NCBI GenBank assembly: GCA_965222075.1
Contig: OZ244937.1
Span: 5,024,001 to 5,088,000, forward strand
From: Candidatus Latescibacterota bacterium
GTDB taxonomy: Bacteria; Latescibacterota; UBA2968; GCA-2709665
Reading direction: 5' to 3'
Length of the DNA stretch: 64,000 nt
Positions within the stretch are counted from its first letter, which is position 1; the number at the start of each line of letters is the position of its first letter. The notes beneath the pieces are model-generated. The model searched no databases and had not been told where the DNA came from. It worked only from the letters and a program-made list of their open reading frames with translations. The position numbers were made by a program, and so were the translations under genes. Shown here in pieces: positions 1 to 64,000 of this stretch.

Positions 1-82
1 ATCCGACCTGCCTGTGCGTAGCGCGCAGGTGTCCGCACGCCTGCCTGGCGCCAGGCTGGATAAGCCGAAGCCTGTCCAAACT

Positions 83-655
83 TTAGTACAGAGTATCCAA
101 CCACCCCAATACCATCCATACGATGGTCATAAAAATTCCGATTAACACCAGACACAACCACCACCAAACCCATTTCTGCTGAGCACTTCGAAAGTGTTCA
201 ATGCTGTGCCACCGCGCATTCTGCCATGCCCACTCACTACCTCTTGCTCCCATTATCAATGCTATTGCTATGTAGACCACACCAGCTATTGCACCGCCCA
301 CGAGCGCTCCCAGTATCAATGTTATTACTATGCCGACTACAGGAACCAGACAGAGCAAGGCAATATAGGTTCTGTTGCCCAATCCCCATATCCAATTCAT
401 TAAGAAGGCACCCCAGTTCCACTTCTTGATTTCGTCCGGAACTACCGACGATTTTCCTTTTCCAGAGAGGTTTTCCGGGATTCTAACCTGGATTTCATAT
501 CCTATCCTGATTTTGTCTAAAACGGCAGGTTTAACCCCCAGTTTGTCGGCCGCTGGCACCAATCCCTGATTTTGAATGAGGTTAGCGATTTCAGAGACCG
601 TTGGCCCTCCCGGAAGTGCAGCAATTGTTGTGGAGTCGTTAATTTCTTTATTCAT
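83..655 (-). CDS. Hypothetical membrane protein (WNWGAF..WIWG motif family)
   Basis: 190 aa ORF with KKWNWGAFLMNWIWGLGN and GSEWAWQN motifs and several hydrophobic segments; AGAAAGGA RBS upstream. Confidence 0.75.
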   Translation of the reverse strand: MNKEINDSTTIAALPGGPTVSEIANLIQNQGLVPAADKLGVKPAVLDKIRIGYEIQVRIPENLSGKGKSSVVPDEIKKWNWGAFLMNWIWGLGNRTYIALLCLVPVVGIVITLILGALVGGAIAGVVYIAIALIMGARGSEWAWQNARWHSIEHFRSAQQKWVWWWLCLVLIGIFMTIVWMVLGWLDTLY

Positions 656-760
656 TCTTCATATCCTTTCTCCATAGGCCACAGAACGGACGCTAAATTG
701 GATTTTCTGAGGTTTTGAGGCTACCGGTTCAAATATCCTTAGTGTAACGAGTTATTATCA

Positions 761-1966
761 CTATTTTTTCCCCTTGATGTCTACCTCCTCGCTACTTTTC
801 TTTTTCTTTTTGAAGAACTCCTGCAGTTTCTTCTGCTCTTCTGTCAGCGGCGGATTGATCTCGTCGAGCATCCGCTGGGCGTTTCCGCTCCACTGCGGAT
901 CGCGTTTCGCTTTCTCGTAAGATCTCAGGGCCCGAACGGAGTCTTGCTTGGACCTGGATTTTTTCCAACGGTTGAAGAAGTGACTGCCCTTCATGTAGTT
1001 GAGTTTTCCATTCCCCGGATCAAGCTTGAGGCCCCGGTTGACCATGGTGATGGCCCCGGTTGCATCGGCCAGTTGTTCAACCACCACCAGGTTGTCGGGC
1101 TGGAGCTGGAGCATTTTATTTAAAATTCGGACCTGAAACCTTTTGGACTTGTTCAGTTTCTTTCCGAGCGTGAGGAGATTTTCAAGGTAGAGGTAATTCT
1201 CGGGGTCGTGGGCGTGGAGTTTTTCGTAAGCGCCAAATGCCTTCTGAAGCATCTCTCGTTGCTGGTATATATTGGCCAGCGTCTCAAGGGTCGCAAAATC
1301 CTTCGGGTCCATCTCAATGAGCTTCTCCATCTCCTTCAGGGCCTCATCCTCTTCCCCCGTATGCAGGGCCAGCTTTGCGATTGTATCCTGTATTTCGGGG
1401 TTGTCCGGTTCCAATTCGCCCCAGCGGCGGGCGTACTGCAGGGCCAACTCGTACTCGCTCTCTTCAATATAGAGGCTCACCAGAGAATGCAGGTAGTGGA
1501 TCTCCTGCTCTTGCGCGGGAGATAAGCCAAGCAGAATATTATATGTCTCAATGGCTGCCGACCGGTTTTCCTGTATCAGATAGAGTTGAGCGAGATACGT
1601 ATAGGCAATTTTGGTATTTTTGCTCTGAGGCGCCAGCTCCGTTGACTTTTCGAACCAGGAGACTGCCTCGTCATAATGCTCGAGTTCGTTACGAAGCCTG
1701 CCCAGGTAATAGGCCGTCTTCGCATTTTTCTGGTTATAGTTCCAGGACTTGGTCAGTTGTACTTCCGCATCTTCATATTGTTTGCTCATCAAATATCTGT
1801 GGCCAAATAAGAGATGTTGGCTGGATAGCACGGCCGAATCGGCGGCCGCCAATTTGGGCTCGGCGTTTTCTTTCTCTTTCTTTTTTGCCGCGACCGATGA
1901 GACGTCTCCCAGAATCAGGAGCCCGCACCAAAGGCCGACCAACCCAAATCGTATTTTGGGTTTCAT
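761..1966 (-). CDS. Exported tetratricopeptide-repeat protein
   Basis: Repeated TPR-like units (AYYLGRL, EALKEMEKLIEMDPKD); signal-peptide-like N-terminus from ATG 1966 with GGGGAG RBS (ORF track starts at 2056). Confidence 0.85.
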   Translation of the reverse strand: MKPKIRFGLVGLWCGLLILGDVSSVAAKKKEKENAEPKLAAADSAVLSSQHLLFGHRYLMSKQYEDAEVQLTKSWNYNQKNAKTAYYLGRLRNELEHYDEAVSWFEKSTELAPQSKNTKIAYTYLAQLYLIQENRSAAIETYNILLGLSPAQEQEIHYLHSLVSLYIEESEYELALQYARRWGELEPDNPEIQDTIAKLALHTGEEDEALKEMEKLIEMDPKDFATLETLANIYQQREMLQKAFGAYEKLHAHDPENYLYLENLLTLGKKLNKSKRFQVRILNKMLQLQPDNLVVVEQLADATGAITMVNRGLKLDPGNGKLNYMKGSHFFNRWKKSRSKQDSVRALRSYEKAKRDPQWSGNAQRMLDEINPPLTEEQKKLQEFFKKKKKSSEEVDIKGKK

Positions 1967-2241
1967 TGCGTTTACACTCCCCAATGGCCGATCCATCCTG
2001 GACGTTGTTTGAAAAAGGTTCGTTAAGCCTGTAAAAGTCCTATCATTAAAGGTCATTAAGGGGTCTGGAATCTTATGAATGTTGAAATCTAATGAATAGA
2101 AATATATATGTCAAGATAAAATCCACCCCATCTATATTTTTACCACATTTGAACGGCGGGGAGTCGGAAAAAGTTCCTTTTTATCGCCTTTAAAATAGGA
2201 CTAAAACCTGAAATTTCAATATATTATTGATATTTCCAATA

Positions 2242-2817
2242 CTATTTAAGTTTGGCGAACCGGGCGGCTTTGGGTTTGGGAGGGCCAATACGGTCGAGCC
2301 TTTGGTCCACCTCCGCACGCCGGTTTGCCGCCCTGTTCAGGTTCTGGATGAGACGCTCGGCGGCCGGGGAGCGGGCCCCTTTTTCCATAAAATGAGCGGG
2401 TATTCCCGCCAGTTCCCGGAGGAGTTTCCCCTCCCCGAGCAGGAGTTCAACGGTCTCGCTCTGGAGCCAGGCAATGTCGAGATAGGCGTTGAAGTGAGAT
2501 TCCCGGGTGAGGAGGAGGCCTTCCACCTCATCCAGCGTGGCTGTGGAATCTTGAGGAGGGGAGGAGGCTTCCGAAAGCCGCTGAAAGGCGGCCAGGGCCT
2601 CTCTAATCCGGTCGTCCGTGCGGTCTCGCCGTTCTTCTGCCTCAAGGAGCGACTGAACGACCTCGTCTCGGATGGGCAGGGCGCGTGTGGATTTCCGCCG
2701 CTGCCGCTGCTGCCGCTGTCTCTGGCGGGCTATGACGTAATTGAGGATCTGGTCTCCCTTCAACCATGCCAGCAAGATAGGCCCGACAACCAGAAAGATG
2801 GGGTAGAAAATCTGCAT
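2242..2817 (-). CDS. Hypothetical protein with N-terminal TM segment and helical/coiled-coil body
   Basis: 191 aa ORF; hydrophobic N-terminus followed by an R/Q-rich stretch. Confidence 0.65.
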   Translation of the reverse strand: MQIFYPIFLVVGPILLAWLKGDQILNYVIARQRQRQQRQRRKSTRALPIRDEVVQSLLEAEERRDRTDDRIREALAAFQRLSEASSPPQDSTATLDEVEGLLLTRESHFNAYLDIAWLQSETVELLLGEGKLLRELAGIPAHFMEKGARSPAAERLIQNLNRAANRRAEVDQRLDRIGPPKPKAARFAKLK

Positions 2818-2974
2818 TATGTTTCTTTCGCCGCAACAACCTGGCGTTCACGATAATAGGGCATTTTAAAGAAAGTATAACTTGTGAATAAAGGCGTGTC
2901 AATAGAATTTTTAAATTGGAGGGGGAGGACCTGTGATTCGGTGGTGGAGAGTTGGGCGATTGGCGAAAAGGAAG

Positions 2975-3003
2975 TTGACAAAGATTGGGGGAGTCTGTAT
3001 ATT
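2975..3003 (+). promoter_or_regulatory. Sigma70-type promoter upstream of guaB
   Basis: TTGACA-17 bp-TATATT. Confidence 0.7.
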
Positions 3004-3010
3004 TGTCTCT

Positions 3011-3190
3011 TAGTCATGATTGACATCCGGTTTTTGGACCGATACCAAGAGGCCTGGATGGTCATCATATTATCTTCGTGTTATCATGCCTTCAACGTAA
3101 GGAGGCTGGCCCCGCCGATTATGGGCCCCGGGGAGGTGTGTGTCCCGGCTTTTATGACCCCTTGATGCGCGTGCGTCAAGGGGATTTTTT
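3011..3190 (+). promoter_or_regulatory. Structured 5' leader with intrinsic terminator (candidate attenuator, riboswitch or sRNA)
   Basis: Four predicted hairpins, then the stem CCCCTTGATGC/GCGTCAAGGGG plus ATTTTTT at 3158-3190, all before the guaB start. Confidence 0.55.
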
Positions 3191-3235
3191 GTATCTGATC
3201 GCAGACAAACAGGTTTCCAGGTCATCAAATAATAG

Positions 3236-4720
<1,485 letters not shown>

Positions 4721-4821
4721 ACGTGAAACGTTCCACCCTGCCTCACCCCCGAAATCCGGAAGCCAGGGTTTTGGGGAAGGGTGGAGGGGGCGTTTGCCTT
4801 TTCAGGTTTTCTATTTAGGGG

Positions 4822-5955
4822 ATGAGTATGCCGATTGAGGTTGACCGCATTCGGGCGGAGTTTCCGGTTGTCCGGAAATGGATTTATATGAACCATGCCG
4901 GCATCGCGCCGATTTCGCAGTCGGTTTATCGGGCGATGAACGGGTACCTCCGGGATGTGGCGAGCAACGGGATGACGGAAGTAGAGGCCTGGCGGAAGGC
5001 CGAGGTCCGGACCCGGAAGCTGGCCGCACGTTTGATCGGGGCACGGCCTTCGGAGATCGCTTTCGTGAAGAATACGACCGAAGGCATCCTGGCCGTGGCC
5101 AACGGGCTGCGCTGGCGTTCCGGAGACAGTGTGGTGATTGCCGACCGGGGGTTTCCGGCCAATGTGTATCCGTGGCTGAACTTAGCCTCTCGAGGGGTGG
5201 AGACGCGGATGGTCCCGGAGGTGGACGGCCGCATCCGGCTGGAGGATCTCTTAGGCGCAGTGGAAGAACACACGCGCGTCATTTCCATCAGTTCGGTGGA
5301 GTTTGCCAGTGGGTTTCGCCACGATCTGAAGACGATCGGCGCCTTCTGCAAAGACCGCGATATTCTCTTTTTTGTGGATGCGATTCAAAGTCTGGGGGCG
5401 CTTGGGCTGGACGTGGCCGAAGCGGCGATCGATTTTGCCTCGGCCGATGCGCACAAGTGGCTGCTGGGGCCGGAGGGTACCGGCATTTTTTTCTGTTCTC
5501 GTCGGGCGATGAAGCGACTCAGGGTGGTCAATTTGGGATGGGCAAGTGTGGTGAATCCAAGGGATTTTCTGTCGTACGATACTACGCCTTTGTCCGATGC
5601 GCAGCGATTTGAGTGCGGCACGCTAAACAGGGTGGGTATGTACGGCCTGAAGGCCTGTTTCGATTTGATTCACACGACCGGGATAGAAGAGATCGAAGCG
5701 CGGGTGTTGATGCTTACCGACCAGCTTTGCGCTGGACTTGAAGAGAAGGGATACACGGTGGTCAGTTCCCGGCGGCCTGAAGAGAAGTCTGGTATTGTGG
5801 TGCTCCGGCATTCTGACATCACATCCGAAGCCCTGTATGAGAAGTTGTATGAGGCGAATATTGTGGGTGCTGTGCGTGGGGGTGGGCTCAGGTTATCTCC
5901 ACATTTTTATAATACCGAGGAAGAGGTCGATCGGGTTTTGGATGTGTTGCCGTAG
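4822..5955 (+). CDS. Class V PLP aminotransferase / cysteine desulfurase-like enzyme
   Basis: YMNHAGIAP, VDAIQSLG, ADAHKWLLGPEG (PLP Lys), LRLSPHFYNT. Confidence 0.92.
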   Translation: MSMPIEVDRIRAEFPVVRKWIYMNHAGIAPISQSVYRAMNGYLRDVASNGMTEVEAWRKAEVRTRKLAARLIGARPSEIAFVKNTTEGILAVANGLRWRSGDSVVIADRGFPANVYPWLNLASRGVETRMVPEVDGRIRLEDLLGAVEEHTRVISISSVEFASGFRHDLKTIGAFCKDRDILFFVDAIQSLGALGLDVAEAAIDFASADAHKWLLGPEGTGIFFCSRRAMKRLRVVNLGWASVVNPRDFLSYDTTPLSDAQRFECGTLNRVGMYGLKACFDLIHTTGIEEIEARVLMLTDQLCAGLEEKGYTVVSSRRPEEKSGIVVLRHSDITSEALYEKLYEANIVGAVRGGGLRLSPHFYNTEEEVDRVLDVLP

Positions 5956-5976
5956 ATAAACGCTGTGGATAGAAGC

Positions 5977-6004
5977 GCCGTAGGGCCTCCCCTACGGTTT
6001 TTTT
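5977..6004 (+). terminator. Intrinsic terminator
   Basis: CCGTAGGG-cctc-CCCTACGG followed by a T-tract. Confidence 0.8.
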
Positions 6005-6259
6005 GTTCAGGGTCGTCGGTTTTTGCTGCGTGAAGGAGGTGCGCATAAGAGAACGCCCACACGAACTGTTCAAGGAGGGTTCTGTTAACGCAAGTCGGAT
6101 CGATACAACCGGGTAGATGTCGGCGGTGCAAGCGAATTGAATGCTTGTGTTTTGTTTGAGCAGAAAAAATCGAAAAATGAAGATTAGTCTTGATTCTTTG
6201 CCTGGAACGTTCTTATATTTTGGTTTAGATCGCAAAGTTATTAAGGACCAATGCTGGGT

Positions 6260-6308
6260 ATCCGACCTGCCTGCCACGAAGTCTCTGGCAGGCCTGCAGC
6301 AGGCAGGT
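6260..6308. repeat. Short palindromic REP-like element
   Basis: ACCTGCCTGC...GCAGGCAGGT inverted repeat; ATCCGACCTGCCTG also occurs at positions 1-14. Confidence 0.5.
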
Positions 6309-6326
6309 GCAGAGGACTGATAGATT

Positions 6327-6444
6327 AAAGAGGTATAATAGGGGATCGAGCAGGGCTGACGTTTCCATAGATTATCCTCCTTATTGATGTGTCTCAGTAT
6401 TGAAGGATAATCTAACGCGTCCTGCTCATTTCTTATAGCTCTTT
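6327..6444 (+). ncRNA. Predicted long rod-like hairpin upstream of the histone-like gene
   Basis: Nested complementary blocks AAAGAG/CTCTTT, GAGCAGG/CCTGCTC, TAGATTATCCT/AGGATAATCTA. Confidence 0.4.
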
Positions 6445-6496
6445 CTCACGGAATTGTCCAAAGTTTAGTAATCTTTATCGTAAGGAGGTGAACGCG

Positions 6497-6949
6497 ATGC
6501 CGGCTGCCAGGAAGGCTAAGAAGGCTGCTAAGAAGGCTGCTAAGAAGGCTGCCAGGAAAGCTAAGAAGGCTGCTAAGAAGGCTGCTAAGAAGGCTGCCAG
6601 GAAAGCTAAGAAGGCTGCCAGGAAGGCTGCCAGGAAGGCTAAGAAGGCTGCTAAGAAGGCTACCAGGAAGGTTGCCGAGAAGCCCGTCGAGAAGGTTGCC
6701 AGGAAGGTTGCCAAGAAGCCCGTCGAGAAGGTTGCCAAGAAGGTTGCCAAGAAGGCTACCAAGAAGGTTGCCAAGAAGGCTACCAAGAAGGCTACCAAGA
6801 AGGCTACCAAGAAGGCTACTAAGAAGGTTGCCAGGAAGGCAAGAAGGCTGCCAGGAAGCCTGCCAGGAAGCCTGCCAGGAAGCCTGCCAGGAAGGCTAAG
6901 AAGGCTGCCAGGAAGCCTGCCAGGAAGGCTAAGAAGGCTTAAAAGATAG
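6497..6949 (+). CDS. Histone H1-like Lys/Ala-rich nucleoid protein with an apparent 1-nt deletion near 6840
   Basis: TAAGGAGG RBS and ATG 6497; KKAA/KKAT/RKA repeats; repeat register shifts after 6840. Confidence 0.85.
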   Translation: MPAARKAKKAAKKAAKKAARKAKKAAKKAAKKAARKAKKAARKAARKAKKAAKKATRKVAEKPVEKVARKVAKKPVEKVAKKVAKKATKKVAKKATKKATKKATKKATKKVARKARRLPGSLPGSLPGSLPGRLRRLPGSLPGRLRRLKR

Positions 6950-7068
6950 AACACTTCTGGCCTGTGCTGTTTGCCTCCCGTGAGTGGGAGCGGTCTCTCC
7001 CCTATGTTTAAGATCGGTAGCTGGCGAGAAGTTCCCTTCTGTCGTACGAGGTATGGAGGTGGGAGATA

Positions 7069-7251
7069 TTGTCAAGAGTTGTGGATGAGAAGAAGAAGGT
7101 GGCGCGGGTGACCTATCTGCCGGCTCAGACCGACCTCTCTAAGATGGAGCTGGCCGTGGCCCGGGTCGGTTACGGTGCGAACGATACCAAGGCCGACGTC
7201 AAGGCCTATGCCGACCTTCCCGGTTGCTGCAAGCTGCCGGATAAGAAATAG
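7069..7251 (+). pseudogene. C-terminal fragment of a heavy-metal-associated (HMA) domain protein
   Basis: VARVTY..TDLSKMELAVARVGY..AYADLPGCCK; the N-terminal CxxC half is absent. Confidence 0.6.
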
Positions 7252-7253
7252 GC

Positions 7254-7694
7254 ATGTCCCAGGAGACAGGGTGTCATTCCGGAGAGGATGTGCGGGCGAT
7301 TGACGACCTCCTGCAGCGCTTGGAAGAAGCGGTTGCCCGGGGGGATCCGGAGGCCTTGGCCGCCCTGCTCTGCAGGGAAGTGAGCGCCGTCTTTTCCGGA
7401 ACGTCCGAACCGGTTCGGGGTCGAGAGGCCGTGCTTGCAACCTGGAAGCGGCATATGGCCCAGTGGTCGGAGGTTCGAATTGCCCGGCGGCATACTGTTG
7501 TGCGTATCCACAGCGATGTGGCCTGGGGGAGTTTTATGTGGGATGGCGAGGGCCGGGTGGATGGGAAATGCTACCGGCTGGAGGACGAGCGGTGGACGGT
7601 TGTGATGCTGTGGGAAGATGGTGGGTGGCGGCTGGCGCAGACGCATACGTCCATGCCCTATCGCAACTGGGAGTCGCACCGGGTAGACGGGTAG
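7254..7694 (+). CDS. NTF2/SnoaL-like family protein
   Basis: AVARGDPEALAALL, VRGREAV, RWTVVM..EDGGWRLAQTHTSMP. Confidence 0.85.
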   Translation: MSQETGCHSGEDVRAIDDLLQRLEEAVARGDPEALAALLCREVSAVFSGTSEPVRGREAVLATWKRHMAQWSEVRIARRHTVVRIHSDVAWGSFMWDGEGRVDGKCYRLEDERWTVVMLWEDGGWRLAQTHTSMPYRNWESHRVDG

Positions 7695-7894
7695 ATGACA
7701 GGCACCTTTTTGCTTGTATTTCGGTTTTATCTAAGGCCTCTTCTGCTGGCGGAAAGGGCTATTTTATTTGGTGAGTACGGATACCCCTGTGCGCTGTTCT
7801 TGTCTTTCGCTGCGGTGTATGTTATTTTGCCATCGTTCAAAACAGCGACTCCCGATTCAAACCAATCGACTCTGACCGAGAGATCGGGACTCAT

Positions 7895-9016
7895 ATGGAT
7901 TTTTTACCGGAGACGATTCTGCAGTTTGGCGGGGGGAATTTCCTCCGGGCGTTTGTCGACCTGTTCGTGCACGAGGCGAACCAGTCCGGGCAAGCGGTGG
8001 GGCGCGTGGTTGTGGTACAGTCGACTGAGAGCAACCGTGCGGAACTGCTCAATGTCCAGGGCGGGCGATACCACGTGGTGATCCGGGGGCTGGTGGGTGG
8101 GGAGGGGGTCAATCGGGCGCAGGCGGTGGAGAGTATCAGCCGGGCGCTGGTGGCAAAGACGGAGTGGGAAGAGGTGCTGGATGTGGGGCGGTCTCCGGAG
8201 TTGCGCTGGATTGTTTCCAATGCGACCGAGGCGGGTTATGCGCTGGATGCGGATGACCGTGCGGAGGGTGGGGCGCCGGGGTCGTTTCCGGCCAAGCTGC
8301 TGCTGGTGCTTAGCGCGCGGTTCAAGGCCGGAGGGGCAGGGGTGACGGTTCTGCCGTGTGAACTGGTCGAACAGAACGGCGATCGGTTGCTGGACCTGGT
8401 CCTGGAGCAGGCGCAGGTCTGGGGGATTGCGGGCGCTCTGACCGATTGGCTGCGGCATGAGGTACGCTGGCTGAATACGCTGGTGGACCGGATCGTGAGC
8501 GGGAGGCCGGAGGGACACCCGCTGCTGGGGAAGGATGCGCTGCTGACGGTGGCCGAGCCGTTCGCGCTGTGGGTGATTGAGGAGAAGGGAGAGGCCGCGC
8601 CCCTTTTCCACCATCCCGCGCTCCAGCGGGTTGGGGATGTGCGGCCGTTTTCGCTTCGGAAGGTGCGGATTCTCAACGGGGCGCATACGGCGCTGGTGTG
8701 TAAGGCGCTGCCGCTGGGCATCGAAACGGTTCGGGAGGCGGTGCTGCATCCGGAGATCGGGCCGTGGTTGCGGGCGCTGGTGTTTGAAGAGATCGTGCCC
8801 ACGCTCGAGGGGCGTGTAGAAGGCTCCGGGCGTTTTGCAGAGCAGGTTCTGGAACGGTTTGCCAATCCTTTTTTGAACCACCAGCTGGCCGATATTGCGC
8901 TTCACCATGATGCCAAGGTAAAGGTGCGTGTGATGCCTACGTACGAGGCGTTTGTGGAGGCTTTCGGGCAGAAGCCGGGGCTTCTGGGTGAGATTTTAAG
9001 CAATTACCTGAACTGA
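7895..9016 (+). CDS. uxaB: Altronate (tagaturonate) oxidoreductase, mannitol dehydrogenase family
   Basis: [54 protein letters not shown]. Confidence 0.88.
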
Positions 9017-9138
9017 AATTCGATCTATGGGAACCGATCAGCGATATCCTATTCCCGCCGGGACTTATCGGACAGAGGAGGAGATTAAACGGAGCCGGTT
9101 TATTACGACTTGGAGGCTCTAAGTTGGGAGGAACGCCT

Positions 9139-9975
9139 ATGGGATCGGTTCGGGCAGTTTATATGATTACGGATATGGAGGGGGTGGCCGGGGTGGACGA
9201 CTGGGATCCCCGGCATTTTGAATATGCCAATCAGGCCAAGGGGGTGTACGACCGCTCGGAGGTGCAGCGGCTGCTGACGGGGGAGGTGAACGCTGCGGCC
9301 GAAGGGCTGTTCGAGGCGGGGGTGGGGGAGATTCTGATTAACGACGGGCACGGTGCGGGGCGGACGATTCTGCCCGAGGAGCTGATTTCGGGGGTCAAAA
9401 TCGTTCGGGGGAAGAACCGGCCGCGTGGGCTGACGGGGTGCTCGTCGAAGTTCGATGCGATGGTGCAGGTGGGGATGCATGCGATGGCCAACACCCCAAA
9501 CGCCTGCTTGGCGCACACGATGAGCCGGGACGTTGTTTACCGGGTGAACGGGCGGGAGGTGGGGGAGATGCAGATTGCGGCCTACTTAGCAGGCCAGCTC
9601 GGCATTCCCTGGATTTTCACGTCGGGAGATTTGCACGCGTGCCGGGAGTCGGAGGACTGGGTGGAGGGGATTGTGACGGCGCCGGTGAAGGAGGGACTGT
9701 CGGATTTGTGTGCGATCCACCTGGCGCCCGTGGATGCCCGGAAGCTGATCCGGGAGCGGATTCAGGAGGCGGTGAAGGTGGCGGAAGAGATCGAGCCGCT
9801 GAGGGCGGAGGGTCCGGTGGTAATGGAGATCGAGCGGGGGGAGCCGTGGCCGGCGAAGTTGAGGGAAGGGGCGGAACGGGTGGACGCGTTTACGATCCGG
9901 TATACCGGAGACCATTTCTGGCAGGTGTACCACCACTACTACCAGGGGAGACCGGATTTGTCGCTGCCGGAGTGA
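9139..9975 (+). CDS. M55 family D-aminopeptidase (DppA-like)
   Basis: TDMEGVAGV, GEVNAA, INDGHG, VGMHAM, LAHTM, SGD, APVKEG. Confidence 0.9.
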   Translation: MGSVRAVYMITDMEGVAGVDDWDPRHFEYANQAKGVYDRSEVQRLLTGEVNAAAEGLFEAGVGEILINDGHGAGRTILPEELISGVKIVRGKNRPRGLTGCSSKFDAMVQVGMHAMANTPNACLAHTMSRDVVYRVNGREVGEMQIAAYLAGQLGIPWIFTSGDLHACRESEDWVEGIVTAPVKEGLSDLCAIHLAPVDARKLIRERIQEAVKVAEEIEPLRAEGPVVMEIERGEPWPAKLREGAERVDAFTIRYTGDHFWQVYHHYYQGRPDLSLPE

Positions 9976-10178
9976 AAGGAGGTTGCCCAAGACAAGGGGA
10001 TCAGCCTGGTGCAACTGGCAATTGCCTGGGTTTTGCGGCTGCCGGTGATCTCCTGCGTTCTGGGGAGGCCAAGAGTCCGAAGCAGGTTGAAAAACACGTG
10101 GGGGCGGCGGAAGTGAGGTTCAGCGCGGAGGAGTTAGAGCGCATCGAAGCGATTCTGGAAGATACACCGGAGGGGTGA
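9976..10178 (+). pseudogene. C-terminal remnant of an aldo/keto reductase with a frameshift
   Basis: KEVAQDKGISLVQLAIAWVLRLPVISCVL, then a frame change near 10065 to AKSPKQVEKHVGAAEVRFSAEELERIEAIL; no start codon. Confidence 0.75.
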
Positions 10179-10242
10179 AAGGGGATTACAAAACGTAAGA
10201 TGCAAGCTGGCCTTTCGCAAAAAATCGGAGGATGGAGCTTTT

Positions 10243-11034
10243 ATGGAAAAGGAACTGGTTCAGATGCGGGTGAACGGGTGGTGTGTTTTGGAGGGGATTG
10301 TTCCCGAAGATCGAGTGGGGGCGGTGCGCCAGAGTGTCTTGGAGTCCGTTGAGCGGCACGGGAGGCCCGAACCCCGTGAGGTAGGGATCGGCCATGTGTC
10401 GGGATTTATTGGGTACGACCAGTCGCTTGCCCCTTACCTGGCGGATTCACGCCTTATGGGCATTGCAGGGGCGCTGCTGGGTCATCATGTGCGGATTTCC
10501 ATGGTGTCTGCAACAATAAATCTGCCTGGAAATAAACGGGGGGTATGGCATGCGGACTGGCCTTTCAACCAGAACAACGTGGGGCACATCCGGGCGCCTT
10601 ACCCGGATGTGGTTGCACATTTGACGACGCTGTGGATGCTTTCGCCCTTCAGTGCGGAGAACGGGGGGACGCTCATTCTGCCGGGCAGCCACCGGGCGGA
10701 CAACAACCCCACCGGAGACAACGGAATCGATCCGAAGGATTTCCTGCCGGGCGAACTCCAGGCTACCGGAGAGGCCGGCAGTGTGCTGGTGATAGACAGC
10801 CGGCTGTGGCACGCCTCGGCCCCCAATACCACCGATGAACCGCGTGTGTCGGTTGTGATTCGCTATGCTCCCTGGTGGCTCAACACGGATGTGCTGATGC
10901 CCGGTTCGGCCGAACGGGCGCGGATGGTGGACGAGCCGGGCGCTTCGGAGAATGAGCAGCCGCCAGTGCCGAAGGAGGTCTACGATGGCCTGCCCGAGGA
11001 TGTGAAACCCCTTTTCCGGCACTGGGTGAGGTGA
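10243..11034 (+). CDS. PhyH-family Fe(II)/2-oxoglutarate dioxygenase
   Basis: WHADWP (HxD), ENGGTLILPGSH, GSVLVIDSRLWH, NTTDEPR. Confidence 0.9.
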   Translation: MEKELVQMRVNGWCVLEGIVPEDRVGAVRQSVLESVERHGRPEPREVGIGHVSGFIGYDQSLAPYLADSRLMGIAGALLGHHVRISMVSATINLPGNKRGVWHADWPFNQNNVGHIRAPYPDVVAHLTTLWMLSPFSAENGGTLILPGSHRADNNPTGDNGIDPKDFLPGELQATGEAGSVLVIDSRLWHASAPNTTDEPRVSVVIRYAPWWLNTDVLMPGSAERARMVDEPGASENEQPPVPKEVYDGLPEDVKPLFRHWVR

Positions 11035-11038
11035 TGCC

Positions 11039-12400
11039 ATGGTAGAACGAAATATCGGGATCTGCCGCCAGCTCTTTGTGGACGATTTCTGGATCGACCA
11101 TTCGGAAGGGGTCACGCGGCGGCTGCACGAGCCGGTGCGCCGGGATGTGGCGATCGCTCCCGAGCATCCCTGGGAGCGGGACGGCGTTTCCTATATGGTG
11201 ACGTTTCGGGAGGGGGATCGCTTTCGGGGCTGGTACCGCTGCGACGCGGAGATGTCTGTTCACAAGAAGCGGCAGGTCCTGATTGCCTATGCCGAAAGTT
11301 CGGACGGCATTCACTGGGAGAAGCCGGTGCTGGGTCTTATCGAATTTGCAGGGTCCAAGGAGAACAATCTGGTCTGGACCGGCCCGGGGAACAATATGTC
11401 GCCGTTTCGGGACGACGCTCCGGACGCGCCCGAGGAGGAACGCTACAAGGCGATTGTCCGGGACCGGCCCGGCGTATTCGCGCTCGTGTCTCCAGACGGG
11501 CTGCGCTGGCGGTTGATGCGGGAGGAGCCGATTCTGACTGAAGGGCCTTTCGATTCACACAATATCGCGTTTCGGGATCCCTGGAAGGATGAGTACGTGA
11601 TCTATTGCCGGGGTGTGGCCGGAGAAGGGAATTTCTTAGGCGGCGTCCGGTGGATCCGACGGACGACCTCGCAGGACTTTCGGACCTGGACGCCCTTAGA
11701 GCCGATCGATGCGGGCGATACGCCGTTTGAACACCTCTACACCAATGCCTGCGTTCCCTACGAACGGTCGCCGGGCACCTATCTGATGTTCCCTTCCCGG
11801 TTCGTGCCCGAGCGCGAGCCGACACCCGACTGGAAATACGGCCCGGGCGTGAACGATATCGTGTTTATGTCCAGCCGGGACGGGCTGCATTTTGACCGCA
11901 GTTTTATGGAGGCTTTCCGCCGGCCCGGGCCGGATGAGGGGAATTGGCACGAGCGCGCGGTTTACATGGAACGGGGGATTTTGCAGACATCGCCGACGGA
12001 GATGTCGATGTTCGGGATGGAGAACTGGCGGCTGCCCTCTGTTCGCATCTCGCGTTATACCCTCCGAACCGACGGCTTTGTGTCGGTCAACGCTGGGTTC
12101 GCGGGGGGGGGATTTACCACCCCGGCGCTGGTTTTTGAGGGCGATGAGCTGGAATTGAACTACGCGACATCGGCGGTGGGGTCGGTTCGGGTGGAGGTCC
12201 AGGATGCCGGTGGAGGCCCTCTGCCCGGTTTTGCACTGGATACGTGTCCCGAGATCTTTGGCGATGAGATCGAGGGAGTGGTGCGCTGGGCGGACGGGGG
12301 TGATGTGGGGGCGCTGGCGGGCCGGCCGGTGCGGCTGCGGTTTGTGATGAAGGATGCGGACGTGTTTGCGTTTCGGTTTCGGGAAAAGGGGACGGCTTGA
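11039..12400 (+). CDS. Putative beta-propeller glycoside hydrolase-like protein
   Basis: Asp-box-like YAESSDGIHWEKP, SPDGLRW, SRDGLHF; C-terminal LRTDGFVSV beta-sandwich. Confidence 0.7.
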   Translation: MVERNIGICRQLFVDDFWIDHSEGVTRRLHEPVRRDVAIAPEHPWERDGVSYMVTFREGDRFRGWYRCDAEMSVHKKRQVLIAYAESSDGIHWEKPVLGLIEFAGSKENNLVWTGPGNNMSPFRDDAPDAPEEERYKAIVRDRPGVFALVSPDGLRWRLMREEPILTEGPFDSHNIAFRDPWKDEYVIYCRGVAGEGNFLGGVRWIRRTTSQDFRTWTPLEPIDAGDTPFEHLYTNACVPYERSPGTYLMFPSRFVPEREPTPDWKYGPGVNDIVFMSSRDGLHFDRSFMEAFRRPGPDEGNWHERAVYMERGILQTSPTEMSMFGMENWRLPSVRISRYTLRTDGFVSVNAGFAGGGFTTPALVFEGDELELNYATSAVGSVRVEVQDAGGGPLPGFALDTCPEIFGDEIEGVVRWADGGDVGALAGRPVRLRFVMKDADVFAFRFREKGTA

Positions 12401-12643
12401 CACGGTGTCCGTGTCTCTCCATACTCGCGGCCGGTGAGCCTGCGTGCGGCCACACGGGTAATTGCGATGGGATAAGAGGAGGAAATTTCGGGTTTCGGAA
12501 TGCGCAATATTAAGGTTTTTCAATTCGCAATGTGACAGGGGTCAAGTAGGTCTTGACCAGGAATACCTGATTGTGTAATTTTACATGTGCTGTTGAGCCG
12601 GTATCAGCCGGGGCATTTACCAGCATTCTTGGGGGAAAGAAGG

Positions 12644-15139
12644 ATGACAAGGAATAGCGAATTTGGAGGTTGCAATTTTACCGGGTTGTTCCACCTGTTC
12701 TCCGGGGTGCTGGTTCTGATCTTTGTTTGTGTCGGCCTGGGCGTATCGGACGGTAAGGAAGGGGAGATTCTTTATTCGCGCGCCGAACTGGATTCTCTGA
12801 CTTCTGGGGCCGAGCGACAGATGGGTGCGGGCGCGTTTGCGGAGGCCGCCGGCATCCTCGCCCGCCTTGCGGAGGCCTATCCGGAGGATGCCGTGCTCCA
12901 GATCCAGCTGGGCCATGCGTATCTGAAAAGTGGAGGCTTCAAAGGGGCTCGGGATGCCTTTAAGAGGGCCAAAGAACTCGATGGAACGCTCGTTGAGGCT
13001 TATGTGGGCCTCGGGATGGCCCACTTGAAGACGCCCGCCAGGGGGGTGCCGGCTTACTACAACTTCCGGCGTTCGGTGGGCGAGGCCAAGCGGGCGATCA
13101 AGATTGATTCCACGTACGCACCGGCTTACTGGCTTTTGGGCGAGGGCTATGAAGAATTCGAGGAAGACCATGAAAAGGCCGTGGCGTATTTTATGAAGTA
13201 TATCCAGCTGGAGTCGGACAATCCGGACGGGCTTTACGCCTTCGGGATTGCCTGTATTCAGGCCAAGCAATACGAGAAGGTGGACCAGTATCTCGCGCCC
13301 TACCTGAAGGAGAACCCCGAGGAGGTCCAGCTTCTTCCCCTCGTGGCTCAGGCGCATTTCTTTCTGGAACGCTTTGATCTGGCTTTAGAAAACTTCGAAC
13401 GCTATCTGCAGACGCTGGACGAGGAGGAGCGTCAGCTTTACACCGACATCTCTTTGGTTGCTTCCAATCAGGAGGTCGAGGATCTGGAGGCGACCCCGGA
13501 GGGGGAGCGTGTGGCCTACCTGGAGCAGTTCTGGCTGAGGCGGGATTCGGATATTCTGACCAAGATCAACGAGCGCATTATCGAGCACTATCGCCGGGTC
13601 TGGTACGCGCGGACCACTTTTGCCGACAGAATTCATCCCTGGGACAAACGGGGGGAGGTCTACATCCGGTATGGAGAGCCGGATTACCGCTCGCGGTCTA
13701 CGCAGCGGCAGTTCGTGCAGAGTGCCGAGGTCGAGCAGGTGCGCAACAATATGGCCGTGAAGATGTATGGCGCCGAGGCCACTTTCCTGACCTTTACCGG
13801 TCCGGTGTTTCCGGTCCGGTCGGTTCACAATCCAAACGCTGCGGGCCTACACAGCCTGCTCGACGAGTCCGGCGTGCCCGAAGAGGCGGATGACCCCTTT
13901 GATGAGGAGGCCGCTACGCAAATTCCAGAGGACGCGGCGGGGCCTCAAGGGTCGGTTGGGGACGGTTCGGGTGACGTGAATCCACTCGATAGTCCGGATA
14001 GCCGCTTCGACGAATTCGGTAATTTCAGGACCAAGCTCAATTTTGGGGGGTTCGCCCCCATCACGATGGGGAATGAGTTCGGGACCGTGCCCTGGGAGAC
14101 CTGGACGTATACGAAGATCGGGGGCGGCATCGAGATTACGTTCACAGACGAGAGGGGCAACGGGCAGTTCGATTTTGCGCCCATCCCACCGCCCGACTAC
14201 GACACAAACGTTGGCGATATGGCGCGTATCAACGAATTTGCGCCCGGCACGATTTTCGCGAACACCGCGGCCCAGGTGCCGGACTACTACCGCCCGAGCT
14301 TTCAACATCCCCCGCTTGACTTCTACTACGACCTGGCCGATTTCCGGGCTTCGGAGGGTCAAACCGCCTTAGAGGTCTACTACGGGATACCCCCCGAGCA
14401 GGTCGAGGCCGTGGAGAACTCGGACACGTCCCTGGTCCACGTGCAGTGCGCCGTGGCCTTGGCGAATTCGGATTATACCTCAATCCACCGGACCGCGTTG
14501 AAACACGCCTACCGGGTTGCAAACCGGTCTGATGCGCAGGCGATGGGATCGTTTATGCCCGAACTCCTCAAGGTGGAGGTGCCTCCCGGAGAATATGAGC
14601 TGCAGGTCCAGATCAAGGATCTGGTTTCGGGGCGCACCGGAATTTACAGGCAGTCGGTAGAGGTCAAAGAGTATCCCGAAGACGCGCTCCGAATCAGCGA
14701 CATCCAGCTTGCGGCGGCAATTGAAGACACGGGTTCGGCCCAGAGGTTCCGGAAGGGAGAGGTGTGGGTTGTGCCGATGCCGACCCGGAACTACCGGGAA
14801 TCCCAGAAGTTCTACGCCTATTATGAGATCTACAACCTCAGCAAGGACCCTTTCGGGCAGACGCGCTTCAGCGTACGATATCTGGTTCGGTCGATCTCAA
14901 AGCCGATCAAGGGGGCGTTGGGATCGCTTGCGGGGGGAGTTCGTTCCCTCTTCAAGAGCAAAAAACCCCAGGTTTCGATTACCCATGAACAGACCGGATT
15001 CGAACCGGCGGAGCAGGGATACGTGGAAATCGATTTGAGCAAGGCCAAGCCCGGGATTAACATCCTTGAGGTTGAGATTAAGGATCTTGTCACCGGTGAG
15101 AGCGCGACCCGGGAGATCCGGTTTCAGTACGGGGGGTGA
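12644..15139 (+). CDS. TPR plus GWxTD-type domain exported protein
   Basis: N-terminal TPRs; FWLRRD..NERIIEHYRRVWYA..PWDKRGEVYIRYGEPD..WETWTY; C-terminal beta-sandwich; start uncertain (ORF open from 12587). Confidence 0.8.
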   Translation: MTRNSEFGGCNFTGLFHLFSGVLVLIFVCVGLGVSDGKEGEILYSRAELDSLTSGAERQMGAGAFAEAAGILARLAEAYPEDAVLQIQLGHAYLKSGGFKGARDAFKRAKELDGTLVEAYVGLGMAHLKTPARGVPAYYNFRRSVGEAKRAIKIDSTYAPAYWLLGEGYEEFEEDHEKAVAYFMKYIQLESDNPDGLYAFGIACIQAKQYEKVDQYLAPYLKENPEEVQLLPLVAQAHFFLERFDLALENFERYLQTLDEEERQLYTDISLVASNQEVEDLEATPEGERVAYLEQFWLRRDSDILTKINERIIEHYRRVWYARTTFADRIHPWDKRGEVYIRYGEPDYRSRSTQRQFVQSAEVEQVRNNMAVKMYGAEATFLTFTGPVFPVRSVHNPNAAGLHSLLDESGVPEEADDPFDEEAATQIPEDAAGPQGSVGDGSGDVNPLDSPDSRFDEFGNFRTKLNFGGFAPITMGNEFGTVPWETWTYTKIGGGIEITFTDERGNGQFDFAPIPPPDYDTNVGDMARINEFAPGTIFANTAAQVPDYYRPSFQHPPLDFYYDLADFRASEGQTALEVYYGIPPEQVEAVENSDTSLVHVQCAVALANSDYTSIHRTALKHAYRVANRSDAQAMGSFMPELLKVEVPPGEYELQVQIKDLVSGRTGIYRQSVEVKEYPEDALRISDIQLAAAIEDTGSAQRFRKGEVWVVPMPTRNYRESQKFYAYYEIYNLSKDPFGQTRFSVRYLVRSISKPIKGALGSLAGGVRSLFKSKKPQVSITHEQTGFEPAEQGYVEIDLSKAKPGINILEVEIKDLVTGESATREIRFQYGG

Positions 15140-15332
15140 GTTTTGATTTTTGCACCCCAGAGACGCAGAGGATGCAGAGAAAAAGAAAAAAAGGTCTGTG
15201 CGGCGTCCCTGGGGTCCGATCGCAATGCGGGTGGATGTTGATTCGGTCCAGGATTTTGTAATTGTTTTTAATACGTTTATCTCTGTTGGAGGGGGGGTAA
15301 TAAAGACCTGTTGTTGAGATAAAAAAAAAGCC

Positions 15333-15362
15333 TTGACAGAATGAATAGATCGGTTGTAAATT
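15333..15362 (+). promoter_or_regulatory. Sigma70-type promoter of cassette 1
   Basis: A-tract, then TTGACA-18 bp-TAAATT. Confidence 0.55.
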
Positions 15363-15621
15363 CCGTTTCTAATAAGGACAAATGAACCATAACTGTTTAG
15401 GAGGTTGAGGTTTGAGCAGAAGAAGACAAGTGTTTACAAGATGGCCGCACTGTCGGGGTGGAATGGCTGACAGTACGGCTTCTATATGTCTATAGCTGTT
15501 GGCCGTTGATGTAAGCGCGTGGGGCTTTTTTATCCGAGAGGAGGTGGTCGTTGGCCGCACACTTATATTCGGGTGTTTTCCGTTATTCTTTATCGGCCCA
15601 AAGCCTGGAGGAGAATGTGTT

Positions 15622-16341
15622 ATGAGAAAGTGTAAAGTTGTCAGTTTCGTTGTGGTGGCGCTCCTGCTGAGTTCGACGGTGGTTGTCTACGGCCAAAGTG
15701 CGGGTGCAAGCTGGGGTGTGGGCGCATTTTTGGACTATAACCGGTCGCTGTTCAAGATGAAAGACTGGTTTGACGACGGGCAGGGCAAAGTGGGGGTGGT
15801 CTTCACCTACGTGGTGGGTCCCAAGGTGAGCGTGGAGGTGGAGTATAGCCGTTCCAGGTTCACCAACGGGAGCCTTCAGGAGCGCACGTTCACGTGGGGT
15901 GTAGACGGTAAGGACTACCTCTCGCCTGGTGCGGTGAGCCAGATGACGATGAACAATTTTTTGGTGAATGGGATCATCCGGAGGACTGGCGCGGAGGTTC
16001 TTCGTCAGGGGAGTTATGCGCCCTATTTGACGGTGGGTGCTGGGTTTTACGATTATTCGACGGATGTTCGGAATTTGATTTATCCGGGTCAGAAGACGGC
16101 GCCTTTGGACCAGGCGTTGAAGCTGGATGCGTTCAGTGACACGCGCACGGCGCTTGGAGTGAACGCGGGTTTGGGGGTAGAGGGATTTGTGTTCGACAAT
16201 ATGGCTGTGGATCTTCGTCTTCGGTATAATGTGTTGTTGGGTGAGCTTCGTCCCATGGAGGCGTGGGGGATAGAGGGGCAGACGTTTCCGATGCAGTTTT
16301 GGAATGTTCGGGGAGGGTTGAGGTTTTATTTTGCGCGGTAG
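15622..16341 (+). CDS. Small outer-membrane beta-barrel protein, copy 1
   Basis: GGAGGAG RBS, signal peptide, PYLTVGAGFY, LGVNAGLGVE, C-terminal GGLRFYF. Confidence 0.85.
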   Translation: MRKCKVVSFVVVALLLSSTVVVYGQSAGASWGVGAFLDYNRSLFKMKDWFDDGQGKVGVVFTYVVGPKVSVEVEYSRSRFTNGSLQERTFTWGVDGKDYLSPGAVSQMTMNNFLVNGIIRRTGAEVLRQGSYAPYLTVGAGFYDYSTDVRNLIYPGQKTAPLDQALKLDAFSDTRTALGVNAGLGVEGFVFDNMAVDLRLRYNVLLGELRPMEAWGIEGQTFPMQFWNVRGGLRFYFAR

Positions 16342-16414
16342 GTCGTCGTTCGTTGTAGGGGATTGGTATCTCGTAGAAGCACACCAGAAGAAACGAGCGA
16401 CGATGTGAGCTGGG
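15664..16414 (+). repeat. About 750 bp near-identical repeat (copy at 30085-30835)
   Basis: Direct comparison at offset 14421; about 7 substitutions counted by eye. Confidence 0.95.
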
Positions 16415-16431
16415 GAAAAGAAAAGGAGGAG

Positions 16432-19400
16432 ATGATGAGAAGGTTACAGATTTTGACAGGGATCGTACTTGCGCTGTGCGCTGTTCTGGCGATGGGCAGT
16501 GTGGCCACGGCAGGGACCACCGGGAAGGTGATGGGTGTTGTGATGGATGAGAAGGGAGATCCGCTGCCGGGGGCCAGCGTGGTGTTTGAGGGCACCCAGC
16601 GAGGCGCCGTTACCGATGCGGATGGGGCCTATATCCTCCTGTCGGCGGATCCCGGGGTCTACAGAGCGGTGGCCTCGATGGTGGGGTACCATACGGTGAC
16701 CCAGGAGCAGGTACAGGTGCGGGCGGAGTTCACCACGACGGTGAATTTCACGCTTCGAGAGCAGGAACTGGCGCTGGAGGAGATGGTGGTGGTGGCGGAG
16801 CGCCCGCCGGTGGAACCGGACAAGACAGAGAGCCGGTATGTGATAACGGCCAAGGATATCGAGCAGGCGCCGATCCTGCGAACGGTCAGCGATGTGATCA
16901 CGCTGGAGGCCGGCGTGGCCACCGACGGCACCGGCGCGATCCGGTCGGGGAATTTGCCGGACAACGGCTACTATGTGGACGGGATCCGGATACAAAACCA
17001 GGATGGGAAGGCCATTTACACCAGCTACGGGTGGAACCAGTGGGGACAGAATGTCAATGCGAAGGCGGTGCAGGAGATCTCCCTGATAACCGGTGGGCTG
17101 AATGCCGAGTACGGAAACGCGCAGGCCGGAGTGGTGAACATCATCACCAAGGATGGCGGGTCTGAGTACCACGGCGAGGTGGAATACCGGCTCACCCCTG
17201 CTGGGAAGAAGCACTGGGGAGCGGATGTTTACGAGGCGCCTGAGCACCGGGGGAATGCGAAGTGGGACGACCCGGAGTGGGTGGCGGAGGTGGATCCCCA
17301 GACGGGGAATCTGGTGCACCAGCGGACCAACTACACGAACTGGCGCGGACATCACTACGACGGTCATTTCAGCGGTCCGCTGCTTGGACAATCGTCCTTT
17401 TTCGTCAGCGCGATGCACCGACGGGCCGCGCCGGCTACCCCCAACGCGTGGGGGAAGCACCAGCCGCCCAACATCCGCACAACGGCAAAGCTGACGGTTC
17501 CGGGCGGATCGAACATGAAGTTCCGGTTCGGCTGGATCTACGACTACGCGGAAGATCACCAGGACGGCCGCACCGGCGGCACCACGTCCAACACGCCCAA
17601 CGTGCTGAGGGGCACGGGTCGGAACCTGTTCCTGCCGGTGGGGTCGCCAGCGGCGACGAGGGAGGTTACGGAGAACCTGCTCTACGGCGCGCTGACCCAC
17701 ACGGTCAGTCCAAAGACGTTTTATGAGGTGCGGTTATCGCGGTATTTAAGCAGGCAGGACACCAGCAAGCCGGGGACCATGACCTCACACGTCAGGAATG
17801 ACAAGGCAGGGTACTTCCACATCGGCCGGGATGAGGTCCTGGACTTTCGGATCGGCGAGCAGAACCGACTCGGCCTCAAGGCCGACCTGTCGAGCCAGGT
17901 CACGAAGGGGCACTTCATCAAGGCCGGGATCGATTACACGGCGTACGAAAACTGGTATTCCTGGGAGGCCAATACGCCCGGGGATACGAAGCAGCAGATC
18001 GTCTACATCGCCGACGGGGAGCCGGGCAATGCGATCAATCCGAAGCAGCTCGCCCTCTACGTCCAGGACAAGATGGAGTTTGAGGGCTTTACCGTGAACG
18101 CGGGCATCCGCTACGACCGGTTCTGGGGCGTGGATGTGCCGCTGATGGGCGCGATGCGGAAGTTCGTTTACAACAGGATGAACCGCTACATTCAGGCGCC
18201 TTTCTTGCCGATGCGGCCGATCGCCAACTGGAGCCCGAGGGTCGGGATCGCGCATCCGATCACGGACAGGGCGGCCCTGCACTTTTACTACGGGCACCTG
18301 TTCCAGCTCCCGAGTTTCTTCCCGATGTTCCACGAGGAGTGGTCGGGTACCGGTGGGCCGATTCAGGATATCAAGTGGAGCAACTACAACCAGACCTACC
18401 GGCCTGCCGGCACGGCCGGGGTACGGCCGATCTGGGACGACTCACAGCGGACGATCAGCTTTGAGTTGGGTACCGACTGGAACTTCGTGAGCGACTATAC
18501 GGTGGCGCTGGCCACCTTTTACAAGACCGCGTTTTTCCAGGATACGGGGGGTGCGAATATCACCTACAATCCGGGCACGAAGGTAAATGACTTCATCTCC
18601 TCCTATTCCAACACGTGGATGGAGGAGATTCGGGGCTTTGAGTTCAGCATCCGGAAGAGGTTTAGAAACTACTTCTCGTTCCGGGCGGCGCTAAACATCG
18701 AGTGGGCGGAGGAGGGTCAGGGTGGAGGTGGGAATGCCGCGGTCGCCGAAACTGCGTTCCCGGATTCCGCCTGGATTGTCGGCAGCGGGTACTACTTCCT
18801 CGACTGGGAGATCTCCGGCGGCCAGGAGCGTGGGGTGCCGCTCACGGATGAGCAGAAGCGGGAGATTGGCGCACAGGCCAATGCCGTCGTAAAGGACTTG
18901 CAGGCGAATCCCCTAAAGTATGTACAGGGGGCATCCGAACCGGGTCGGCTCTTCGCGGCCTGGGAGCAGGACTGGATGTCGGGCGAGACCCAGCAGGCGT
19001 CTGAGGGCATCTACCTGCTTCTCAATCTGCAGGGCGTCAGCCGGCGCGACAGGGGGCGGGCCGGACAGGGTAGCTTTCAGTTCTTTTTCGAGTCCCCGAT
19101 GGATTTAGGACCGGGTCCGAAGTTCGGCGGGCGCACCCTCTTAGGCGGCGTGCGTGCGAACCTGCTCTACCGGATCTACACCGGATCGAAGTTCGAGTAC
19201 GTCAACCTCGACGCGGTCAACGCAAAGGCGAGGGGGCCTTTGCACACGCGAGCGGATCTGAACGTGCAGAAGCGCTTTCAGGTCGGCGGCGTATCCGCCG
19301 ACCTCTACGTGGAGGTGTCCAATCTGTTCGATCAGAAGGACGCCAGAGCCACGAATGAGGACTACATGTGGTGGGGGCTGCAGACTCCAAAGCCCAACGA

Positions 19401-19494
19401 CGATGCCTACCTGACGTATGGGGATGTCTCGGATCGGACGCGCTTCCTGGACCGTCCGCGGGAGTCCCACGTGGGCATTCGGGTTATATTCTAG
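16432..19494 (+). CDS. TonB-dependent receptor 1 (CarboxypepD_reg-like N-domain)
   Basis: GKVMGVVMD..GDPLPGASV, plug AVQEISLITGGLNAEYGNAQAGVVNIITK, YVQDKMEF, NAGIRYD, SPRVGIAHPIT, C-terminal F. Confidence 0.93.
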   Translation: MMRRLQILTGIVLALCAVLAMGSVATAGTTGKVMGVVMDEKGDPLPGASVVFEGTQRGAVTDADGAYILLSADPGVYRAVASMVGYHTVTQEQVQVRAEFTTTVNFTLREQELALEEMVVVAERPPVEPDKTESRYVITAKDIEQAPILRTVSDVITLEAGVATDGTGAIRSGNLPDNGYYVDGIRIQNQDGKAIYTSYGWNQWGQNVNAKAVQEISLITGGLNAEYGNAQAGVVNIITKDGGSEYHGEVEYRLTPAGKKHWGADVYEAPEHRGNAKWDDPEWVAEVDPQTGNLVHQRTNYTNWRGHHYDGHFSGPLLGQSSFFVSAMHRRAAPATPNAWGKHQPPNIRTTAKLTVPGGSNMKFRFGWIYDYAEDHQDGRTGGTTSNTPNVLRGTGRNLFLPVGSPAATREVTENLLYGALTHTVSPKTFYEVRLSRYLSRQDTSKPGTMTSHVRNDKAGYFHIGRDEVLDFRIGEQNRLGLKADLSSQVTKGHFIKAGIDYTAYENWYSWEANTPGDTKQQIVYIADGEPGNAINPKQLALYVQDKMEFEGFTVNAGIRYDRFWGVDVPLMGAMRKFVYNRMNRYIQAPFLPMRPIANWSPRVGIAHPITDRAALHFYYGHLFQLPSFFPMFHEEWSGTGGPIQDIKWSNYNQTYRPAGTAGVRPIWDDSQRTISFELGTDWNFVSDYTVALATFYKTAFFQDTGGANITYNPGTKVNDFISSYSNTWMEEIRGFEFSIRKRFRNYFSFRAALNIEWAEEGQGGGGNAAVAETAFPDSAWIVGSGYYFLDWEISGGQERGVPLTDEQKREIGAQANAVVKDLQANPLKYVQGASEPGRLFAAWEQDWMSGETQQASEGIYLLLNLQGVSRRDRGRAGQGSFQFFFESPMDLGPGPKFGGRTLLGGVRANLLYRIYTGSKFEYVNLDAVNAKARGPLHTRADLNVQKRFQVGGVSADLYVEVSNLFDQKDARATNEDYMWWGLQTPKPNDDAYLTYGDVSDRTRFLDRPRESHVGIRVIF

Positions 19495-19589
19495 CAAGGT
19501 TGAGACCCGGGGCCTGGGGTGCTGACGGTTCAGCGTCCGGGACCCGGGCAGGTTAGGACATCACGATGGATGAAAGAGAGGAGAATGAG

Positions 19590-21836
19590 ATGAAAAAGGT
19601 TCATACAATCGGGGCGGTTGCCGTCCTGCTCGGCCTGCTGGTTTGGGGTCTGCCCGGTGCGCACGCGGACAACCTGCCGTGGCGGTTTCAGACCCGCGCG
19701 AAGGTGTGGGATATCCACTGGAACACGGGTACTCAGGGGGTTCGGGAGGGCTCATTCCTGACCTATTATCGGCCGATCGGGATGATGTACCCCGGCACGT
19801 TCATGGTGCAGTTTTCAAACGAATTCATCGACTACTGGGGCGTGCGGAGTTGGGCGGGAGCCACGCAGTGGCTCGCCTGGATGTACGAGATGGGGGCCGT
19901 TATGCCGGGGTTCGACACGTTCGTTGTGACGCGTGTGCCCGGATCCCCGGATGGGGAGTATCACGTGGCCGAATCCAAACCGACCTTCGAATCTGAGGAC
20001 ATCGTTCCGCTCGAATACGACCCGTCCCAGGGGCCGGAGGCGAGCATCGGGTATCCGAACTATTCCCCGCGGGGCCCGGCGATGGCCAACTGGTGGCCGG
20101 GGCAGCAGCCGCCTGGGGATCAGCCCATGGTCGAGATCCACAACTACCGGAAAGATCAGTACATGGATCCCGACAAGGATATGTTCCCCGAGAGTCTGAT
20201 GATCGCCCATTACGCCACCAAGCGGGGGATCAATGTAACCAAACGGGTGCTGGCGTGGGGCTATCCGGACTACGACGACTTTGAGATTGTGGACTATACG
20301 TTTGAGAACACCGGGGACCAGCAGCTCAACGACACCTTCTTTGCCTTCTCGGTCCGCTTCATGGTCTCGCACGCCGGGCACATGTGGCACGGGTACAACG
20401 CCTGGTACCGGAACACGAACCCGACCACGGATTCGGACGACCTCTACAAGTACACGGAGGCGTCCAACTACGACGGTCCCGCGTCGGGGGCGGGGCTGAA
20501 GATGTGGTATGCGTTCGACACGGACAACCCGCTGGTGCCGGGGGACGACCTGGGCCAGCCCTACAGCGTGGGCCAGGCCAGGTGGCATAACCGGGTAGGG
20601 AACATGCGGATCGAGGGCGAGATGACGGGCTACCAGTACGGGGGGCTTGCGCCGCTGGCCTACATGCCCGGGGCCGCCAACGATGCGAGTACGTGGACCT
20701 ACGATTCGAACACGTGGGAGACCGGCGACGCCAACTACGTGGCGCCCAGGGTGGCGGACCAGCCCTACAAGGTGGCCTGGACGGATTACCGCAACCGGGG
20801 CGACTACGACCAGCCGGACTCAAAGACCCATTCCTACGAAACCATGTACAACATGCTGGCCGGCGCCCCCGGCATCCAGGCCCCCCCCACAGAACCGACC
20901 GCGATCCACGGGACGACGACCTACGGGCCCTACGACTTAGCGCCCGGAGACAAGGTGAGGCTCGTATTCGTTCTGGCGGCGGCCGCCCCTGTGGAGGAGA
21001 ACATCTGGGGATGGGCGAAGCTGGGCGACCAGGATGTGATGCGCACGGATAGGACGTTCGACAACTTGGTCAAGCACGTGAACGCGGCCAAAGACGCCTT
21101 CGCGTGGGGCTACGATGTGCCCGATCCCCCGCCGGACGTGGGTACCACGGCGGGTGTGTCGGATGGCGGGTTTAATAAGCTGAGCTGGAACTCAGCTTAC
21201 GGCAGTGCCTCCGATCCTGACTACACGGGCGCTGAGGCCAATGACATCGCGGGCTATCGGGTCTACCGGTCGGAGTTTAAAGTAGGCGACTGGAAGCTTC
21301 TGGGCGATATCCCCGTTGGAACTGCCAACGAATTTGTGGACGAGAAGTCGATCGCCGGATTTACTTATTTCTACAGCGTCCGGGGCTACGATAAGGGGCA
21401 CGATGACTGGAACGGGACCGGGATGGCCATTCCCTCCTTAGAGGGTTCGAATAGCTCTCCCGAGACGTGGTCGAACGGCGTCCAGCCTCAGATCCCGTAT
21501 GTGCCGGCCACGTCTGGGGCAGATGCGATGCAGAAGCAGGTAATCGTGGTGCCCAACCCGTACAAGGTGGACGGTGCCCACGCCTACCCGGCGAGGGGCC
21601 GGATCCGGTTTTTGAATATTCCGCACAAGTCCCGAATCTGGATCTACACGATCTCCGGGGACCTTGCAGCCCGGGTCGACCACGACGATCCGACAAAGGG
21701 CGAGGCGAACTGGGAACAGGTCGACATCCACGTCACCGGATCGGTCTCCCCTGGCATGTATTACTACGTGGTTGAATCGCTTCTGCCGGAGAGCCAGGGG
21801 AAGATCCAGAAGGGTGCCTTTATGATTATCAAGTGA
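19590..21836 (+). CDS. Secreted protein 1 with FN3-like module and T9SS-like C-terminal domain
   Basis: SPI-type signal (AHA, no lipobox); LSWN..AGYRVYRS..YFYSVRGYD; VIVVPNPY..IRFLNIP..IYTISGDL..GMYYYVV..FMIIK. Confidence 0.8.
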   Translation: MKKVHTIGAVAVLLGLLVWGLPGAHADNLPWRFQTRAKVWDIHWNTGTQGVREGSFLTYYRPIGMMYPGTFMVQFSNEFIDYWGVRSWAGATQWLAWMYEMGAVMPGFDTFVVTRVPGSPDGEYHVAESKPTFESEDIVPLEYDPSQGPEASIGYPNYSPRGPAMANWWPGQQPPGDQPMVEIHNYRKDQYMDPDKDMFPESLMIAHYATKRGINVTKRVLAWGYPDYDDFEIVDYTFENTGDQQLNDTFFAFSVRFMVSHAGHMWHGYNAWYRNTNPTTDSDDLYKYTEASNYDGPASGAGLKMWYAFDTDNPLVPGDDLGQPYSVGQARWHNRVGNMRIEGEMTGYQYGGLAPLAYMPGAANDASTWTYDSNTWETGDANYVAPRVADQPYKVAWTDYRNRGDYDQPDSKTHSYETMYNMLAGAPGIQAPPTEPTAIHGTTTYGPYDLAPGDKVRLVFVLAAAAPVEENIWGWAKLGDQDVMRTDRTFDNLVKHVNAAKDAFAWGYDVPDPPPDVGTTAGVSDGGFNKLSWNSAYGSASDPDYTGAEANDIAGYRVYRSEFKVGDWKLLGDIPVGTANEFVDEKSIAGFTYFYSVRGYDKGHDDWNGTGMAIPSLEGSNSSPETWSNGVQPQIPYVPATSGADAMQKQVIVVPNPYKVDGAHAYPARGRIRFLNIPHKSRIWIYTISGDLAARVDHDDPTKGEANWEQVDIHVTGSVSPGMYYYVVESLLPESQGKIQKGAFMIIK

Positions 21837-21901
21837 GCCCCCAGGGGCTGCGTTCACCTGCTGGAAATTCTCTCGACGGGATTGGAAAAGGAGATAGAGC
21901 T

Positions 21902-22873
21902 ATGAAACGCGTTTTGATGTTCGGACTGATAGGCTTGGCAATCTGCGCACTGGTTGCGCCGCCGCCCGCTGCCGGTCAGGAGGAGGTAATCAGTACCGGT
22001 CAGAAGCGGGTGGGGCGGGCTGTGCTGTCGGTGCTGAAGGTGGATCAGGGAGCACGCGCCGCTGGGATGGGCGGGGCGTATGTGGCCATTGCGGATGACA
22101 TCAACACAGTTTTTGTGAATCCGGCCGGGTTGACCCACGTTGAGCGGGCTGAGTATACGTTTTCTTACACCCGCTGGCTGGTGGATTCCAAATTTTACTC
22201 AGGCGCGGTGGCCTACAATGTTGAGCGGGGCGTCTTAGGGTTGAGTGTGTTCGCTCATTCGCCGCCTAAGATGCTGGAGACAACGATCTTCCAGCCCTTG
22301 GGCACGGGCCGAGAGTTGGATGCAGGGGATGTTAGCATCGGTCTGACATTCGCCAGGAAATTGACGGACAGGCTCTCATTCGGCGTGCAGGTGCGCTGGA
22401 CGCAGGAGACCCTGGATGTGGACCGGATCAGCTCGGTGGATATGAATCTGGGGACGCTGTTCTACACGGGCTACCGGTCTCTGCGGCTGGGGATGACGTT
22501 TTTGAACCTGGGGAAGGACCAGAAGATCCTGGAAACGGAATACCACCTGCCGGTGGCGTTCAATCTGGCCACTGCAATGGAGATCATAGGCAATAAAGGC
22601 GACCAGACCTACCTCACCGCGACGGTCGAGAACTACTTCGCTACCGATTTTGCAGAACCGCAGTATCGGTTAGGCGGTGAGCTCTGGTTCCAGAACACGG
22701 TGGCGCTCCGGGGTGGCTATCGGATCAACTACGACCTGGAGACGTTCAGCGTGGGGGCGGGGGTGAAGTTCCAGCCGGTTGAGGGCAGAGAGATCCGTGC
22801 GGATTTCGCGTACAGCGATTTCGGCAGGTTTTTCGATGCGCCGCTACGGTTTAGCCTGAGCGGATCGTTCTAA
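21902..22873 (+). CDS. PorV/PorQ (UPF0164) family outer-membrane barrel 1
   Basis: LKVDQGARAAGMGGAYVAIADD..NPAGL, G.EL WFQNTVALRGGY pattern, C-terminal F. Confidence 0.87.
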   Translation: MKRVLMFGLIGLAICALVAPPPAAGQEEVISTGQKRVGRAVLSVLKVDQGARAAGMGGAYVAIADDINTVFVNPAGLTHVERAEYTFSYTRWLVDSKFYSGAVAYNVERGVLGLSVFAHSPPKMLETTIFQPLGTGRELDAGDVSIGLTFARKLTDRLSFGVQVRWTQETLDVDRISSVDMNLGTLFYTGYRSLRLGMTFLNLGKDQKILETEYHLPVAFNLATAMEIIGNKGDQTYLTATVENYFATDFAEPQYRLGGELWFQNTVALRGGYRINYDLETFSVGAGVKFQPVEGREIRADFAYSDFGRFFDAPLRFSLSGSF

Positions 22874-22903
22874 CCGGCCCATCGTGTCCACGGACGATAT
22901 GGT

Positions 22904-22941
22904 GAAATGGCAGTCTGTAAAAGGACTGCCATTTCTCTTTT
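22904..22941 (+). terminator. Intrinsic terminator closing cassette 1
   Basis: GAAATGGCAGTC/GACTGCCATTTC followed by TCTTTT. Confidence 0.75.
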
Positions 22942-23017
22942 ACGAGGTTCTGAACGATTTGTCTCAGGGGCAGACCTGTGTGTCTGCTACGAAGAATCGG
23001 GCAAGAAGATAGGGGGC

Positions 23018-25456
23018 ATGACCATGTTGGCGTTAAAGGTGCTGAAGGCTGAGGTCAATCGGGTGGTGCTGCGGGTGGATCTGAAAGAACATAAGGGGGC
23101 GCGGATATTCCGGGCGCACCGGCCATCCGGGCCGTATGAAGAGGTGGGGGTGGCTTTTGAGGAGAGGTATGTGGATGCGGCGGACTTAGAGGCGGGGAAG
23201 ACCTATTACTACCGTTCGTTGGGCTGGAGGGCCCCCAGTCTGTATCCTGAGGTGGGGGACCAGGACGGCGGAAAGCCAGTTTCTGCGGTCGTTCCGAAGG
23301 CGCCGAAGGAGAGGCAGGTGGTGGTGACGCGGAAGCGGCAGGCGTTTACGGTGAACGTGGGCGGGTTCCTGGATGAGTCGAATACGGTAACGGTGGGGCC
23401 GGAGGTTTACTGCCCCGGGCCGAATTCGAGCATGCCGCCCTATGAGCAGGCGTTCGAGCCAAACCTGTATGTGGCGATCGAGAATATAGGCGAGACGGAT
23501 GTGGAGAACCCGTGGGTGGTGGCCAACGGGCAACGGGACTGGTGGTCGGTGGAGACGATGACCCGGGAGATCGCCGGCATTGCCGGCGGCGGCCGGCTGA
23601 GCGGTAAGGATAAAATGATGGCGATCTGGAAGTTCGTGGTGGACGAACTTTACGACAGCAGGATCGGTTTGTCCTGGTTCGACGGTACAAGCGATCCGGT
23701 CAAACTGTTCAATGTTTACGGGTTTGAGGGCTGTGTGGCAAACGCGATCACAAGCCGGCGCCTGGCCGAGGCGATGGGGCTGAAAGCCCGGGAGATCTGG
23801 CTGGGAGGCACCATCGACGGCTACGGCCGGGGGCGCAGTTGCGGGCACGATATTTTTGAGGCGTATGTGGACGGGACGTGGCATTTTCTGGATACGGATC
23901 TGATGGTATTTTTTTTGGGGCGGGACAATATGACGGTGGCCGGTTCGGAGGACCTGGCCCGGGATATCGACCTGCTGCGCCGGTCGCACCGAAACCTGGG
24001 GCTGTGCGGCCGGGATTTGCCGGAGAAAGATTATTACTACACCCCATTCCGGGAGCGGCAGTTTGTGTATCCGCCGAACAAGGGCGGAGCCTGGATGGAC
24101 AAGGCAGGCGGGATTAAACAGGCGCCGGGGAGATATCCGCCTGCGCGTACGATGGGGTTGCGGCTGCGTCCCGGGGAGAAGTTGGTGCGCTACTGGGGCA
24201 ATGTGGGAAAAAATGTGGTCCGGGGGAGGCGGCTGTACCCGGAGGTGCGGTTTTCCAACGGCAAGCTGGTCTACCGGCCGGACCTGTGCCGCCCGCTCTC
24301 TTTGAAAGGGACCGAGGAGGTGAAGGGCGTGGTGCAGGAGACGTCCGGGAGGGGTGTTGCGCTGCATCCGGAGAAGACGGGGGCGGTATCAGAGGTGGTG
24401 TGGAAGGTGGCGTCGCCCTATGCGATTGCCGGAGCGCGGGTGGGGGTCAGGTGCCGGCGGGAGACGCAGGAGGACGGTTTGGAGGTGCTGTTTTCGAAGG
24501 ACGGGAAGAACTGGCGGTCTGTATGGGTTGCCATCGGGCAGCGGCTGGATGCCTGTGTGGAGCTGGACTGGTACCTCAATCCGGCGCTGAACGATTGGCG
24601 GGAGGAGACAGATCTTGGATGGCGGATGGGGCCGTGCTACACATATTATATTAAGGTGGCAATGTGGGCAGGGTCCAGACCCGATGCGGTGGGACTGGAG
24701 GCGATCCGTTTTGATACGGATATCCAGTGCGCCACCCGGTCTTTGCCGGCGCTGTTTTGCGGGAAGAATACGATTGCCTACCGGGACGACAGCCGGGGAG
24801 GGCGGAAGGTAAGGGTGACGTATGGGTGGCAAGAGGAACATTCGATCCGGCCACCCGGAGCGCCGGGGCTGACGTATCCAAAGGACGGGGCGGATGTGAA
24901 CCGGCTGGATTTCGAGTTCCGATGGAAGCGTTCCAAAGGGGGCAGCGGGAAGGTGGACGATTACCATATCCAGGTGAGCCGGTATGCGGATTTCAGGTGG
25001 TGCGTATGTCCCACGTTCAACCGGTATGTGGGGCGTACGGGGTATGCGGGTAAGACACGGTGGCAGGCGGAGTTTCCAAATCTGCTGAATCCGGATGAGG
25101 CCTACTACTGGCGTGTGCGGGCGCGGAATGCGAAGGGGGTGTGGGGAGAGTGGAGTGAGGTGCGGTCGTTTGTGCCCCACGGCCCTCGTCTTCCGGTGGG
25201 TCTTGAGGTGGGGGGGCGAGGCAAGGGGAGGGCGCTGGTGTGGTCGGCGAATGGAGAGGGGAATCCGCCGGTGGCATATCGGGTTCACGGTTCGATGGAG
25301 GCCGGGGGGTTTTCGGCGGGTGAGGAGAATTTGCTGGGTGTTGTGGAGGAGGCGCGCTGGCCGTTGAACGACGCGAAGAAGGGGATGTCTTACCGGGTGG
25401 TGGCGGTGGATGCGCGGGGGGTGCCGAGTACGCCGTCGGAGTATGTTACGGTGTGA
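23018..25456 (+). CDS. Large hypothetical protein, transglutaminase-like core plus FN3-like domains (paralog 1)
   Basis: YGFEGCVANA, GHDIFE, WHFLDTD; YYWRVRARN..WGEWS. Confidence 0.75.
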   Translation: MTMLALKVLKAEVNRVVLRVDLKEHKGARIFRAHRPSGPYEEVGVAFEERYVDAADLEAGKTYYYRSLGWRAPSLYPEVGDQDGGKPVSAVVPKAPKERQVVVTRKRQAFTVNVGGFLDESNTVTVGPEVYCPGPNSSMPPYEQAFEPNLYVAIENIGETDVENPWVVANGQRDWWSVETMTREIAGIAGGGRLSGKDKMMAIWKFVVDELYDSRIGLSWFDGTSDPVKLFNVYGFEGCVANAITSRRLAEAMGLKAREIWLGGTIDGYGRGRSCGHDIFEAYVDGTWHFLDTDLMVFFLGRDNMTVAGSEDLARDIDLLRRSHRNLGLCGRDLPEKDYYYTPFRERQFVYPPNKGGAWMDKAGGIKQAPGRYPPARTMGLRLRPGEKLVRYWGNVGKNVVRGRRLYPEVRFSNGKLVYRPDLCRPLSLKGTEEVKGVVQETSGRGVALHPEKTGAVSEVVWKVASPYAIAGARVGVRCRRETQEDGLEVLFSKDGKNWRSVWVAIGQRLDACVELDWYLNPALNDWREETDLGWRMGPCYTYYIKVAMWAGSRPDAVGLEAIRFDTDIQCATRSLPALFCGKNTIAYRDDSRGGRKVRVTYGWQEEHSIRPPGAPGLTYPKDGADVNRLDFEFRWKRSKGGSGKVDDYHIQVSRYADFRWCVCPTFNRYVGRTGYAGKTRWQAEFPNLLNPDEAYYWRVRARNAKGVWGEWSEVRSFVPHGPRLPVGLEVGGRGKGRALVWSANGEGNPPVAYRVHGSMEAGGFSAGEENLLGVVEEARWPLNDAKKGMSYRVVAVDARGVPSTPSEYVTV

Positions 25457-25512
25457 GCGCAACCCAACCTCTTCCCTAAACGAAGTTTGATAAATTAGTC
25501 GGAGGGTAGAAT

Positions 25513-26565
25513 ATGTCCAAGGGTGAATATCGCGGCGTTATTGTGGGGCTGACGGGGATCGGGGCGCGGCGGCCTCCGGAGGAGGAAAACCTTCCGGTAT
25601 ACGGGGCGATGCCTACATCCCATGCGTCCGCCTATTACCGGTGCCCGCAGACGGAACTGGTGGGGGTGTGCGACCTGCGGGAGGAGGCGCTGGCCGATTT
25701 CAAGGCGAATTGGGGGGATGTGTGGCCGAAGATGCATTACTATACCGATTATCGGGAGATGTTGGAGACCGAGAAGCCGGATCTGCTGAGCGTGGCGACT
25801 TCGGACCACCTCCATGCGGATATCGTGGTGGCGGCGGTGGAAGGCGGTGTGCCTGCGATTCTGTGTGAAAAGCCGCTTGCGACCACGCTGGCGGATGCGG
25901 ACCGGATGATTGCTGCGGCCGAGGCTGGCGGGACGCTGCTTTCAGTGGATCATTCCCGGCGGTGGTATCCGCATTATCTGAGGGCGAGGGAGATTGTCCG
26001 GAGCGGGGAGATTGGGCCGCTGCACACGGTCGGGTGTGAGATGTTCGGCCTGCGGTCGATGCTGTTCCGGAATGGTACCCATGCGCTGGATACGGTCTGT
26101 TTTTTCGCCGAGGGGGATCCCAAGTGGCTGGTGGCCGAATTGGAGGAGGGGTTTGAACATTTTACCGAGTATCAAGGTGGGGGGGGGAAGGATGCTGCGA
26201 GCGATCCGTATGCGTCGGCCTACATCCGGTTTGGGAATGGGGTGAGGGCTTTTTACAATTCGTTCAAGACGGCGTTTCCCGGCTGGCGGTTTGTGCTGAC
26301 TTGCGAGGAGGGTCGGGTGGAGGCAACGGATACGTCCGCGCGGCTGATCCGGGGGTCGTCTTTTGAGACGACCGAGATCGTGCCGGGGAACTATATGATA
26401 CAGGAGAAGGGGGCGATGGTGGCGGAGTTGGCCTACGTGCTGGAAAACGGCGGGGAACTGGTCTCTCCGGCCCGGGAAGCGCGGAAGACGCTGGAGATCA
26501 TTTTGGGGATTTTGAAGTCACATCACAGCGGGAACTGCCGGGTCGATTTCCCGCTGGTACTGTGA
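25513..26565 (+). CDS. Gfo/Idh/MocA oxidoreductase
   Basis: IVGLTGIG, LVGVCD, SVATSDHLH, CEKPLA, GTHALD. Confidence 0.92.
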   Translation: MSKGEYRGVIVGLTGIGARRPPEEENLPVYGAMPTSHASAYYRCPQTELVGVCDLREEALADFKANWGDVWPKMHYYTDYREMLETEKPDLLSVATSDHLHADIVVAAVEGGVPAILCEKPLATTLADADRMIAAAEAGGTLLSVDHSRRWYPHYLRAREIVRSGEIGPLHTVGCEMFGLRSMLFRNGTHALDTVCFFAEGDPKWLVAELEEGFEHFTEYQGGGGKDAASDPYASAYIRFGNGVRAFYNSFKTAFPGWRFVLTCEEGRVEATDTSARLIRGSSFETTEIVPGNYMIQEKGAMVAELAYVLENGGELVSPAREARKTLEIILGILKSHHSGNCRVDFPLVL

Positions 26566-26577
26566 GGAGGAGCAGAT

Positions 26578-27504
26578 ATGTCGTCGCGTCAGGTCTACAT
26601 TTCAGGGCAGATGGTTGCGGAAGAGGAGGCGAAGATTTCGATCTTCGATACCGCGGTCACTTTGGGCGATACGGTTACCGAATCGACGCGCACGTTTGGA
26701 CATCGGCCGTTCAAGCTGGACCGGCACATCGAACGGCTGTATCAGTCGCTGAAGGTGACGCGGATCGATCCGGGGTGCGGGCCGAAGGAGATGGCGCGGG
26801 TTACCCTGGATCTGCTGGAGAGGAATCTGTCGCTTATCGGACCGGAGGAGGATTACTGGATTGTACACAATATCTCGCGCGGGGTTTCTATGCCGGGGCC
26901 CGATCCCACGGTGCAGCGGGGGGCAGCGACGGTGATGGTCCACAATGCGCCCATGGATCTGCGCGGGTGGGCGGCGTTCTACGGTGCGGGCTGCCACGCG
27001 GTAACCGCGATGAGCCGGATGATTCCCTCGCAGTCGCTGGATGCGCGGGTGAAGAACCGCAGCCGAATGGCTTATACGCTTGCGGAGGTGGAGGTGAAGC
27101 TGGTGGATGCGGGGGCGCAGGGGGTCATTCTGGATATCTACGGGAATGTGGGGGAGAACAAGGGGGGGAATATTTTTGTGGTGAGCAAGGAGGAGTTGCG
27201 AACACCGACGACGCAGAACTGCCTGGCCGGGATCAGCCGGGAGACGGTTCTGGAGCTGGCGGAAGAACTGGGGATTCCCGCGCGGGAGGAGACGCTGCAG
27301 CCGTACGATCTGTACACGGCCGACGAGCTTTTTTTCACGAGTACACCGTACTGTATTATGCCGGCCACCCGTTTCAACGGTTTGCCGGTGGGAGACGGGG
27401 AGGTAGGGGCGGTGACCAGGCGTTTGCTGGGCGCGTGGAGCGCGCTGGTGGGGGTGGATATTGTGAAGCAGGCAGAGGCACAGATGAAGGGTGAAGAAGC
27501 GTGA
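26578..27504 (+). CDS. Class IV PLP aminotransferase (IlvE/D-amino acid aminotransferase-like)
   Basis: HIERLYQS, RVKNRSR (PLP Lys), ENKGGNIF, LAGISRETV, ADELFFTST. Confidence 0.92.
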   Translation: MSSRQVYISGQMVAEEEAKISIFDTAVTLGDTVTESTRTFGHRPFKLDRHIERLYQSLKVTRIDPGCGPKEMARVTLDLLERNLSLIGPEEDYWIVHNISRGVSMPGPDPTVQRGAATVMVHNAPMDLRGWAAFYGAGCHAVTAMSRMIPSQSLDARVKNRSRMAYTLAEVEVKLVDAGAQGVILDIYGNVGENKGGNIFVVSKEELRTPTTQNCLAGISRETVLELAEELGIPAREETLQPYDLYTADELFFTSTPYCIMPATRFNGLPVGDGEVGAVTRRLLGAWSALVGVDIVKQAEAQMKGEEA

Positions 27505-27514
27505 CCTGTCCGGC

Positions 27515-27898
27515 CTATAGCGGTTCCGGGCGATATACGAGCTGGAGGAGATTGCCTTCGGGGTCGGGGAAGAAGTCGAATCGGGTTCCGGTGGGGGACC
27601 GATGGGAGGGGCCCACGAAGGTGACGCCCCGGTCCTCCAGGGTCTGACGGGCGGCCTGGAAGTCTTCCACTTTCAGGGCGATGTGACGGATGCCTGCGTC
27701 GTCCCCGGCGTGGTGGATCGGGGTGCGGTCGTTGGAGGGTAAGATTTCCAGGATGCCCCCTTCGGGAAGGCGGAGGAAATAGGTCCGGTCTTCATCGGAG
27801 CCGTGGGCGGTTTCGAAGCCGAGCGTGTCGCAGTACCAGCGGGCGAGTGAAGGGGGATCGGCGGCGACGATGGCGATGTGTTCGATTGCTTTGATCAC
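27515..27898 (-). CDS. VOC/glyoxalase family protein
   Basis: IEHIAIV, WYCDTLGF, GIRHIALKVED, FFPDPEGNLLQL. Confidence 0.9.
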   Translation of the reverse strand: MIKAIEHIAIVAADPPSLARWYCDTLGFETAHGSDEDRTYFLRLPEGGILEILPSNDRTPIHHAGDDAGIRHIALKVEDFQAARQTLEDRGVTFVGPSHRSPTGTRFDFFPDPEGNLLQLVYRPEPL

Positions 27899-28923
27899 TT
27901 GTCCGTCTCCTGTGGAAGCGGGATGTCACGGCCCTCTTTAAGGGCGCGGTCGATGGCGGAAGCGACCTGGATGGCGGCGAGGCCGTCGCGGGCGGTAACG
28001 ACGGGCGCCCACAGGTCCCGCACGACGCCGGCAAAGTGCCGGACGAGGGAGCGATAGGTTCTCTCGGTCTGGCCGTGGACAACGGGCGCGGTGGTTATGT
28101 CGGGATACTCGACGGTGTTTTCGCCGTAGAGGGCCAGGCCGTTTTCGTAGGCCAGCACTTCTGCGGCGCCGGCTGTGCCCTGTGCGGTGAAAAGTGGATT
28201 CTGCGGCCGCCCGCCCTGGGCCGGGGTGCCCCAGGTGTTTTCCAGGATGCCGATGGCACCGCTGGCGAAAGTGAGCACGGCGAGGATATAATCCTGTCGG
28301 GTTTTCCCGCCGGCGTGCGAATAGGCCCTGGCCTCTACGACCGGGCTGCCGGCCGTCCAGAGCATCATGTCGATGTCGTGGGGAAGCAGCCAGCAGGCGA
28401 GTGGGAAGCGGCCGAGCACACGGTCGACGGCTTCCGGCCGTGAATTTCGGCGGCTGTACATGTGGAAGATGTCCCCGATTTTGCCATCGGCCACCGCCTG
28501 GCGCATGGCTGCGTAGCGGGGATCGAAGCGGAGGTTGTGGCAGACCATGTGTTTCAGGCCGGCCTCCTCAACGCGCTGTAGCATTTGAGCGGCGTCATCC
28601 GGAGAGGTGGCCATTGGTTTTTCGATCAGGATGTGCTTGCCTGCTTTGGCCGACGCCAGGAAGGGGTGCAGGTGCGCCCATTCGGAGGCGGCGACGATGA
28701 CGGCTTCGATGTGGGGATGGTCGGCCAACATCTCGCGGTAGCGGGCGCCGGTGTAGGCCGGCACGCCCAGGGATTTGCCCACGGCCGGGGCCGTGACCTC
28801 CCCGTGGCCGCAGACGGCCACCAGGCGAGTGGTGGCGAGTTCGTCTATGATTCGAGCGTAGAGGCTGCCCATCCGGCCGGGGCCTATGACGGCGATATCT
28901 ACGGGTTGTGTCGGCTCGTTCAT
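27895..28923 (-). CDS. Gfo/Idh/MocA oxidoreductase
   Basis: IAVIGPGRMG, GKHILIEKPMA, LRFDPRY, PHDID; GGAG RBS before ATG 28923. Confidence 0.92.
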   Translation of the reverse strand: MNEPTQPVDIAVIGPGRMGSLYARIIDELATTRLVAVCGHGEVTAPAVGKSLGVPAYTGARYREMLADHPHIEAVIVAASEWAHLHPFLASAKAGKHILIEKPMATSPDDAAQMLQRVEEAGLKHMVCHNLRFDPRYAAMRQAVADGKIGDIFHMYSRRNSRPEAVDRVLGRFPLACWLLPHDIDMMLWTAGSPVVEARAYSHAGGKTRQDYILAVLTFASGAIGILENTWGTPAQGGRPQNPLFTAQGTAGAAEVLAYENGLALYGENTVEYPDITTAPVVHGQTERTYRSLVRHFAGVVRDLWAPVVTARDGLAAIQVASAIDRALKEGRDIPLPQETDK

Positions 28924-29143
28924 TGGTTGCTCCATATATATTGAAGCTATGGTGTCTGATGGGTTTGCCTTCATTCGTAATGTAATGTTTGAACTGTTCC
29001 GGAACAAGCTTTTTATGCTAAGAGGAGGGTGATGTGGTAGCATCCAGGGCCGGGTCTTCAGGAGACCGGGAAGAAAATCAAAAACTGTTTGCATTACTCA
29101 CCAGGAATTTTAAAACAGCTTCTTAGAATCCATAAAAAACCGC

Positions 29144-29209
29144 TTGACAACGAAGAATTGGGATCTTATCTTTCTTCCAGGTTGATTAATCAGTTAATTA
29201 GTTAATCAG
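29144..29209 (+). promoter_or_regulatory. Promoter and candidate GntR operator
   Basis: TTGACA-17 bp-TATCTT; downstream TGATTAATCA palindrome within TTAATCAG-TTAATTAG-TTAATCAG. Confidence 0.6.
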
Positions 29210-29261
29210 AAATACGGCCGGTGGGTGCATTTGTACAGGCTGGTGTTCAGGATATAACATA

Positions 29262-29951
29262 TTGATTCAGGAGGATTTAGTGGTAAGACAGCGTTTTGAC
29301 GGTCAGGCATCCCACGCGTACAAGACGCTACGGCACTGGATTTTGAGCGGCAACCTCGCTCCAGGTTCAAGGATCAACGTGCGAGAATCCATCGCCGAGT
29401 TGGGCACCAGCAACGGTCCAGTGCGCGATGCCCTCATCCAGCTCAGGAGTGAGCACCTGGTCCAGGGAGGGCACGGGCAGAACTGGACGGTGACCCGGGT
29501 AACACGTGAGATGATCGACGAGGGAATGATTGTGCGGGAAGGGCTGGAGGCACAGAGCGCGCGGTGCTGCGCGGTGTCGGCGACGCCGATGGGTATCCAA
29601 AGGCTGATGAAGCTTGCCGAGGAGCTCGACGACCGAGTTGAAGCGGGGCTGGACGCTGACGACTTGACGACTGAACTGGACGAACGCTTCCATCTCATGG
29701 TTGCAGAGACGGCCGGATGTGGCTGGCTCCGTGAAGAGATCAAACGCTGGACAGTTGTCATGACGTGGGCCGGACGGTTCATTGGCAACCTTAAAACGAA
29801 AGGTGAGAGTCACGTGGAGGTCGTCCGGGCGATCGCGACCGGGGACCCCGATGCAGCCGGCAGGCAGATGCGGCAGCACATCCTTCATCCGTGGCAGGAA
29901 ATGAAGTGGGAAGTGCACGAAACGGCCACACCGAAATCGGCTGTTGGTTGA
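29262..29951 (+). CDS. GntR (FCD-type) transcriptional regulator
   Basis: AYKTLRHWILSGNLAPGSRI..ELGTSNGPVRDALIQL; LDERFHLMV; HVEVVRAIATGD..MRQHI. Confidence 0.92.
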   Translation: MIQEDLVVRQRFDGQASHAYKTLRHWILSGNLAPGSRINVRESIAELGTSNGPVRDALIQLRSEHLVQGGHGQNWTVTRVTREMIDEGMIVREGLEAQSARCCAVSATPMGIQRLMKLAEELDDRVEAGLDADDLTTELDERFHLMVAETAGCGWLREEIKRWTVVMTWAGRFIGNLKTKGESHVEVVRAIATGDPDAAGRQMRQHILHPWQEMKWEVHETATPKSAVG

Positions 29952-30045
29952 GCGCACAGTTAAGCACATAAAATGGTCAGCCGGATCGTCTGGCTGCGGA
30001 TGTTTTATACGTAAGAAGCTGCTTGGAGCCGGAAGGAGGTAGGGT

Positions 30046-30762
30046 ATGCGAAAGGTCGTTTTGGGATGTCTGGCGATGGTGTTTCTGCTGAGTTCGACGG
30101 GGGTTGTCTACGGTCAAAGTGCGGGTGCAAGCTGGGGTGTGGGCGCATTTTTGGACTATAACCGGTCGCTGTTCAAGATGAAAGACTGGTTTGACGACGG
30201 TCAGGGCAAAGTGGGGGTGGTCTTCACCTACGTGGTGGGTCCCAAGGTGAGCGTGGAGGTGGAGTATAGCCGTTCCAGGTTCACCAACGGGAGCCTTCAG
30301 GAGCGCACGTTCACGTGGGGTGTAGACGGTAAGGACTACCTCTCGCCTGGTGCGGTGAGCCAGATGACGATGAACAATTTTTTGGTGAACGGGATCATCC
30401 GGAGGACTGGCGCGGAGGTTCTTCGTCAGGGGAGTTATGCGCCCTATTTGACGGTGGGTGCTGGGTTTTACGATTATTCGACGGATGTTCGGAATTTGAT
30501 TTATCCGGGTCAGAAGACGGCGCCTTTGGACCAGGCGTTGAAGCTGGATGCGTTCAGTGACACGCGCACGGCGCTTGGGGTGAACGCGGGTTTGGGGGTA
30601 GAGGGATTTGTGTTCGACAATATGGCTGTGGATCTTCGTCTTCGGTATAATGTGTTGTTGGGTGAGCTTCGTCCCATGGAGGCGTGGGGGATAGAGGGGC
30701 AGACGTTTCCGATGCAGTTTTGGAATGTTCGGGGAGGGTTGAGGTTTTATTTTGCGCGGTAG
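30046..30762 (+). CDS. Small outer-membrane beta-barrel protein, copy 2
   Basis: Mature protein identical to 15622-16341; only the signal peptide differs; AAGGAGG RBS. Confidence 0.87.
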   Translation: MRKVVLGCLAMVFLLSSTGVVYGQSAGASWGVGAFLDYNRSLFKMKDWFDDGQGKVGVVFTYVVGPKVSVEVEYSRSRFTNGSLQERTFTWGVDGKDYLSPGAVSQMTMNNFLVNGIIRRTGAEVLRQGSYAPYLTVGAGFYDYSTDVRNLIYPGQKTAPLDQALKLDAFSDTRTALGVNAGLGVEGFVFDNMAVDLRLRYNVLLGELRPMEAWGIEGQTFPMQFWNVRGGLRFYFAR

Positions 30763-30931
30763 GTCGTCGTTCGTTGTAGGGGATTGGTATCTCGTAGAAG
30801 CACACCAGAAGAGACGAGCGACGATCTGAGCTGGGAGAAAGGAGGGCGGGAGTGGCGTAAAGACTTTCTGTTCAGAATTTCGTATTCCGGGGGGAATGAG
30901 ATTCTATTACCCGTAAAGTAAGGAGGAACAG

Positions 30932-33900
30932 ATGAACAAGTTGAAGATAGGTTTGGGAGCTGTGCTTGCGCTGTGCGCTGTTTTGGCGCTGGGCAGTGTA
31001 GCTACGGCAGGGACGACCGGGAAGGTGATGGGCAATGTGATGGACGAGAAGGGAGATCCGCTGCCGGGGGCCAGCGTGGTGCTTGAGGGCACCCAGCGGG
31101 GGGCGACGACGGATGCGGATGGGTTCTACGTGATCGTTTCGATGGACCCCGACGTGTATAAGGCCACGGCGTCGATGGTGGGCTACCATTCGTCGACCCA
31201 GGAGCAGGTGGTCGTGCGAGCGGATTTCACGACGACGTTGAATTTCCGTCTCCGGGAGCAGGCACTGGAGTTGGAGGAGATGGTGGTGGTGGCGGAGCGC
31301 CCGCCTGTGGAGCCGGACAAGACGGAGAGCCGGTATGTGGTGAGCTCCGAACAAATCCGGCGGACGCCTATCATACGGGACGTTCAACAGTTCGTGGAGC
31401 TGGAGGCCGGAGTCGCGGTGGACGGCACCCAGTTCCTCCGGGGTGCCCCGCCCGACGAAACCTCCTTTGTCGTGGATGGTCTCCGGATGCAGCAGTCGGA
31501 CAAGCGTATCTACAGTGGATTAGACTCGGGAAGCTACCTGAGCTGGAACGCCCCGGGCACAGCCTGGTGGATGGGCGTCAACACCGATGCAGTGCAGGAG
31601 ATCTCCGTTATCACCGGCGGAATGAACGCCGAATACGGAAATGCGATGTCCGGCGTGGTGCAGCTGGTCACCCGGGACGGGCAATCGGACTACCACGGCG
31701 AGGTGGAGTACCGGCTCACCCCTGCGGGCAAGAAGCACTGGGGAACGAACGTGTACGACGCGCCCGAGCACAAAGGCAACGCGAAATGGGACGACCCGGA
31801 GTGGGTTTCCGAGGTGGATCCCGAGACGGGAAGGCTGGTCCACCAGCGGCTGAGCTACACCGACTGGCGCAGCCATTACTACGACGGCTTTCTAAGCGGT
31901 CCGCTGCTTGGACAATCGTCCTTTTTCGTGAGCGCCCGGCACGTGGATCAGGCTGCACCCCTTCCAGGGCGCGCGAACCGCACGCCGACGAATATCCGGA
32001 CCACGGCAAAGTTGACGATTGCGCCAGGGTCGAATGTCAAGTTCCGGTTGGGGTGGGTCTACGACTATTCAGAGTACTGGCGGGGCGGCCGGTCGCCCAA
32101 TTGGGCCGGCGTTACCAACGTAACCAGGTCAACCGGGCGGCACCTGTTCATCCCGGACGGGTCCCCGGGGGGGAAGGTCCCCAGTCCCGAGAACATGCTC
32201 TATGCCACCTGGACCCACACCGTCAGTCCGAAGACGTTTTACGAAATCAAGGTGTCGCACTACGTAAGCAGGGAGGACAGCAGCGAGACGACGGGGAAGA
32301 CGACCTCGGATCAGAGGACCGACAAATCGGGCCATTTCTACCTCGGCCGGGAAAGGATGTGGAATTATACCATCGCCGAGCAGAAGAGGACCACCCTCAA
32401 GGTCGACCTTTCCAGCCAGTTCAGGAAAGGGCACTTCATCAAGACGGGAGTCGAGTTCGTAAAGTACAGCAACTGGTTTACCTGGGAGGTCATGTTTCCC
32501 GACGGGCAGAAGGCCATCGAATTCATCGGGAAAGGTGGCGTGCCAGGGGAGGGGCAAACACCCACTGAGCTGGGGTTTTACGTCCAGGATAAGATGGAAT
32601 TTGAAGGGCTGATCGTGAACGCGGGCCTCCGCTTCGACATGTTCTATGGCATAGATGCGCCGTTTTACGGCGGGTTCAGGAGCTTCATGTACGATTCGGT
32701 GTCAAAATTCCAGCACATCCCCTACTCCCGCCTGGAGCCGTGGACAAGCTGGTCTCCCCGCCTGGGGATCTCCCATCCGATCACGGACAGATCGGCCATG
32801 CACTTCTCCTACGGCCACTTTGCGCAGACTCACGGCTTCCGGCGCATGTTTCAGGAGATGTGGCTGACCGCCGGCAAAGTCGGGATTCCGGGCGTTCCTT
32901 TCAGCGAGTACGTGCAGCCAAAGTGGCCTAGCGGGACGACTGCGCTCTGGCCGTCGTTTGACCTGCCGCAAAAGAAGATCAACACCGAGGTGGGCGTGGA
33001 CTGGAACTTTGTGAGCGACTATGTGGTCACGCTGGCTACCTTCTACAACAGCGGCATAAACCAGGAAGCCGGACAATGGCAGAATCTCCGTAATCCGTTT
33101 ACCAAAGGGCGGTTGTATGTCAGCGGCACAGGGGCGACCTGGTGGGAAGACTCCCGGGGCTTCGAGTTCAGCCTGAGGAAAGGCTTCAGCCACCACTTCG
33201 CGTTCCGGGCCGCGTTCAACCTTGAGTGGACGGGCGAGTATTACGGCGGAAAGGGCACAAGCTCGATCGGGTTGGGCGTTGCGATGGACTCCACCTTTAT
33301 CCTGAACAGCCCGATCATGGTGGAGTGGGAAGAGGGGGACGGGTTTCAGCGGCCGGTGCCGATGTCGGAGGCGAGGCGGAGAGAGGCCCTCGCTGGCGCG
33401 ATGAATGCGCAGGATGTATCCGCCACGGGTACGGCGATTGTCTTTTACTCGGGTGACACCGAGACCAAGACATTCGACAACCGTCCGAACCTGAGCGATG
33501 AAACCCGGGCAGCCGCTCAAGGACTGTATTACCTGGAGGATTGGCTGGGGGGCAACAGAGACGACATAACGGCGGGGAAGCGGAGCCAGGGCAGCCTGCA
33601 GATGTTCTTCTCTACCCCCGCAGACCTCGGAGTGGGACCCAGGATTGGCGGAAGCACTCTTCTGGGCAACCTGCGGGCGAACCTGATCTACCGGATCTAT
33701 ACCGGTTCGAAATTCAAGTACCCGACCCTGGACGGGAAGTCAACCTACTCGAGGGGTCCTCTGCACACCAACGTTGATCTGAGCGTGCAGAAGCGCCTCA
33801 ACCTGGGAAAGGTGAATGCGGACCTGTTCGTGGAGGTGTTAAACCTGTTCGATCAGAAGGACGCGAGCGCCTCCGGCACCAGCTACATGTACTATGGACT

Positions 33901-34015
33901 CCAGATACCCCCCCCTGACGATGCCGCGTATCTGGAATTCGGGGACGTCTCAGACCGGTCGCGCTATCTTGGCAGTCCCCGGGAGTCGCACGTGGGCATC
34001 CGGTTGAGTTTCTAA
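30932..34015 (+). CDS. TonB-dependent receptor 2
   Basis: Paralog of receptor 1; AVQEISVITGGMNAEYGNAMSGVV, YVQDKMEF, C-terminal VGIRLSF. Confidence 0.93.
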   Translation: MNKLKIGLGAVLALCAVLALGSVATAGTTGKVMGNVMDEKGDPLPGASVVLEGTQRGATTDADGFYVIVSMDPDVYKATASMVGYHSSTQEQVVVRADFTTTLNFRLREQALELEEMVVVAERPPVEPDKTESRYVVSSEQIRRTPIIRDVQQFVELEAGVAVDGTQFLRGAPPDETSFVVDGLRMQQSDKRIYSGLDSGSYLSWNAPGTAWWMGVNTDAVQEISVITGGMNAEYGNAMSGVVQLVTRDGQSDYHGEVEYRLTPAGKKHWGTNVYDAPEHKGNAKWDDPEWVSEVDPETGRLVHQRLSYTDWRSHYYDGFLSGPLLGQSSFFVSARHVDQAAPLPGRANRTPTNIRTTAKLTIAPGSNVKFRLGWVYDYSEYWRGGRSPNWAGVTNVTRSTGRHLFIPDGSPGGKVPSPENMLYATWTHTVSPKTFYEIKVSHYVSREDSSETTGKTTSDQRTDKSGHFYLGRERMWNYTIAEQKRTTLKVDLSSQFRKGHFIKTGVEFVKYSNWFTWEVMFPDGQKAIEFIGKGGVPGEGQTPTELGFYVQDKMEFEGLIVNAGLRFDMFYGIDAPFYGGFRSFMYDSVSKFQHIPYSRLEPWTSWSPRLGISHPITDRSAMHFSYGHFAQTHGFRRMFQEMWLTAGKVGIPGVPFSEYVQPKWPSGTTALWPSFDLPQKKINTEVGVDWNFVSDYVVTLATFYNSGINQEAGQWQNLRNPFTKGRLYVSGTGATWWEDSRGFEFSLRKGFSHHFAFRAAFNLEWTGEYYGGKGTSSIGLGVAMDSTFILNSPIMVEWEEGDGFQRPVPMSEARRREALAGAMNAQDVSATGTAIVFYSGDTETKTFDNRPNLSDETRAAAQGLYYLEDWLGGNRDDITAGKRSQGSLQMFFSTPADLGVGPRIGGSTLLGNLRANLIYRIYTGSKFKYPTLDGKSTYSRGPLHTNVDLSVQKRLNLGKVNADLFVEVLNLFDQKDASASGTSYMYYGLQIPPPDDAAYLEFGDVSDRSRYLGSPRESHVGIRLSF

Positions 34016-34046
34016 CGAGCATTTGTCCAAAGCCCGAAGATCGTAA

Positions 34047-34087
34047 TCTCCCGCAGGGGCGGGTTTGAAACCTGCTCCTGCGGGAGA
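34047..34087. repeat. REP-like palindrome
   Basis: TCTCCCGCAGGGGCGGGTTTGAAACCTGCTCCTGCGGGAGA hairpin. Confidence 0.6.
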
Positions 34088-34146
34088 GGAAAAAACACCC
34101 ATCCTCGGGCCTTAAAGACGACGATCGACGAAGGAGGTTCAGGATC

Positions 34147-36375
34147 ATGAAAAAGATCACAATCTGCGGGGCGGTGTACCTGCTTCTGGGCCTGCTGCTG
34201 TGGGGCCCGTCCCCGGTGGACGCACAGCGGTCGAAGCACCGCTTCCAGACCCGCGCCAAGCTGTGGAATACCTACTGGAACGTGGGCAGCCAGGGAATAT
34301 GGAGCTCGGACCTTGTCAGCCTTTACCGCGCGTTGAGCATGAACTATCCCGGCAATTACGTTACCGATTTTCAGTACGAGGGCCCGGATTACTACGGAGG
34401 CCCGAGGATCTGGCCCGGCATCTCGAATTATTTGACCGCAAACGTGGAGATGAATATACTCTCCGCGGGCCTCGAGACCTTTGTCGCCACGGTGGCGAAC
34501 GGGGAGTATTACGTGTCGGAGACCAAAGTCGACAAGGACCCCCCGGAGATCACTATGTTGGCCTACGACCCTTCGGCGGGGCCGGAGGCGAACATCGGCT
34601 ACCCGACCTATGCCCCCCTGGGCATGGCGATGGCCAACTGGTGGCCCGGGCAGCCGCCCCCAGGGCAGGATACGCCGGTGGAGATCCTCAACTACCGGTA
34701 TGGCCAGTACATGGACCCGGACAAGGACACGTTTCCGGAGAGCATCATCATCTCTCACTACTCCACAAAGCACGGGGTTACGGTCACCCGAAAGGCCTAC
34801 GCGTGGGGCTACCCGGACTACGACGACTTCGAGATTTTGGAGTTTACGTTCGAAAACACCGGGAGTAATCAGCTCAACGACACCTTCATCGCACTCTCGA
34901 CCCGGTGGATCATTTCACAGCGCGGCTGGCGGTGGCAGGCCGGCACGAGTGATTTCCGGACGGAGAATGACCTGATGCACGACGACTGGAACAAATACAC
35001 GGAGGCGGGCAACTACGACGGCCCGGCTTCGGGGGTGGGGCTGAAGTTGTGGTACGGCTACGACGGAGACTCCCCGATTACGGTGTCGGACGACCTGGGC
35101 GACCCATTCGACTCGGCCCGGATGAACGGATATGGATCGGCCAACTTCAAGAAGACCATTGTTGAGGGCGAGCTGATGGCCTACCAGCACGCAGGGTTTG
35201 CGCCGATCGCCTACACCCCCGGCGCCGACAACGATGCGGGCACGTGGACCTACGACACCGGGGGGGATGCGCGCTTTGTGGCGCCCGGGGTGGCCGACCA
35301 GCCGTATGCCTTCAGGTGGTGGCAATTCCGAACGAGGACTGACTTCGACAATCCCGATTCCGGGACCTCATCCTTCGAGAAGATGTATAACGATCTCTCC
35401 GGGGCACCCGGGATTATGGACAACCCGCCCTCGGTGGATGGGGTGCACGGGACCTTCACCTACGGTCCCTACGACCTGGCGCCCGGCGACAAGGCGAGGA
35501 TCGTGGTGGCTCTGGTGGCGGCCGCCCCGGTGGAAGAGAACATGTGGGGATGGGCCGTGCAGGGCAAACAGGGCGAACTGCGCACAGACAAGGGGTTCGA
35601 CAACCTGGTCAAACACCTGAACAAGGCCAGGGAGGCCTTCGATTGGGACTACGACCTGCCCGATCCCCCGCCGGATGTGAAGGTGACATCGGGTGTCACC
35701 TCCGACGCGACCAACCAGTTGACGTGGGACGACGCCGGGGCGACCGATCCGGACTATTCGGGCTCGGAAGCCCAGGATGTCGTTGGCTACCGGGTCTACC
35801 GGTCGGATAACAAGATAGACAACTGGGTGCTTTTTGCCGACATCCCGAAATCCGGGGCCTCTTACACCTATATGGACGAGAAGTCTGCCGCGGGGTTCGC
35901 GTATGACTACGCCGTCCGCGCTTACGATTCGGGGCATGCCGACTGGAACGGGACCGGCATGGAGATCCCCTCCCTTGAAGGCGGGAACAGTTCCCCCGAG
36001 CAGTGGGTGAACGGCGGCGTCAAATGGTCGATCCCGTTCGTGCCCCCCACCGCCGAGTCCGACCAGTTGCAAAGGAAGGTCCGGGTGGTGCCCAACCCGT
36101 ATTTCGATGACGGGGCGCACGCCTACCCGAACAAGGACAGGGTCCGCTTTCTCAATCTCCCGCACAAGTGCAAGGTGAAGATCTTCACAGCGGCCGGGGA
36201 TCTCTTAACGGAGTTCACGCACGACGATCCCTCTCGAGGCGAAACAAATTACGATATGATAACGAGGGATCTCATCGGAAAGGCATCCGCCGGCATCTAT
36301 CACTTCGTGGTCGAATCGCAGGTAGCGGGAAGCGTGGGCAAGATGCAGACCGGCACGTTTGTGATCATCAGGTGA
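34147..36375 (+). CDS. Secreted protein 2 with FN3-like module and T9SS-like C-terminal domain
   Basis: Paralog of 19590-21836; SPI-type signal (VDA); VRVVPNPY..VRFLNLP..IFTAAGDL..FVIIR. Confidence 0.8.
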   Translation: MKKITICGAVYLLLGLLLWGPSPVDAQRSKHRFQTRAKLWNTYWNVGSQGIWSSDLVSLYRALSMNYPGNYVTDFQYEGPDYYGGPRIWPGISNYLTANVEMNILSAGLETFVATVANGEYYVSETKVDKDPPEITMLAYDPSAGPEANIGYPTYAPLGMAMANWWPGQPPPGQDTPVEILNYRYGQYMDPDKDTFPESIIISHYSTKHGVTVTRKAYAWGYPDYDDFEILEFTFENTGSNQLNDTFIALSTRWIISQRGWRWQAGTSDFRTENDLMHDDWNKYTEAGNYDGPASGVGLKLWYGYDGDSPITVSDDLGDPFDSARMNGYGSANFKKTIVEGELMAYQHAGFAPIAYTPGADNDAGTWTYDTGGDARFVAPGVADQPYAFRWWQFRTRTDFDNPDSGTSSFEKMYNDLSGAPGIMDNPPSVDGVHGTFTYGPYDLAPGDKARIVVALVAAAPVEENMWGWAVQGKQGELRTDKGFDNLVKHLNKAREAFDWDYDLPDPPPDVKVTSGVTSDATNQLTWDDAGATDPDYSGSEAQDVVGYRVYRSDNKIDNWVLFADIPKSGASYTYMDEKSAAGFAYDYAVRAYDSGHADWNGTGMEIPSLEGGNSSPEQWVNGGVKWSIPFVPPTAESDQLQRKVRVVPNPYFDDGAHAYPNKDRVRFLNLPHKCKVKIFTAAGDLLTEFTHDDPSRGETNYDMITRDLIGKASAGIYHFVVESQVAGSVGKMQTGTFVIIR

Positions 36376-36422
36376 GGCCTACCAGAGGGCTTGCTGAGAC
36401 ACTGAAAGAAGGAGATAGAACC

Positions 36423-37373
36423 ATGAGACGAGCGTTTTGGACCGTCGTGACAGCGATGGCCGTTTGCACCCTGGTCTTTCCAGATGCCGTGCCTGCGGGG
36501 CAGAAGAAGGTGGGCGGTGTGACGATGCCTCTGTTGAAGATAGACCAGGGGGCGCGCATGAGCGGTATGGGGGGCAGTTATGCGGCCATCGGTGACGACA
36601 TCGGCATGATCCACGTCAATCCCGCGGGATTGACCCACGTTGAGCGAGGTGAATATTCGTTTTCCTACACACGCTGGCTGTCGAATTCCAAGTTTTACTC
36701 CGGCGTGGCCGCCTTCAAAACCGATTACGGTGTCGTCGGGTTGAGCGTGGTGTCACATACGCCCGAGGAGATGGAGGAGTCCACGATCTTCCAGCCAAAC
36801 GGCACGGGCCGGATGCTGGACATAGGCACGGTCAGCATCGGCGTGGCCTTTGCCAAGAAGTTGACGGACAGGCTGTCGTTCGGGTTTGTGGGCCGCTGGA
36901 CGTCGCAGAACCTGGACCTGGAAACGATTACCGTTTACGACATCAGCCTGGGGACGAAGTTCTACACGGGTTTCAAGAGCCTGCGGCTTGGGATGGCGTT
37001 TATGAACCTGGGGAAGGACATCAAGGTGTCCGGGGGTGAGACGCAGCTCATGCCGGTGGTCTTCAGTATTGCAGGAGCGATGGAGGCGTATGGGGAGGTG
37101 GGCGATCCGGCCTATCTGACCGTGACGGCAGAGAACTACTATGCCACGGACTATTCGGAGCCGCAGTACCGGCTGGGCGGTGAGGCCTGGTTTCAGAACA
37201 CCGTGGCGCTGCGCGCGGGGTATAAGTTCAACTACGATATCGAGACCTACAGCGTGGGGGCGGGCGTGAAGTTCCAGCCGGTGGAGGGCAAGGAGATTCA
37301 CGTGGACTTCTCCTACACGAAGTTCGATTTCTTCGATCCCCCGTTGCGGTTCACGCTGAGCGGGTCGTTTTAG
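36423..37373 (+). CDS. PorV/PorQ family outer-membrane barrel 2
   Basis: LKIDQGARMSGMGGSYAAIGDD..NPAGL; paralog of 21902-22873; AAGGAG RBS. Confidence 0.87.
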   Translation: MRRAFWTVVTAMAVCTLVFPDAVPAGQKKVGGVTMPLLKIDQGARMSGMGGSYAAIGDDIGMIHVNPAGLTHVERGEYSFSYTRWLSNSKFYSGVAAFKTDYGVVGLSVVSHTPEEMEESTIFQPNGTGRMLDIGTVSIGVAFAKKLTDRLSFGFVGRWTSQNLDLETITVYDISLGTKFYTGFKSLRLGMAFMNLGKDIKVSGGETQLMPVVFSIAGAMEAYGEVGDPAYLTVTAENYYATDYSEPQYRLGGEAWFQNTVALRAGYKFNYDIETYSVGAGVKFQPVEGKEIHVDFSYTKFDFFDPPLRFTLSGSF

Positions 37374-37420
37374 GCCACGGGGGGAAAGACACGGAAAGGA
37401 CAGCTGGGTCGATTGAAAGA

Positions 37421-37510
37421 GGGGCTGGGACTTGAGACGGGAGGCCTTACCATCTCGCTCTGTGGGGCATGGTTACAGGCCTCCAGCCTCCGGTCTCCAG
37501 CCCCTTTTTT
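37421..37510 (+). terminator. Long hairpin plus T-tract closing cassette 2
   Basis: GGGGCTGG..GGAGGCCT/AGGCCTCC..CCAGCCCC followed by TTTTTT. Confidence 0.6.
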
Positions 37511-37644
37511 GCTGGAAGTGCGGCTGTGCTTTTTGGTCGTTATGGGATGTTTCATCTATTATATTGTATCCTGGTGCAGCCGAACGATGATTCCAGGGCG
37601 CCGGCATCGTTAGACGGCGGCGGTGCCGAACAGGGGGATATCTT

Positions 37645-38835
37645 ATGGGTGGAAGAAAGGAAGTTGACTATCGGCCGATTCAAACCCGGCACGGGAAGGA
37701 AGCGGAGGATGCGATTCTGCGTGTGTTGAGGGATGGCGCCTCGTATACGATGGGGGACGAGGTGAAGGGGTTTGAAGAGAAGTTCGCGGGGTTCCTGGGG
37801 GCGGGCGTAGCGGTGGGGGTTACGCACTGTACAGCGGCGCTGGAGCTGAGTGCGGCGCTTTGCAGGGTGGCGCAGGGGGATGAGGTGATTGTTCCGGCCC
37901 ACACGTTTGTGTCGAGCGCGGTGGCGTTTGCGCGGCGGGGCGCAAAGATTGTGTGGGCGGATATCGATCCGGATGCGAGGGTGATGAGCATCGATACGGT
38001 GGCGCCCCTGGTGACGGAGCGGACCAGGGTGATTGTGGCGGTGCATCTGATGGGACTTACGGTGGATATGGATCCGATTCTGGAGCTGGCCGGAGAGCGA
38101 AATATTCGCGTGGTGGAAGACTGCGCTCAGGCGCCCGGGGCGCGGTACAGGGGGCGCCGGGTGGGAGCGCTGGGGGACTTCGGCTGTTTCAGTTTTCACA
38201 CGCAGAAGAATATGACGACCCTGGGCGAGGGAGGGATGCTGGTGGTGCGCGACGAGGAGACGGCGACGGTTGTTAAGAAGCTGCGGTGGATGGGGAACTG
38301 GCAATTTGAGGGGGAAAGGGAGCGGTACTGGGAGCCGTCGATGGCAAATCTGGTCTGCGGGCTGGAAGGGGAATGGCCGTACAATTTCTGTCTGTCGGAG
38401 TTCAACGCGGCAGTGGGGCAGGTGGAGCTCAAGCGGCTGGACGAGGTGAACGCGAACCGGCAGCAGCAGGCGAAGGCGCTTATGGAGGGGCTGGCGGATG
38501 TGGAGGAGCTGAGCTTTCAGAAGGTGGGGCCCGGGTGCGAGCACGTGTACCACATGATGCCTGTGAAGTACGACGGGTCCAGGTCGGGCAAAACGCGGAG
38601 TGACCTGATCGGGTTGATGTACAACGAGTACGGGATTAAGTGCTACGTCCATTATATGCCGCTGTACCGTTTCGATCTGTTCAGGGCCATGGGGTGCGAC
38701 GGGGCGGACTGCCCGGTTACGGATGAATATTACGATAGCATGTACGGATATCCGTGGTGGTCGAACATGTCGGACGAGCTGCTGGAGCGGTTCATCGCGT
38801 CCACCCGGGAGGCGTGCATCAGGCTAAGGGGGTGA
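37645..38835 (+). CDS. DegT/DnrJ/EryC1/StrS sugar aminotransferase
   Basis: GDEVIVPAHTFVSSA, VEDCAQAPG, FSFHTQKNMTTLGEGG. Confidence 0.92.
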   Translation: MGGRKEVDYRPIQTRHGKEAEDAILRVLRDGASYTMGDEVKGFEEKFAGFLGAGVAVGVTHCTAALELSAALCRVAQGDEVIVPAHTFVSSAVAFARRGAKIVWADIDPDARVMSIDTVAPLVTERTRVIVAVHLMGLTVDMDPILELAGERNIRVVEDCAQAPGARYRGRRVGALGDFGCFSFHTQKNMTTLGEGGMLVVRDEETATVVKKLRWMGNWQFEGERERYWEPSMANLVCGLEGEWPYNFCLSEFNAAVGQVELKRLDEVNANRQQQAKALMEGLADVEELSFQKVGPGCEHVYHMMPVKYDGSRSGKTRSDLIGLMYNEYGIKCYVHYMPLYRFDLFRAMGCDGADCPVTDEYYDSMYGYPWWSNMSDELLERFIASTREACIRLRG

Positions 38836-38840
38836 GTGGT

Positions 38841-41800
38841 ATGAACAACACCGTATGCAATGAGAATTTCGAGGCGACGGAAGGGCTGGCCCTGCTGTGG
38901 GAACTGACGTCGCAGCCGGACAATATCGTGTTCCACAGCCCGGACGCCGAACTGGAGGGGATGCAATATTTCGAATCGGAGTACCGCTGGCTGGCCGTGA
39001 TCGGCTCCAGCGGGACGATCACGGTTACCGTACCGCGCGCAGGAACTTTCTATCCGGCGGTTGTGGTCTACGACAGGCAGGGCAACCAGAAAGTGGTACG
39101 GAAGCCGGGCTTCGACAAGAAGACCGAACGGATCAGCATCGGGCGCAGGCCGGGGCAGGGCGGACTGTCCGTTGTATTGCCGTCCTATGAAATGAGCATC
39201 GATGGAAAGGTCGTCGGGCGATTTGCTTTAACGGAGGGGGACAACCGCCAGCGCCTCTTCTTTTTGAACCACCCCGTTGCGTTCAAAGGCGGAGAGCGGA
39301 TCACGATCCGGGTCGGCCCTGAGGAAGGCACGCACATTACCGAGGATATCCTGCTTCTGCGCACCCGGCCGCCCCTGCGCAAGCGCAATTTTGCGATCGA
39401 CAACGTGGAAACGGGTTTTGTCCTGCGGGATGGACAGGAGGCGATGCGGCTCACGTGGATCACTTCCTGGCCTGCGCGCTGCACCGTTCATTACGGGAGT
39501 GCTTCCGGGCGAATGAAGCGTGTGACGGAGCGCGAGGCGCTGGCAAATCACCGGGTGTACCTGACGGGCCTGGAGCCGGGGGCGGCCTATCGGTTCCGGA
39601 TTCACGCACCCGGGCCGGATGGGAGCGAAATGACGAGTGAGGAGAAGGGGTTCACATTCTCAGCGCCCGGTCCGGTTCAGGGTACGGCAGTCCGTACGAA
39701 GGTTGCCCTGCGTGTGGAGAACCCGTACGGTTTTCCCGTTGAGGGATGCCCCGTTACTTCAGGGGTGCCCTTTGCGAAGGGCGACCTTGGAGATGTGCGG
39801 CGCATGCGGCTGCTGGGGCCGGGGGGCAGGGCGGTGCCGATGCAGGCGGTGGTGACGGGGCGATGGGACGATGGGAGCGTGAAGTGGGCGCTGGTGAGCT
39901 TTAAGGCCGATGCGCGCGCCGGGCGTGCGGGCAGGTACACCCTGGAGTACGGGAAGGTGGTGTCTGGCCGGGCGAGGGGGACGTCCCCTGTTGTGGAGGA
40001 AGACGGCGACAGGCTGAGGGTTAGCACGGGGCCGCTGGAGGCCGTATTTGACCGGAGGAAGTCGGGCTTTCCGGTGGGCATTTCCCTGAATGGCCGCAAG
40101 GTGTTGGGAGGGGTGATGGAAGCCTGCATACAGGACGGTGAGGGAAGGGCCTACACGTCGAACGGTCCTGCGGAGATTCTTGAGGTGGAAGAGGCCGGGC
40201 CGGTGCGTGTGGTCGTGCGCAGCGCCGGACACCATCGGTCGGCATCCCGGAAGTCCTTCTTTGCGTACGAGGCGCGCTTCGTGTTTTATGCGGGTTCGCC
40301 CATGGTCCGGGTCTACTACAGCTGGGGAAACGACCGTGAAGCGCTGTTCAGCCACTTCAGGCGCGCGTGCGTGCGGGTGCCGCTGGCGGGCGGCGGACCT
40401 CCGCGATGGTCGGTGGGGCTGGGCGAAGGGGAGCGGGCGGACGGCGAAGGAGACCTTGAGCTCAGGCAGCTCAGGCACGACGCGTTTGCGCTCGACCCGG
40501 TCCGGGAGGGCAGCCTGCGGCGGGCGGATGGATGGCTGGAGGCGACACGACGGAATGCAGGGCTGACGCTGGCGGTGCGCGACTTCTGGCAGCTGTATCC
40601 CCGGTCGCTGGGCGTGCGTGAGGGCTGTGTAGAGGCCGGCGTAAGCGCGGGCTTCCCGGAAGGCTTTTACGATGGCGCGGATATGAAGGAGGCGGTAAAC
40701 TACTATTTCTACCTCCCGGGAGGGGCGTACAAGATTAAGCGGGGGATCAAGAAGTGGCACGAACTGGGGCTGTACTTTCACGACGGGAGCCCGGACGACA
40801 CCGACCGGCTGCGGGCGGTGTCTGTTTTCAACGAGCCGTTGATCGCCACCTGCCCCCCCGAGCGATATTGCGGCACGCGCGTGTTCGGGCCTCTTCTGCC
40901 TTCAACCGATGGTCGCACGGCCTGGTACGACGAGGCCTGCGAAAAGGGCGTCGCCGCGGTCTACGAGGCGCGGTGCGAGGCGGAGGGATGGTACGGCATG
41001 CTCAACTTCGGAGACGCGCTGGGCGATGAGAACGTGACCTGGCTCAACGGGGAGTACGACCACCACCACGCCTTTCTGCTCCAGTACGCCCGCACCGGCC
41101 AGCGGAGGTGGTATTTTCTGGCGGAGAAGGCAGCCCGGCACGCCATTGACGTGGACACGTGCCACTACGGCCCCGACAAAGGGGTGGAGTGGGCCCATTC
41201 CCTGGGGCATACGGGTGACTACCTGGACCACGACCCTCTGGATTCGAACAATATTCCGGGGGGGATGGTTACGCCGAGCCATTCGTGGGTCGAAGGCTTT
41301 TCAGACTGGCACTTTCTGAGCGGAGATCCGACAGCCCTTGAAAACGCCGGGCTGGTGGGGGACTACTATGCCGGAGCCTATCTGAACAACTACGATTTCG
41401 AAAACCTCCGGGATATTGGATGGCACCTGATCCTGACGATGGGTGCGTACAATCTTACCGGGGACCCATTCTATCTCAACACGGCACGGATTATTGTGGA
41501 ACGGGCCCTGGAGCGGCAGACTCCGGGCCCGCGGGGTTGGCACCGTCAGATGATCCCGGCCCACTGCTATTGTACGCCTCGCCATCGCGGCGCCTGCGTC
41601 TATATGCTGGCCATCCTGTGCCGGGGCCTGGAGACCTACCTGGATGCCACCGGCGACCCGCGCCTGGTGGATGCCATCGTGGGGGGCGCCGAACAGTGTG
41701 TGGACGAGATGTGGGTGGAGAGAACGAACTCGTTCATAGGGACGTCCTGTCCCGCAGGGCGCGAGTCCGGTACAGACCTGCCCCTGGGTGTGGCCGATAA

Positions 41801-42029
41801 GAGAAATCCGGAACGCGTCGAATACCATCCGCTGTTTATGGGCATTCCGTGTCAGACGCTCCTGTTCGCCCACCTCCATGCGGGCCGACCCGAATATGTT
41901 GAGACCGTCAGGAGGAATATGGCAGCCTGCTTCGGTTACGGGTATCCCAGTGTCGCTTCTTTTCCCTGGTGGTCGAAGGTGCTCTACTATCTGAACGAGG
42001 TTGACCCGGAGAGTCTGGGCAGGCCTTAG
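38841..42029 (+). CDS. Large polysaccharide lyase-like protein (PcRGLX/YetA-like) with FN3-like N-region
   Basis: TSGVPFAKG..WDDGSVKW, EAGPVR, RDFWQLYP, YGMLNFGD..WLNGEYD, HAIDVD. Confidence 0.65.
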   Translation: MNNTVCNENFEATEGLALLWELTSQPDNIVFHSPDAELEGMQYFESEYRWLAVIGSSGTITVTVPRAGTFYPAVVVYDRQGNQKVVRKPGFDKKTERISIGRRPGQGGLSVVLPSYEMSIDGKVVGRFALTEGDNRQRLFFLNHPVAFKGGERITIRVGPEEGTHITEDILLLRTRPPLRKRNFAIDNVETGFVLRDGQEAMRLTWITSWPARCTVHYGSASGRMKRVTEREALANHRVYLTGLEPGAAYRFRIHAPGPDGSEMTSEEKGFTFSAPGPVQGTAVRTKVALRVENPYGFPVEGCPVTSGVPFAKGDLGDVRRMRLLGPGGRAVPMQAVVTGRWDDGSVKWALVSFKADARAGRAGRYTLEYGKVVSGRARGTSPVVEEDGDRLRVSTGPLEAVFDRRKSGFPVGISLNGRKVLGGVMEACIQDGEGRAYTSNGPAEILEVEEAGPVRVVVRSAGHHRSASRKSFFAYEARFVFYAGSPMVRVYYSWGNDREALFSHFRRACVRVPLAGGGPPRWSVGLGEGERADGEGDLELRQLRHDAFALDPVREGSLRRADGWLEATRRNAGLTLAVRDFWQLYPRSLGVREGCVEAGVSAGFPEGFYDGADMKEAVNYYFYLPGGAYKIKRGIKKWHELGLYFHDGSPDDTDRLRAVSVFNEPLIATCPPERYCGTRVFGPLLPSTDGRTAWYDEACEKGVAAVYEARCEAEGWYGMLNFGDALGDENVTWLNGEYDHHHAFLLQYARTGQRRWYFLAEKAARHAIDVDTCHYGPDKGVEWAHSLGHTGDYLDHDPLDSNNIPGGMVTPSHSWVEGFSDWHFLSGDPTALENAGLVGDYYAGAYLNNYDFENLRDIGWHLILTMGAYNLTGDPFYLNTARIIVERALERQTPGPRGWHRQMIPAHCYCTPRHRGACVYMLAILCRGLETYLDATGDPRLVDAIVGGAEQCVDEMWVERTNSFIGTSCPAGRESGTDLPLGVADKRNPERVEYHPLFMGIPCQTLLFAHLHAGRPEYVETVRRNMAACFGYGYPSVASFPWWSKVLYYLNEVDPESLGRP

Positions 42030-42395
42030 AGCTGTTGCTTGGAAAATAGGCTTTGGGTCTCCGTCATCCGAAACCCCTCCACACCCTTCCCATGCCTTCG
42101 GCGAGGCCTTTTTCTTGCGCGCCCAAGAAAAAGGCCGAAAAAGAAGGGCGCCGCTCAAGCGCCGCGGGGGCTGCTTTTCCGCGAATAGCCCCTGGGGTGG
42201 AAACGGAAGCTTCTGCCCTGCGGACCTTTGGGGCGTTTCTGTGCGATGGTGCTGGACGGAACCGCGCGGAAAAGCCCCTTCCCCCCGCACCAGACCGGGG
42301 GAAGTCGCAGAAGCCGAGCCGACAGGCGACGGCTGATGCGGTGGGGGGATCGCAGAGGCGAGATGCGTGAACGGAAATTTTAAAACAGCTTCTAA
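42026..42395. mobile_element. Candidate non-autonomous MITE-like insertion
   Basis: Imperfect terminal inverted repeat TTAGAGCTGTT/AACAGCTTCTAA; internal palindrome at 42105-42136; right-end 18-mer recurs at 29106-29123. Confidence 0.5.
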
Positions 42396-42407
42396 GGAGG
42401 TCCGACC

Positions 42408-43193
42408 ATGCAACGGAGTGCGGAAGAACACCGTCAGGAGTTCCGGGAACTCGGGTACACGGTGTTCAAGGGGGTTTTGACCCGGGAGGAGATTGCGTAC
42501 GGTTCGCGTTTGTTCGACGAGGTCATTACACTCGATACCAGCCCTCCGGTGGTTGTGCACGACAGCTCCAGCCGCCGGCAGCTGAGTGTGGAATATTGCG
42601 AACCCCGGTTGGCGCAATTCGGCGGAAGCCCGGGGGTTCTCAAAGTGGTGGGTATGATGATGGACAGGCCTTTCCGGCTGCTTTCCTCTCCGATTCCAAC
42701 CATCACGTTTCCCGGTAAGGCCGGCGGTTTGCGGGGTCGAGACTGGCAGGGACATGTGGACTGGTGGCGCGTGATTCCCCGGGAATTCTGGGAATCCTAT
42801 TTCAACTGCTTTCTGCACTTCACGACGGTCGAGCCGGGCGGCGGCGCATTCGCGGCTGTTCCCGGCAGCCATCATCTGGTCCGGAAAAATCTGTCCGACC
42901 CCGATATGGCCGAGCGCATGTTCCGCCAGGAGTTTCAGGACTTTCCGGGTCTGGGATCTGAAACAGAGGTTCTGGTCCAGGCGGGCGGTATGATCGTCTG
43001 GCATCCCTATCTGGTGCACGGACCCACTGACAACCAGCACTTAAGGGCTCGAAAAGTACTCGCCGTATATTTTATGCCGATTCTGGACGGAGCGGCCGAA
43101 CAGAGGGCAAGGGAGGGAATCCCCAGGGATTTCCACCAGGGCCATCTGGCTGCTATGGACCGGGACTTCAAGCAGCTCTGCGGACTGGCATAG
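42408..43193 (+). CDS. PhyH-family Fe(II)/2OG dioxygenase
   Basis: FRELGYTVFKGVL, GHVDWW, VPGSHH, AGGMIVWHPYLVHG. Confidence 0.87.
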   Translation: MQRSAEEHRQEFRELGYTVFKGVLTREEIAYGSRLFDEVITLDTSPPVVVHDSSSRRQLSVEYCEPRLAQFGGSPGVLKVVGMMMDRPFRLLSSPIPTITFPGKAGGLRGRDWQGHVDWWRVIPREFWESYFNCFLHFTTVEPGGGAFAAVPGSHHLVRKNLSDPDMAERMFRQEFQDFPGLGSETEVLVQAGGMIVWHPYLVHGPTDNQHLRARKVLAVYFMPILDGAAEQRAREGIPRDFHQGHLAAMDRDFKQLCGLA

Positions 43194-43220
43194 GGATGGA
43201 TGACCCAAAGGGGTTGTGAC

Positions 43221-45086
43221 ATGATACAGTGGATGGTTATCGGATGGTCGCTGGTGTTCGTGCTCACGGTTGCCCTGCCGTTAAAGGCATACGGCCAGGC
43301 GATCCCCAAGAAGCTGGTTAAGCTGGGGTGGGACTTAAGGCCTCCGAGCTATGTGGCGGAACATATTCGAGAGATGGAGAAACGGCCTTTCGACGGCATT
43401 TTGATCCGTCCGACCTTCGGCCATACGTTTTATATGGTGGACCTCACCGAAGCGGCCGCAGCCGCAGAGATCGAGGCGATGGGAAATATCGAGTGGGAGA
43501 AGTTCACTGACAACTTCATTTACTTCCACTGCGACGACAATGTGGACTGGTTCGACGATGCGCTCTGGGGCGAGGACAGTCCCTTTTTACGCAATATCGG
43601 CTGGTGCGCGAAAGCCGCGCGGGTGGGGCGCTGCGTGGGTCTCGCCTTCGATCCGGAGTTCGTGTACTGGGGGCGGCCGTATGGCGCCTGGAAGTATGAG
43701 TGGCAGAAGCACAGGGAGGAGAAGAGCTTCGCCGAGTACGAGCGGATCGTGCGGAAGCGGGGCGCGCAGTATATGGACCGGATCGAGGAGGAGTTTCCCG
43801 ATCCGGTGATTCTCACCCTCTTCTGGACTTCGATGCCTCGTTTCCAGGAGGCTGCAAAGGAGACCGATCCTGCCAAACGGGAAGCGATCCTCAAGGCGGA
43901 CTACTATGGCCTGCTGCCCGCTTTTATGAACGGGATGCTCGAGGCCGCCGATGCCGGGACCGTGATCGTGGACGGGGATGAGCACTCCTATTATTACAAC
44001 CGGGAGTTGCACTATTTCCAGACCTATCACAGCATCCACCAGACCGGGCAGGCGCTGATTCCGCAGGAGTTGCGCAGCAAGTACCGCCGGCAGGTTCAGT
44101 GCGGGCACGCGGTTTACCTGGACTATCTGTGCGGCACCATGGCCACCCATACCGAAGCGACCTACATCACGCCCGAGGAACGGGCGAGGTGGGTGGAGCA
44201 CAATGCCTACTGGGCGCTGATGAGCAGCGATCGGTACGTCTGGGTCTACGGCGAGCGCATGAACTGGTGGAATGGCTGGAACCTGCCGGACTATCTGGAA
44301 GGCGCCCTCCGGTCCGCAAAAGAGAAGGTCACGCAGGGCAGACCGCTGGGGTTCGATGTGGAGGAGATTGCCAGAAAGGGACAGCGCGGGAGGGCCGAGG
44401 CCGAGAACCGGCCGATCGAACCGAAGACGGCGAGGATTCCGCGTCTGCGCGGCTCCGCACCGGTTATCGACGGGGTTCTGGCTGACGAGGCGTGGAGAGA
44501 GGCCGGGTCTTCGGGGCCTTTTGTCAACTATGTCGCAGCACGGGTGAAGGAGCTGGAGACGGTTACGGAGGCGCACATGGCTTACGATGACAGGGCGCTC
44601 TACATTGCCTTCGGCTGTGAGGAATCCGAGATGGACAGGACCCACCCCGCGATGTTTACCGAGCTGGGCGGGAGGGCCGATCAGGTGGAGGTGGCCATCG
44701 CCGCTGATGAGGAGGCAACGGCCTACTACCATATCCGGCTGGATATTGCGAATGCGCGCTGGGACTCGCGGACCGAGACCGGACGGAAGGAACACGGCAG
44801 CGATATCGCCACCGGGAGGGAGATCTACGGGAAGGATTCCACGTGGAAAGGGGCCTATCAAACCGCTACGCAGAAGGGCAAGGATCACTGGTCGGCCGAG
44901 ATCGCCATTCCCTGGGCGACGCTGGGGATGTCGCCACCAAAATCCGGTGACCGGCTCAAGGGCAACCTGCACCGCTGGACCCACCGACGCCCCGCAACCG
45001 GCGTGACCGAGTTCAGCGTGTGGACGGAGACGCGCTACAACCGGGGCGTGGAGTTCGAGCACTTCGGGACGTGGGGGTTTGAATAG
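43221..45086 (+). CDS. Exported hypothetical protein with C-terminal CBM9-like domain
   Basis: Signal peptide; APVIDGVLADEAW, MAYDDRALYIAF, WSAEIAIPWATLG. Confidence 0.75.
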   Translation: MIQWMVIGWSLVFVLTVALPLKAYGQAIPKKLVKLGWDLRPPSYVAEHIREMEKRPFDGILIRPTFGHTFYMVDLTEAAAAAEIEAMGNIEWEKFTDNFIYFHCDDNVDWFDDALWGEDSPFLRNIGWCAKAARVGRCVGLAFDPEFVYWGRPYGAWKYEWQKHREEKSFAEYERIVRKRGAQYMDRIEEEFPDPVILTLFWTSMPRFQEAAKETDPAKREAILKADYYGLLPAFMNGMLEAADAGTVIVDGDEHSYYYNRELHYFQTYHSIHQTGQALIPQELRSKYRRQVQCGHAVYLDYLCGTMATHTEATYITPEERARWVEHNAYWALMSSDRYVWVYGERMNWWNGWNLPDYLEGALRSAKEKVTQGRPLGFDVEEIARKGQRGRAEAENRPIEPKTARIPRLRGSAPVIDGVLADEAWREAGSSGPFVNYVAARVKELETVTEAHMAYDDRALYIAFGCEESEMDRTHPAMFTELGGRADQVEVAIAADEEATAYYHIRLDIANARWDSRTETGRKEHGSDIATGREIYGKDSTWKGAYQTATQKGKDHWSAEIAIPWATLGMSPPKSGDRLKGNLHRWTHRRPATGVTEFSVWTETRYNRGVEFEHFGTWGFE

Positions 45087-45095
45087 GAGGCGATT

Positions 45096-46037
45096 TTGGA
45101 GCAACCGAAGACCGGAAAGCCGGACACGACCTCGCAGACTCACATTCTGTTCTTAGACCTGCTCGAGGTTGAGGACACACACAACGTGGAGGTTGTTGTG
45201 AACCCGGCGGAAAAGTGTTCCGCCAACCCCGTGCTTCCTCTGGGTGACGTGGGCGAGTGGGATTTCCGTCGTGCTTCGAACTGGGGCGGGACTACGATTT
45301 TCGATGAAGACGAGAAGATCTTCAAGATGTGGTATATCGGACAGGGGGTTGAGAACGACGACTTCGGGCAGGGAGGCGATTTTGACGTGAGGAAGGAGGA
45401 CCCCCGGGTGCCCGAGCCCAAGACGGGCGCCTTTGTGGGGGACATCCGGCTGGCCGTAAACCGCGACGGGGTGGGAAAGTTTCGGAGGGTGAACATGCAC
45501 CAGCCGGTTGTGGCGCGTGGGGAGAAGGGGGCGTGGGACAGCGCGTCGCTGGTGACGTCCGCCCCTATCGTGCATGGGGATACGATTTACATTTTCTACA
45601 GCGCCGTGGACGAGTCGGGAGGCGCCTCCCCGAACGCCTGGCTGGAAAACATCCCCTGCCCGATCCGTACGGGCCTGGCCACACTGAGGCTGGACGGGTT
45701 TACCTGCTTGCAGAGCCGGGACCGGCTCACCCCCGCGACGGTGACCACGGTTCCGATCAGTGTAAAGGGTCCGAAAGAGGCGAAGCTTATTCTCAACGCT
45801 TCGGACTTTGTTCCCTACCGTGACTGGATCGAAGTGGAGGTCCTGGACGCCGGGACCGGCAGTCCGGTGGCAGGATACGGGAGGGAGGATTGCACGGATG
45901 TTGTTCGGGAAGGCATCCGCATTCCGGTGGCATGGGGTGAGAGGGATACCCTGGAGGGCGTTACGTCAGAGGAGATCCAGCTCCGGTTTACCCTGTACGG
46001 GAGGGTCAGGCTGTATTCATTCACCTTCACTTCATAA
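45096..46037 (+). pseudogene. Internally shortened beta-propeller GH-like protein
   Basis: N- and C-terminal motifs (NPVL..WD, FKMWY, GLATLRLDGF, LILNA, RLYSF) resemble 11039-12400, but it is only 313 aa and central blades appear missing. Confidence 0.55.
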
Positions 46038-46200
46038 CGGAGGACCTGGAAGTGGCGAAAGATATTCCAGATGCTGGACTCACATTGTTCCGGTAGAATG
46101 GGGTGAGAGGGATACCCTTGAGGGCGTTACGTCAGAGGAGATCCAGCTCCGGTTTACCCTGTACGGGAGGGTCAGGCTGTATTCATTCACCTTCACTTCA
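45922..46200 (+). repeat. 113 bp direct duplication (45922-46034 and 46088-46200)
   Basis: Near-identical copies, about 3 mismatches, encoding VxWGERDTLEG..RLYSFTFTS. Confidence 0.92.
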
Positions 46201-47113
46201 TTCAGAGAGGGCGTCGTCTTAGGCGACGGCGGGATGATTATCGAGGCGAGACGGCGCGGCTATGATACCCCGCAGATCGTTGCGGAGCACCCGGATGCGC
46301 TGCGGCAGATCCACGCGGATTTCTTCCAGGCCGGATCGCAGGTGCTGCAGGCGCTTACCTGGTGGACCAGCGGCTTTCAACTGGAGTTCGGGTTCAGCTG
46401 GGGGGACCGGCTGGATGAGATCAACCGGACGGCTGTGGAATGCGCCAGAGAGGCGTCGGGGGGTGAGGCGCCGGTGGCGGGGTGTTTGATGTCTACGATG
46501 GCGCGTGTGCCGACCAGTGAAGGCGAGCTGATCAGTACGCCGATTTTCATTCCTGATGATCCATCCTCCCACGACAGGGCGAAGGCGGTGTTCGACGAGC
46601 ACATCGCCGCGCTGGTGGGTGCGGGGGTGGACCTGCTGATTCCGGAGACTTTTCCCTCGCTGGAGGAGGCCCGGCTGTGTCTGGCGTGCTGCAAGAAGAC
46701 GGACGTTCCCACCATGGTGCTCCTGGGCACCGGCAAGCATGGATGGGACAGACGACGGCGTTTCCCATTCTGAGGCCGCCCGCATACTGGTGGACGAGGG
46801 GGCCGACATCGTGGGGCTGGTGTGCAATGCCGATCCTCCGACGATGTGGCCGACAATCCTGGAGATCCGGCAGGCGGTAGACGCACCGATCGCCTTCCAG
46901 CCGAAGGGTTACCGCACCGGTCACAACTGGAGCAAGGTTGAAGAGGGCGCGGAGGTGCCCGGGTCGAAGATGGCCGAGTACGCGCTGAAGGCGAGGGAGG
47001 AAGGGATCAATCTCGTCGGGGCGTGTTGTGGGGCCGGGCCGTCGCACATCCGGGCGATGGCGAGGGCGCTTCGAGGGGAAGAGGTCGCGCCATGGTCGGA
47101 GGAAAAGGAATAG
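46201..47113 (+). pseudogene. Homocysteine S-methyltransferase (BHMT-like), N-truncated and frameshifted near 46745
   Basis: VVLGDGG, QIHADFFQAGS, GVDLLIPETF in one frame; GADIVGLVC and GACCGAGPSHI in another. Confidence 0.8.
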
Positions 47114-47138
47114 GAATGGGATGAAGGAGGCATGGAGG

Positions 47139-48230
47139 ATGGCGTCTAAACCGTCGAACGGAAGCCCGGAATACGAGTGGATGCAGGTGACTGAGAAAGC
47201 CGCCTTCGCCCCGAGGGACGGCGCGGGTGCGCTCGTGTTCGGCGGCAGGATGTGGCTGCTGGGGGGGTGGAATCGGGTTGACAAGACGAATTTCCCGCGC
47301 GTCTGCAACAACGAGGTGTGGAGTTCGCAAGACGGCGCCGACTGGACGCTTGAGAAGCCAGGCACGTTCGGGAATGCGTCTTTCGATCCTGCCACTGATT
47401 GGGAAGGCAGGCATTGCGCAGGATATGCTGTTTTCCAGGACAGGATGTGGATCGTGGGAGGCGACACGAATCAGGGCCACTATCACTACGATGTCTGGAA
47501 CTCCGTCGATGGGAAGACCTGGAACCATGTGAATCAGGGCCACAGGGTCCCCTGGGGGCCAAGAGCCTTATATTATACCTGTGTTTTCAGGGATAGAATC
47601 TGGGTGCTCGGCGGACAGACCATGCCGAGCTTTGCGCCTGCGGGAGACCGTTTCTACGACGATGTGTGGAATACTCAGGATGGGATAGACTGGGAACGGG
47701 TCGTGCCGAGACAACCGTACTGGCCGCAGCGCGGCCTGATCGGGGGGAGCGTTGTTTTCCAGGACAGGATGTGGGTGCTGGGCGGTGGCACGTATGACAC
47801 TCCCGGACAGCCTGAACGAAAGTATTACAACGATGTGTGGAGTTCGGCGGATGGGGTGAACTGGGAATGCCACCTTGAGAACGCGCCCTGGTCACGACGC
47901 CAGTTCCACGAAACAGCCGTGTTTGACGACAGGATGTGGGTGATGGAAGGCGCCCTCTCGCCGGACTCGAAGGATATCCCGGACGCTTCGGATGTGGTGT
48001 CAAGGCACCCTGATCAGGCCGGATGGATCAGCCTGCAGAATTCGAATGATGTCTGGTACTCGGCCGATGGCGTCAACTGGTCCGAACTTCCCAATACCCC
48101 GTGGGCGCCTCGCCATGCCGCCAGCGTGTTCGTCTACGACAATGCCCTGTGGATGGTTGCCGGGAATAACATGGACAGTGATGTCTGGAAATTGGTCCGT
48201 GCCCGCCAGGACGGGGATTCCACGCGATAA
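47139..48230 (+). CDS. Kelch-like beta-propeller protein
   Basis: Repeats of VFQDRMW(I/V)(V/L)GG...DVWxSxDGxxW. Confidence 0.85.
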   Translation: MASKPSNGSPEYEWMQVTEKAAFAPRDGAGALVFGGRMWLLGGWNRVDKTNFPRVCNNEVWSSQDGADWTLEKPGTFGNASFDPATDWEGRHCAGYAVFQDRMWIVGGDTNQGHYHYDVWNSVDGKTWNHVNQGHRVPWGPRALYYTCVFRDRIWVLGGQTMPSFAPAGDRFYDDVWNTQDGIDWERVVPRQPYWPQRGLIGGSVVFQDRMWVLGGGTYDTPGQPERKYYNDVWSSADGVNWECHLENAPWSRRQFHETAVFDDRMWVMEGALSPDSKDIPDASDVVSRHPDQAGWISLQNSNDVWYSADGVNWSELPNTPWAPRHAASVFVYDNALWMVAGNNMDSDVWKLVRARQDGDSTR

Positions 48231-48258
48231 GAGGGTTGAGTTAGTAAGGAAGGGAGTG

Positions 48259-50274
48259 GTGGAGCAGCGAGACACTGTAACGTCGGATCTCACGGAGGCC
48301 GGGACGAAGACCGGGGAGGCGCAGGGGGTGACGCCCCGGGCCGTTGTCATCGGGATCTGTACTGCTGTGGTCGTGGGCTTTTTGGCAAGTACGCTTCGCT
48401 TCGTCCAAAAGGGCTCGGTTATGACCATCAGCTTTATGCCGATGGGAAACCTTCTCCTCTTCCTGCTCTTGCTCCTGGCCTTCGGCGTGCTGGTCCGGGG
48501 ATTCGGACGGCGGTTCGTACTTTCTTCATCGGAATGGATCACGATTTTTTCCATGGGACTCGTCAGCTGCCTGGGTCCCAATTATGGGATCGCCGGTTAC
48601 CTCCTGGGCTCGATTGTGACTCCCTACTACCTGGCGACGCCGGAGAATCGGTGGGCCGAGTTTCTCCACCCGCACCTTCCCGGCTGGTTGGTCCCCGGCA
48701 ACGAGGGTGGGGCGATCAGCCTGTTCTTCGAAGGGCTTCCGAGGGGGGCTTCGATCCCGTGGGAGGTCTGGGCGCTGCCCCTGTTCTGGTGGTTTCTCTT
48801 TATCGCTGCGCTTGCGTTTGCCTGTTTCTGTGTGGCGGTGATCTTCCGCAGGCAGTGGGCGGACCACGAGAAGCTGGTCTATCCGGCGCTGAAGCCGATT
48901 TTGACGATGGTGTCCCAGACAAGGGTGGGACAGGGCGTTCTTCCGCATTTTATGCGCGGCAGGGTTTTCTGGGCGGGATTCGGGTTTGTATCGGTCGTTT
49001 TCTGGTGGAATATGATCTCCTGGTTCTATCCGGGCGTGCCGAAATTCCCCATTATGACCGATCTCGTCGACTACTGGGACCTGCTTCCCAAGCACTATCC
49101 CCCGATCTTTTTCCATGTAAGTACGGTCGTTTTCTGCTTCTCCTACTTTGCCAGCCTCGATGTGCTTTTCAGCATGTGGTTTTTCGATCTGCTTTATATT
49201 GTCGAAGCGGGCCCCCTGAACCGTGTCGGACTCGTTTCGAATTCCCCCCACTACGGGGCTGGACCCTATGTGACGACGAGCTATAAGTGGCAGACGGCCG
49301 GGGCCTTTCTGGCGTGGGTTCTGTGGTGGCTGTGGACGGCGCGGGGTCACCTTCGGGAGGTTTTCCACAAGGCGCTGCGTCCGGATCGTTCTTCCCTGGA
49401 CGATCGCCGGGAGCTGATTTCCTACCGGGGAGCTGCGATCGGTCTGATCGTATGCTGCTTTTACATCGCGGCCTGGCTGTGGCAGATGGGGATCGAAGCC
49501 AGGGCGGTTGCCCTGCTGGTTCCCTCTATGTTTATTGTCTACCTCGGCGTGGCAAAGGTGGTGGCGGATTCCGGACTGATCTACCTCGAGCCCGCGGCTG
49601 TGGCCTGGAACTACTCCCTCTTCGCTCTGGGGGGAGCGCGCGCCCTGAATGCCACCACGCACGTGTCCAACAGCCTTCTGAAGTTTAGCGTGAATCACCC
49701 CCGGAGCTTTGCGATGCCGACCCTGGCGCACATCAGCCGCCTGGGGGATTCGGTCACCGGAAACAGACGGCGGCTTTTCTGGTGGGTTCTTACCGCGTTT
49801 ATCGTGGGAATGACCGTTTCCACGCTTTATACGATCTGGCTGGCGTACACCCTGGGTGCCCATAATTTCCGGCACAAATCGCTGATCTTTACATTGAATA
49901 ACCACCAGCTAAGTTTGAACGCAATCACAAATCCCAGATCCATTCTGGCGGCAGAATACTGGCTTTTTCTGGCCGGAGCGGCAGCGATGGTCGCCATGAA
50001 TCTGATGCGCTACCGGTTCTCCTGGTGGCGGCTTCATCCGCTTGGGTTCGCGCTTTCCGGTACGATCTGGTCGCGGCTGGAGAGCGGGACGTTTCTGGTC
50101 GCGTGGTTGGTCAAGCTTCTGATATTGAAAATCGGCGGGGTGTCGTTTTACCGCCGGTCGAGGCCTTTTATCATGGGCATGCTGATCGGATACGTCCTGG
50201 CGGTGCTTGCGGGGATGGTCGTGGACGGCATCTGGTTTCCCGATCAGGGGCACAGGGTGCATCACTGGTACTGA
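48259..50274 (+). CDS. DUF6785/DUF6784-like polytopic membrane protein 1 (putative transporter)
   Basis: Many TM segments; IFRRQWADHEKLVYP, WWRLHPLGF, YRRSRPFIMGMLIG; start approximate. Confidence 0.75.
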   Translation: MEQRDTVTSDLTEAGTKTGEAQGVTPRAVVIGICTAVVVGFLASTLRFVQKGSVMTISFMPMGNLLLFLLLLLAFGVLVRGFGRRFVLSSSEWITIFSMGLVSCLGPNYGIAGYLLGSIVTPYYLATPENRWAEFLHPHLPGWLVPGNEGGAISLFFEGLPRGASIPWEVWALPLFWWFLFIAALAFACFCVAVIFRRQWADHEKLVYPALKPILTMVSQTRVGQGVLPHFMRGRVFWAGFGFVSVVFWWNMISWFYPGVPKFPIMTDLVDYWDLLPKHYPPIFFHVSTVVFCFSYFASLDVLFSMWFFDLLYIVEAGPLNRVGLVSNSPHYGAGPYVTTSYKWQTAGAFLAWVLWWLWTARGHLREVFHKALRPDRSSLDDRRELISYRGAAIGLIVCCFYIAAWLWQMGIEARAVALLVPSMFIVYLGVAKVVADSGLIYLEPAAVAWNYSLFALGGARALNATTHVSNSLLKFSVNHPRSFAMPTLAHISRLGDSVTGNRRRLFWWVLTAFIVGMTVSTLYTIWLAYTLGAHNFRHKSLIFTLNNHQLSLNAITNPRSILAAEYWLFLAGAAAMVAMNLMRYRFSWWRLHPLGFALSGTIWSRLESGTFLVAWLVKLLILKIGGVSFYRRSRPFIMGMLIGYVLAVLAGMVVDGIWFPDQGHRVHHWY

Positions 50275-50497
50275 GGACCACACCAGCGCATACGACCTGG
50301 AATTGCTCGATCTGCTCCAGGCCATTGAAAACGATACCGAACCGGACAACAGCGGGGTAAACGGTCTGAAGAATTTGGCCCTTGGGCTGGCGATGTACCG
50401 GTCTCTGGAAACCGGCCGCCGCCTGGACTTCAAGGACGGGCTGCCCGTAGACGTTTCGATGGGCTACCAGTACCGGGGGCCATTCTACGTCCGGTAG
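50275..50497 (+). pseudogene. C-terminal remnant of a Gfo/Idh/MocA oxidoreductase
   Basis: ELLDLLQAIENDTEPDNSGVNGLKNLALGLAMYRSLETGRR; no start codon. Confidence 0.65.
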
Positions 50498-50517
50498 CCG
50501 GATGCCAGGAGGAAGAG

Positions 50518-52485
50518 ATGGCCCTCAGGTCCGAGCGAATTATAGAGGACACACCGGAGTCTGCGCGGGACGGCCTGACGCTCCGGGCCCTCCTGATCGG
50601 CCTTGCGCTGTGCGCGTTTCTCGGGGTGGCCCTGCCCTATAATTTGATGGTGATCCAGGGATCCCTGCTCAATTTCTATTTTATCGACCGGGGGGCGCTG
50701 TTCCTCTTCTTCTGCCTGGTTTTGGTGGTCAATCCGCTGCTGGGCTGGATGAAACGCCGCTGGGTGCTGAAGCGTGGGGAACTGCTGGCCATCTACGCGA
50801 TGTTCCTGTTTCTGCTGCCCGCCTCGGGGATGGTCAGACCTGTGATCGCCTACCTGACGGGGGTCACCTATTATGCGTCTCCCGAGAGGCGGGATTTAGA
50901 GGCGGTGCTGCCCCATATCCTGCCCTGGACGGCCCCTCAGGACGCGGAGGTGGTGCGGGGGCTTTACGAGGGGCTGCCGGAGGGAGTTCCTCCGCCGTGG
51001 GAGGCCTGGATCGTACCTCTGGTGAGCTGGGGGGCGTTCCTGATGGTGCTGTGGGGGGTGCTGATCTGCTTGGCGATGATCTTTCGCAGGCAGTGGGTGG
51101 AGCACGAGCGTTTCGCCTTCCCGATAATGCAGGTGCCCTTAGAGATGGGGGAGACCGGAGAGGGAAAGGTCGGGCCGCTGTTCAAGAGCTGGACGATGTG
51201 GGCGGGGTTTGCCATTCCGTTCGTGATCGGCTCCATCAAGGGGTTGCATACCTATTACCATACGATCCCCGATATCAGCCTGTACACACAGATTTGGATT
51301 TTCCGGCAAACAACGGTTGTACCGATTAGGATCCACTTTGCAATCATCGGATACGCCTATTTTGTGAATACGGACGTGAGCCTGAGCGTCTGGCTGTTCA
51401 ACGTGATCTCGAAGGTCATCCGGGGGGTGCTGGCCATTCTGGGCGCGGAGCAGGCCGATGTGTCCGGCACGGTGGGGCGGTTCAGTTCCCGGGGCTCGGC
51501 GTTTCTGGCGCTGACGGGGATGGGGTATATGCTGGCCTTGGCGGGTTACAGCCTGTGGGTGGCGCGGGGGCACCTGCGTGAGGTGTGGGCCAGGGCGATG
51601 GGGAGGCCGTCGGGAGCGGACGATTCGGGGGAGGCGATCCCCTACCGGACGGCGCTGATCGGCATCGGGGTCGGGACGCTGTACCTGGGGTGCTGGCTCT
51701 ACCAGGCGGGGATGTCCCCGCCGCTGATTCTGTTTCTGTTTTTCTCTGCCTTTGTGGTGTTCCTGGTGATGGCCCGGATTGCCAGCGAGACGGGTTTTGC
51801 AGCTCCCTATTCTCCGCTGAATCCGGCGGAGTTCGTGGTGTGCGCAACCGGGTCCTCGGCGTTCAGCCCGCCCGGGCTGGTGACGCTCGGGTTCAATTAC
51901 ACGTGGACGATCACGCGGATCAATAATGTGATGGCCCGCGGGCTGGGGGCACTGTGGCTGTCTAAGGAGATCGGGCAGAAGCGGCGGCTGGTATGGGCGA
52001 TGGGAGCGGCGCTGGCCGTGGGGTTGGCCGCTACGGGCTATATGACATTGAAGCTGGGCTACACGTACGGCGGCCTCAACCTGGACCGGTTTTTCCTGGA
52101 CTACGCCATCGTTCCTTTCGACGTGTTCGTGGGGCGACGGATGCTGGAGCCCAGTCCGGTCTTCACCAGGGGGTTTCTCTACACGGCGATGGGGGTGGGG
52201 ATTGCGAGCCTGCTGATGGTTGTGCGGGCGCGATTTACCCGGTGGCCCCTGCACCCTGTGGCGCTCCCGATCAGTACGATCTGGTTTACGGATGTTTTCT
52301 TCTTCAGCGTATTTCTCGCCTGGGCGATCAAGGCGGTGGTGCTGAAGTTCGGAGGCGCGGCGTTCTATAGGAGGACGCGGCCGTTTTTCATCGGGATCGT
52401 CCTGGGGGAAACGGTGTGCGCGGGTGGGTGGAGCGTTGTGGACTATTTTACCGGTATGATCGGGAATGCGATCTATCCTGAATAG
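50518..52485 (+). CDS. DUF6785/DUF6784-like polytopic membrane protein 2
   Basis: IFRRQWVEHERFAFP, RWPLHPV, YRRTRPFFIGIVLG; paralog of the preceding membrane gene. Confidence 0.78.
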   Translation: MALRSERIIEDTPESARDGLTLRALLIGLALCAFLGVALPYNLMVIQGSLLNFYFIDRGALFLFFCLVLVVNPLLGWMKRRWVLKRGELLAIYAMFLFLLPASGMVRPVIAYLTGVTYYASPERRDLEAVLPHILPWTAPQDAEVVRGLYEGLPEGVPPPWEAWIVPLVSWGAFLMVLWGVLICLAMIFRRQWVEHERFAFPIMQVPLEMGETGEGKVGPLFKSWTMWAGFAIPFVIGSIKGLHTYYHTIPDISLYTQIWIFRQTTVVPIRIHFAIIGYAYFVNTDVSLSVWLFNVISKVIRGVLAILGAEQADVSGTVGRFSSRGSAFLALTGMGYMLALAGYSLWVARGHLREVWARAMGRPSGADDSGEAIPYRTALIGIGVGTLYLGCWLYQAGMSPPLILFLFFSAFVVFLVMARIASETGFAAPYSPLNPAEFVVCATGSSAFSPPGLVTLGFNYTWTITRINNVMARGLGALWLSKEIGQKRRLVWAMGAALAVGLAATGYMTLKLGYTYGGLNLDRFFLDYAIVPFDVFVGRRMLEPSPVFTRGFLYTAMGVGIASLLMVVRARFTRWPLHPVALPISTIWFTDVFFFSVFLAWAIKAVVLKFGGAAFYRRTRPFFIGIVLGETVCAGGWSVVDYFTGMIGNAIYPE

Positions 52486-52537
52486 GGGACGATGGACGAC
52501 GGACCATGGACCACACTCTGAGAAAGGAACGCTCAAG

Positions 52538-53452
52538 ATGACCCCCAGATTCATTCCCAAGACAGACCTGCAGGTTTCCCCCATCTGCCTGGGCACCATG
52601 ACGTTCGGTACGCCGGTTGGGGAGGCAGAGGCCATTCCCATTGTTCACCGGGCGCTGGAGAACGGCGTTAACTTCATCGACACGGCGAATATGTACGAAG
52701 GCTACACCCGGCAGATCGGCTCGCGCGGCGAGGTGTCCGAGGCGATTCTGGGTGAGGCGCTGAAGGATCGGCGTGAGCGGGCCGTTGTTGCGACCAAGGT
52801 GGGCATGAAAATCGGACCGAACCCGGACGATGAGGGGCTGAGCCGCGCGCATGTCCTGCGCGAATGCGACCGAAGCCTGGACCGGCTGCAGACCGACTGG
52901 ATCGATCTCTACTATATGCATACGACCGATCCGGATACGCCGCTGGAGGAGTCCATCGGCGCTTTTATGGACCTCATCGCGTCGGGCAAGGTGCGTCACT
53001 GGGGGATTTCCAACTACGATGCCGGCCAGACCCGGGAGGTGCTGGAGACCTGCGATGTGAACGGCTGGCAGCGTCCCGTGGCGCATCAACCCCCATACAG
53101 TCTGCTCAAGCGCGATATCGAGAAGGATCTGCTTCCCCTCTGCCGTGCGGAAGAGATCGCCGTGGTACCCTACCAGGTCCTGCAGGGCGGTCTGCTGACC
53201 GGCAAGTACCGGGATGCGTCTTCGCCGCCTGAAGGCTCGCGCGGCAGGGAGCAACCCGGCTGGATTCCCCTGTTGAACGATCCTGCCGCGCAGAAGGAGA
53301 TCGCCGTCCTGACCGAAAAGGCGGGCAAAGAGGGCCTGAGCCTGTTTGATTACACGATCCGGACCACTGTTGAGACGCCGGGGATTACGAGTGTTATTCT
53401 GGGGGTGAAGGACGCCCGACAGATTGAAGCGGCCGTGCGTGCCCTGGAATGA
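52538..53452 (+). CDS. Aldo/keto reductase
   Basis: ICLGTMTFG, FIDTANMY, VATKVG, SLDRLQTDWIDLYYMH, GKVRHWGISN. Confidence 0.95.
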   Translation: MTPRFIPKTDLQVSPICLGTMTFGTPVGEAEAIPIVHRALENGVNFIDTANMYEGYTRQIGSRGEVSEAILGEALKDRRERAVVATKVGMKIGPNPDDEGLSRAHVLRECDRSLDRLQTDWIDLYYMHTTDPDTPLEESIGAFMDLIASGKVRHWGISNYDAGQTREVLETCDVNGWQRPVAHQPPYSLLKRDIEKDLLPLCRAEEIAVVPYQVLQGGLLTGKYRDASSPPEGSRGREQPGWIPLLNDPAAQKEIAVLTEKAGKEGLSLFDYTIRTTVETPGITSVILGVKDARQIEAAVRALE

Positions 53453-53544
53453 GGCCGGAAGCTGGCCGTGGGCGCCCGGGGCATCGGCTGTTGCTGTGGG
53501 ACAGGCCTCGCTGCGCTCTGGCCCATTATCAAAGGAGATGGCAA

Positions 53545-55584
53545 ATGAGCCAAACAAAGCGCCGACTCCGCAGGACCGCCCTGCTGTGCTTTCCGAACCC
53601 TTCGCTGAGCGAGTCTGCGGTTGATGAGGTCCTGGCCGGGGGGTTCACCGATGTGGGCGTTGGGGTGGGGTTCGAGAATATCATCGAGAACCAGGGATTC
53701 AGTCTCGAGCAGACGGAACAACTCGCCGGTATGTGTGAGCAGCGTGGCCTGGGGCTGGTGGTCTTTACCTGTTATGAGACCTATTTTCCCGAGCATCTGG
53801 TGCTGGACGATCCGAAGCGCCTGATGGTTACCAGCGACGGCGAACAGCTCTTCAAGCCCTATCAGGAGCTGCCGGACCGGGTTACGTTCGAGGAGGTTGG
53901 CGAGCTCGGGCTTTGTCCATTCCGTCCGGAAAACAAGGCGTTCTACAAGGAATTGCTGCTGGCGGTCTGCGAGTGGCCGGCCACGTGCGAGATCCACGTC
54001 AACGACGAAGCGAGCCTGGGCTGGTTTGGAAACTGGTTGATGGCCTGCTACTGCGACGTCTGCCAGGCACAGTTTAAGGAGAAGACGGGGTCCGACCCAC
54101 CCGTGAAACGGGATTGGGAGGATGCGCTGTGGTGGGCCTGGCTGGAGCACCGGTTCGAGAACTGGAATGCGGTTCACGCCGAGTTTCGAAGTGCGATCAA
54201 GCAGGTGCGGCCGGATATTGTGGTGGGCCAGCAACACAGCCCGGCGATTCCGGAGCGAATGTACAATGCGTGGCTCTACGGGATCAACCTGGCGCGGCAG
54301 GCGACCACCCTGGACGTGATCTGTACCGATCCGTACCACTACAACCACGCCAAGGAGTTTTTCCACCGGCCGCACCGGCGGGTTCTGACGGAGGGGACAC
54401 GCAGCCTGATGGGGGCCGCGTACGACCGGCAGGCGGATATTTATACCCAGGGGTTCATGCCGCTCACCCAGGCCGTGCCGATGGGGCGTCAGGACGGGCT
54501 GCTGGAGGCGGTCGTGCCCTTTGCGCTGGGCGCGGATATGGTTGTACCGTATACTTATGAGTTGATGAAGATTATCCCGGGATTTTTCGAGGGATTCCAG
54601 GAGGCCCGGAAGCTGATTGACGTCTTTGAGTCCCACCGGCCGTATGCCTATGCGACCACTGTGATGCCGCACCAGTCGGAGGTGACCGGCCACTACGACA
54701 GCCACTGGGGATCCGAGCACCTGTTGAATGTGGTGAACCTCATGTATCAGACGGGTGTTCCGTGGCGGTGGTTCTGGGACGGCCGGCTGGAGGATGCGGC
54801 CGGACACCTGAGCGGTCCCCTGGTCCTGCCGGAGGTGCACTGTCTGACAGAGGGACAGCTCCAAAAGGTCCGCGAGGTGGGTGGCGAGGGACTGGTCTGG
54901 ATCGGCAATGTGCCGCAGGCGCCCTGGGCGGGAAGTGGTCCGTGCAGGCTGCCGGCGGCGATCGAGTACGGGGTCTTCGAGGTGGCACTGGAGGACCATC
55001 CGCTTACATCGGGTCTGACGGATCCGTTCGTGCTCTGCAGCCGGGTGGACCATTCCGGACCTGAGGGCGAGGTGATCGGCAGGGTTGAGGGCCGCCCGGC
55101 GCTGGTGCTGGTGGAGGTGGAGGGGCGGCGCGAGGTCTGGATCGCCGGCACACCGATCCGGGACTATTCCGGCAGCAGGGTCTTCCGATTCAACCAGCCC
55201 ACCTGCAGCATCGAACTCTTCCGGCGGTTGATCCTGTGGGCTGGTCAAGCCCGACCGCTGGCACATATGCATCCCTATCCCCCTGCCAATGACTATTCGA
55301 CGCTCCGTCCGAGCGACCGTCGTACGAATCCCCCCGTGGAACTTCTGCCGATGGTGGGTGAGGATTCTCTTCTCGCGGTCATCTTCCCCTACACTCCGGT
55401 GAGGTGCGAGACGGGCCTGGCGATCCATCTGCCCGAGGGAGCGGCCCTGCGCAGCGTCGTGGACCTCTGGTCGGGCAGGGACTGGACCGACCGCGTGGAG
55501 GCAGGTGAGGAGGGCGCGCTCCGCATCCCGCTGGAGATCCCGGGCGATCTGGAGTTGCTGGCGCTACTGATCAGCTACGCTTGA
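53545..55584 (+). CDS. Putative TIM-barrel glycoside hydrolase-like protein, copy 1
   Basis: LCPFRP, IHVNDE, CYCDVCQAQF, DVICTDPY; resembles GH42-like architecture. Confidence 0.6.
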   Translation: MSQTKRRLRRTALLCFPNPSLSESAVDEVLAGGFTDVGVGVGFENIIENQGFSLEQTEQLAGMCEQRGLGLVVFTCYETYFPEHLVLDDPKRLMVTSDGEQLFKPYQELPDRVTFEEVGELGLCPFRPENKAFYKELLLAVCEWPATCEIHVNDEASLGWFGNWLMACYCDVCQAQFKEKTGSDPPVKRDWEDALWWAWLEHRFENWNAVHAEFRSAIKQVRPDIVVGQQHSPAIPERMYNAWLYGINLARQATTLDVICTDPYHYNHAKEFFHRPHRRVLTEGTRSLMGAAYDRQADIYTQGFMPLTQAVPMGRQDGLLEAVVPFALGADMVVPYTYELMKIIPGFFEGFQEARKLIDVFESHRPYAYATTVMPHQSEVTGHYDSHWGSEHLLNVVNLMYQTGVPWRWFWDGRLEDAAGHLSGPLVLPEVHCLTEGQLQKVREVGGEGLVWIGNVPQAPWAGSGPCRLPAAIEYGVFEVALEDHPLTSGLTDPFVLCSRVDHSGPEGEVIGRVEGRPALVLVEVEGRREVWIAGTPIRDYSGSRVFRFNQPTCSIELFRRLILWAGQARPLAHMHPYPPANDYSTLRPSDRRTNPPVELLPMVGEDSLLAVIFPYTPVRCETGLAIHLPEGAALRSVVDLWSGRDWTDRVEAGEEGALRIPLEIPGDLELLALLISYA

Positions 55585-55645
55585 CCTCAATATCGAACCG
55601 AACTCTCGCTGTAAAGGACCGACTCACCCCGAAAGGAGATCACAG

Positions 55646-57691
55646 ATGAGCGAGGCTAAGCGCCGACTCCGCAGGACCGCACTGCTGTGTTTTTCGAAAT
55701 TTTCGCTGAGCGAGTCTGCTATCGATGAGATCTCAGCCGGAGGGTTCACCGACGTGGGTATTTACGTGGTGCCCGAAAAATGGGCGACGGACTATGGATT
55801 CACGCTGGAGGAGACGGCACGAGTTGCCGGTATGTGCGAGCAGCGAGGCCTGGGCCTTGTGATCTTAACCACCTATGAGACCTATTTTCCTGAGCCTTTG
55901 GTGCTCGACAATCCGAAGCGTCTGATGGTTACCAGCGACGGCGAACAGCTCTTCAAGCCCTATCAGGAGCTGCCGGACCGGGTTACGTTCGAGGAGGTTG
56001 GCGAGCTCGGGCTTTGTCCATTCCGTCCGGAAAACAAGGCGTTCTACAAGGAATTGCTGCTGGCGGTCTGCGAGTGGCCGGCCACGTGCGAGATCCACGT
56101 GAACGACGAAGCGAGCCTGGGCTGGTTTGGAAACTGGTTGATGGCCTGCTACTGCGACGTCTGCCAGGCACAGTTTAAGGAGAAGACGGGGTCCGACCCA
56201 CCCGTGAAACGGGATTGGGAGGATGCGCTGTGGTGGGCCTGGCTGGAGCACCGGTTCGAGAACTGGAATGCGGTTCACACCGAGTTTCGAAGTGCGATCA
56301 AGCAGGTGCGGCCGGACATTGTGGTGGGCCAGCAACACAGCCCGTCGATTCCGGAGCGAATGTACAATGCGTGGCTCTACGGGATCAACCTGGCCAGCCA
56401 GGCGACGACCCTGGATGTGGTCGGCACGGATCCGTATCACTACAACCACGCCAAGGAGTTTTTCCACCGGCCGCACCGGCGGATTCTGACGGAGGGGACG
56501 CGCAGCCTGATGGGGGCCGCGTACGACCGGCAGGTGGATATTTATACCCAGGGGTTCATGCCGCTCACCCAGGCCGTGCCGATGGGGCGTCAGGACGGGC
56601 TGCTGGAGGCGGTCGTGCCCTTTGCGCTGGGCGCGGATATGGTTGTACCGTATACTTATGAGTTGATGAAGATTATCCCGGGATTTTTCGAGGGATTCCA
56701 GGAGGCCCGGAAGCTGATTGACGTCTTTGAGTCCCACCGGCCGTATGCCTATGCGACCACTGTGATGCCGCACCAGTCGGAGGTGACCGGCCACTACGAC
56801 AGCCACTGGGGATCCGAGCACCTGTTGAATGTGGTGAACCTCATGTATCAGACGGGTGTTCCGTGGCGGTGGTTCTGGGACGGCCGGCTGGAGGATGCGG
56901 CCGGACACCTGAGCGGTCCCCTGGTCCTGCCGGAGGTGCACTGTCTGACAGAGGGACAGCTCCAAAAGGTCCGCGAGGTGGGTGGCGAGGGACTGGTCTG
57001 GATCGGCAATGTGCCGCAGGCGCCCTGGGCGGGAAGTGGTCCGTGCAGGCTGCCGGCGGCGATCGAGTACGGGGTCTTCGAGGTGGCACTGGAGGACCAT
57101 CCGCTTACATCGGGTCTGACGGATCCGTTCGTGCTCTGCAGCCGGGTGGACCATTCCGGACCTGAGGGCGAGGTGATCGGCAGGGTTGAGGGCCGCCCGG
57201 CGCTGGTGCTGGTGGAGGTGGAGGGGCGGCGCGAGGTCTGGATCGCCGGCACACCGATCCGGGACTATTCCGGCAGCAGGGTCTTCCGATTCAACCAGCC
57301 CACCTGCAGCATCGAACTCTTCCGGCGGTTGATCCTGTGGGCTGGTCAAGCCCGACCGCTGGCACATATGCATCCCTATCCCCCTGCCAATGACTATTCG
57401 ACGCTCCGTCCGAGCGACCGTCGTACGAATCCCCCCGTGGAACTTCTGCCGATGGTGGGTGAGGACTCTCTTCTCGCGGTCATCTTCCCCTACACCCCCG
57501 TGAGGTGCGAGACGGGCCTGGCGATTCATCTGCCCGAGGGAGCGGCCCTGCGCAGCGTCGTGGACCTCTGGTCGGGCAGGGACTGGACCGACCGCGTGGA
57601 GGCAGGTGAGGAGGGCGCGCTCCGCATCCCGCTGGAGATCCCGGGCGATCTGGAGTTGCTGGCGCTGTTGATTGGTTACGACAAAGAGTGA
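55646..57691 (+). CDS. Putative TIM-barrel glycoside hydrolase-like protein, copy 2 (tandem duplicate)
   Basis: Near-identical to 53545-55584 at offset 2101. Confidence 0.6.
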   Translation: MSEAKRRLRRTALLCFSKFSLSESAIDEISAGGFTDVGIYVVPEKWATDYGFTLEETARVAGMCEQRGLGLVILTTYETYFPEPLVLDNPKRLMVTSDGEQLFKPYQELPDRVTFEEVGELGLCPFRPENKAFYKELLLAVCEWPATCEIHVNDEASLGWFGNWLMACYCDVCQAQFKEKTGSDPPVKRDWEDALWWAWLEHRFENWNAVHTEFRSAIKQVRPDIVVGQQHSPSIPERMYNAWLYGINLASQATTLDVVGTDPYHYNHAKEFFHRPHRRILTEGTRSLMGAAYDRQVDIYTQGFMPLTQAVPMGRQDGLLEAVVPFALGADMVVPYTYELMKIIPGFFEGFQEARKLIDVFESHRPYAYATTVMPHQSEVTGHYDSHWGSEHLLNVVNLMYQTGVPWRWFWDGRLEDAAGHLSGPLVLPEVHCLTEGQLQKVREVGGEGLVWIGNVPQAPWAGSGPCRLPAAIEYGVFEVALEDHPLTSGLTDPFVLCSRVDHSGPEGEVIGRVEGRPALVLVEVEGRREVWIAGTPIRDYSGSRVFRFNQPTCSIELFRRLILWAGQARPLAHMHPYPPANDYSTLRPSDRRTNPPVELLPMVGEDSLLAVIFPYTPVRCETGLAIHLPEGAALRSVVDLWSGRDWTDRVEAGEEGALRIPLEIPGDLELLALLIGYDKE

Positions 57692-57705
57692 AAAAAGGAG
57701 AGACC

Positions 57706-60153
57706 ATGGTGCTGAAACTGAAGGTAAAAGATGCGGCGGTCAACTGCGTTACGCTGGATGTCGATCTGGAGGGCAACCCGGGGGCGCGGATTTACCGGTC
57801 TCGCCGGGCATCCGGGCCATACGAGGAGGTAGGTCTGGCCCGCGAACGAACCTATGTTGACTCGGCGGATCTTGAGCCAGGGAGGACCTATTTTTACCAC
57901 GCGGTGGCCTGGTCCAGCCAATGGGTCCATCCCGATTCGGAAGACCTGATGGGAGGCAGACCGGCCGAAGTGAAAGTCCCACGCGCACCGAAAGAGAGGT
58001 GGGTGACGCTGACCCGCAGGCGGCAGGAGTTCACGGTAAACATGGGCGGCTATCTGGACGAGTCTAATACGGTCACCAGGGGGCCGGAGGAATACTGCCC
58101 CGGATCGGGCCATATGAATCCGCCGTACGATCAGGCCTTTGAGCCGAACATGTATGTGGCGATTGAAAACGAGGGCGAGACGGATGTGGTGAACCCCTGG
58201 CTGGTGGCCAACGGTCAGCGGGACTGGTGGTCTGTAGAGACGACGGCAAGAGAGATTCTCAGATTTGCCGGAGAAAGGCGGGCGACGGCGACGGAGAAGG
58301 CGATGGCCATCTGGCAGTTTGTGGTGGATGAAGTCTACGACAGTAGAGCAGGTATGTCCTGGCTGGACAGTGTCGGCGATCCGGTGAAACTGGTCAACAG
58401 CTACGGGTTCGAAGGCTGCGTCGCGAATGCGATTGGGAGCCGCCGCCTGGCCGAAGCAATGGGGGTTGAGGCCCGGGAGGTCTGGTTGGGGGATCTGGCC
58501 TTTGTGGACGGCCACGGACGGGGCAGGTGCTGCGACCACGACATTTTTGAGGCTTTCACGGACGGGGCATGGCATTTTCTGGATACGGACCTGATGGTGT
58601 TTTTTCTCAACCGGGACAACAAGACGGTTGCGGGATCGGAGGATCTTTCCCGGGATATCGATCTGCTCCGCCGTTCGCACCGCAACCTGGGGCTGTGCGG
58701 CCGGGATATGCCGGAGAAGGTGTTCTACTACACCCATTTCCAGGAGCGGATGATCGTGTATCCGCCGAATAAGGGCAATTCCCTGTCAGGGCCGATCACG
58801 TACTCCGGGAAGCGGTTTCCCGTGCCCCATACGATGGCCGTTCGCCTGCGCCCGGGGGAGAAGCTGGTGCGGTACTGGGGCAATATTGGAAAGAACGTGG
58901 TGAGCGGGCCCAACCTGCATCCGGATGTCCGATTCTCGAACGGAAAGCTCGTCTACCGTCCGAAGCTGCGCGATCCCCTGGCCCTGAAGGGTATGGAAGG
59001 GACGAGAAATGTGAAGCAGGGGGCATCGCGGAGGTATCCCGCCCTGCATCCGGAGCGGACCGGAGAGGTTTCGGAGGTTGTCTGGAAGATTGCGTCGCCC
59101 TATCCGATACCCGGAGCACGGTTGGGCATCTCGTGTCGCCGTGAGACCCGCGAGGACGGTCTGGAGTTGCTGATTTCAAAGGATGGTCGAAGCTGGCGAT
59201 CCTTCTGGATACCCGGCGCAATCAGGAGCGGTGAGAAGACACGTATGGGGAGCCGGGTGGACGATTGCGTGGAGCTGGACTCGTATTTCAGAACCGGGGA
59301 AAGGGTGAATCAGGACTGGGGGGATGGGCCATGCTATACGTACTATATCAAGGTGGCGATGTGGGCCACGTCACGTCCCGAGGCCGTTGGGCTGGACGCG
59401 ATCCGGTTCGATACGGATATCCAGTGTTCCACACGGTCGCTTCCGTCGCTGTTCTGCGGGAAGAACAAGATCGCATACCGGGACGACAATCGCGGAGGCC
59501 GGAAGGTGCGGGTGACGTACGGCTGGCAGGAGGAACGTTCGATCAGGCCTCCCGGGGCGCCGGAGCCGGTGTATCCCGGGGATGGGGCGGACGTGAACCG
59601 GCTGGATTTCGAGTTCAGGTGGAAACGTTCGAATGGGGGCAGTGCGCGGGTGGACGATTACCATGTGCAGGTGAGCCGGTACGCGGATTTCCGGTGGTGC
59701 GTCTGCCCGACGTTCGACCGGTATGTGGGGAGGACGAAGTATGCTGGAAAGACGCGGTGGCAACCGGAGTTTCCGAATCTGTTGAATCCGGATGAGCGGT
59801 ATTACTGGCGCGTGCGGGCGCGGAATGCGAAGGGGGTATGGGGGAAGTGGAGCGAGGGGCGGTCGTTCGTTCCGCACGGTCCGAGGCTGCCTCTGGAACT
59901 TGAGGTGAGGCGCACGGGCAGAGGTAGCGTATTGGCCTGGAAAGCGAATCCGGAGGGAAACCGTGCGGTGAAATACCGGGTATACGGTTCGATGGAGACC
60001 GGAGGGTTCCCTGCTGGCCGGGAGAATTTTCTGGGAGAGGTTGAGGAGCCGGTCTGGCCGCTGAATGGAGGCAAGAAGGGGATGTCGTATCGTGTGGTGA
60101 CCGTGGACGCCAGAGGTGTGCCGAGCACGCCGTCGGAGCACGTGGAATTCTGA
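57706..60153 (+). CDS. Large transglutaminase-like/FN3 protein (paralog 2)
   Basis: Colinear with 23018-25456; YGFEGCVANA, DHDIFE, WHFLDTD. Confidence 0.75.
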   Translation: MVLKLKVKDAAVNCVTLDVDLEGNPGARIYRSRRASGPYEEVGLARERTYVDSADLEPGRTYFYHAVAWSSQWVHPDSEDLMGGRPAEVKVPRAPKERWVTLTRRRQEFTVNMGGYLDESNTVTRGPEEYCPGSGHMNPPYDQAFEPNMYVAIENEGETDVVNPWLVANGQRDWWSVETTAREILRFAGERRATATEKAMAIWQFVVDEVYDSRAGMSWLDSVGDPVKLVNSYGFEGCVANAIGSRRLAEAMGVEAREVWLGDLAFVDGHGRGRCCDHDIFEAFTDGAWHFLDTDLMVFFLNRDNKTVAGSEDLSRDIDLLRRSHRNLGLCGRDMPEKVFYYTHFQERMIVYPPNKGNSLSGPITYSGKRFPVPHTMAVRLRPGEKLVRYWGNIGKNVVSGPNLHPDVRFSNGKLVYRPKLRDPLALKGMEGTRNVKQGASRRYPALHPERTGEVSEVVWKIASPYPIPGARLGISCRRETREDGLELLISKDGRSWRSFWIPGAIRSGEKTRMGSRVDDCVELDSYFRTGERVNQDWGDGPCYTYYIKVAMWATSRPEAVGLDAIRFDTDIQCSTRSLPSLFCGKNKIAYRDDNRGGRKVRVTYGWQEERSIRPPGAPEPVYPGDGADVNRLDFEFRWKRSNGGSARVDDYHVQVSRYADFRWCVCPTFDRYVGRTKYAGKTRWQPEFPNLLNPDERYYWRVRARNAKGVWGKWSEGRSFVPHGPRLPLELEVRRTGRGSVLAWKANPEGNRAVKYRVYGSMETGGFPAGRENFLGEVEEPVWPLNGGKKGMSYRVVTVDARGVPSTPSEHVEF

Positions 60154-60184
60154 AGGTCAAGGACGATAAACCGGAGCAGTCTCC

Positions 60185-61276
60185 ATGAGCATCTGGCGCT
60201 GGGCAGGCTGGATCGAGCACGTGCCGGAAGAGGCCCGCATCACGCTGGGAGAGGGCGATACGCCGTTGGTACGCTCGAAGAAGATCGGCCCTGAGGCCGG
60301 GTTGCGGAATCTCTTTCTCAAGCTGGAGGCCGCCAACCCGACGGGATCATTCAAGGACCGGTTCGGTGCCGCCGCCGTTTCCCATATGGTTGCCCGGAGT
60401 CAACATACCTGTGTGGCGACATCGAGTGGGAATGCAGGGTCCTCTCTGGCGGCGTATTGTGCAGCATCGGGTGTGCCGTGCCGGATCGCCATTGTGGAGA
60501 CTGCCCCAGATCAAAAACTCCGGCAGATGATGGCCTATGGCGCCGACATTTTTCGGGTGCGGGATTTTGGATTGGATCCCGAGGTTACGCTCCGGACGTT
60601 TCAGGCTCTGGAGCGGATCGGCAGCCGGCCCGACGCAGCGCTGCAGGTGAGCGCCTATGTGTACAGTCCCCTGGGGATGAGCGGCGTGGAGACGCTGGGG
60701 CTGGAGCTGGCCGAGCAGTCGGAGGAGGCCATCGATCACGTATTCTGCCCGGCGGGGGGCTGCGGTTTGGCCGTTGCTGTGGCGCGCGGGTTCGCCCTTA
60801 TGGTTGAGCGGGGGAGGCTTGCGTATGGTCCGGCGATCGAGTGCGTGCAGCCGGAGGGGAACAACACGGCCGCAGGGCCGCTGCGCGAGGGGGCCGAACG
60901 CGCCCGTTCGGTGGAATCCACGACCCGTATCAGCGGACTTCAGGTGCCCACGGTGAACGACGGGGACCTGCTGATCCAGGCCTGTCGTCCGACCGGGGGG
61001 ACAGGGCACCTGGTGACGGATGAGGAGGTGTGGGAACTGCAAGGACGCCTGGCGCGGGAGGAGGGAATCTTTTGCGAACCGGCAGCAGCCGTGGCGGTGG
61101 CCGGTGCGCTCAATGCGGTGAGGGAAGGGATCGTGAGTCCGGACGCGAGGGTCGTCTGTCTGGTGACAGGTACCGGATTTAAAGATGCGTCATCGATTGA
61201 TCGGATGCTGAGTGATTTTTCCTGTGAGACCGTGGATTTATCGGCGCTGGAGCAGGAGGTTGCGGATTCGGACTGA
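60185..61276 (+). CDS. Threonine synthase-like PLP enzyme (fold type II)
   Basis: TLGEGDTPL, KLEAANPTGSFKDR, SSGNAG, EGIFCEPA, VTGTGFKD. Confidence 0.9.
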   Translation: MSIWRWAGWIEHVPEEARITLGEGDTPLVRSKKIGPEAGLRNLFLKLEAANPTGSFKDRFGAAAVSHMVARSQHTCVATSSGNAGSSLAAYCAASGVPCRIAIVETAPDQKLRQMMAYGADIFRVRDFGLDPEVTLRTFQALERIGSRPDAALQVSAYVYSPLGMSGVETLGLELAEQSEEAIDHVFCPAGGCGLAVAVARGFALMVERGRLAYGPAIECVQPEGNNTAAGPLREGAERARSVESTTRISGLQVPTVNDGDLLIQACRPTGGTGHLVTDEEVWELQGRLAREEGIFCEPAAAVAVAGALNAVREGIVSPDARVVCLVTGTGFKDASSIDRMLSDFSCETVDLSALEQEVADSD

Positions 61277-61316
61277 ATTTCCGGCGTTCCGGGTTCCAAC
61301 ACGAAAGGAGATTCTT

Positions 61317-63212
61317 ATGGCCGAGCTTGTGGTTCTATCAGCGGATGGTCGGGCGCGGTGCGCGGTTGAGGTTGCGGCAGAGGCGTCGGCGACGGAATTG
61401 ACGGCAGGGAAAGAGCTGGTGCGGTATCTGGAGAGGCTGGGAGGCGCTTCTATTGGCCTGCACGCAGGGAGCGGGAGTGGAGCCCCGGTGAGGATTCTGG
61501 TCGGGCGGCCTGCGCGAGACGAGCTTCGGCATCTGCCGGTGGGCGATCTGCGGGATGATGGGTTCTTGCTGCATGTGTCTCAGGGGGAGATTGCGCTGGT
61601 GGGGGCGAACGATCGTGGGACGCTGTATGCGGCGTATGAGCTGATCGAACGGCTGGGGGTGCGGTGGTACTGGCCGGGTTCGGAGAACGAGTTCCTTCCC
61701 GAGGTCGGCGATTTGACCCTGCGGACCGGTACCGAGGTGATCAACCCGTCGTTCAAATTCCGGCTTGCCCGGGGGATGTTTGCGGCTATGATGGGCGTGG
61801 GTGGGTATCCGCGTACGCTCTGGCAGGCTTTACCATCGCCCAGGAAGGAGCAGCTGCTGGACTGGGGTGTGAAGAACCGGCTCAATACGATTATCGAATT
61901 TCCCGGTCTGACGCAGGATAGTCTGGAAGAGGGTGACCTGTCTGCTTTCTTTGCCTGCCGCGGGGGCGTGGCGGGGGTGGATTCCGTTCACGCGTCACTG
62001 CATATGGTGAATCCGGATGTTTACTTTGATTCGCATCCCGAATACTTTGCCATGAACGAGCAGGGCGAACGCGTTTTGAACAAACGCGTCCACCACTGCC
62101 ACCTCTGTCTGTCGAATCCCGATGTGATCAATCTGGTGGTCCAGGAGGCGTTGAAGTCGATGGAGCGAAACCCGGAAGCGGGGCTGGCGAGCATCACACA
62201 GGCGGACGGTATTGACTACTGCATGTGTCCGGAGTGTCTGGCGAATTGCGATCAGGGGAATATGAGGTTTATGGACGGGGAATACGTTATTCGGACCAAC
62301 GATGTGATCCGATATGCCAATCGCGTTGCGGAGGTTTTTTGTGAAACGTGGCCGGACCGGTACGTTTACGTACTGGCCTATTTTCTGACGATGCCGCCTC
62401 CCACGATCCCGGTGCATCCCAATGTGCTGGTTCAGGTGACACACTCCTTAGGCGACCACTGCGTATTCAACCGGCCGCTGTCCGATCCGGTGGGGAACCA
62501 CCGGTTGCTGCAGGAGGATCTCAAGGGGTGGGAGGATTCCGGTGCGAAGCTGTGGTTTTACGATTACAATCCCGTCAGTTCGATGGCCCAGGCCCCCTAT
62601 CCGGTGGGCCGAAAGTTCCACGAGGACGTGAAGTGGCTGCACGCGCACAACTTTATTGGATACCATTCGCAGAGCGAGGGGACGATGTGGGGGTTGTACG
62701 GGTTGAACCACGTGTCGCTGGCAAGGACATTGTGGGATGTGGGGGTTGATTTCGACGCCTTGCAGAGGGATTATTTTCGATGTCTGTACGGCAGCGCGGC
62801 AGCGCCGGTGCAGGCGCTGCACGAGATGCTGGAGCGGGCGCTTGTGGAGTACGAGCCGCTGACGGTGGGGCTGGGGGCCTATTTGTCGCCGGAGGTGGTG
62901 GAGCAGGCGAGAGATTTGCTGCGGGAGGCCCGGCAGGCGGAAGGGTCGGATGCGGTTGGGACGCGGCTGGGTATGCTTGAAGCACAGGTTGATTACGGCG
63001 CCAGGCTGGCGGCGGCAAGCCGGACGGCGGCGGCGTACAGGCGAACCCGAGACGCGGATATATTGAGGCAGCTGAAGGAGGAGCGAGACGCTATTCTACG
63101 CTATGTTGAAGCACATCCGGTGGATGGGGCCTACCGTCTGGCGGGAGTCGATTTGGGGATCGATATCACCCTGATGGAAGACCACCGGCTCCTGCCAGAT
63201 CTGGCGAGGTAG
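61317..63212 (+). CDS. DUF4838-like protein with GH20/GH67-type N-domain
   Basis: RGTLYAAYELIERLGVRWYWPG, HPEYFA, LCLSNPDV, CMCPEC, LAYF. Confidence 0.75.
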   Translation: MAELVVLSADGRARCAVEVAAEASATELTAGKELVRYLERLGGASIGLHAGSGSGAPVRILVGRPARDELRHLPVGDLRDDGFLLHVSQGEIALVGANDRGTLYAAYELIERLGVRWYWPGSENEFLPEVGDLTLRTGTEVINPSFKFRLARGMFAAMMGVGGYPRTLWQALPSPRKEQLLDWGVKNRLNTIIEFPGLTQDSLEEGDLSAFFACRGGVAGVDSVHASLHMVNPDVYFDSHPEYFAMNEQGERVLNKRVHHCHLCLSNPDVINLVVQEALKSMERNPEAGLASITQADGIDYCMCPECLANCDQGNMRFMDGEYVIRTNDVIRYANRVAEVFCETWPDRYVYVLAYFLTMPPPTIPVHPNVLVQVTHSLGDHCVFNRPLSDPVGNHRLLQEDLKGWEDSGAKLWFYDYNPVSSMAQAPYPVGRKFHEDVKWLHAHNFIGYHSQSEGTMWGLYGLNHVSLARTLWDVGVDFDALQRDYFRCLYGSAAAPVQALHEMLERALVEYEPLTVGLGAYLSPEVVEQARDLLREARQAEGSDAVGTRLGMLEAQVDYGARLAAASRTAAAYRRTRDADILRQLKEERDAILRYVEAHPVDGAYRLAGVDLGIDITLMEDHRLLPDLAR

Positions 63213-63315
63213 GGCGGGCGGGAAGCGCGTCTGAGGAGAGGGGGGATTGGGTGCAGGGGGGCGGGTTGTGCTTTTCTGAGAGCAAAGGCGGTTACGCTTA
63301 TCAAAGGAGCATGAG

Positions 63316-64000
63316 ATGGCTTACGACGTGGCAGATGCCGCAGCCCGGTTCCATGAAGACGGGTTCGTCCTGGTGGAGGGATTTTTGAGTCCGGACGAAG
63401 TCGATAGACTCGATCAGGAACTGGAGAGATATATGAAAGAGGTTCTTCCCGGGGTGGACAAGAGAGATGTGTTCTACGAGTCGGGTTCGAGTGGGGCCAT
63501 CACCCACACCGGCGGGCTGGACCAGTACGATGACTACTTCAGGAATTTTGTGAATCGGGCCGATGTGGTGGGGCTGATGGAGGCGTGTGTCGGATCTCAG
63601 GTGGAGTTGCTGGGAGCGGAGGTGTTCTTCAAGGCACCCTGGAAAGGAACGGCCACACCCTATCACCAGGACAACGCCTATATGCATTTCGACCCTGCCG
63701 AGGGGGCCGCATTCTGGCTTGCTCTGGACGATACCACGGTAGAAAATGGGGCGATGCATTATGCGCGGGGTGTGTTCAAACTGGGCGATCTGGACCACTT
63801 TGAGACCAATGAATTTCCTTTTAGCAAACAGCAGTCCGAGGCGCCCGATCCGGTCAAGTATCCGGAGGTACCTGCGGTCCTGGGGCGAGGGGGTGCGGCG
63901 ATTCACCATATTCAGACGCCTCACCGTACCGGTCCCAACAATACCGACCGGATGCGGCGCGGGCTGGTGTGCAGCTTCAAGGGGGTGAACGCGCAGGTGA
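63316..64000 (+). CDS. PhyH/EctD-family dioxygenase, running off the window end
   Basis: Not in ORF track; translated by hand: FHEDGFVLVEGFL, TPYHQDNAY, WLALDDTTVENG, HRTGPNNTDRMRR; AAGGAG RBS. Confidence 0.85.
   Translation, partial: MAYDVADAAARFHEDGFVLVEGFLSPDEVDRLDQELERYMKEVLPGVDKRDVFYESGSSGAITHTGGLDQYDDYFRNFVNRADVVGLMEACVGSQVELLGAEVFFKAPWKGTATPYHQDNAYMHFDPAEGAAFWLALDDTTVENGAMHYARGVFKLGDLDHFETNEFPFSKQQSEAPDPVKYPEVPAVLGRGGAAIHHIQTPHRTGPNNTDRMRRGLVCSFKGVNAQV

Follow-up and report, generated by a model that had tools for sequence, protein, structure and literature searches.

Repeated receptor, secreted-protein and PorV/PorQ-family barrel cassettes in a Latescibacterota genome: candidate SusD-free capture-and-import modules of the outer membrane

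In the SusC/SusD (RagA/RagB) pairs and utilisomes of Bacteroidota PULs, a TonB-dependent transporter with a CarboxypepD_reg extension lies beside a surface capture protein, SusD, which is a TPR-like helical lid. In the attachment complex of Porphyromonas gingivalis, as set out in the available portion of PMC10202324, uncleaved type-A-like C-terminal domains (CTDs) are held at the surface by barrels, PorU by PorV and PorZ by PorQ, the CTD of PorZ being retained in this way, and PorV also shuttles cargo to the complex, where PorU cleaves the CTD. The same portion carries the proposals that cognate PorV-like barrels shield CTDs from cleavage and that cognate PorP/SprF-like barrels handle specific substrates. 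Oar of Myxococcus xanthus, which exports the protease PopC, combines a CarboxypepD_reg extension, a plug with a TonB box and a large barrel (PMC6434023, part of the text).

The DNA analysed here (the window, 64,000 nucleotides) comes from an uncultured, sponge-associated Latescibacterota. Its two paralogous cassettes each run from a small barrel through a TonB-dependent receptor and a secreted protein of ~745 aa (the cargo) to a PorV/PorQ-family barrel. Our literature search found no paper describing such a receptor-cargo-PorV cassette. The features are as follows.

12587..15139, + strand: TPR + GWxTD-domain protein, 850 aa (Pfam TPR families and GWxTD_dom; TIGR04514 57.8 bits, cut-off 28)
15622..16341, + strand: small outer-membrane barrel 1, 239 aa (PF13505 28.8 bits, cut-off 28.7)
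16435..19494, + strand: TonB-dependent receptor 1, 1019 aa (PF13715 69.7 bits; PF07715 Plug 33.1 bits, cut-off 23.9)
19590..21836, + strand: cargo 1, 748 aa from an MKKV start (no Pfam/NCBIfam family; predicted structure and CTD homology)
21902..22873, + strand: PorV/PorQ-family barrel 1, 323 aa (NF033709 162.5 bits, cut-off 90)
22904..22935, + strand: terminator-like hairpin after cassette 1 (13-pair stem with 6 G-C pairs, T-rich tail)
29262..29951, + strand: GntR/FCD regulator upstream of cassette 2 (PF00392 and PF07729)
30046..30762, + strand: small outer-membrane barrel 2, 238 aa (PF13505 27 bits, slightly below the cut-off of 28.7)
30932..34015, + strand: TonB-dependent receptor 2, 1027 aa (PF13715 and PF07715; 55% identical to receptor 1)
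34147..36375, + strand: cargo 2, 742 aa (54% identity to cargo 1, full length)
36423..37373, + strand: PorV/PorQ-family barrel 2 (NF033709 144.5 bits; 61% identical to barrel 1; start set from the alignment)
37415..37510, + strand: long hairpin and T run after cassette 2 (-60.6 kcal/mol, z -5.83)
47992..52485, + strand: two DUF6785/DUF6784 polytopic membrane proteins, at 47992-50274 and 50518-52485 (PF20581 and PF20580)

Both the ORFs and the family searches bear out what the sequence-only reading had described, namely two cassettes in the same gene order. Pairwise alignments give 228/239 identities for the small barrels, 567/1035 for the receptors, 404/753 for the cargos and 201/331 for the PorV-family barrels, and the two cassettes are, by their sequences, true paralogues. 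The small barrels are identical from a conserved VVYGQSAG on; for the first of them, the likely true start is 15622, as originally read, within an ORF open from 15499. The terminator that had been assigned to each cassette is there too, both being followed by a strong hairpin and a T run, the second hairpin being matched by none of 200 shuffles (0/200) and followed by six T; a consensus terminator scan returned none directly behind 37373. Four metatranscriptome runs, all from one study and carrying the label sponge metagenome, contain 77-82% of the sampled words of cassette 1, and contigs from these libraries span the junctions of receptor 1 and cargo 1 (18891-21304, 18823-21261), of cargo 1 and PorV 1 (21416-22860, 21292-22763 and two more) and of cargo 2 and PorV 2 (four, starting at 36207-36230), with the proviso that all come from a single study, that such libraries can hold DNA and that a two-gene contig does not equal a proven single transcript.

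Calling the cassette twice repeated was right for the window and an understatement for the genome, in whose 5.36 Mb a tblastn search recovers 20 colinear receptor-cargo-PorV triplets, every cargo homologue being flanked by both partners; 23 genes score above the NF033709 cut-off and 20 of them lie within cassettes. A survey of synteny, for which 80 loci were kept out of 205 relatives found, placed a receptor directly upstream of the cargo in 80/80 and a PorV-family gene directly downstream in 78/80 (the exceptions being one contig edge and one miss), and the order persists in 8/9 loci drawn from five genomes in four other, distant families of the phylum, where the alignable portion of the cargos (all nine loci) is FN3 + CTD only. 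The idea that the small barrel is a fourth subunit is not supported by this survey: the gene is present in 10/20 own cassettes and 60/80 related loci and missing from the remaining 10 and 20. The AlphaFold model of small barrel 1 (pLDDT 85.1) has eight long strands and matches OmpA, OmpX, OmpW and NspA barrels in Foldseek; this 8-stranded protein would be an optional accessory.

We hold, with slightly more conviction than doubt, that these cassettes are SusD-free outer-membrane modules for nutrient capture and import, where a binding protein is anchored by its CTD on a cognate PorQ-like barrel. In such a module, (i) the cargo (~750-850 aa) would be exported by Sec, (ii) it would cross the outer membrane via an SprA-type (T9SS-like) route recognising a divergent type-A CTD, (iii) the PorV/PorQ-family barrel of the cassette would capture and retain this CTD, as PorQ does that of PorZ and PorV that of PorU in Porphyromonas, (iv) the barrel would thereby tether an FN3 stalk and a supersandwich head at the cell surface beside the co-expressed receptor, (v) the head would bind, and perhaps trim, an oligo- or polysaccharide-type substrate, (vi) the receptor would take this in using TonB energy and (vii) DUF6785 membrane proteins and catabolic enzymes encoded nearby would process it onward, under local GntR, LacI or sigma-54 regulators. 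The analysis itself shows the content, order, copy number and conservation of the genes, the folds, the CTD homology and a predicted CTD-barrel interface; the surface location, CTD retention, contact with the receptor, ligand and direction of transport are what we infer for this system.

Export by Sec is supported by the signal peptides with which both window cargos begin and by the ..A-Q cleavage sites found in 19/19 intact own copies. As had been read from the letters, the post-receptor protein is by its sequence not a lipoprotein: both window cargos have an AxA-type site and no lipobox ending the hydrophobic stretch. The model of cargo 1 (pLDDT 81.4, pTM 0.84) divides, in P0001 numbering, into a head (~34-518), an FN3-like domain (~520-610) and the CTD (~650-756, window 21513-21833). 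Structure comparison of the model assigns the head to the galactose-mutarotase-like beta-supersandwiches, with 4zle_A as best match (Z 17.6, rmsd 3.8, 254 aligned; VIA-align), and a carbohydrate-binding type of fold is thus supported for the N-terminal part of the predicted structure. The same fold also occurs in real enzymes, so binding protein is a candidate role only, and the cargo might instead be a surface or secreted enzyme (epimerase-, lyase- or hydrolase-like) in an otherwise identical module. This we consider unlikely, with some points in its favour: aldose 1-epimerase-like chains match the head with Z 11-12.7, and many polar residues, including E190, N193, Y199, E247, N248, D292, Y315 and D318, are invariant in 24 members of the cargo family. 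Against this, the best matches (Z 15-17.6) fall on non-catalytic N-terminal domains, those of GH94, GH116, GH15 and GH65 enzymes, the model lacks an (alpha/alpha)6 domain or any other catalytic one, and Pfam and NCBIfam searches assign the cargo to no family, enzymes included.

The far end of the cargo carries the motif that the sequence-only reading had pointed out, VVPNPY..RFLN.P..I(Y/F)T..GDL..F.II(K/R), in both copies. Its assignment to the T9SS CTDs stands as homology and fails as membership of the standard model: TIGR04183 and PF18962 give no match even at E 10, and a profile of the 20 own cargo CTDs aligns with that of 16 own canonical TIGR04183 CTDs at 96.4% and E 1.3e-9 over 68 columns (hhalign). 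Residues 650-756 of cargo 1 have the PorZ CTD (5m11_A) as their closest solved fold (Z 10.8, rmsd 2.6, 89 aligned; VIA-align), the last 104 aa of cargo 2 weakly match the PorZ C-terminus (E 0.019) and FlgD_ig (E 0.041), and the type-B model CHU_C reaches E 0.15 only. A divergent type-A T9SS domain, rather than a canonical type-A signal, is thus supported, forming a distinct, well conserved subclass.

As anticipated, a dedicated PorV-family barrel stands behind each cargo, above the NF033709 cut-off in both cassettes and below the equivalog cut-offs (for barrel 1, PorV 57.5 bits vs 250 and PorQ 68.3 vs 220); the PorP/SprF score, 18.6 bits, is sub-threshold as well. One further gene, which stands alone, fits the PorV equivalog model far better (163 bits vs 48-57 for the cassette copies), which makes the cassette barrels extra, dedicated copies. 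That the cargo is held by this barrel agrees with a complex model that seats the CTD on it, a predicted interface, scoring 0.90 vs 0.00 for the best of three controls, for the cassette's own CTD-barrel pair; the score speaks for an interface, not for a preference of cognate over other pairs. The mark for this score is reached by 116/157 solved complexes and 2/215 mismatched pairs, counts that are only approximate because own alignments were used. The runs share at least 73% of contacts, partner pLDDT is at least 76, and the interface is built from the conserved motifs of the CTD (660-665, 692-701, 724-737 and 747-756). Solved PorV-CTD assemblies exist, and the score may reflect likeness to them. 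Were the barrel instead a FadL-like channel through which a small substrate, hydrophobic or amphipathic, passes, there would be no physical link to the CTD and the gene order would mean co-regulation only. PorV does belong to the FadL superfamily, a weak Toluene_X match is seen (27.3 bits vs a cut-off of 29.7) and BamG is a PorV-like barrel with a non-T9SS role (PMC12578637, in part), yet even BamG, in the same portion of that paper, holds a surface protein through its loops, and the strict one-to-one pairing and the predicted interface make a mere channel the least probable reading, and a very improbable one.

The genome search for T9SS genes, proposed as a check, was half successful: SprA is present (618 bits summed), with a PorU-like gene (212.8 bits, below cut-off) and the 16 canonical CTD proteins, while searches for GldL, GldM (two models) and GldN found none in the genome and GldK-like matches were of FGE-sulfatase type and below cut-off, no positive control exceeding the cut-off in any of these searches. 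With motor and ring genes not found and no control above its cut-off, a complete T9SS is only putative. The homology of the CTD to own type-A CTDs, together with SprA, the PorU-like gene and a separate PorV, would fit a conventional T9SS cargo served by a shuttle of its own, the barrel ferrying it from the SprA translocon to a PorU-type sortase, much as PorV does for its cargo (PMC10202324, available portion); the sortase would remove the CTD, the cargo would then be released or linked to surface glycolipid, and cooperation with the receptor would be indirect. We regard this as improbable, on a par with the enzyme reading: shuttles are normally shared, yet 20/20 cargos have their own barrel gene directly downstream, the CTD subclass escapes the standard model, and its nearest solved fold is a retained CTD according to that same portion; cleavage would still be compatible with all of these points.

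Receptor 1 has a signal peptide, the CarboxypepD_reg extension, a plug and a large C-terminal region with a final F, for which no curated barrel model rises above threshold and NCBIfam receptor matches are weak and sub-threshold; the SusC/RagA model gives about 60 bits (cut-off 368). SusD itself was not found in the genome by a search that detected the Bacteroides control, as the SusD-free label required, and nine TonB_C domains were found. An export role, the receptor sending out the adjacent cargo as Oar does PopC and the PorV-like barrel receiving it, could draw on the shared extension, plug and barrel (PMC6434023, in part) and on the motor genes not found. We judge it very unlikely: the cargo has a T9SS-type CTD and SprA is present, the extension is typical of SusC-type importers too, receptor 1 has a single sequence match in the PDB, to the N-terminal domain of a SusC homolog (9hfj_A, E 6.7e-4), the available text on PopC describes no dedicated barrel or CTD, and the abundance of catabolic enzymes and of substrate-responsive regulators at the loci agrees with import.

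Genes around the 20 cassettes encode sulfatases, heparinase II/III, lyase-like proteins of the pectate and rhamnogalacturonan types, members of GH127, GH130 and GH67N/DUF4838, deacetylases and esterases, with GntR, LacI and Reg_prop/Y_Y_Y-sigma54 regulators (another own cassette, L128, likewise has a GntR gene directly upstream). Many of the neighbours fall outside the CAZymes, common ones being PhyH dioxygenases, homocysteine-S-methyltransferase-like proteins, amidohydrolases and hydantoinases, and some substrates may therefore be other than glycans. The DUF6785/DUF6784 proteins (9-10 hydrophobic segments in a rough Kyte-Doolittle count), a family found in the flanks of 9/18 other own cassettes, are candidate inner-membrane partners, loosely linked in the window. 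The TPR + GWxTD protein upstream of cassette 1 (12587..15139) is a recurrent neighbour: a large TPR protein flanks 11/20 own cassettes, GWxTD being detected in 9 of those 11.

Set beside the described systems, the capture-and-import module differs from Oar in a context suggestive of import and in a neighbour carrying a T9SS-type signal, Oar exporting a protease for which the available text gives neither CTD nor dedicated barrel. It resembles the SprB-SprF arrangement of Flavobacteria, where the gene for a type-B CTD cargo precedes that for a dedicated PorP/SprF-like barrel of the PorV-like group, but here the CTD is type-A-like, the barrel belongs with PorV and PorQ and the context is a TonB receptor rather than gliding adhesins. 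With PorZ-PorQ it shares the CTD fold and a predicted CTD-barrel interface; PorZ-PorQ and PorU-PorV are single-copy parts of a secretion machine, not receptor-cargo-barrel operons, whereas the present pair accompanies TonB receptors as an accessory amplified 20-fold, and its CTD would be retained. The likeness to SusC/SusD lies in the extended transporter beside a (here predicted) surface capture protein, in a pair that a single genome carries in many copies (20 here), surrounded by catabolic enzymes and local sensors, and in the Reg_prop/Y_Y_Y domains of the neighbours, known from Bacteroides hybrid sensors. Unlike SusD, absent from this genome, the cargo is a non-lipoprotein and all-beta (supersandwich, FN3 and CTD), the receptor falls below the SusC/RagA cut-off, and a third obligatory gene is added, that for its own PorV/PorQ-family barrel; with these differences, the cassette family probably fills the role that SusC/SusD has in Bacteroidota.

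Two paralogous cassettes lie within 15.6-37.4 kb of the window, both on the plus strand and both consisting, in the same order, of a small barrel, a TonB-dependent receptor, a secreted protein of ~745 residues (hereafter the cargo, with its C-terminal domain abbreviated CTD) and a barrel of the PorV/PorQ family.

Features of the two cassettes in the window
15622-16341, plus strand: small barrel of cassette 1 (PF13505)
16435-19494, plus strand: receptor of cassette 1, with CarboxypepD_reg extension and PF07715 Plug (33.1 bits, cut-off 23.9)
19590-21836, plus strand: unannotated protein (cargo 1), no Pfam or NCBIfam family
21902-22873, plus strand: PorV/PorQ-family barrel of cassette 1 (NF033709, 162.5 bits, cut-off 90)
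22904-22935, 3' of cassette 1: 13-pair hairpin with T-rich tail
30046-30762, plus strand: small barrel of cassette 2 (PF13505)
30932-34015, plus strand: receptor of cassette 2, with CarboxypepD_reg extension and PF07715 Plug (33.1 bits, cut-off 23.9)
34147-36375, plus strand: unannotated protein (cargo 2), no Pfam or NCBIfam family
36423-37373, plus strand: PorV/PorQ-family barrel of cassette 2 (NF033709, 144.5 bits, cut-off 90)
37415-37510, 3' of cassette 2: long hairpin followed by six T (-60.6 kcal/mol, z -5.83)

Intergenic gaps are 47-169 nt, and the two sets are 55% identical in the receptor, 54% in the cargo and 61% in the PorV-family barrel. A sequence-only reading of this DNA had claimed the shared gene order, a terminator after each cassette and a middle protein that is not a lipoprotein, all of which are borne out, since each cassette is followed by a hairpin with a T tail (the one at 37415-37510 is missed by a simple terminator scan) and both cargos have an AxA-type signal peptide and lack a lipobox where its hydrophobic stretch ends. 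The small barrels are identical at 228 of 239 residues, with identical mature proteins and DNA that is 98% identical over 300 nt (15656-15955 versus 30077-30376), and a third copy elsewhere on the same contig (G000, 5102583-5103299) is 99.6% identical. The remaining cassette DNA is just 69-84% identical, and over their N-terminal ~145 residues the two receptors resemble each other far more closely than over the rest. Because small barrels and receptor N-termini are so unusually alike, the 5' end of the operon looks, from these identities, like the product of gene conversion or recent exchange. Directly after cassette 1 comes a gene (22907-25456) that has a paralogue at 57688-60153, the two proteins being ~820-850 residues long with a weak Ig/FN3 match near the C-terminus as their sole domain match; its annotated ATG falls inside the terminator hairpin, so that the true start is probably later.

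The genome itself, a single contig of 5.36 Mb (97.6% complete, 5.2% contamination), was searched with cargo 1 and the PorV-family model and then by tblastn with all four proteins. It encodes 20 colinear receptor-cargo-PorV triplets, ten of which have the small barrel upstream, so that the term 'twice-repeated' used for the cassette is right for the window but not for the genome. Of 23 genes that exceed the NF033709 cut-off, 20 lie in cassettes, and the 20 cassette receptors form a subfamily of their own, to which other receptors of the genome match over the N-terminal ~270 residues only (tblastn). All 19 intact cargos have a signal peptide ending in A-Q, and two of them, which may be lipidated judging from the motif, carry a cysteine in a lipobox-like context (LAAC, LLAC). 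In one cassette the cargo is split over two frames (4437889-4440119) and in another the receptor matches in two separate pieces (2089828-2093017), possibly reflecting pseudogenes or assembly errors. Thirteen of the 20 cassettes lie within ~0.7 Mb across the two contig ends (4.92-5.36 Mb and 0-0.25 Mb), which on a circular chromosome would be a single region. Two cassettes include an extra small protein (~260 residues) with a canonical TIGR04183 CTD, located between small barrel and receptor or just 5' of the barrel (7192-7437 and 134703-134930, L121:7164-7955; L numbers denote stretches of this genome around other cassettes).

The gene order extends well beyond this genome. Among 205 stretches encoding a relative, 80 loci were kept for counting, all in records of Latescibacterota type (the labels being Latescibacter* in 66 cases, Gemmatimonadota or Gemmatimonas in 12 and 'uncultured bacterium' in two). 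All 80 have a receptor directly upstream, 78 have a PorV-family gene directly downstream (the exceptions being one contig edge and one miss) and 60 have the small barrel. At E <= 1e-20 the cargo profile finds 57 of 151 sampled genomes of the phylum; by family, these include 18/18 in that of the window, 27/30 in its sister and 3/64 in the one after that. In five genomes from four more distant families, the alignable part of the cargo shrinks to a fibronectin-like FN3 domain and the CTD, and the order of receptor, CTD protein and PorV-family barrel is found in eight of nine loci. Since the order is kept even where only FN3 and CTD align, the conserved unit is a receptor, a protein with a variable head followed by FN3 and CTD, and a barrel. 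Among cluster representatives, the cargo-family profile has 5348 matches at E <= 1e-3, of which 2084 remain at E <= 1e-10 and 266 at E <= 1e-30; none of 24 hits from a word-based search has a Pfam domain or a name beyond 'hypothetical protein', and the ESM Atlas contains neither the cargo nor a homologue.

What then is the cargo? The AlphaFold model of cargo 1 (pLDDT 81.4, pTM 0.84, 24-row alignment) is all-beta bar a few helices. Its head (residues ~34-518) matches the galactose-mutarotase-like supersandwich that serves as N-terminal, non-catalytic domain in enzymes of GH94, GH116, GH15 and GH65, the best VIA-align matches being 4zle_A (Z 17.6, rmsd 3.8, 254 aligned), 5nz7_A (Z 17.2), 2cqs_A (Z 17.0) and 7w2t_A (Z 16.5), which together span residues ~31-575; aldose-1-epimerase-like proteins match the head more weakly (Z 11-12.7). 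Searching the PDB with the whole model in Foldseek gave TM-scores of about 0.2, kept low by the catalytic domains that the targets have in addition, and numerous FN3 matches. True enzymes also have the galactose-mutarotase-like fold, and many polar residues (E190, N193, Y199, E247, N248, D292, Y315 and D318) are invariant across 24 family members. The alternative that the head is itself an enzyme is nevertheless one that we find rather improbable: the cargo 1 model has no catalytic (alpha/alpha)6 domain after the supersandwich, and the part of those enzymes that it resembles is the non-catalytic one. An FN3-like domain follows (~520-610).

The last domain was said in the sequence-only reading to be a type IX secretion system (T9SS) CTD of type A, a claim that fails with the curated sequence models but stands on fold and homology. 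Neither TIGR04183 nor PF18962 matches the cargos or their last ~105 residues, even at E 10, and none of the 16 CTDs found by TIGR04183 genome-wide falls within the 20 cargos. The fold is nevertheless the seven-stranded Ig-like one, residues 650-756 superimposing on the CTD of Porphyromonas PorZ (5m11_A, VIA-align) with Z 10.8, rmsd 2.6, 89 aligned residues and 17% identity. A profile of the 20 cargo tails aligns to one built from the 16 canonical type-A CTDs of this genome (hhalign, 96.4%, E 1.3e-9, 68 columns); the PNP and GxY motifs line up, and eight residues are inserted after PNPY; against PDB sequences the CTD profile gave only chance-level matches (V-ATPase subunit E, E about 0.8). Since profile alignment succeeds where TIGR04183 and PF18962 fail, the cargo tail is a divergent subclass of type-A CTD.

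Of the type IX components named in the sequence-only reading, the genome yields SprA (618 bits summed over three in-frame pieces), PorV and a PorU-like gene of 1961 residues with its own canonical CTD, which at 212.8 bits is below the cut-off of 420. GldL, GldM (TIGR03517 and PF12081) and GldN have no match in the genome and GldK only FGE-sulfatase-like matches below cut-off, but no control genome scores above cut-off with these models either, so that the genes may have been missed. There are 16 canonical CTD proteins in this genome, and nine TonB_C domains above cut-off. Both cassette barrels of the window belong to the PorV/PorQ family, exceeding the NF033709 cut-off of 90, and to neither equivalog, with 57.5 and 48.2 bits on the PorV model (NF033710, cut-off 250) and 68.3 and 49.4 bits on the PorQ model (NF033711, cut-off 220). 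With the PorV model, a lone gene (3195776-3196732) reaches 163 bits versus 48-57 for the cassette copies, and is on that score likely to be the housekeeping PorV.

Whether the CTD could sit on its neighbouring barrel was addressed with a complex model of barrel 1 (residues 26-323, 32-row alignment) and cargo 1 (residues 640-756, 24-row alignment). Three runs scored 0.90, 0.90 and 0.91, while the highest of three controls scored 0.00, with contact agreement of at least 73% and partner pLDDT of at least 76; the mark applied is one that 116 of 157 solved complexes attain, as do 2 of 215 mismatched pairs, counts that are rough because custom alignments were used. The predicted interface is formed by the conserved tail motifs. 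PorV-CTD complexes have already been solved, and the result may therefore partly reflect memorisation of, or likeness to, these assemblies. The model supports, but does not show, binding of the cargo CTD to the cassette barrel, and is silent on cognate specificity. That the barrel is instead a channel of FadL type with no link to the cargo is less likely, given this predicted interface and the directly adjoining genes. The small barrel has a model of eight long strands (pLDDT 85.1) resembling OmpA, OmpX and OmpW, with nothing specific to a role.

Taken together, these data incline us, by a modest degree, to view the cassette as a SusD-free capture-and-import module whose cargo CTD is kept by its own barrel. 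In this scenario, (i) the cargo would leave the cell via Sec and then the SprA route, (ii) the cassette's own barrel would capture and keep its CTD and (iii) the tethered supersandwich head would capture substrate for the adjoining receptor. The main competing explanation is the canonical route, with the barrel acting as a private shuttle and the CTD being cleaved; the PorU-like gene and the type-A character of the tail are compatible with it, and we consider it unlikely.

The surroundings of the cassettes bear on the import part of the capture-and-import reading. Across 155 ORFs flanking the 18 other cassettes, plus the window, there are sulfatases, heparinase II/III, pectate-lyase-like, RGL11-like and PcRGLX-like proteins, GH127, GH130 and GH67N/DUF4838 proteins, deacetylases and esterases, along with regulators of the GntR (two cassettes), LacI (three) and Reg_prop/Y_Y_Y-sigma54 activator (two) types and one kinase/regulator pair. 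The two activators (L126:1825-5271 and L127:1809-5255), of 1149 residues and each upstream of a cassette, have Reg_prop beta-propellers and a Y_Y_Y domain, which make up the sensor in hybrid two-component systems of Bacteroides, joined to a sigma-54 activator and HTH_8. Also numerous are PhyH dioxygenases, homocysteine-S-methyltransferase-like proteins, oxidoreductases of the GFO/IDH/MocA type and amidohydrolases. Genes for the first two are unusually common, some immediately 3' of the PorV-like gene (window 10243-11034, 42408-43193 and 45808-46773; L119:12736-13674, L120:12497-13525, L128:4946-6845 on the minus strand, L122, L123, L133 and L135), and as their products are not carbohydrate-active they hint at non-glycan or modified substrates. 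This context of nutrient catabolism with local sensing fits import, of substrates that are not necessarily all glycans; export through the receptor in the manner of Oar (PMC6434023) is less likely.

Two further protein types recur. A polytopic DUF6785/DUF6784 membrane protein, which has no NCBIfam name, is encoded in nine of the other 18 loci and by two genes of the window, sometimes directly adjacent (window 47992-50274 and 50518-52485; L120:3437-5518, L122:3548-5539, L123:12931-15135, L133:12565-14565 and others), and such proteins are candidates for the inner-membrane uptake step. A large TPR protein (820-1310 residues), usually with a GWxTD domain (TIGR04514), accompanies 11 of the 20 cassettes, its gene often being the next one after that for the PorV-like barrel (window 12587-15139; L118:12840-16445, L121:14806-17568, L125:4291-6957 and L130:4478-6955, both on the minus strand, and others), and may be a further cassette component.

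The cassettes are also represented in RNA libraries. Four metatranscriptome runs from one study (labelled sponge metagenome) contain 77-82% of the sampled words of cassette 1, and contigs with 0-5 differing letters cover both cassettes, linking receptor 1 to cargo 1, cargo 1 to PorV 1 and cargo 2 to PorV 2. Such contigs are no proof of a single transcript, and DNA may be present in RNA libraries. Positions 23236-25903 are without cover, a gap that is uninformative.

SusC/SusD is the textbook model of polymer capture in Bacteroidota. Searches for SusD (PF07980 and PF14322) gave no match in the genome, cargos included, with a positive control in Bacteroides thetaiotaomicron, and since the cargo model is in addition all-beta, the 'SusD-free' of the sequence-only reading stands. 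The receptors have a recognisable Plug, no PF00593 barrel at E 0.01 and a C-terminal F, while NCBIfam matches to their barrel region (~536-819) are all sub-threshold (38 bits, cut-off 317); on the SusC/RagA model (TIGR04056) they reach 59.8 and 61.4 bits versus a cut-off of 368.25, in an alignment restricted to N-terminal extension and plug.

A full-text search, with subscription journals and closed bioRxiv supplements beyond its reach, found no description of an operon of receptor, CTD protein and PorV-like barrel, and no paper on SusD-less feeding of TonB receptors in the many uncultured relatives of Bacteroidota, such as Latescibacterota, Marinimicrobia, Calditrichota and KSB1; the accessible part of the 2015 Latescibacteria genome paper mentions TonB for B12 and iron only. 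A possible, if not quite probable, generalisation is that in SusD-less bacteria of the FCB group the proteins that capture substrate at the surface are generally mounted on their TonB-dependent importers by a T9SS CTD held in a private PorQ-like barrel. FN3-CTD and barrel would then make a modular 'stalk and socket' with swappable heads, a counterpart, or even forerunner, of the lipoprotein-based SusCD utilisome, and the 20 cassettes would be 20 substrate-specific surface machines. Should the reading hold, type IX secretion parts would have a new use as permanent surface anchors in nutrient capture, the trio of receptor, CTD protein and PorV-like barrel would be a simple genomic marker for substrate-utilisation loci outside Bacteroidota and a large unannotated protein family would be assigned a role. 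The cassette is of interest to researchers in both polysaccharide utilisation and type IX secretion.

How does this compare with known systems? The anchoring principle of the cassette cargo would be the same as that of PorZ on PorQ. In PMC10202324 such a CTD-on-barrel arrangement is described for two pairs, PorZ with PorQ and PorU with PorV, and proposed for cognate PorV-like barrels generally; PMC12578637 presents BamG of Bacteroides, another FadL/PorV-like barrel, whose loops hold a surface protein. The pairing of a cargo gene with a barrel gene behind it is similar to that of type-B CTD proteins with SprF-like barrels. As for SusC/SusD, the module would function like it but is not a member, because SusD is lacking, the receptor scores far under the SusC/RagA cut-off and its partner is an all-beta non-lipoprotein.
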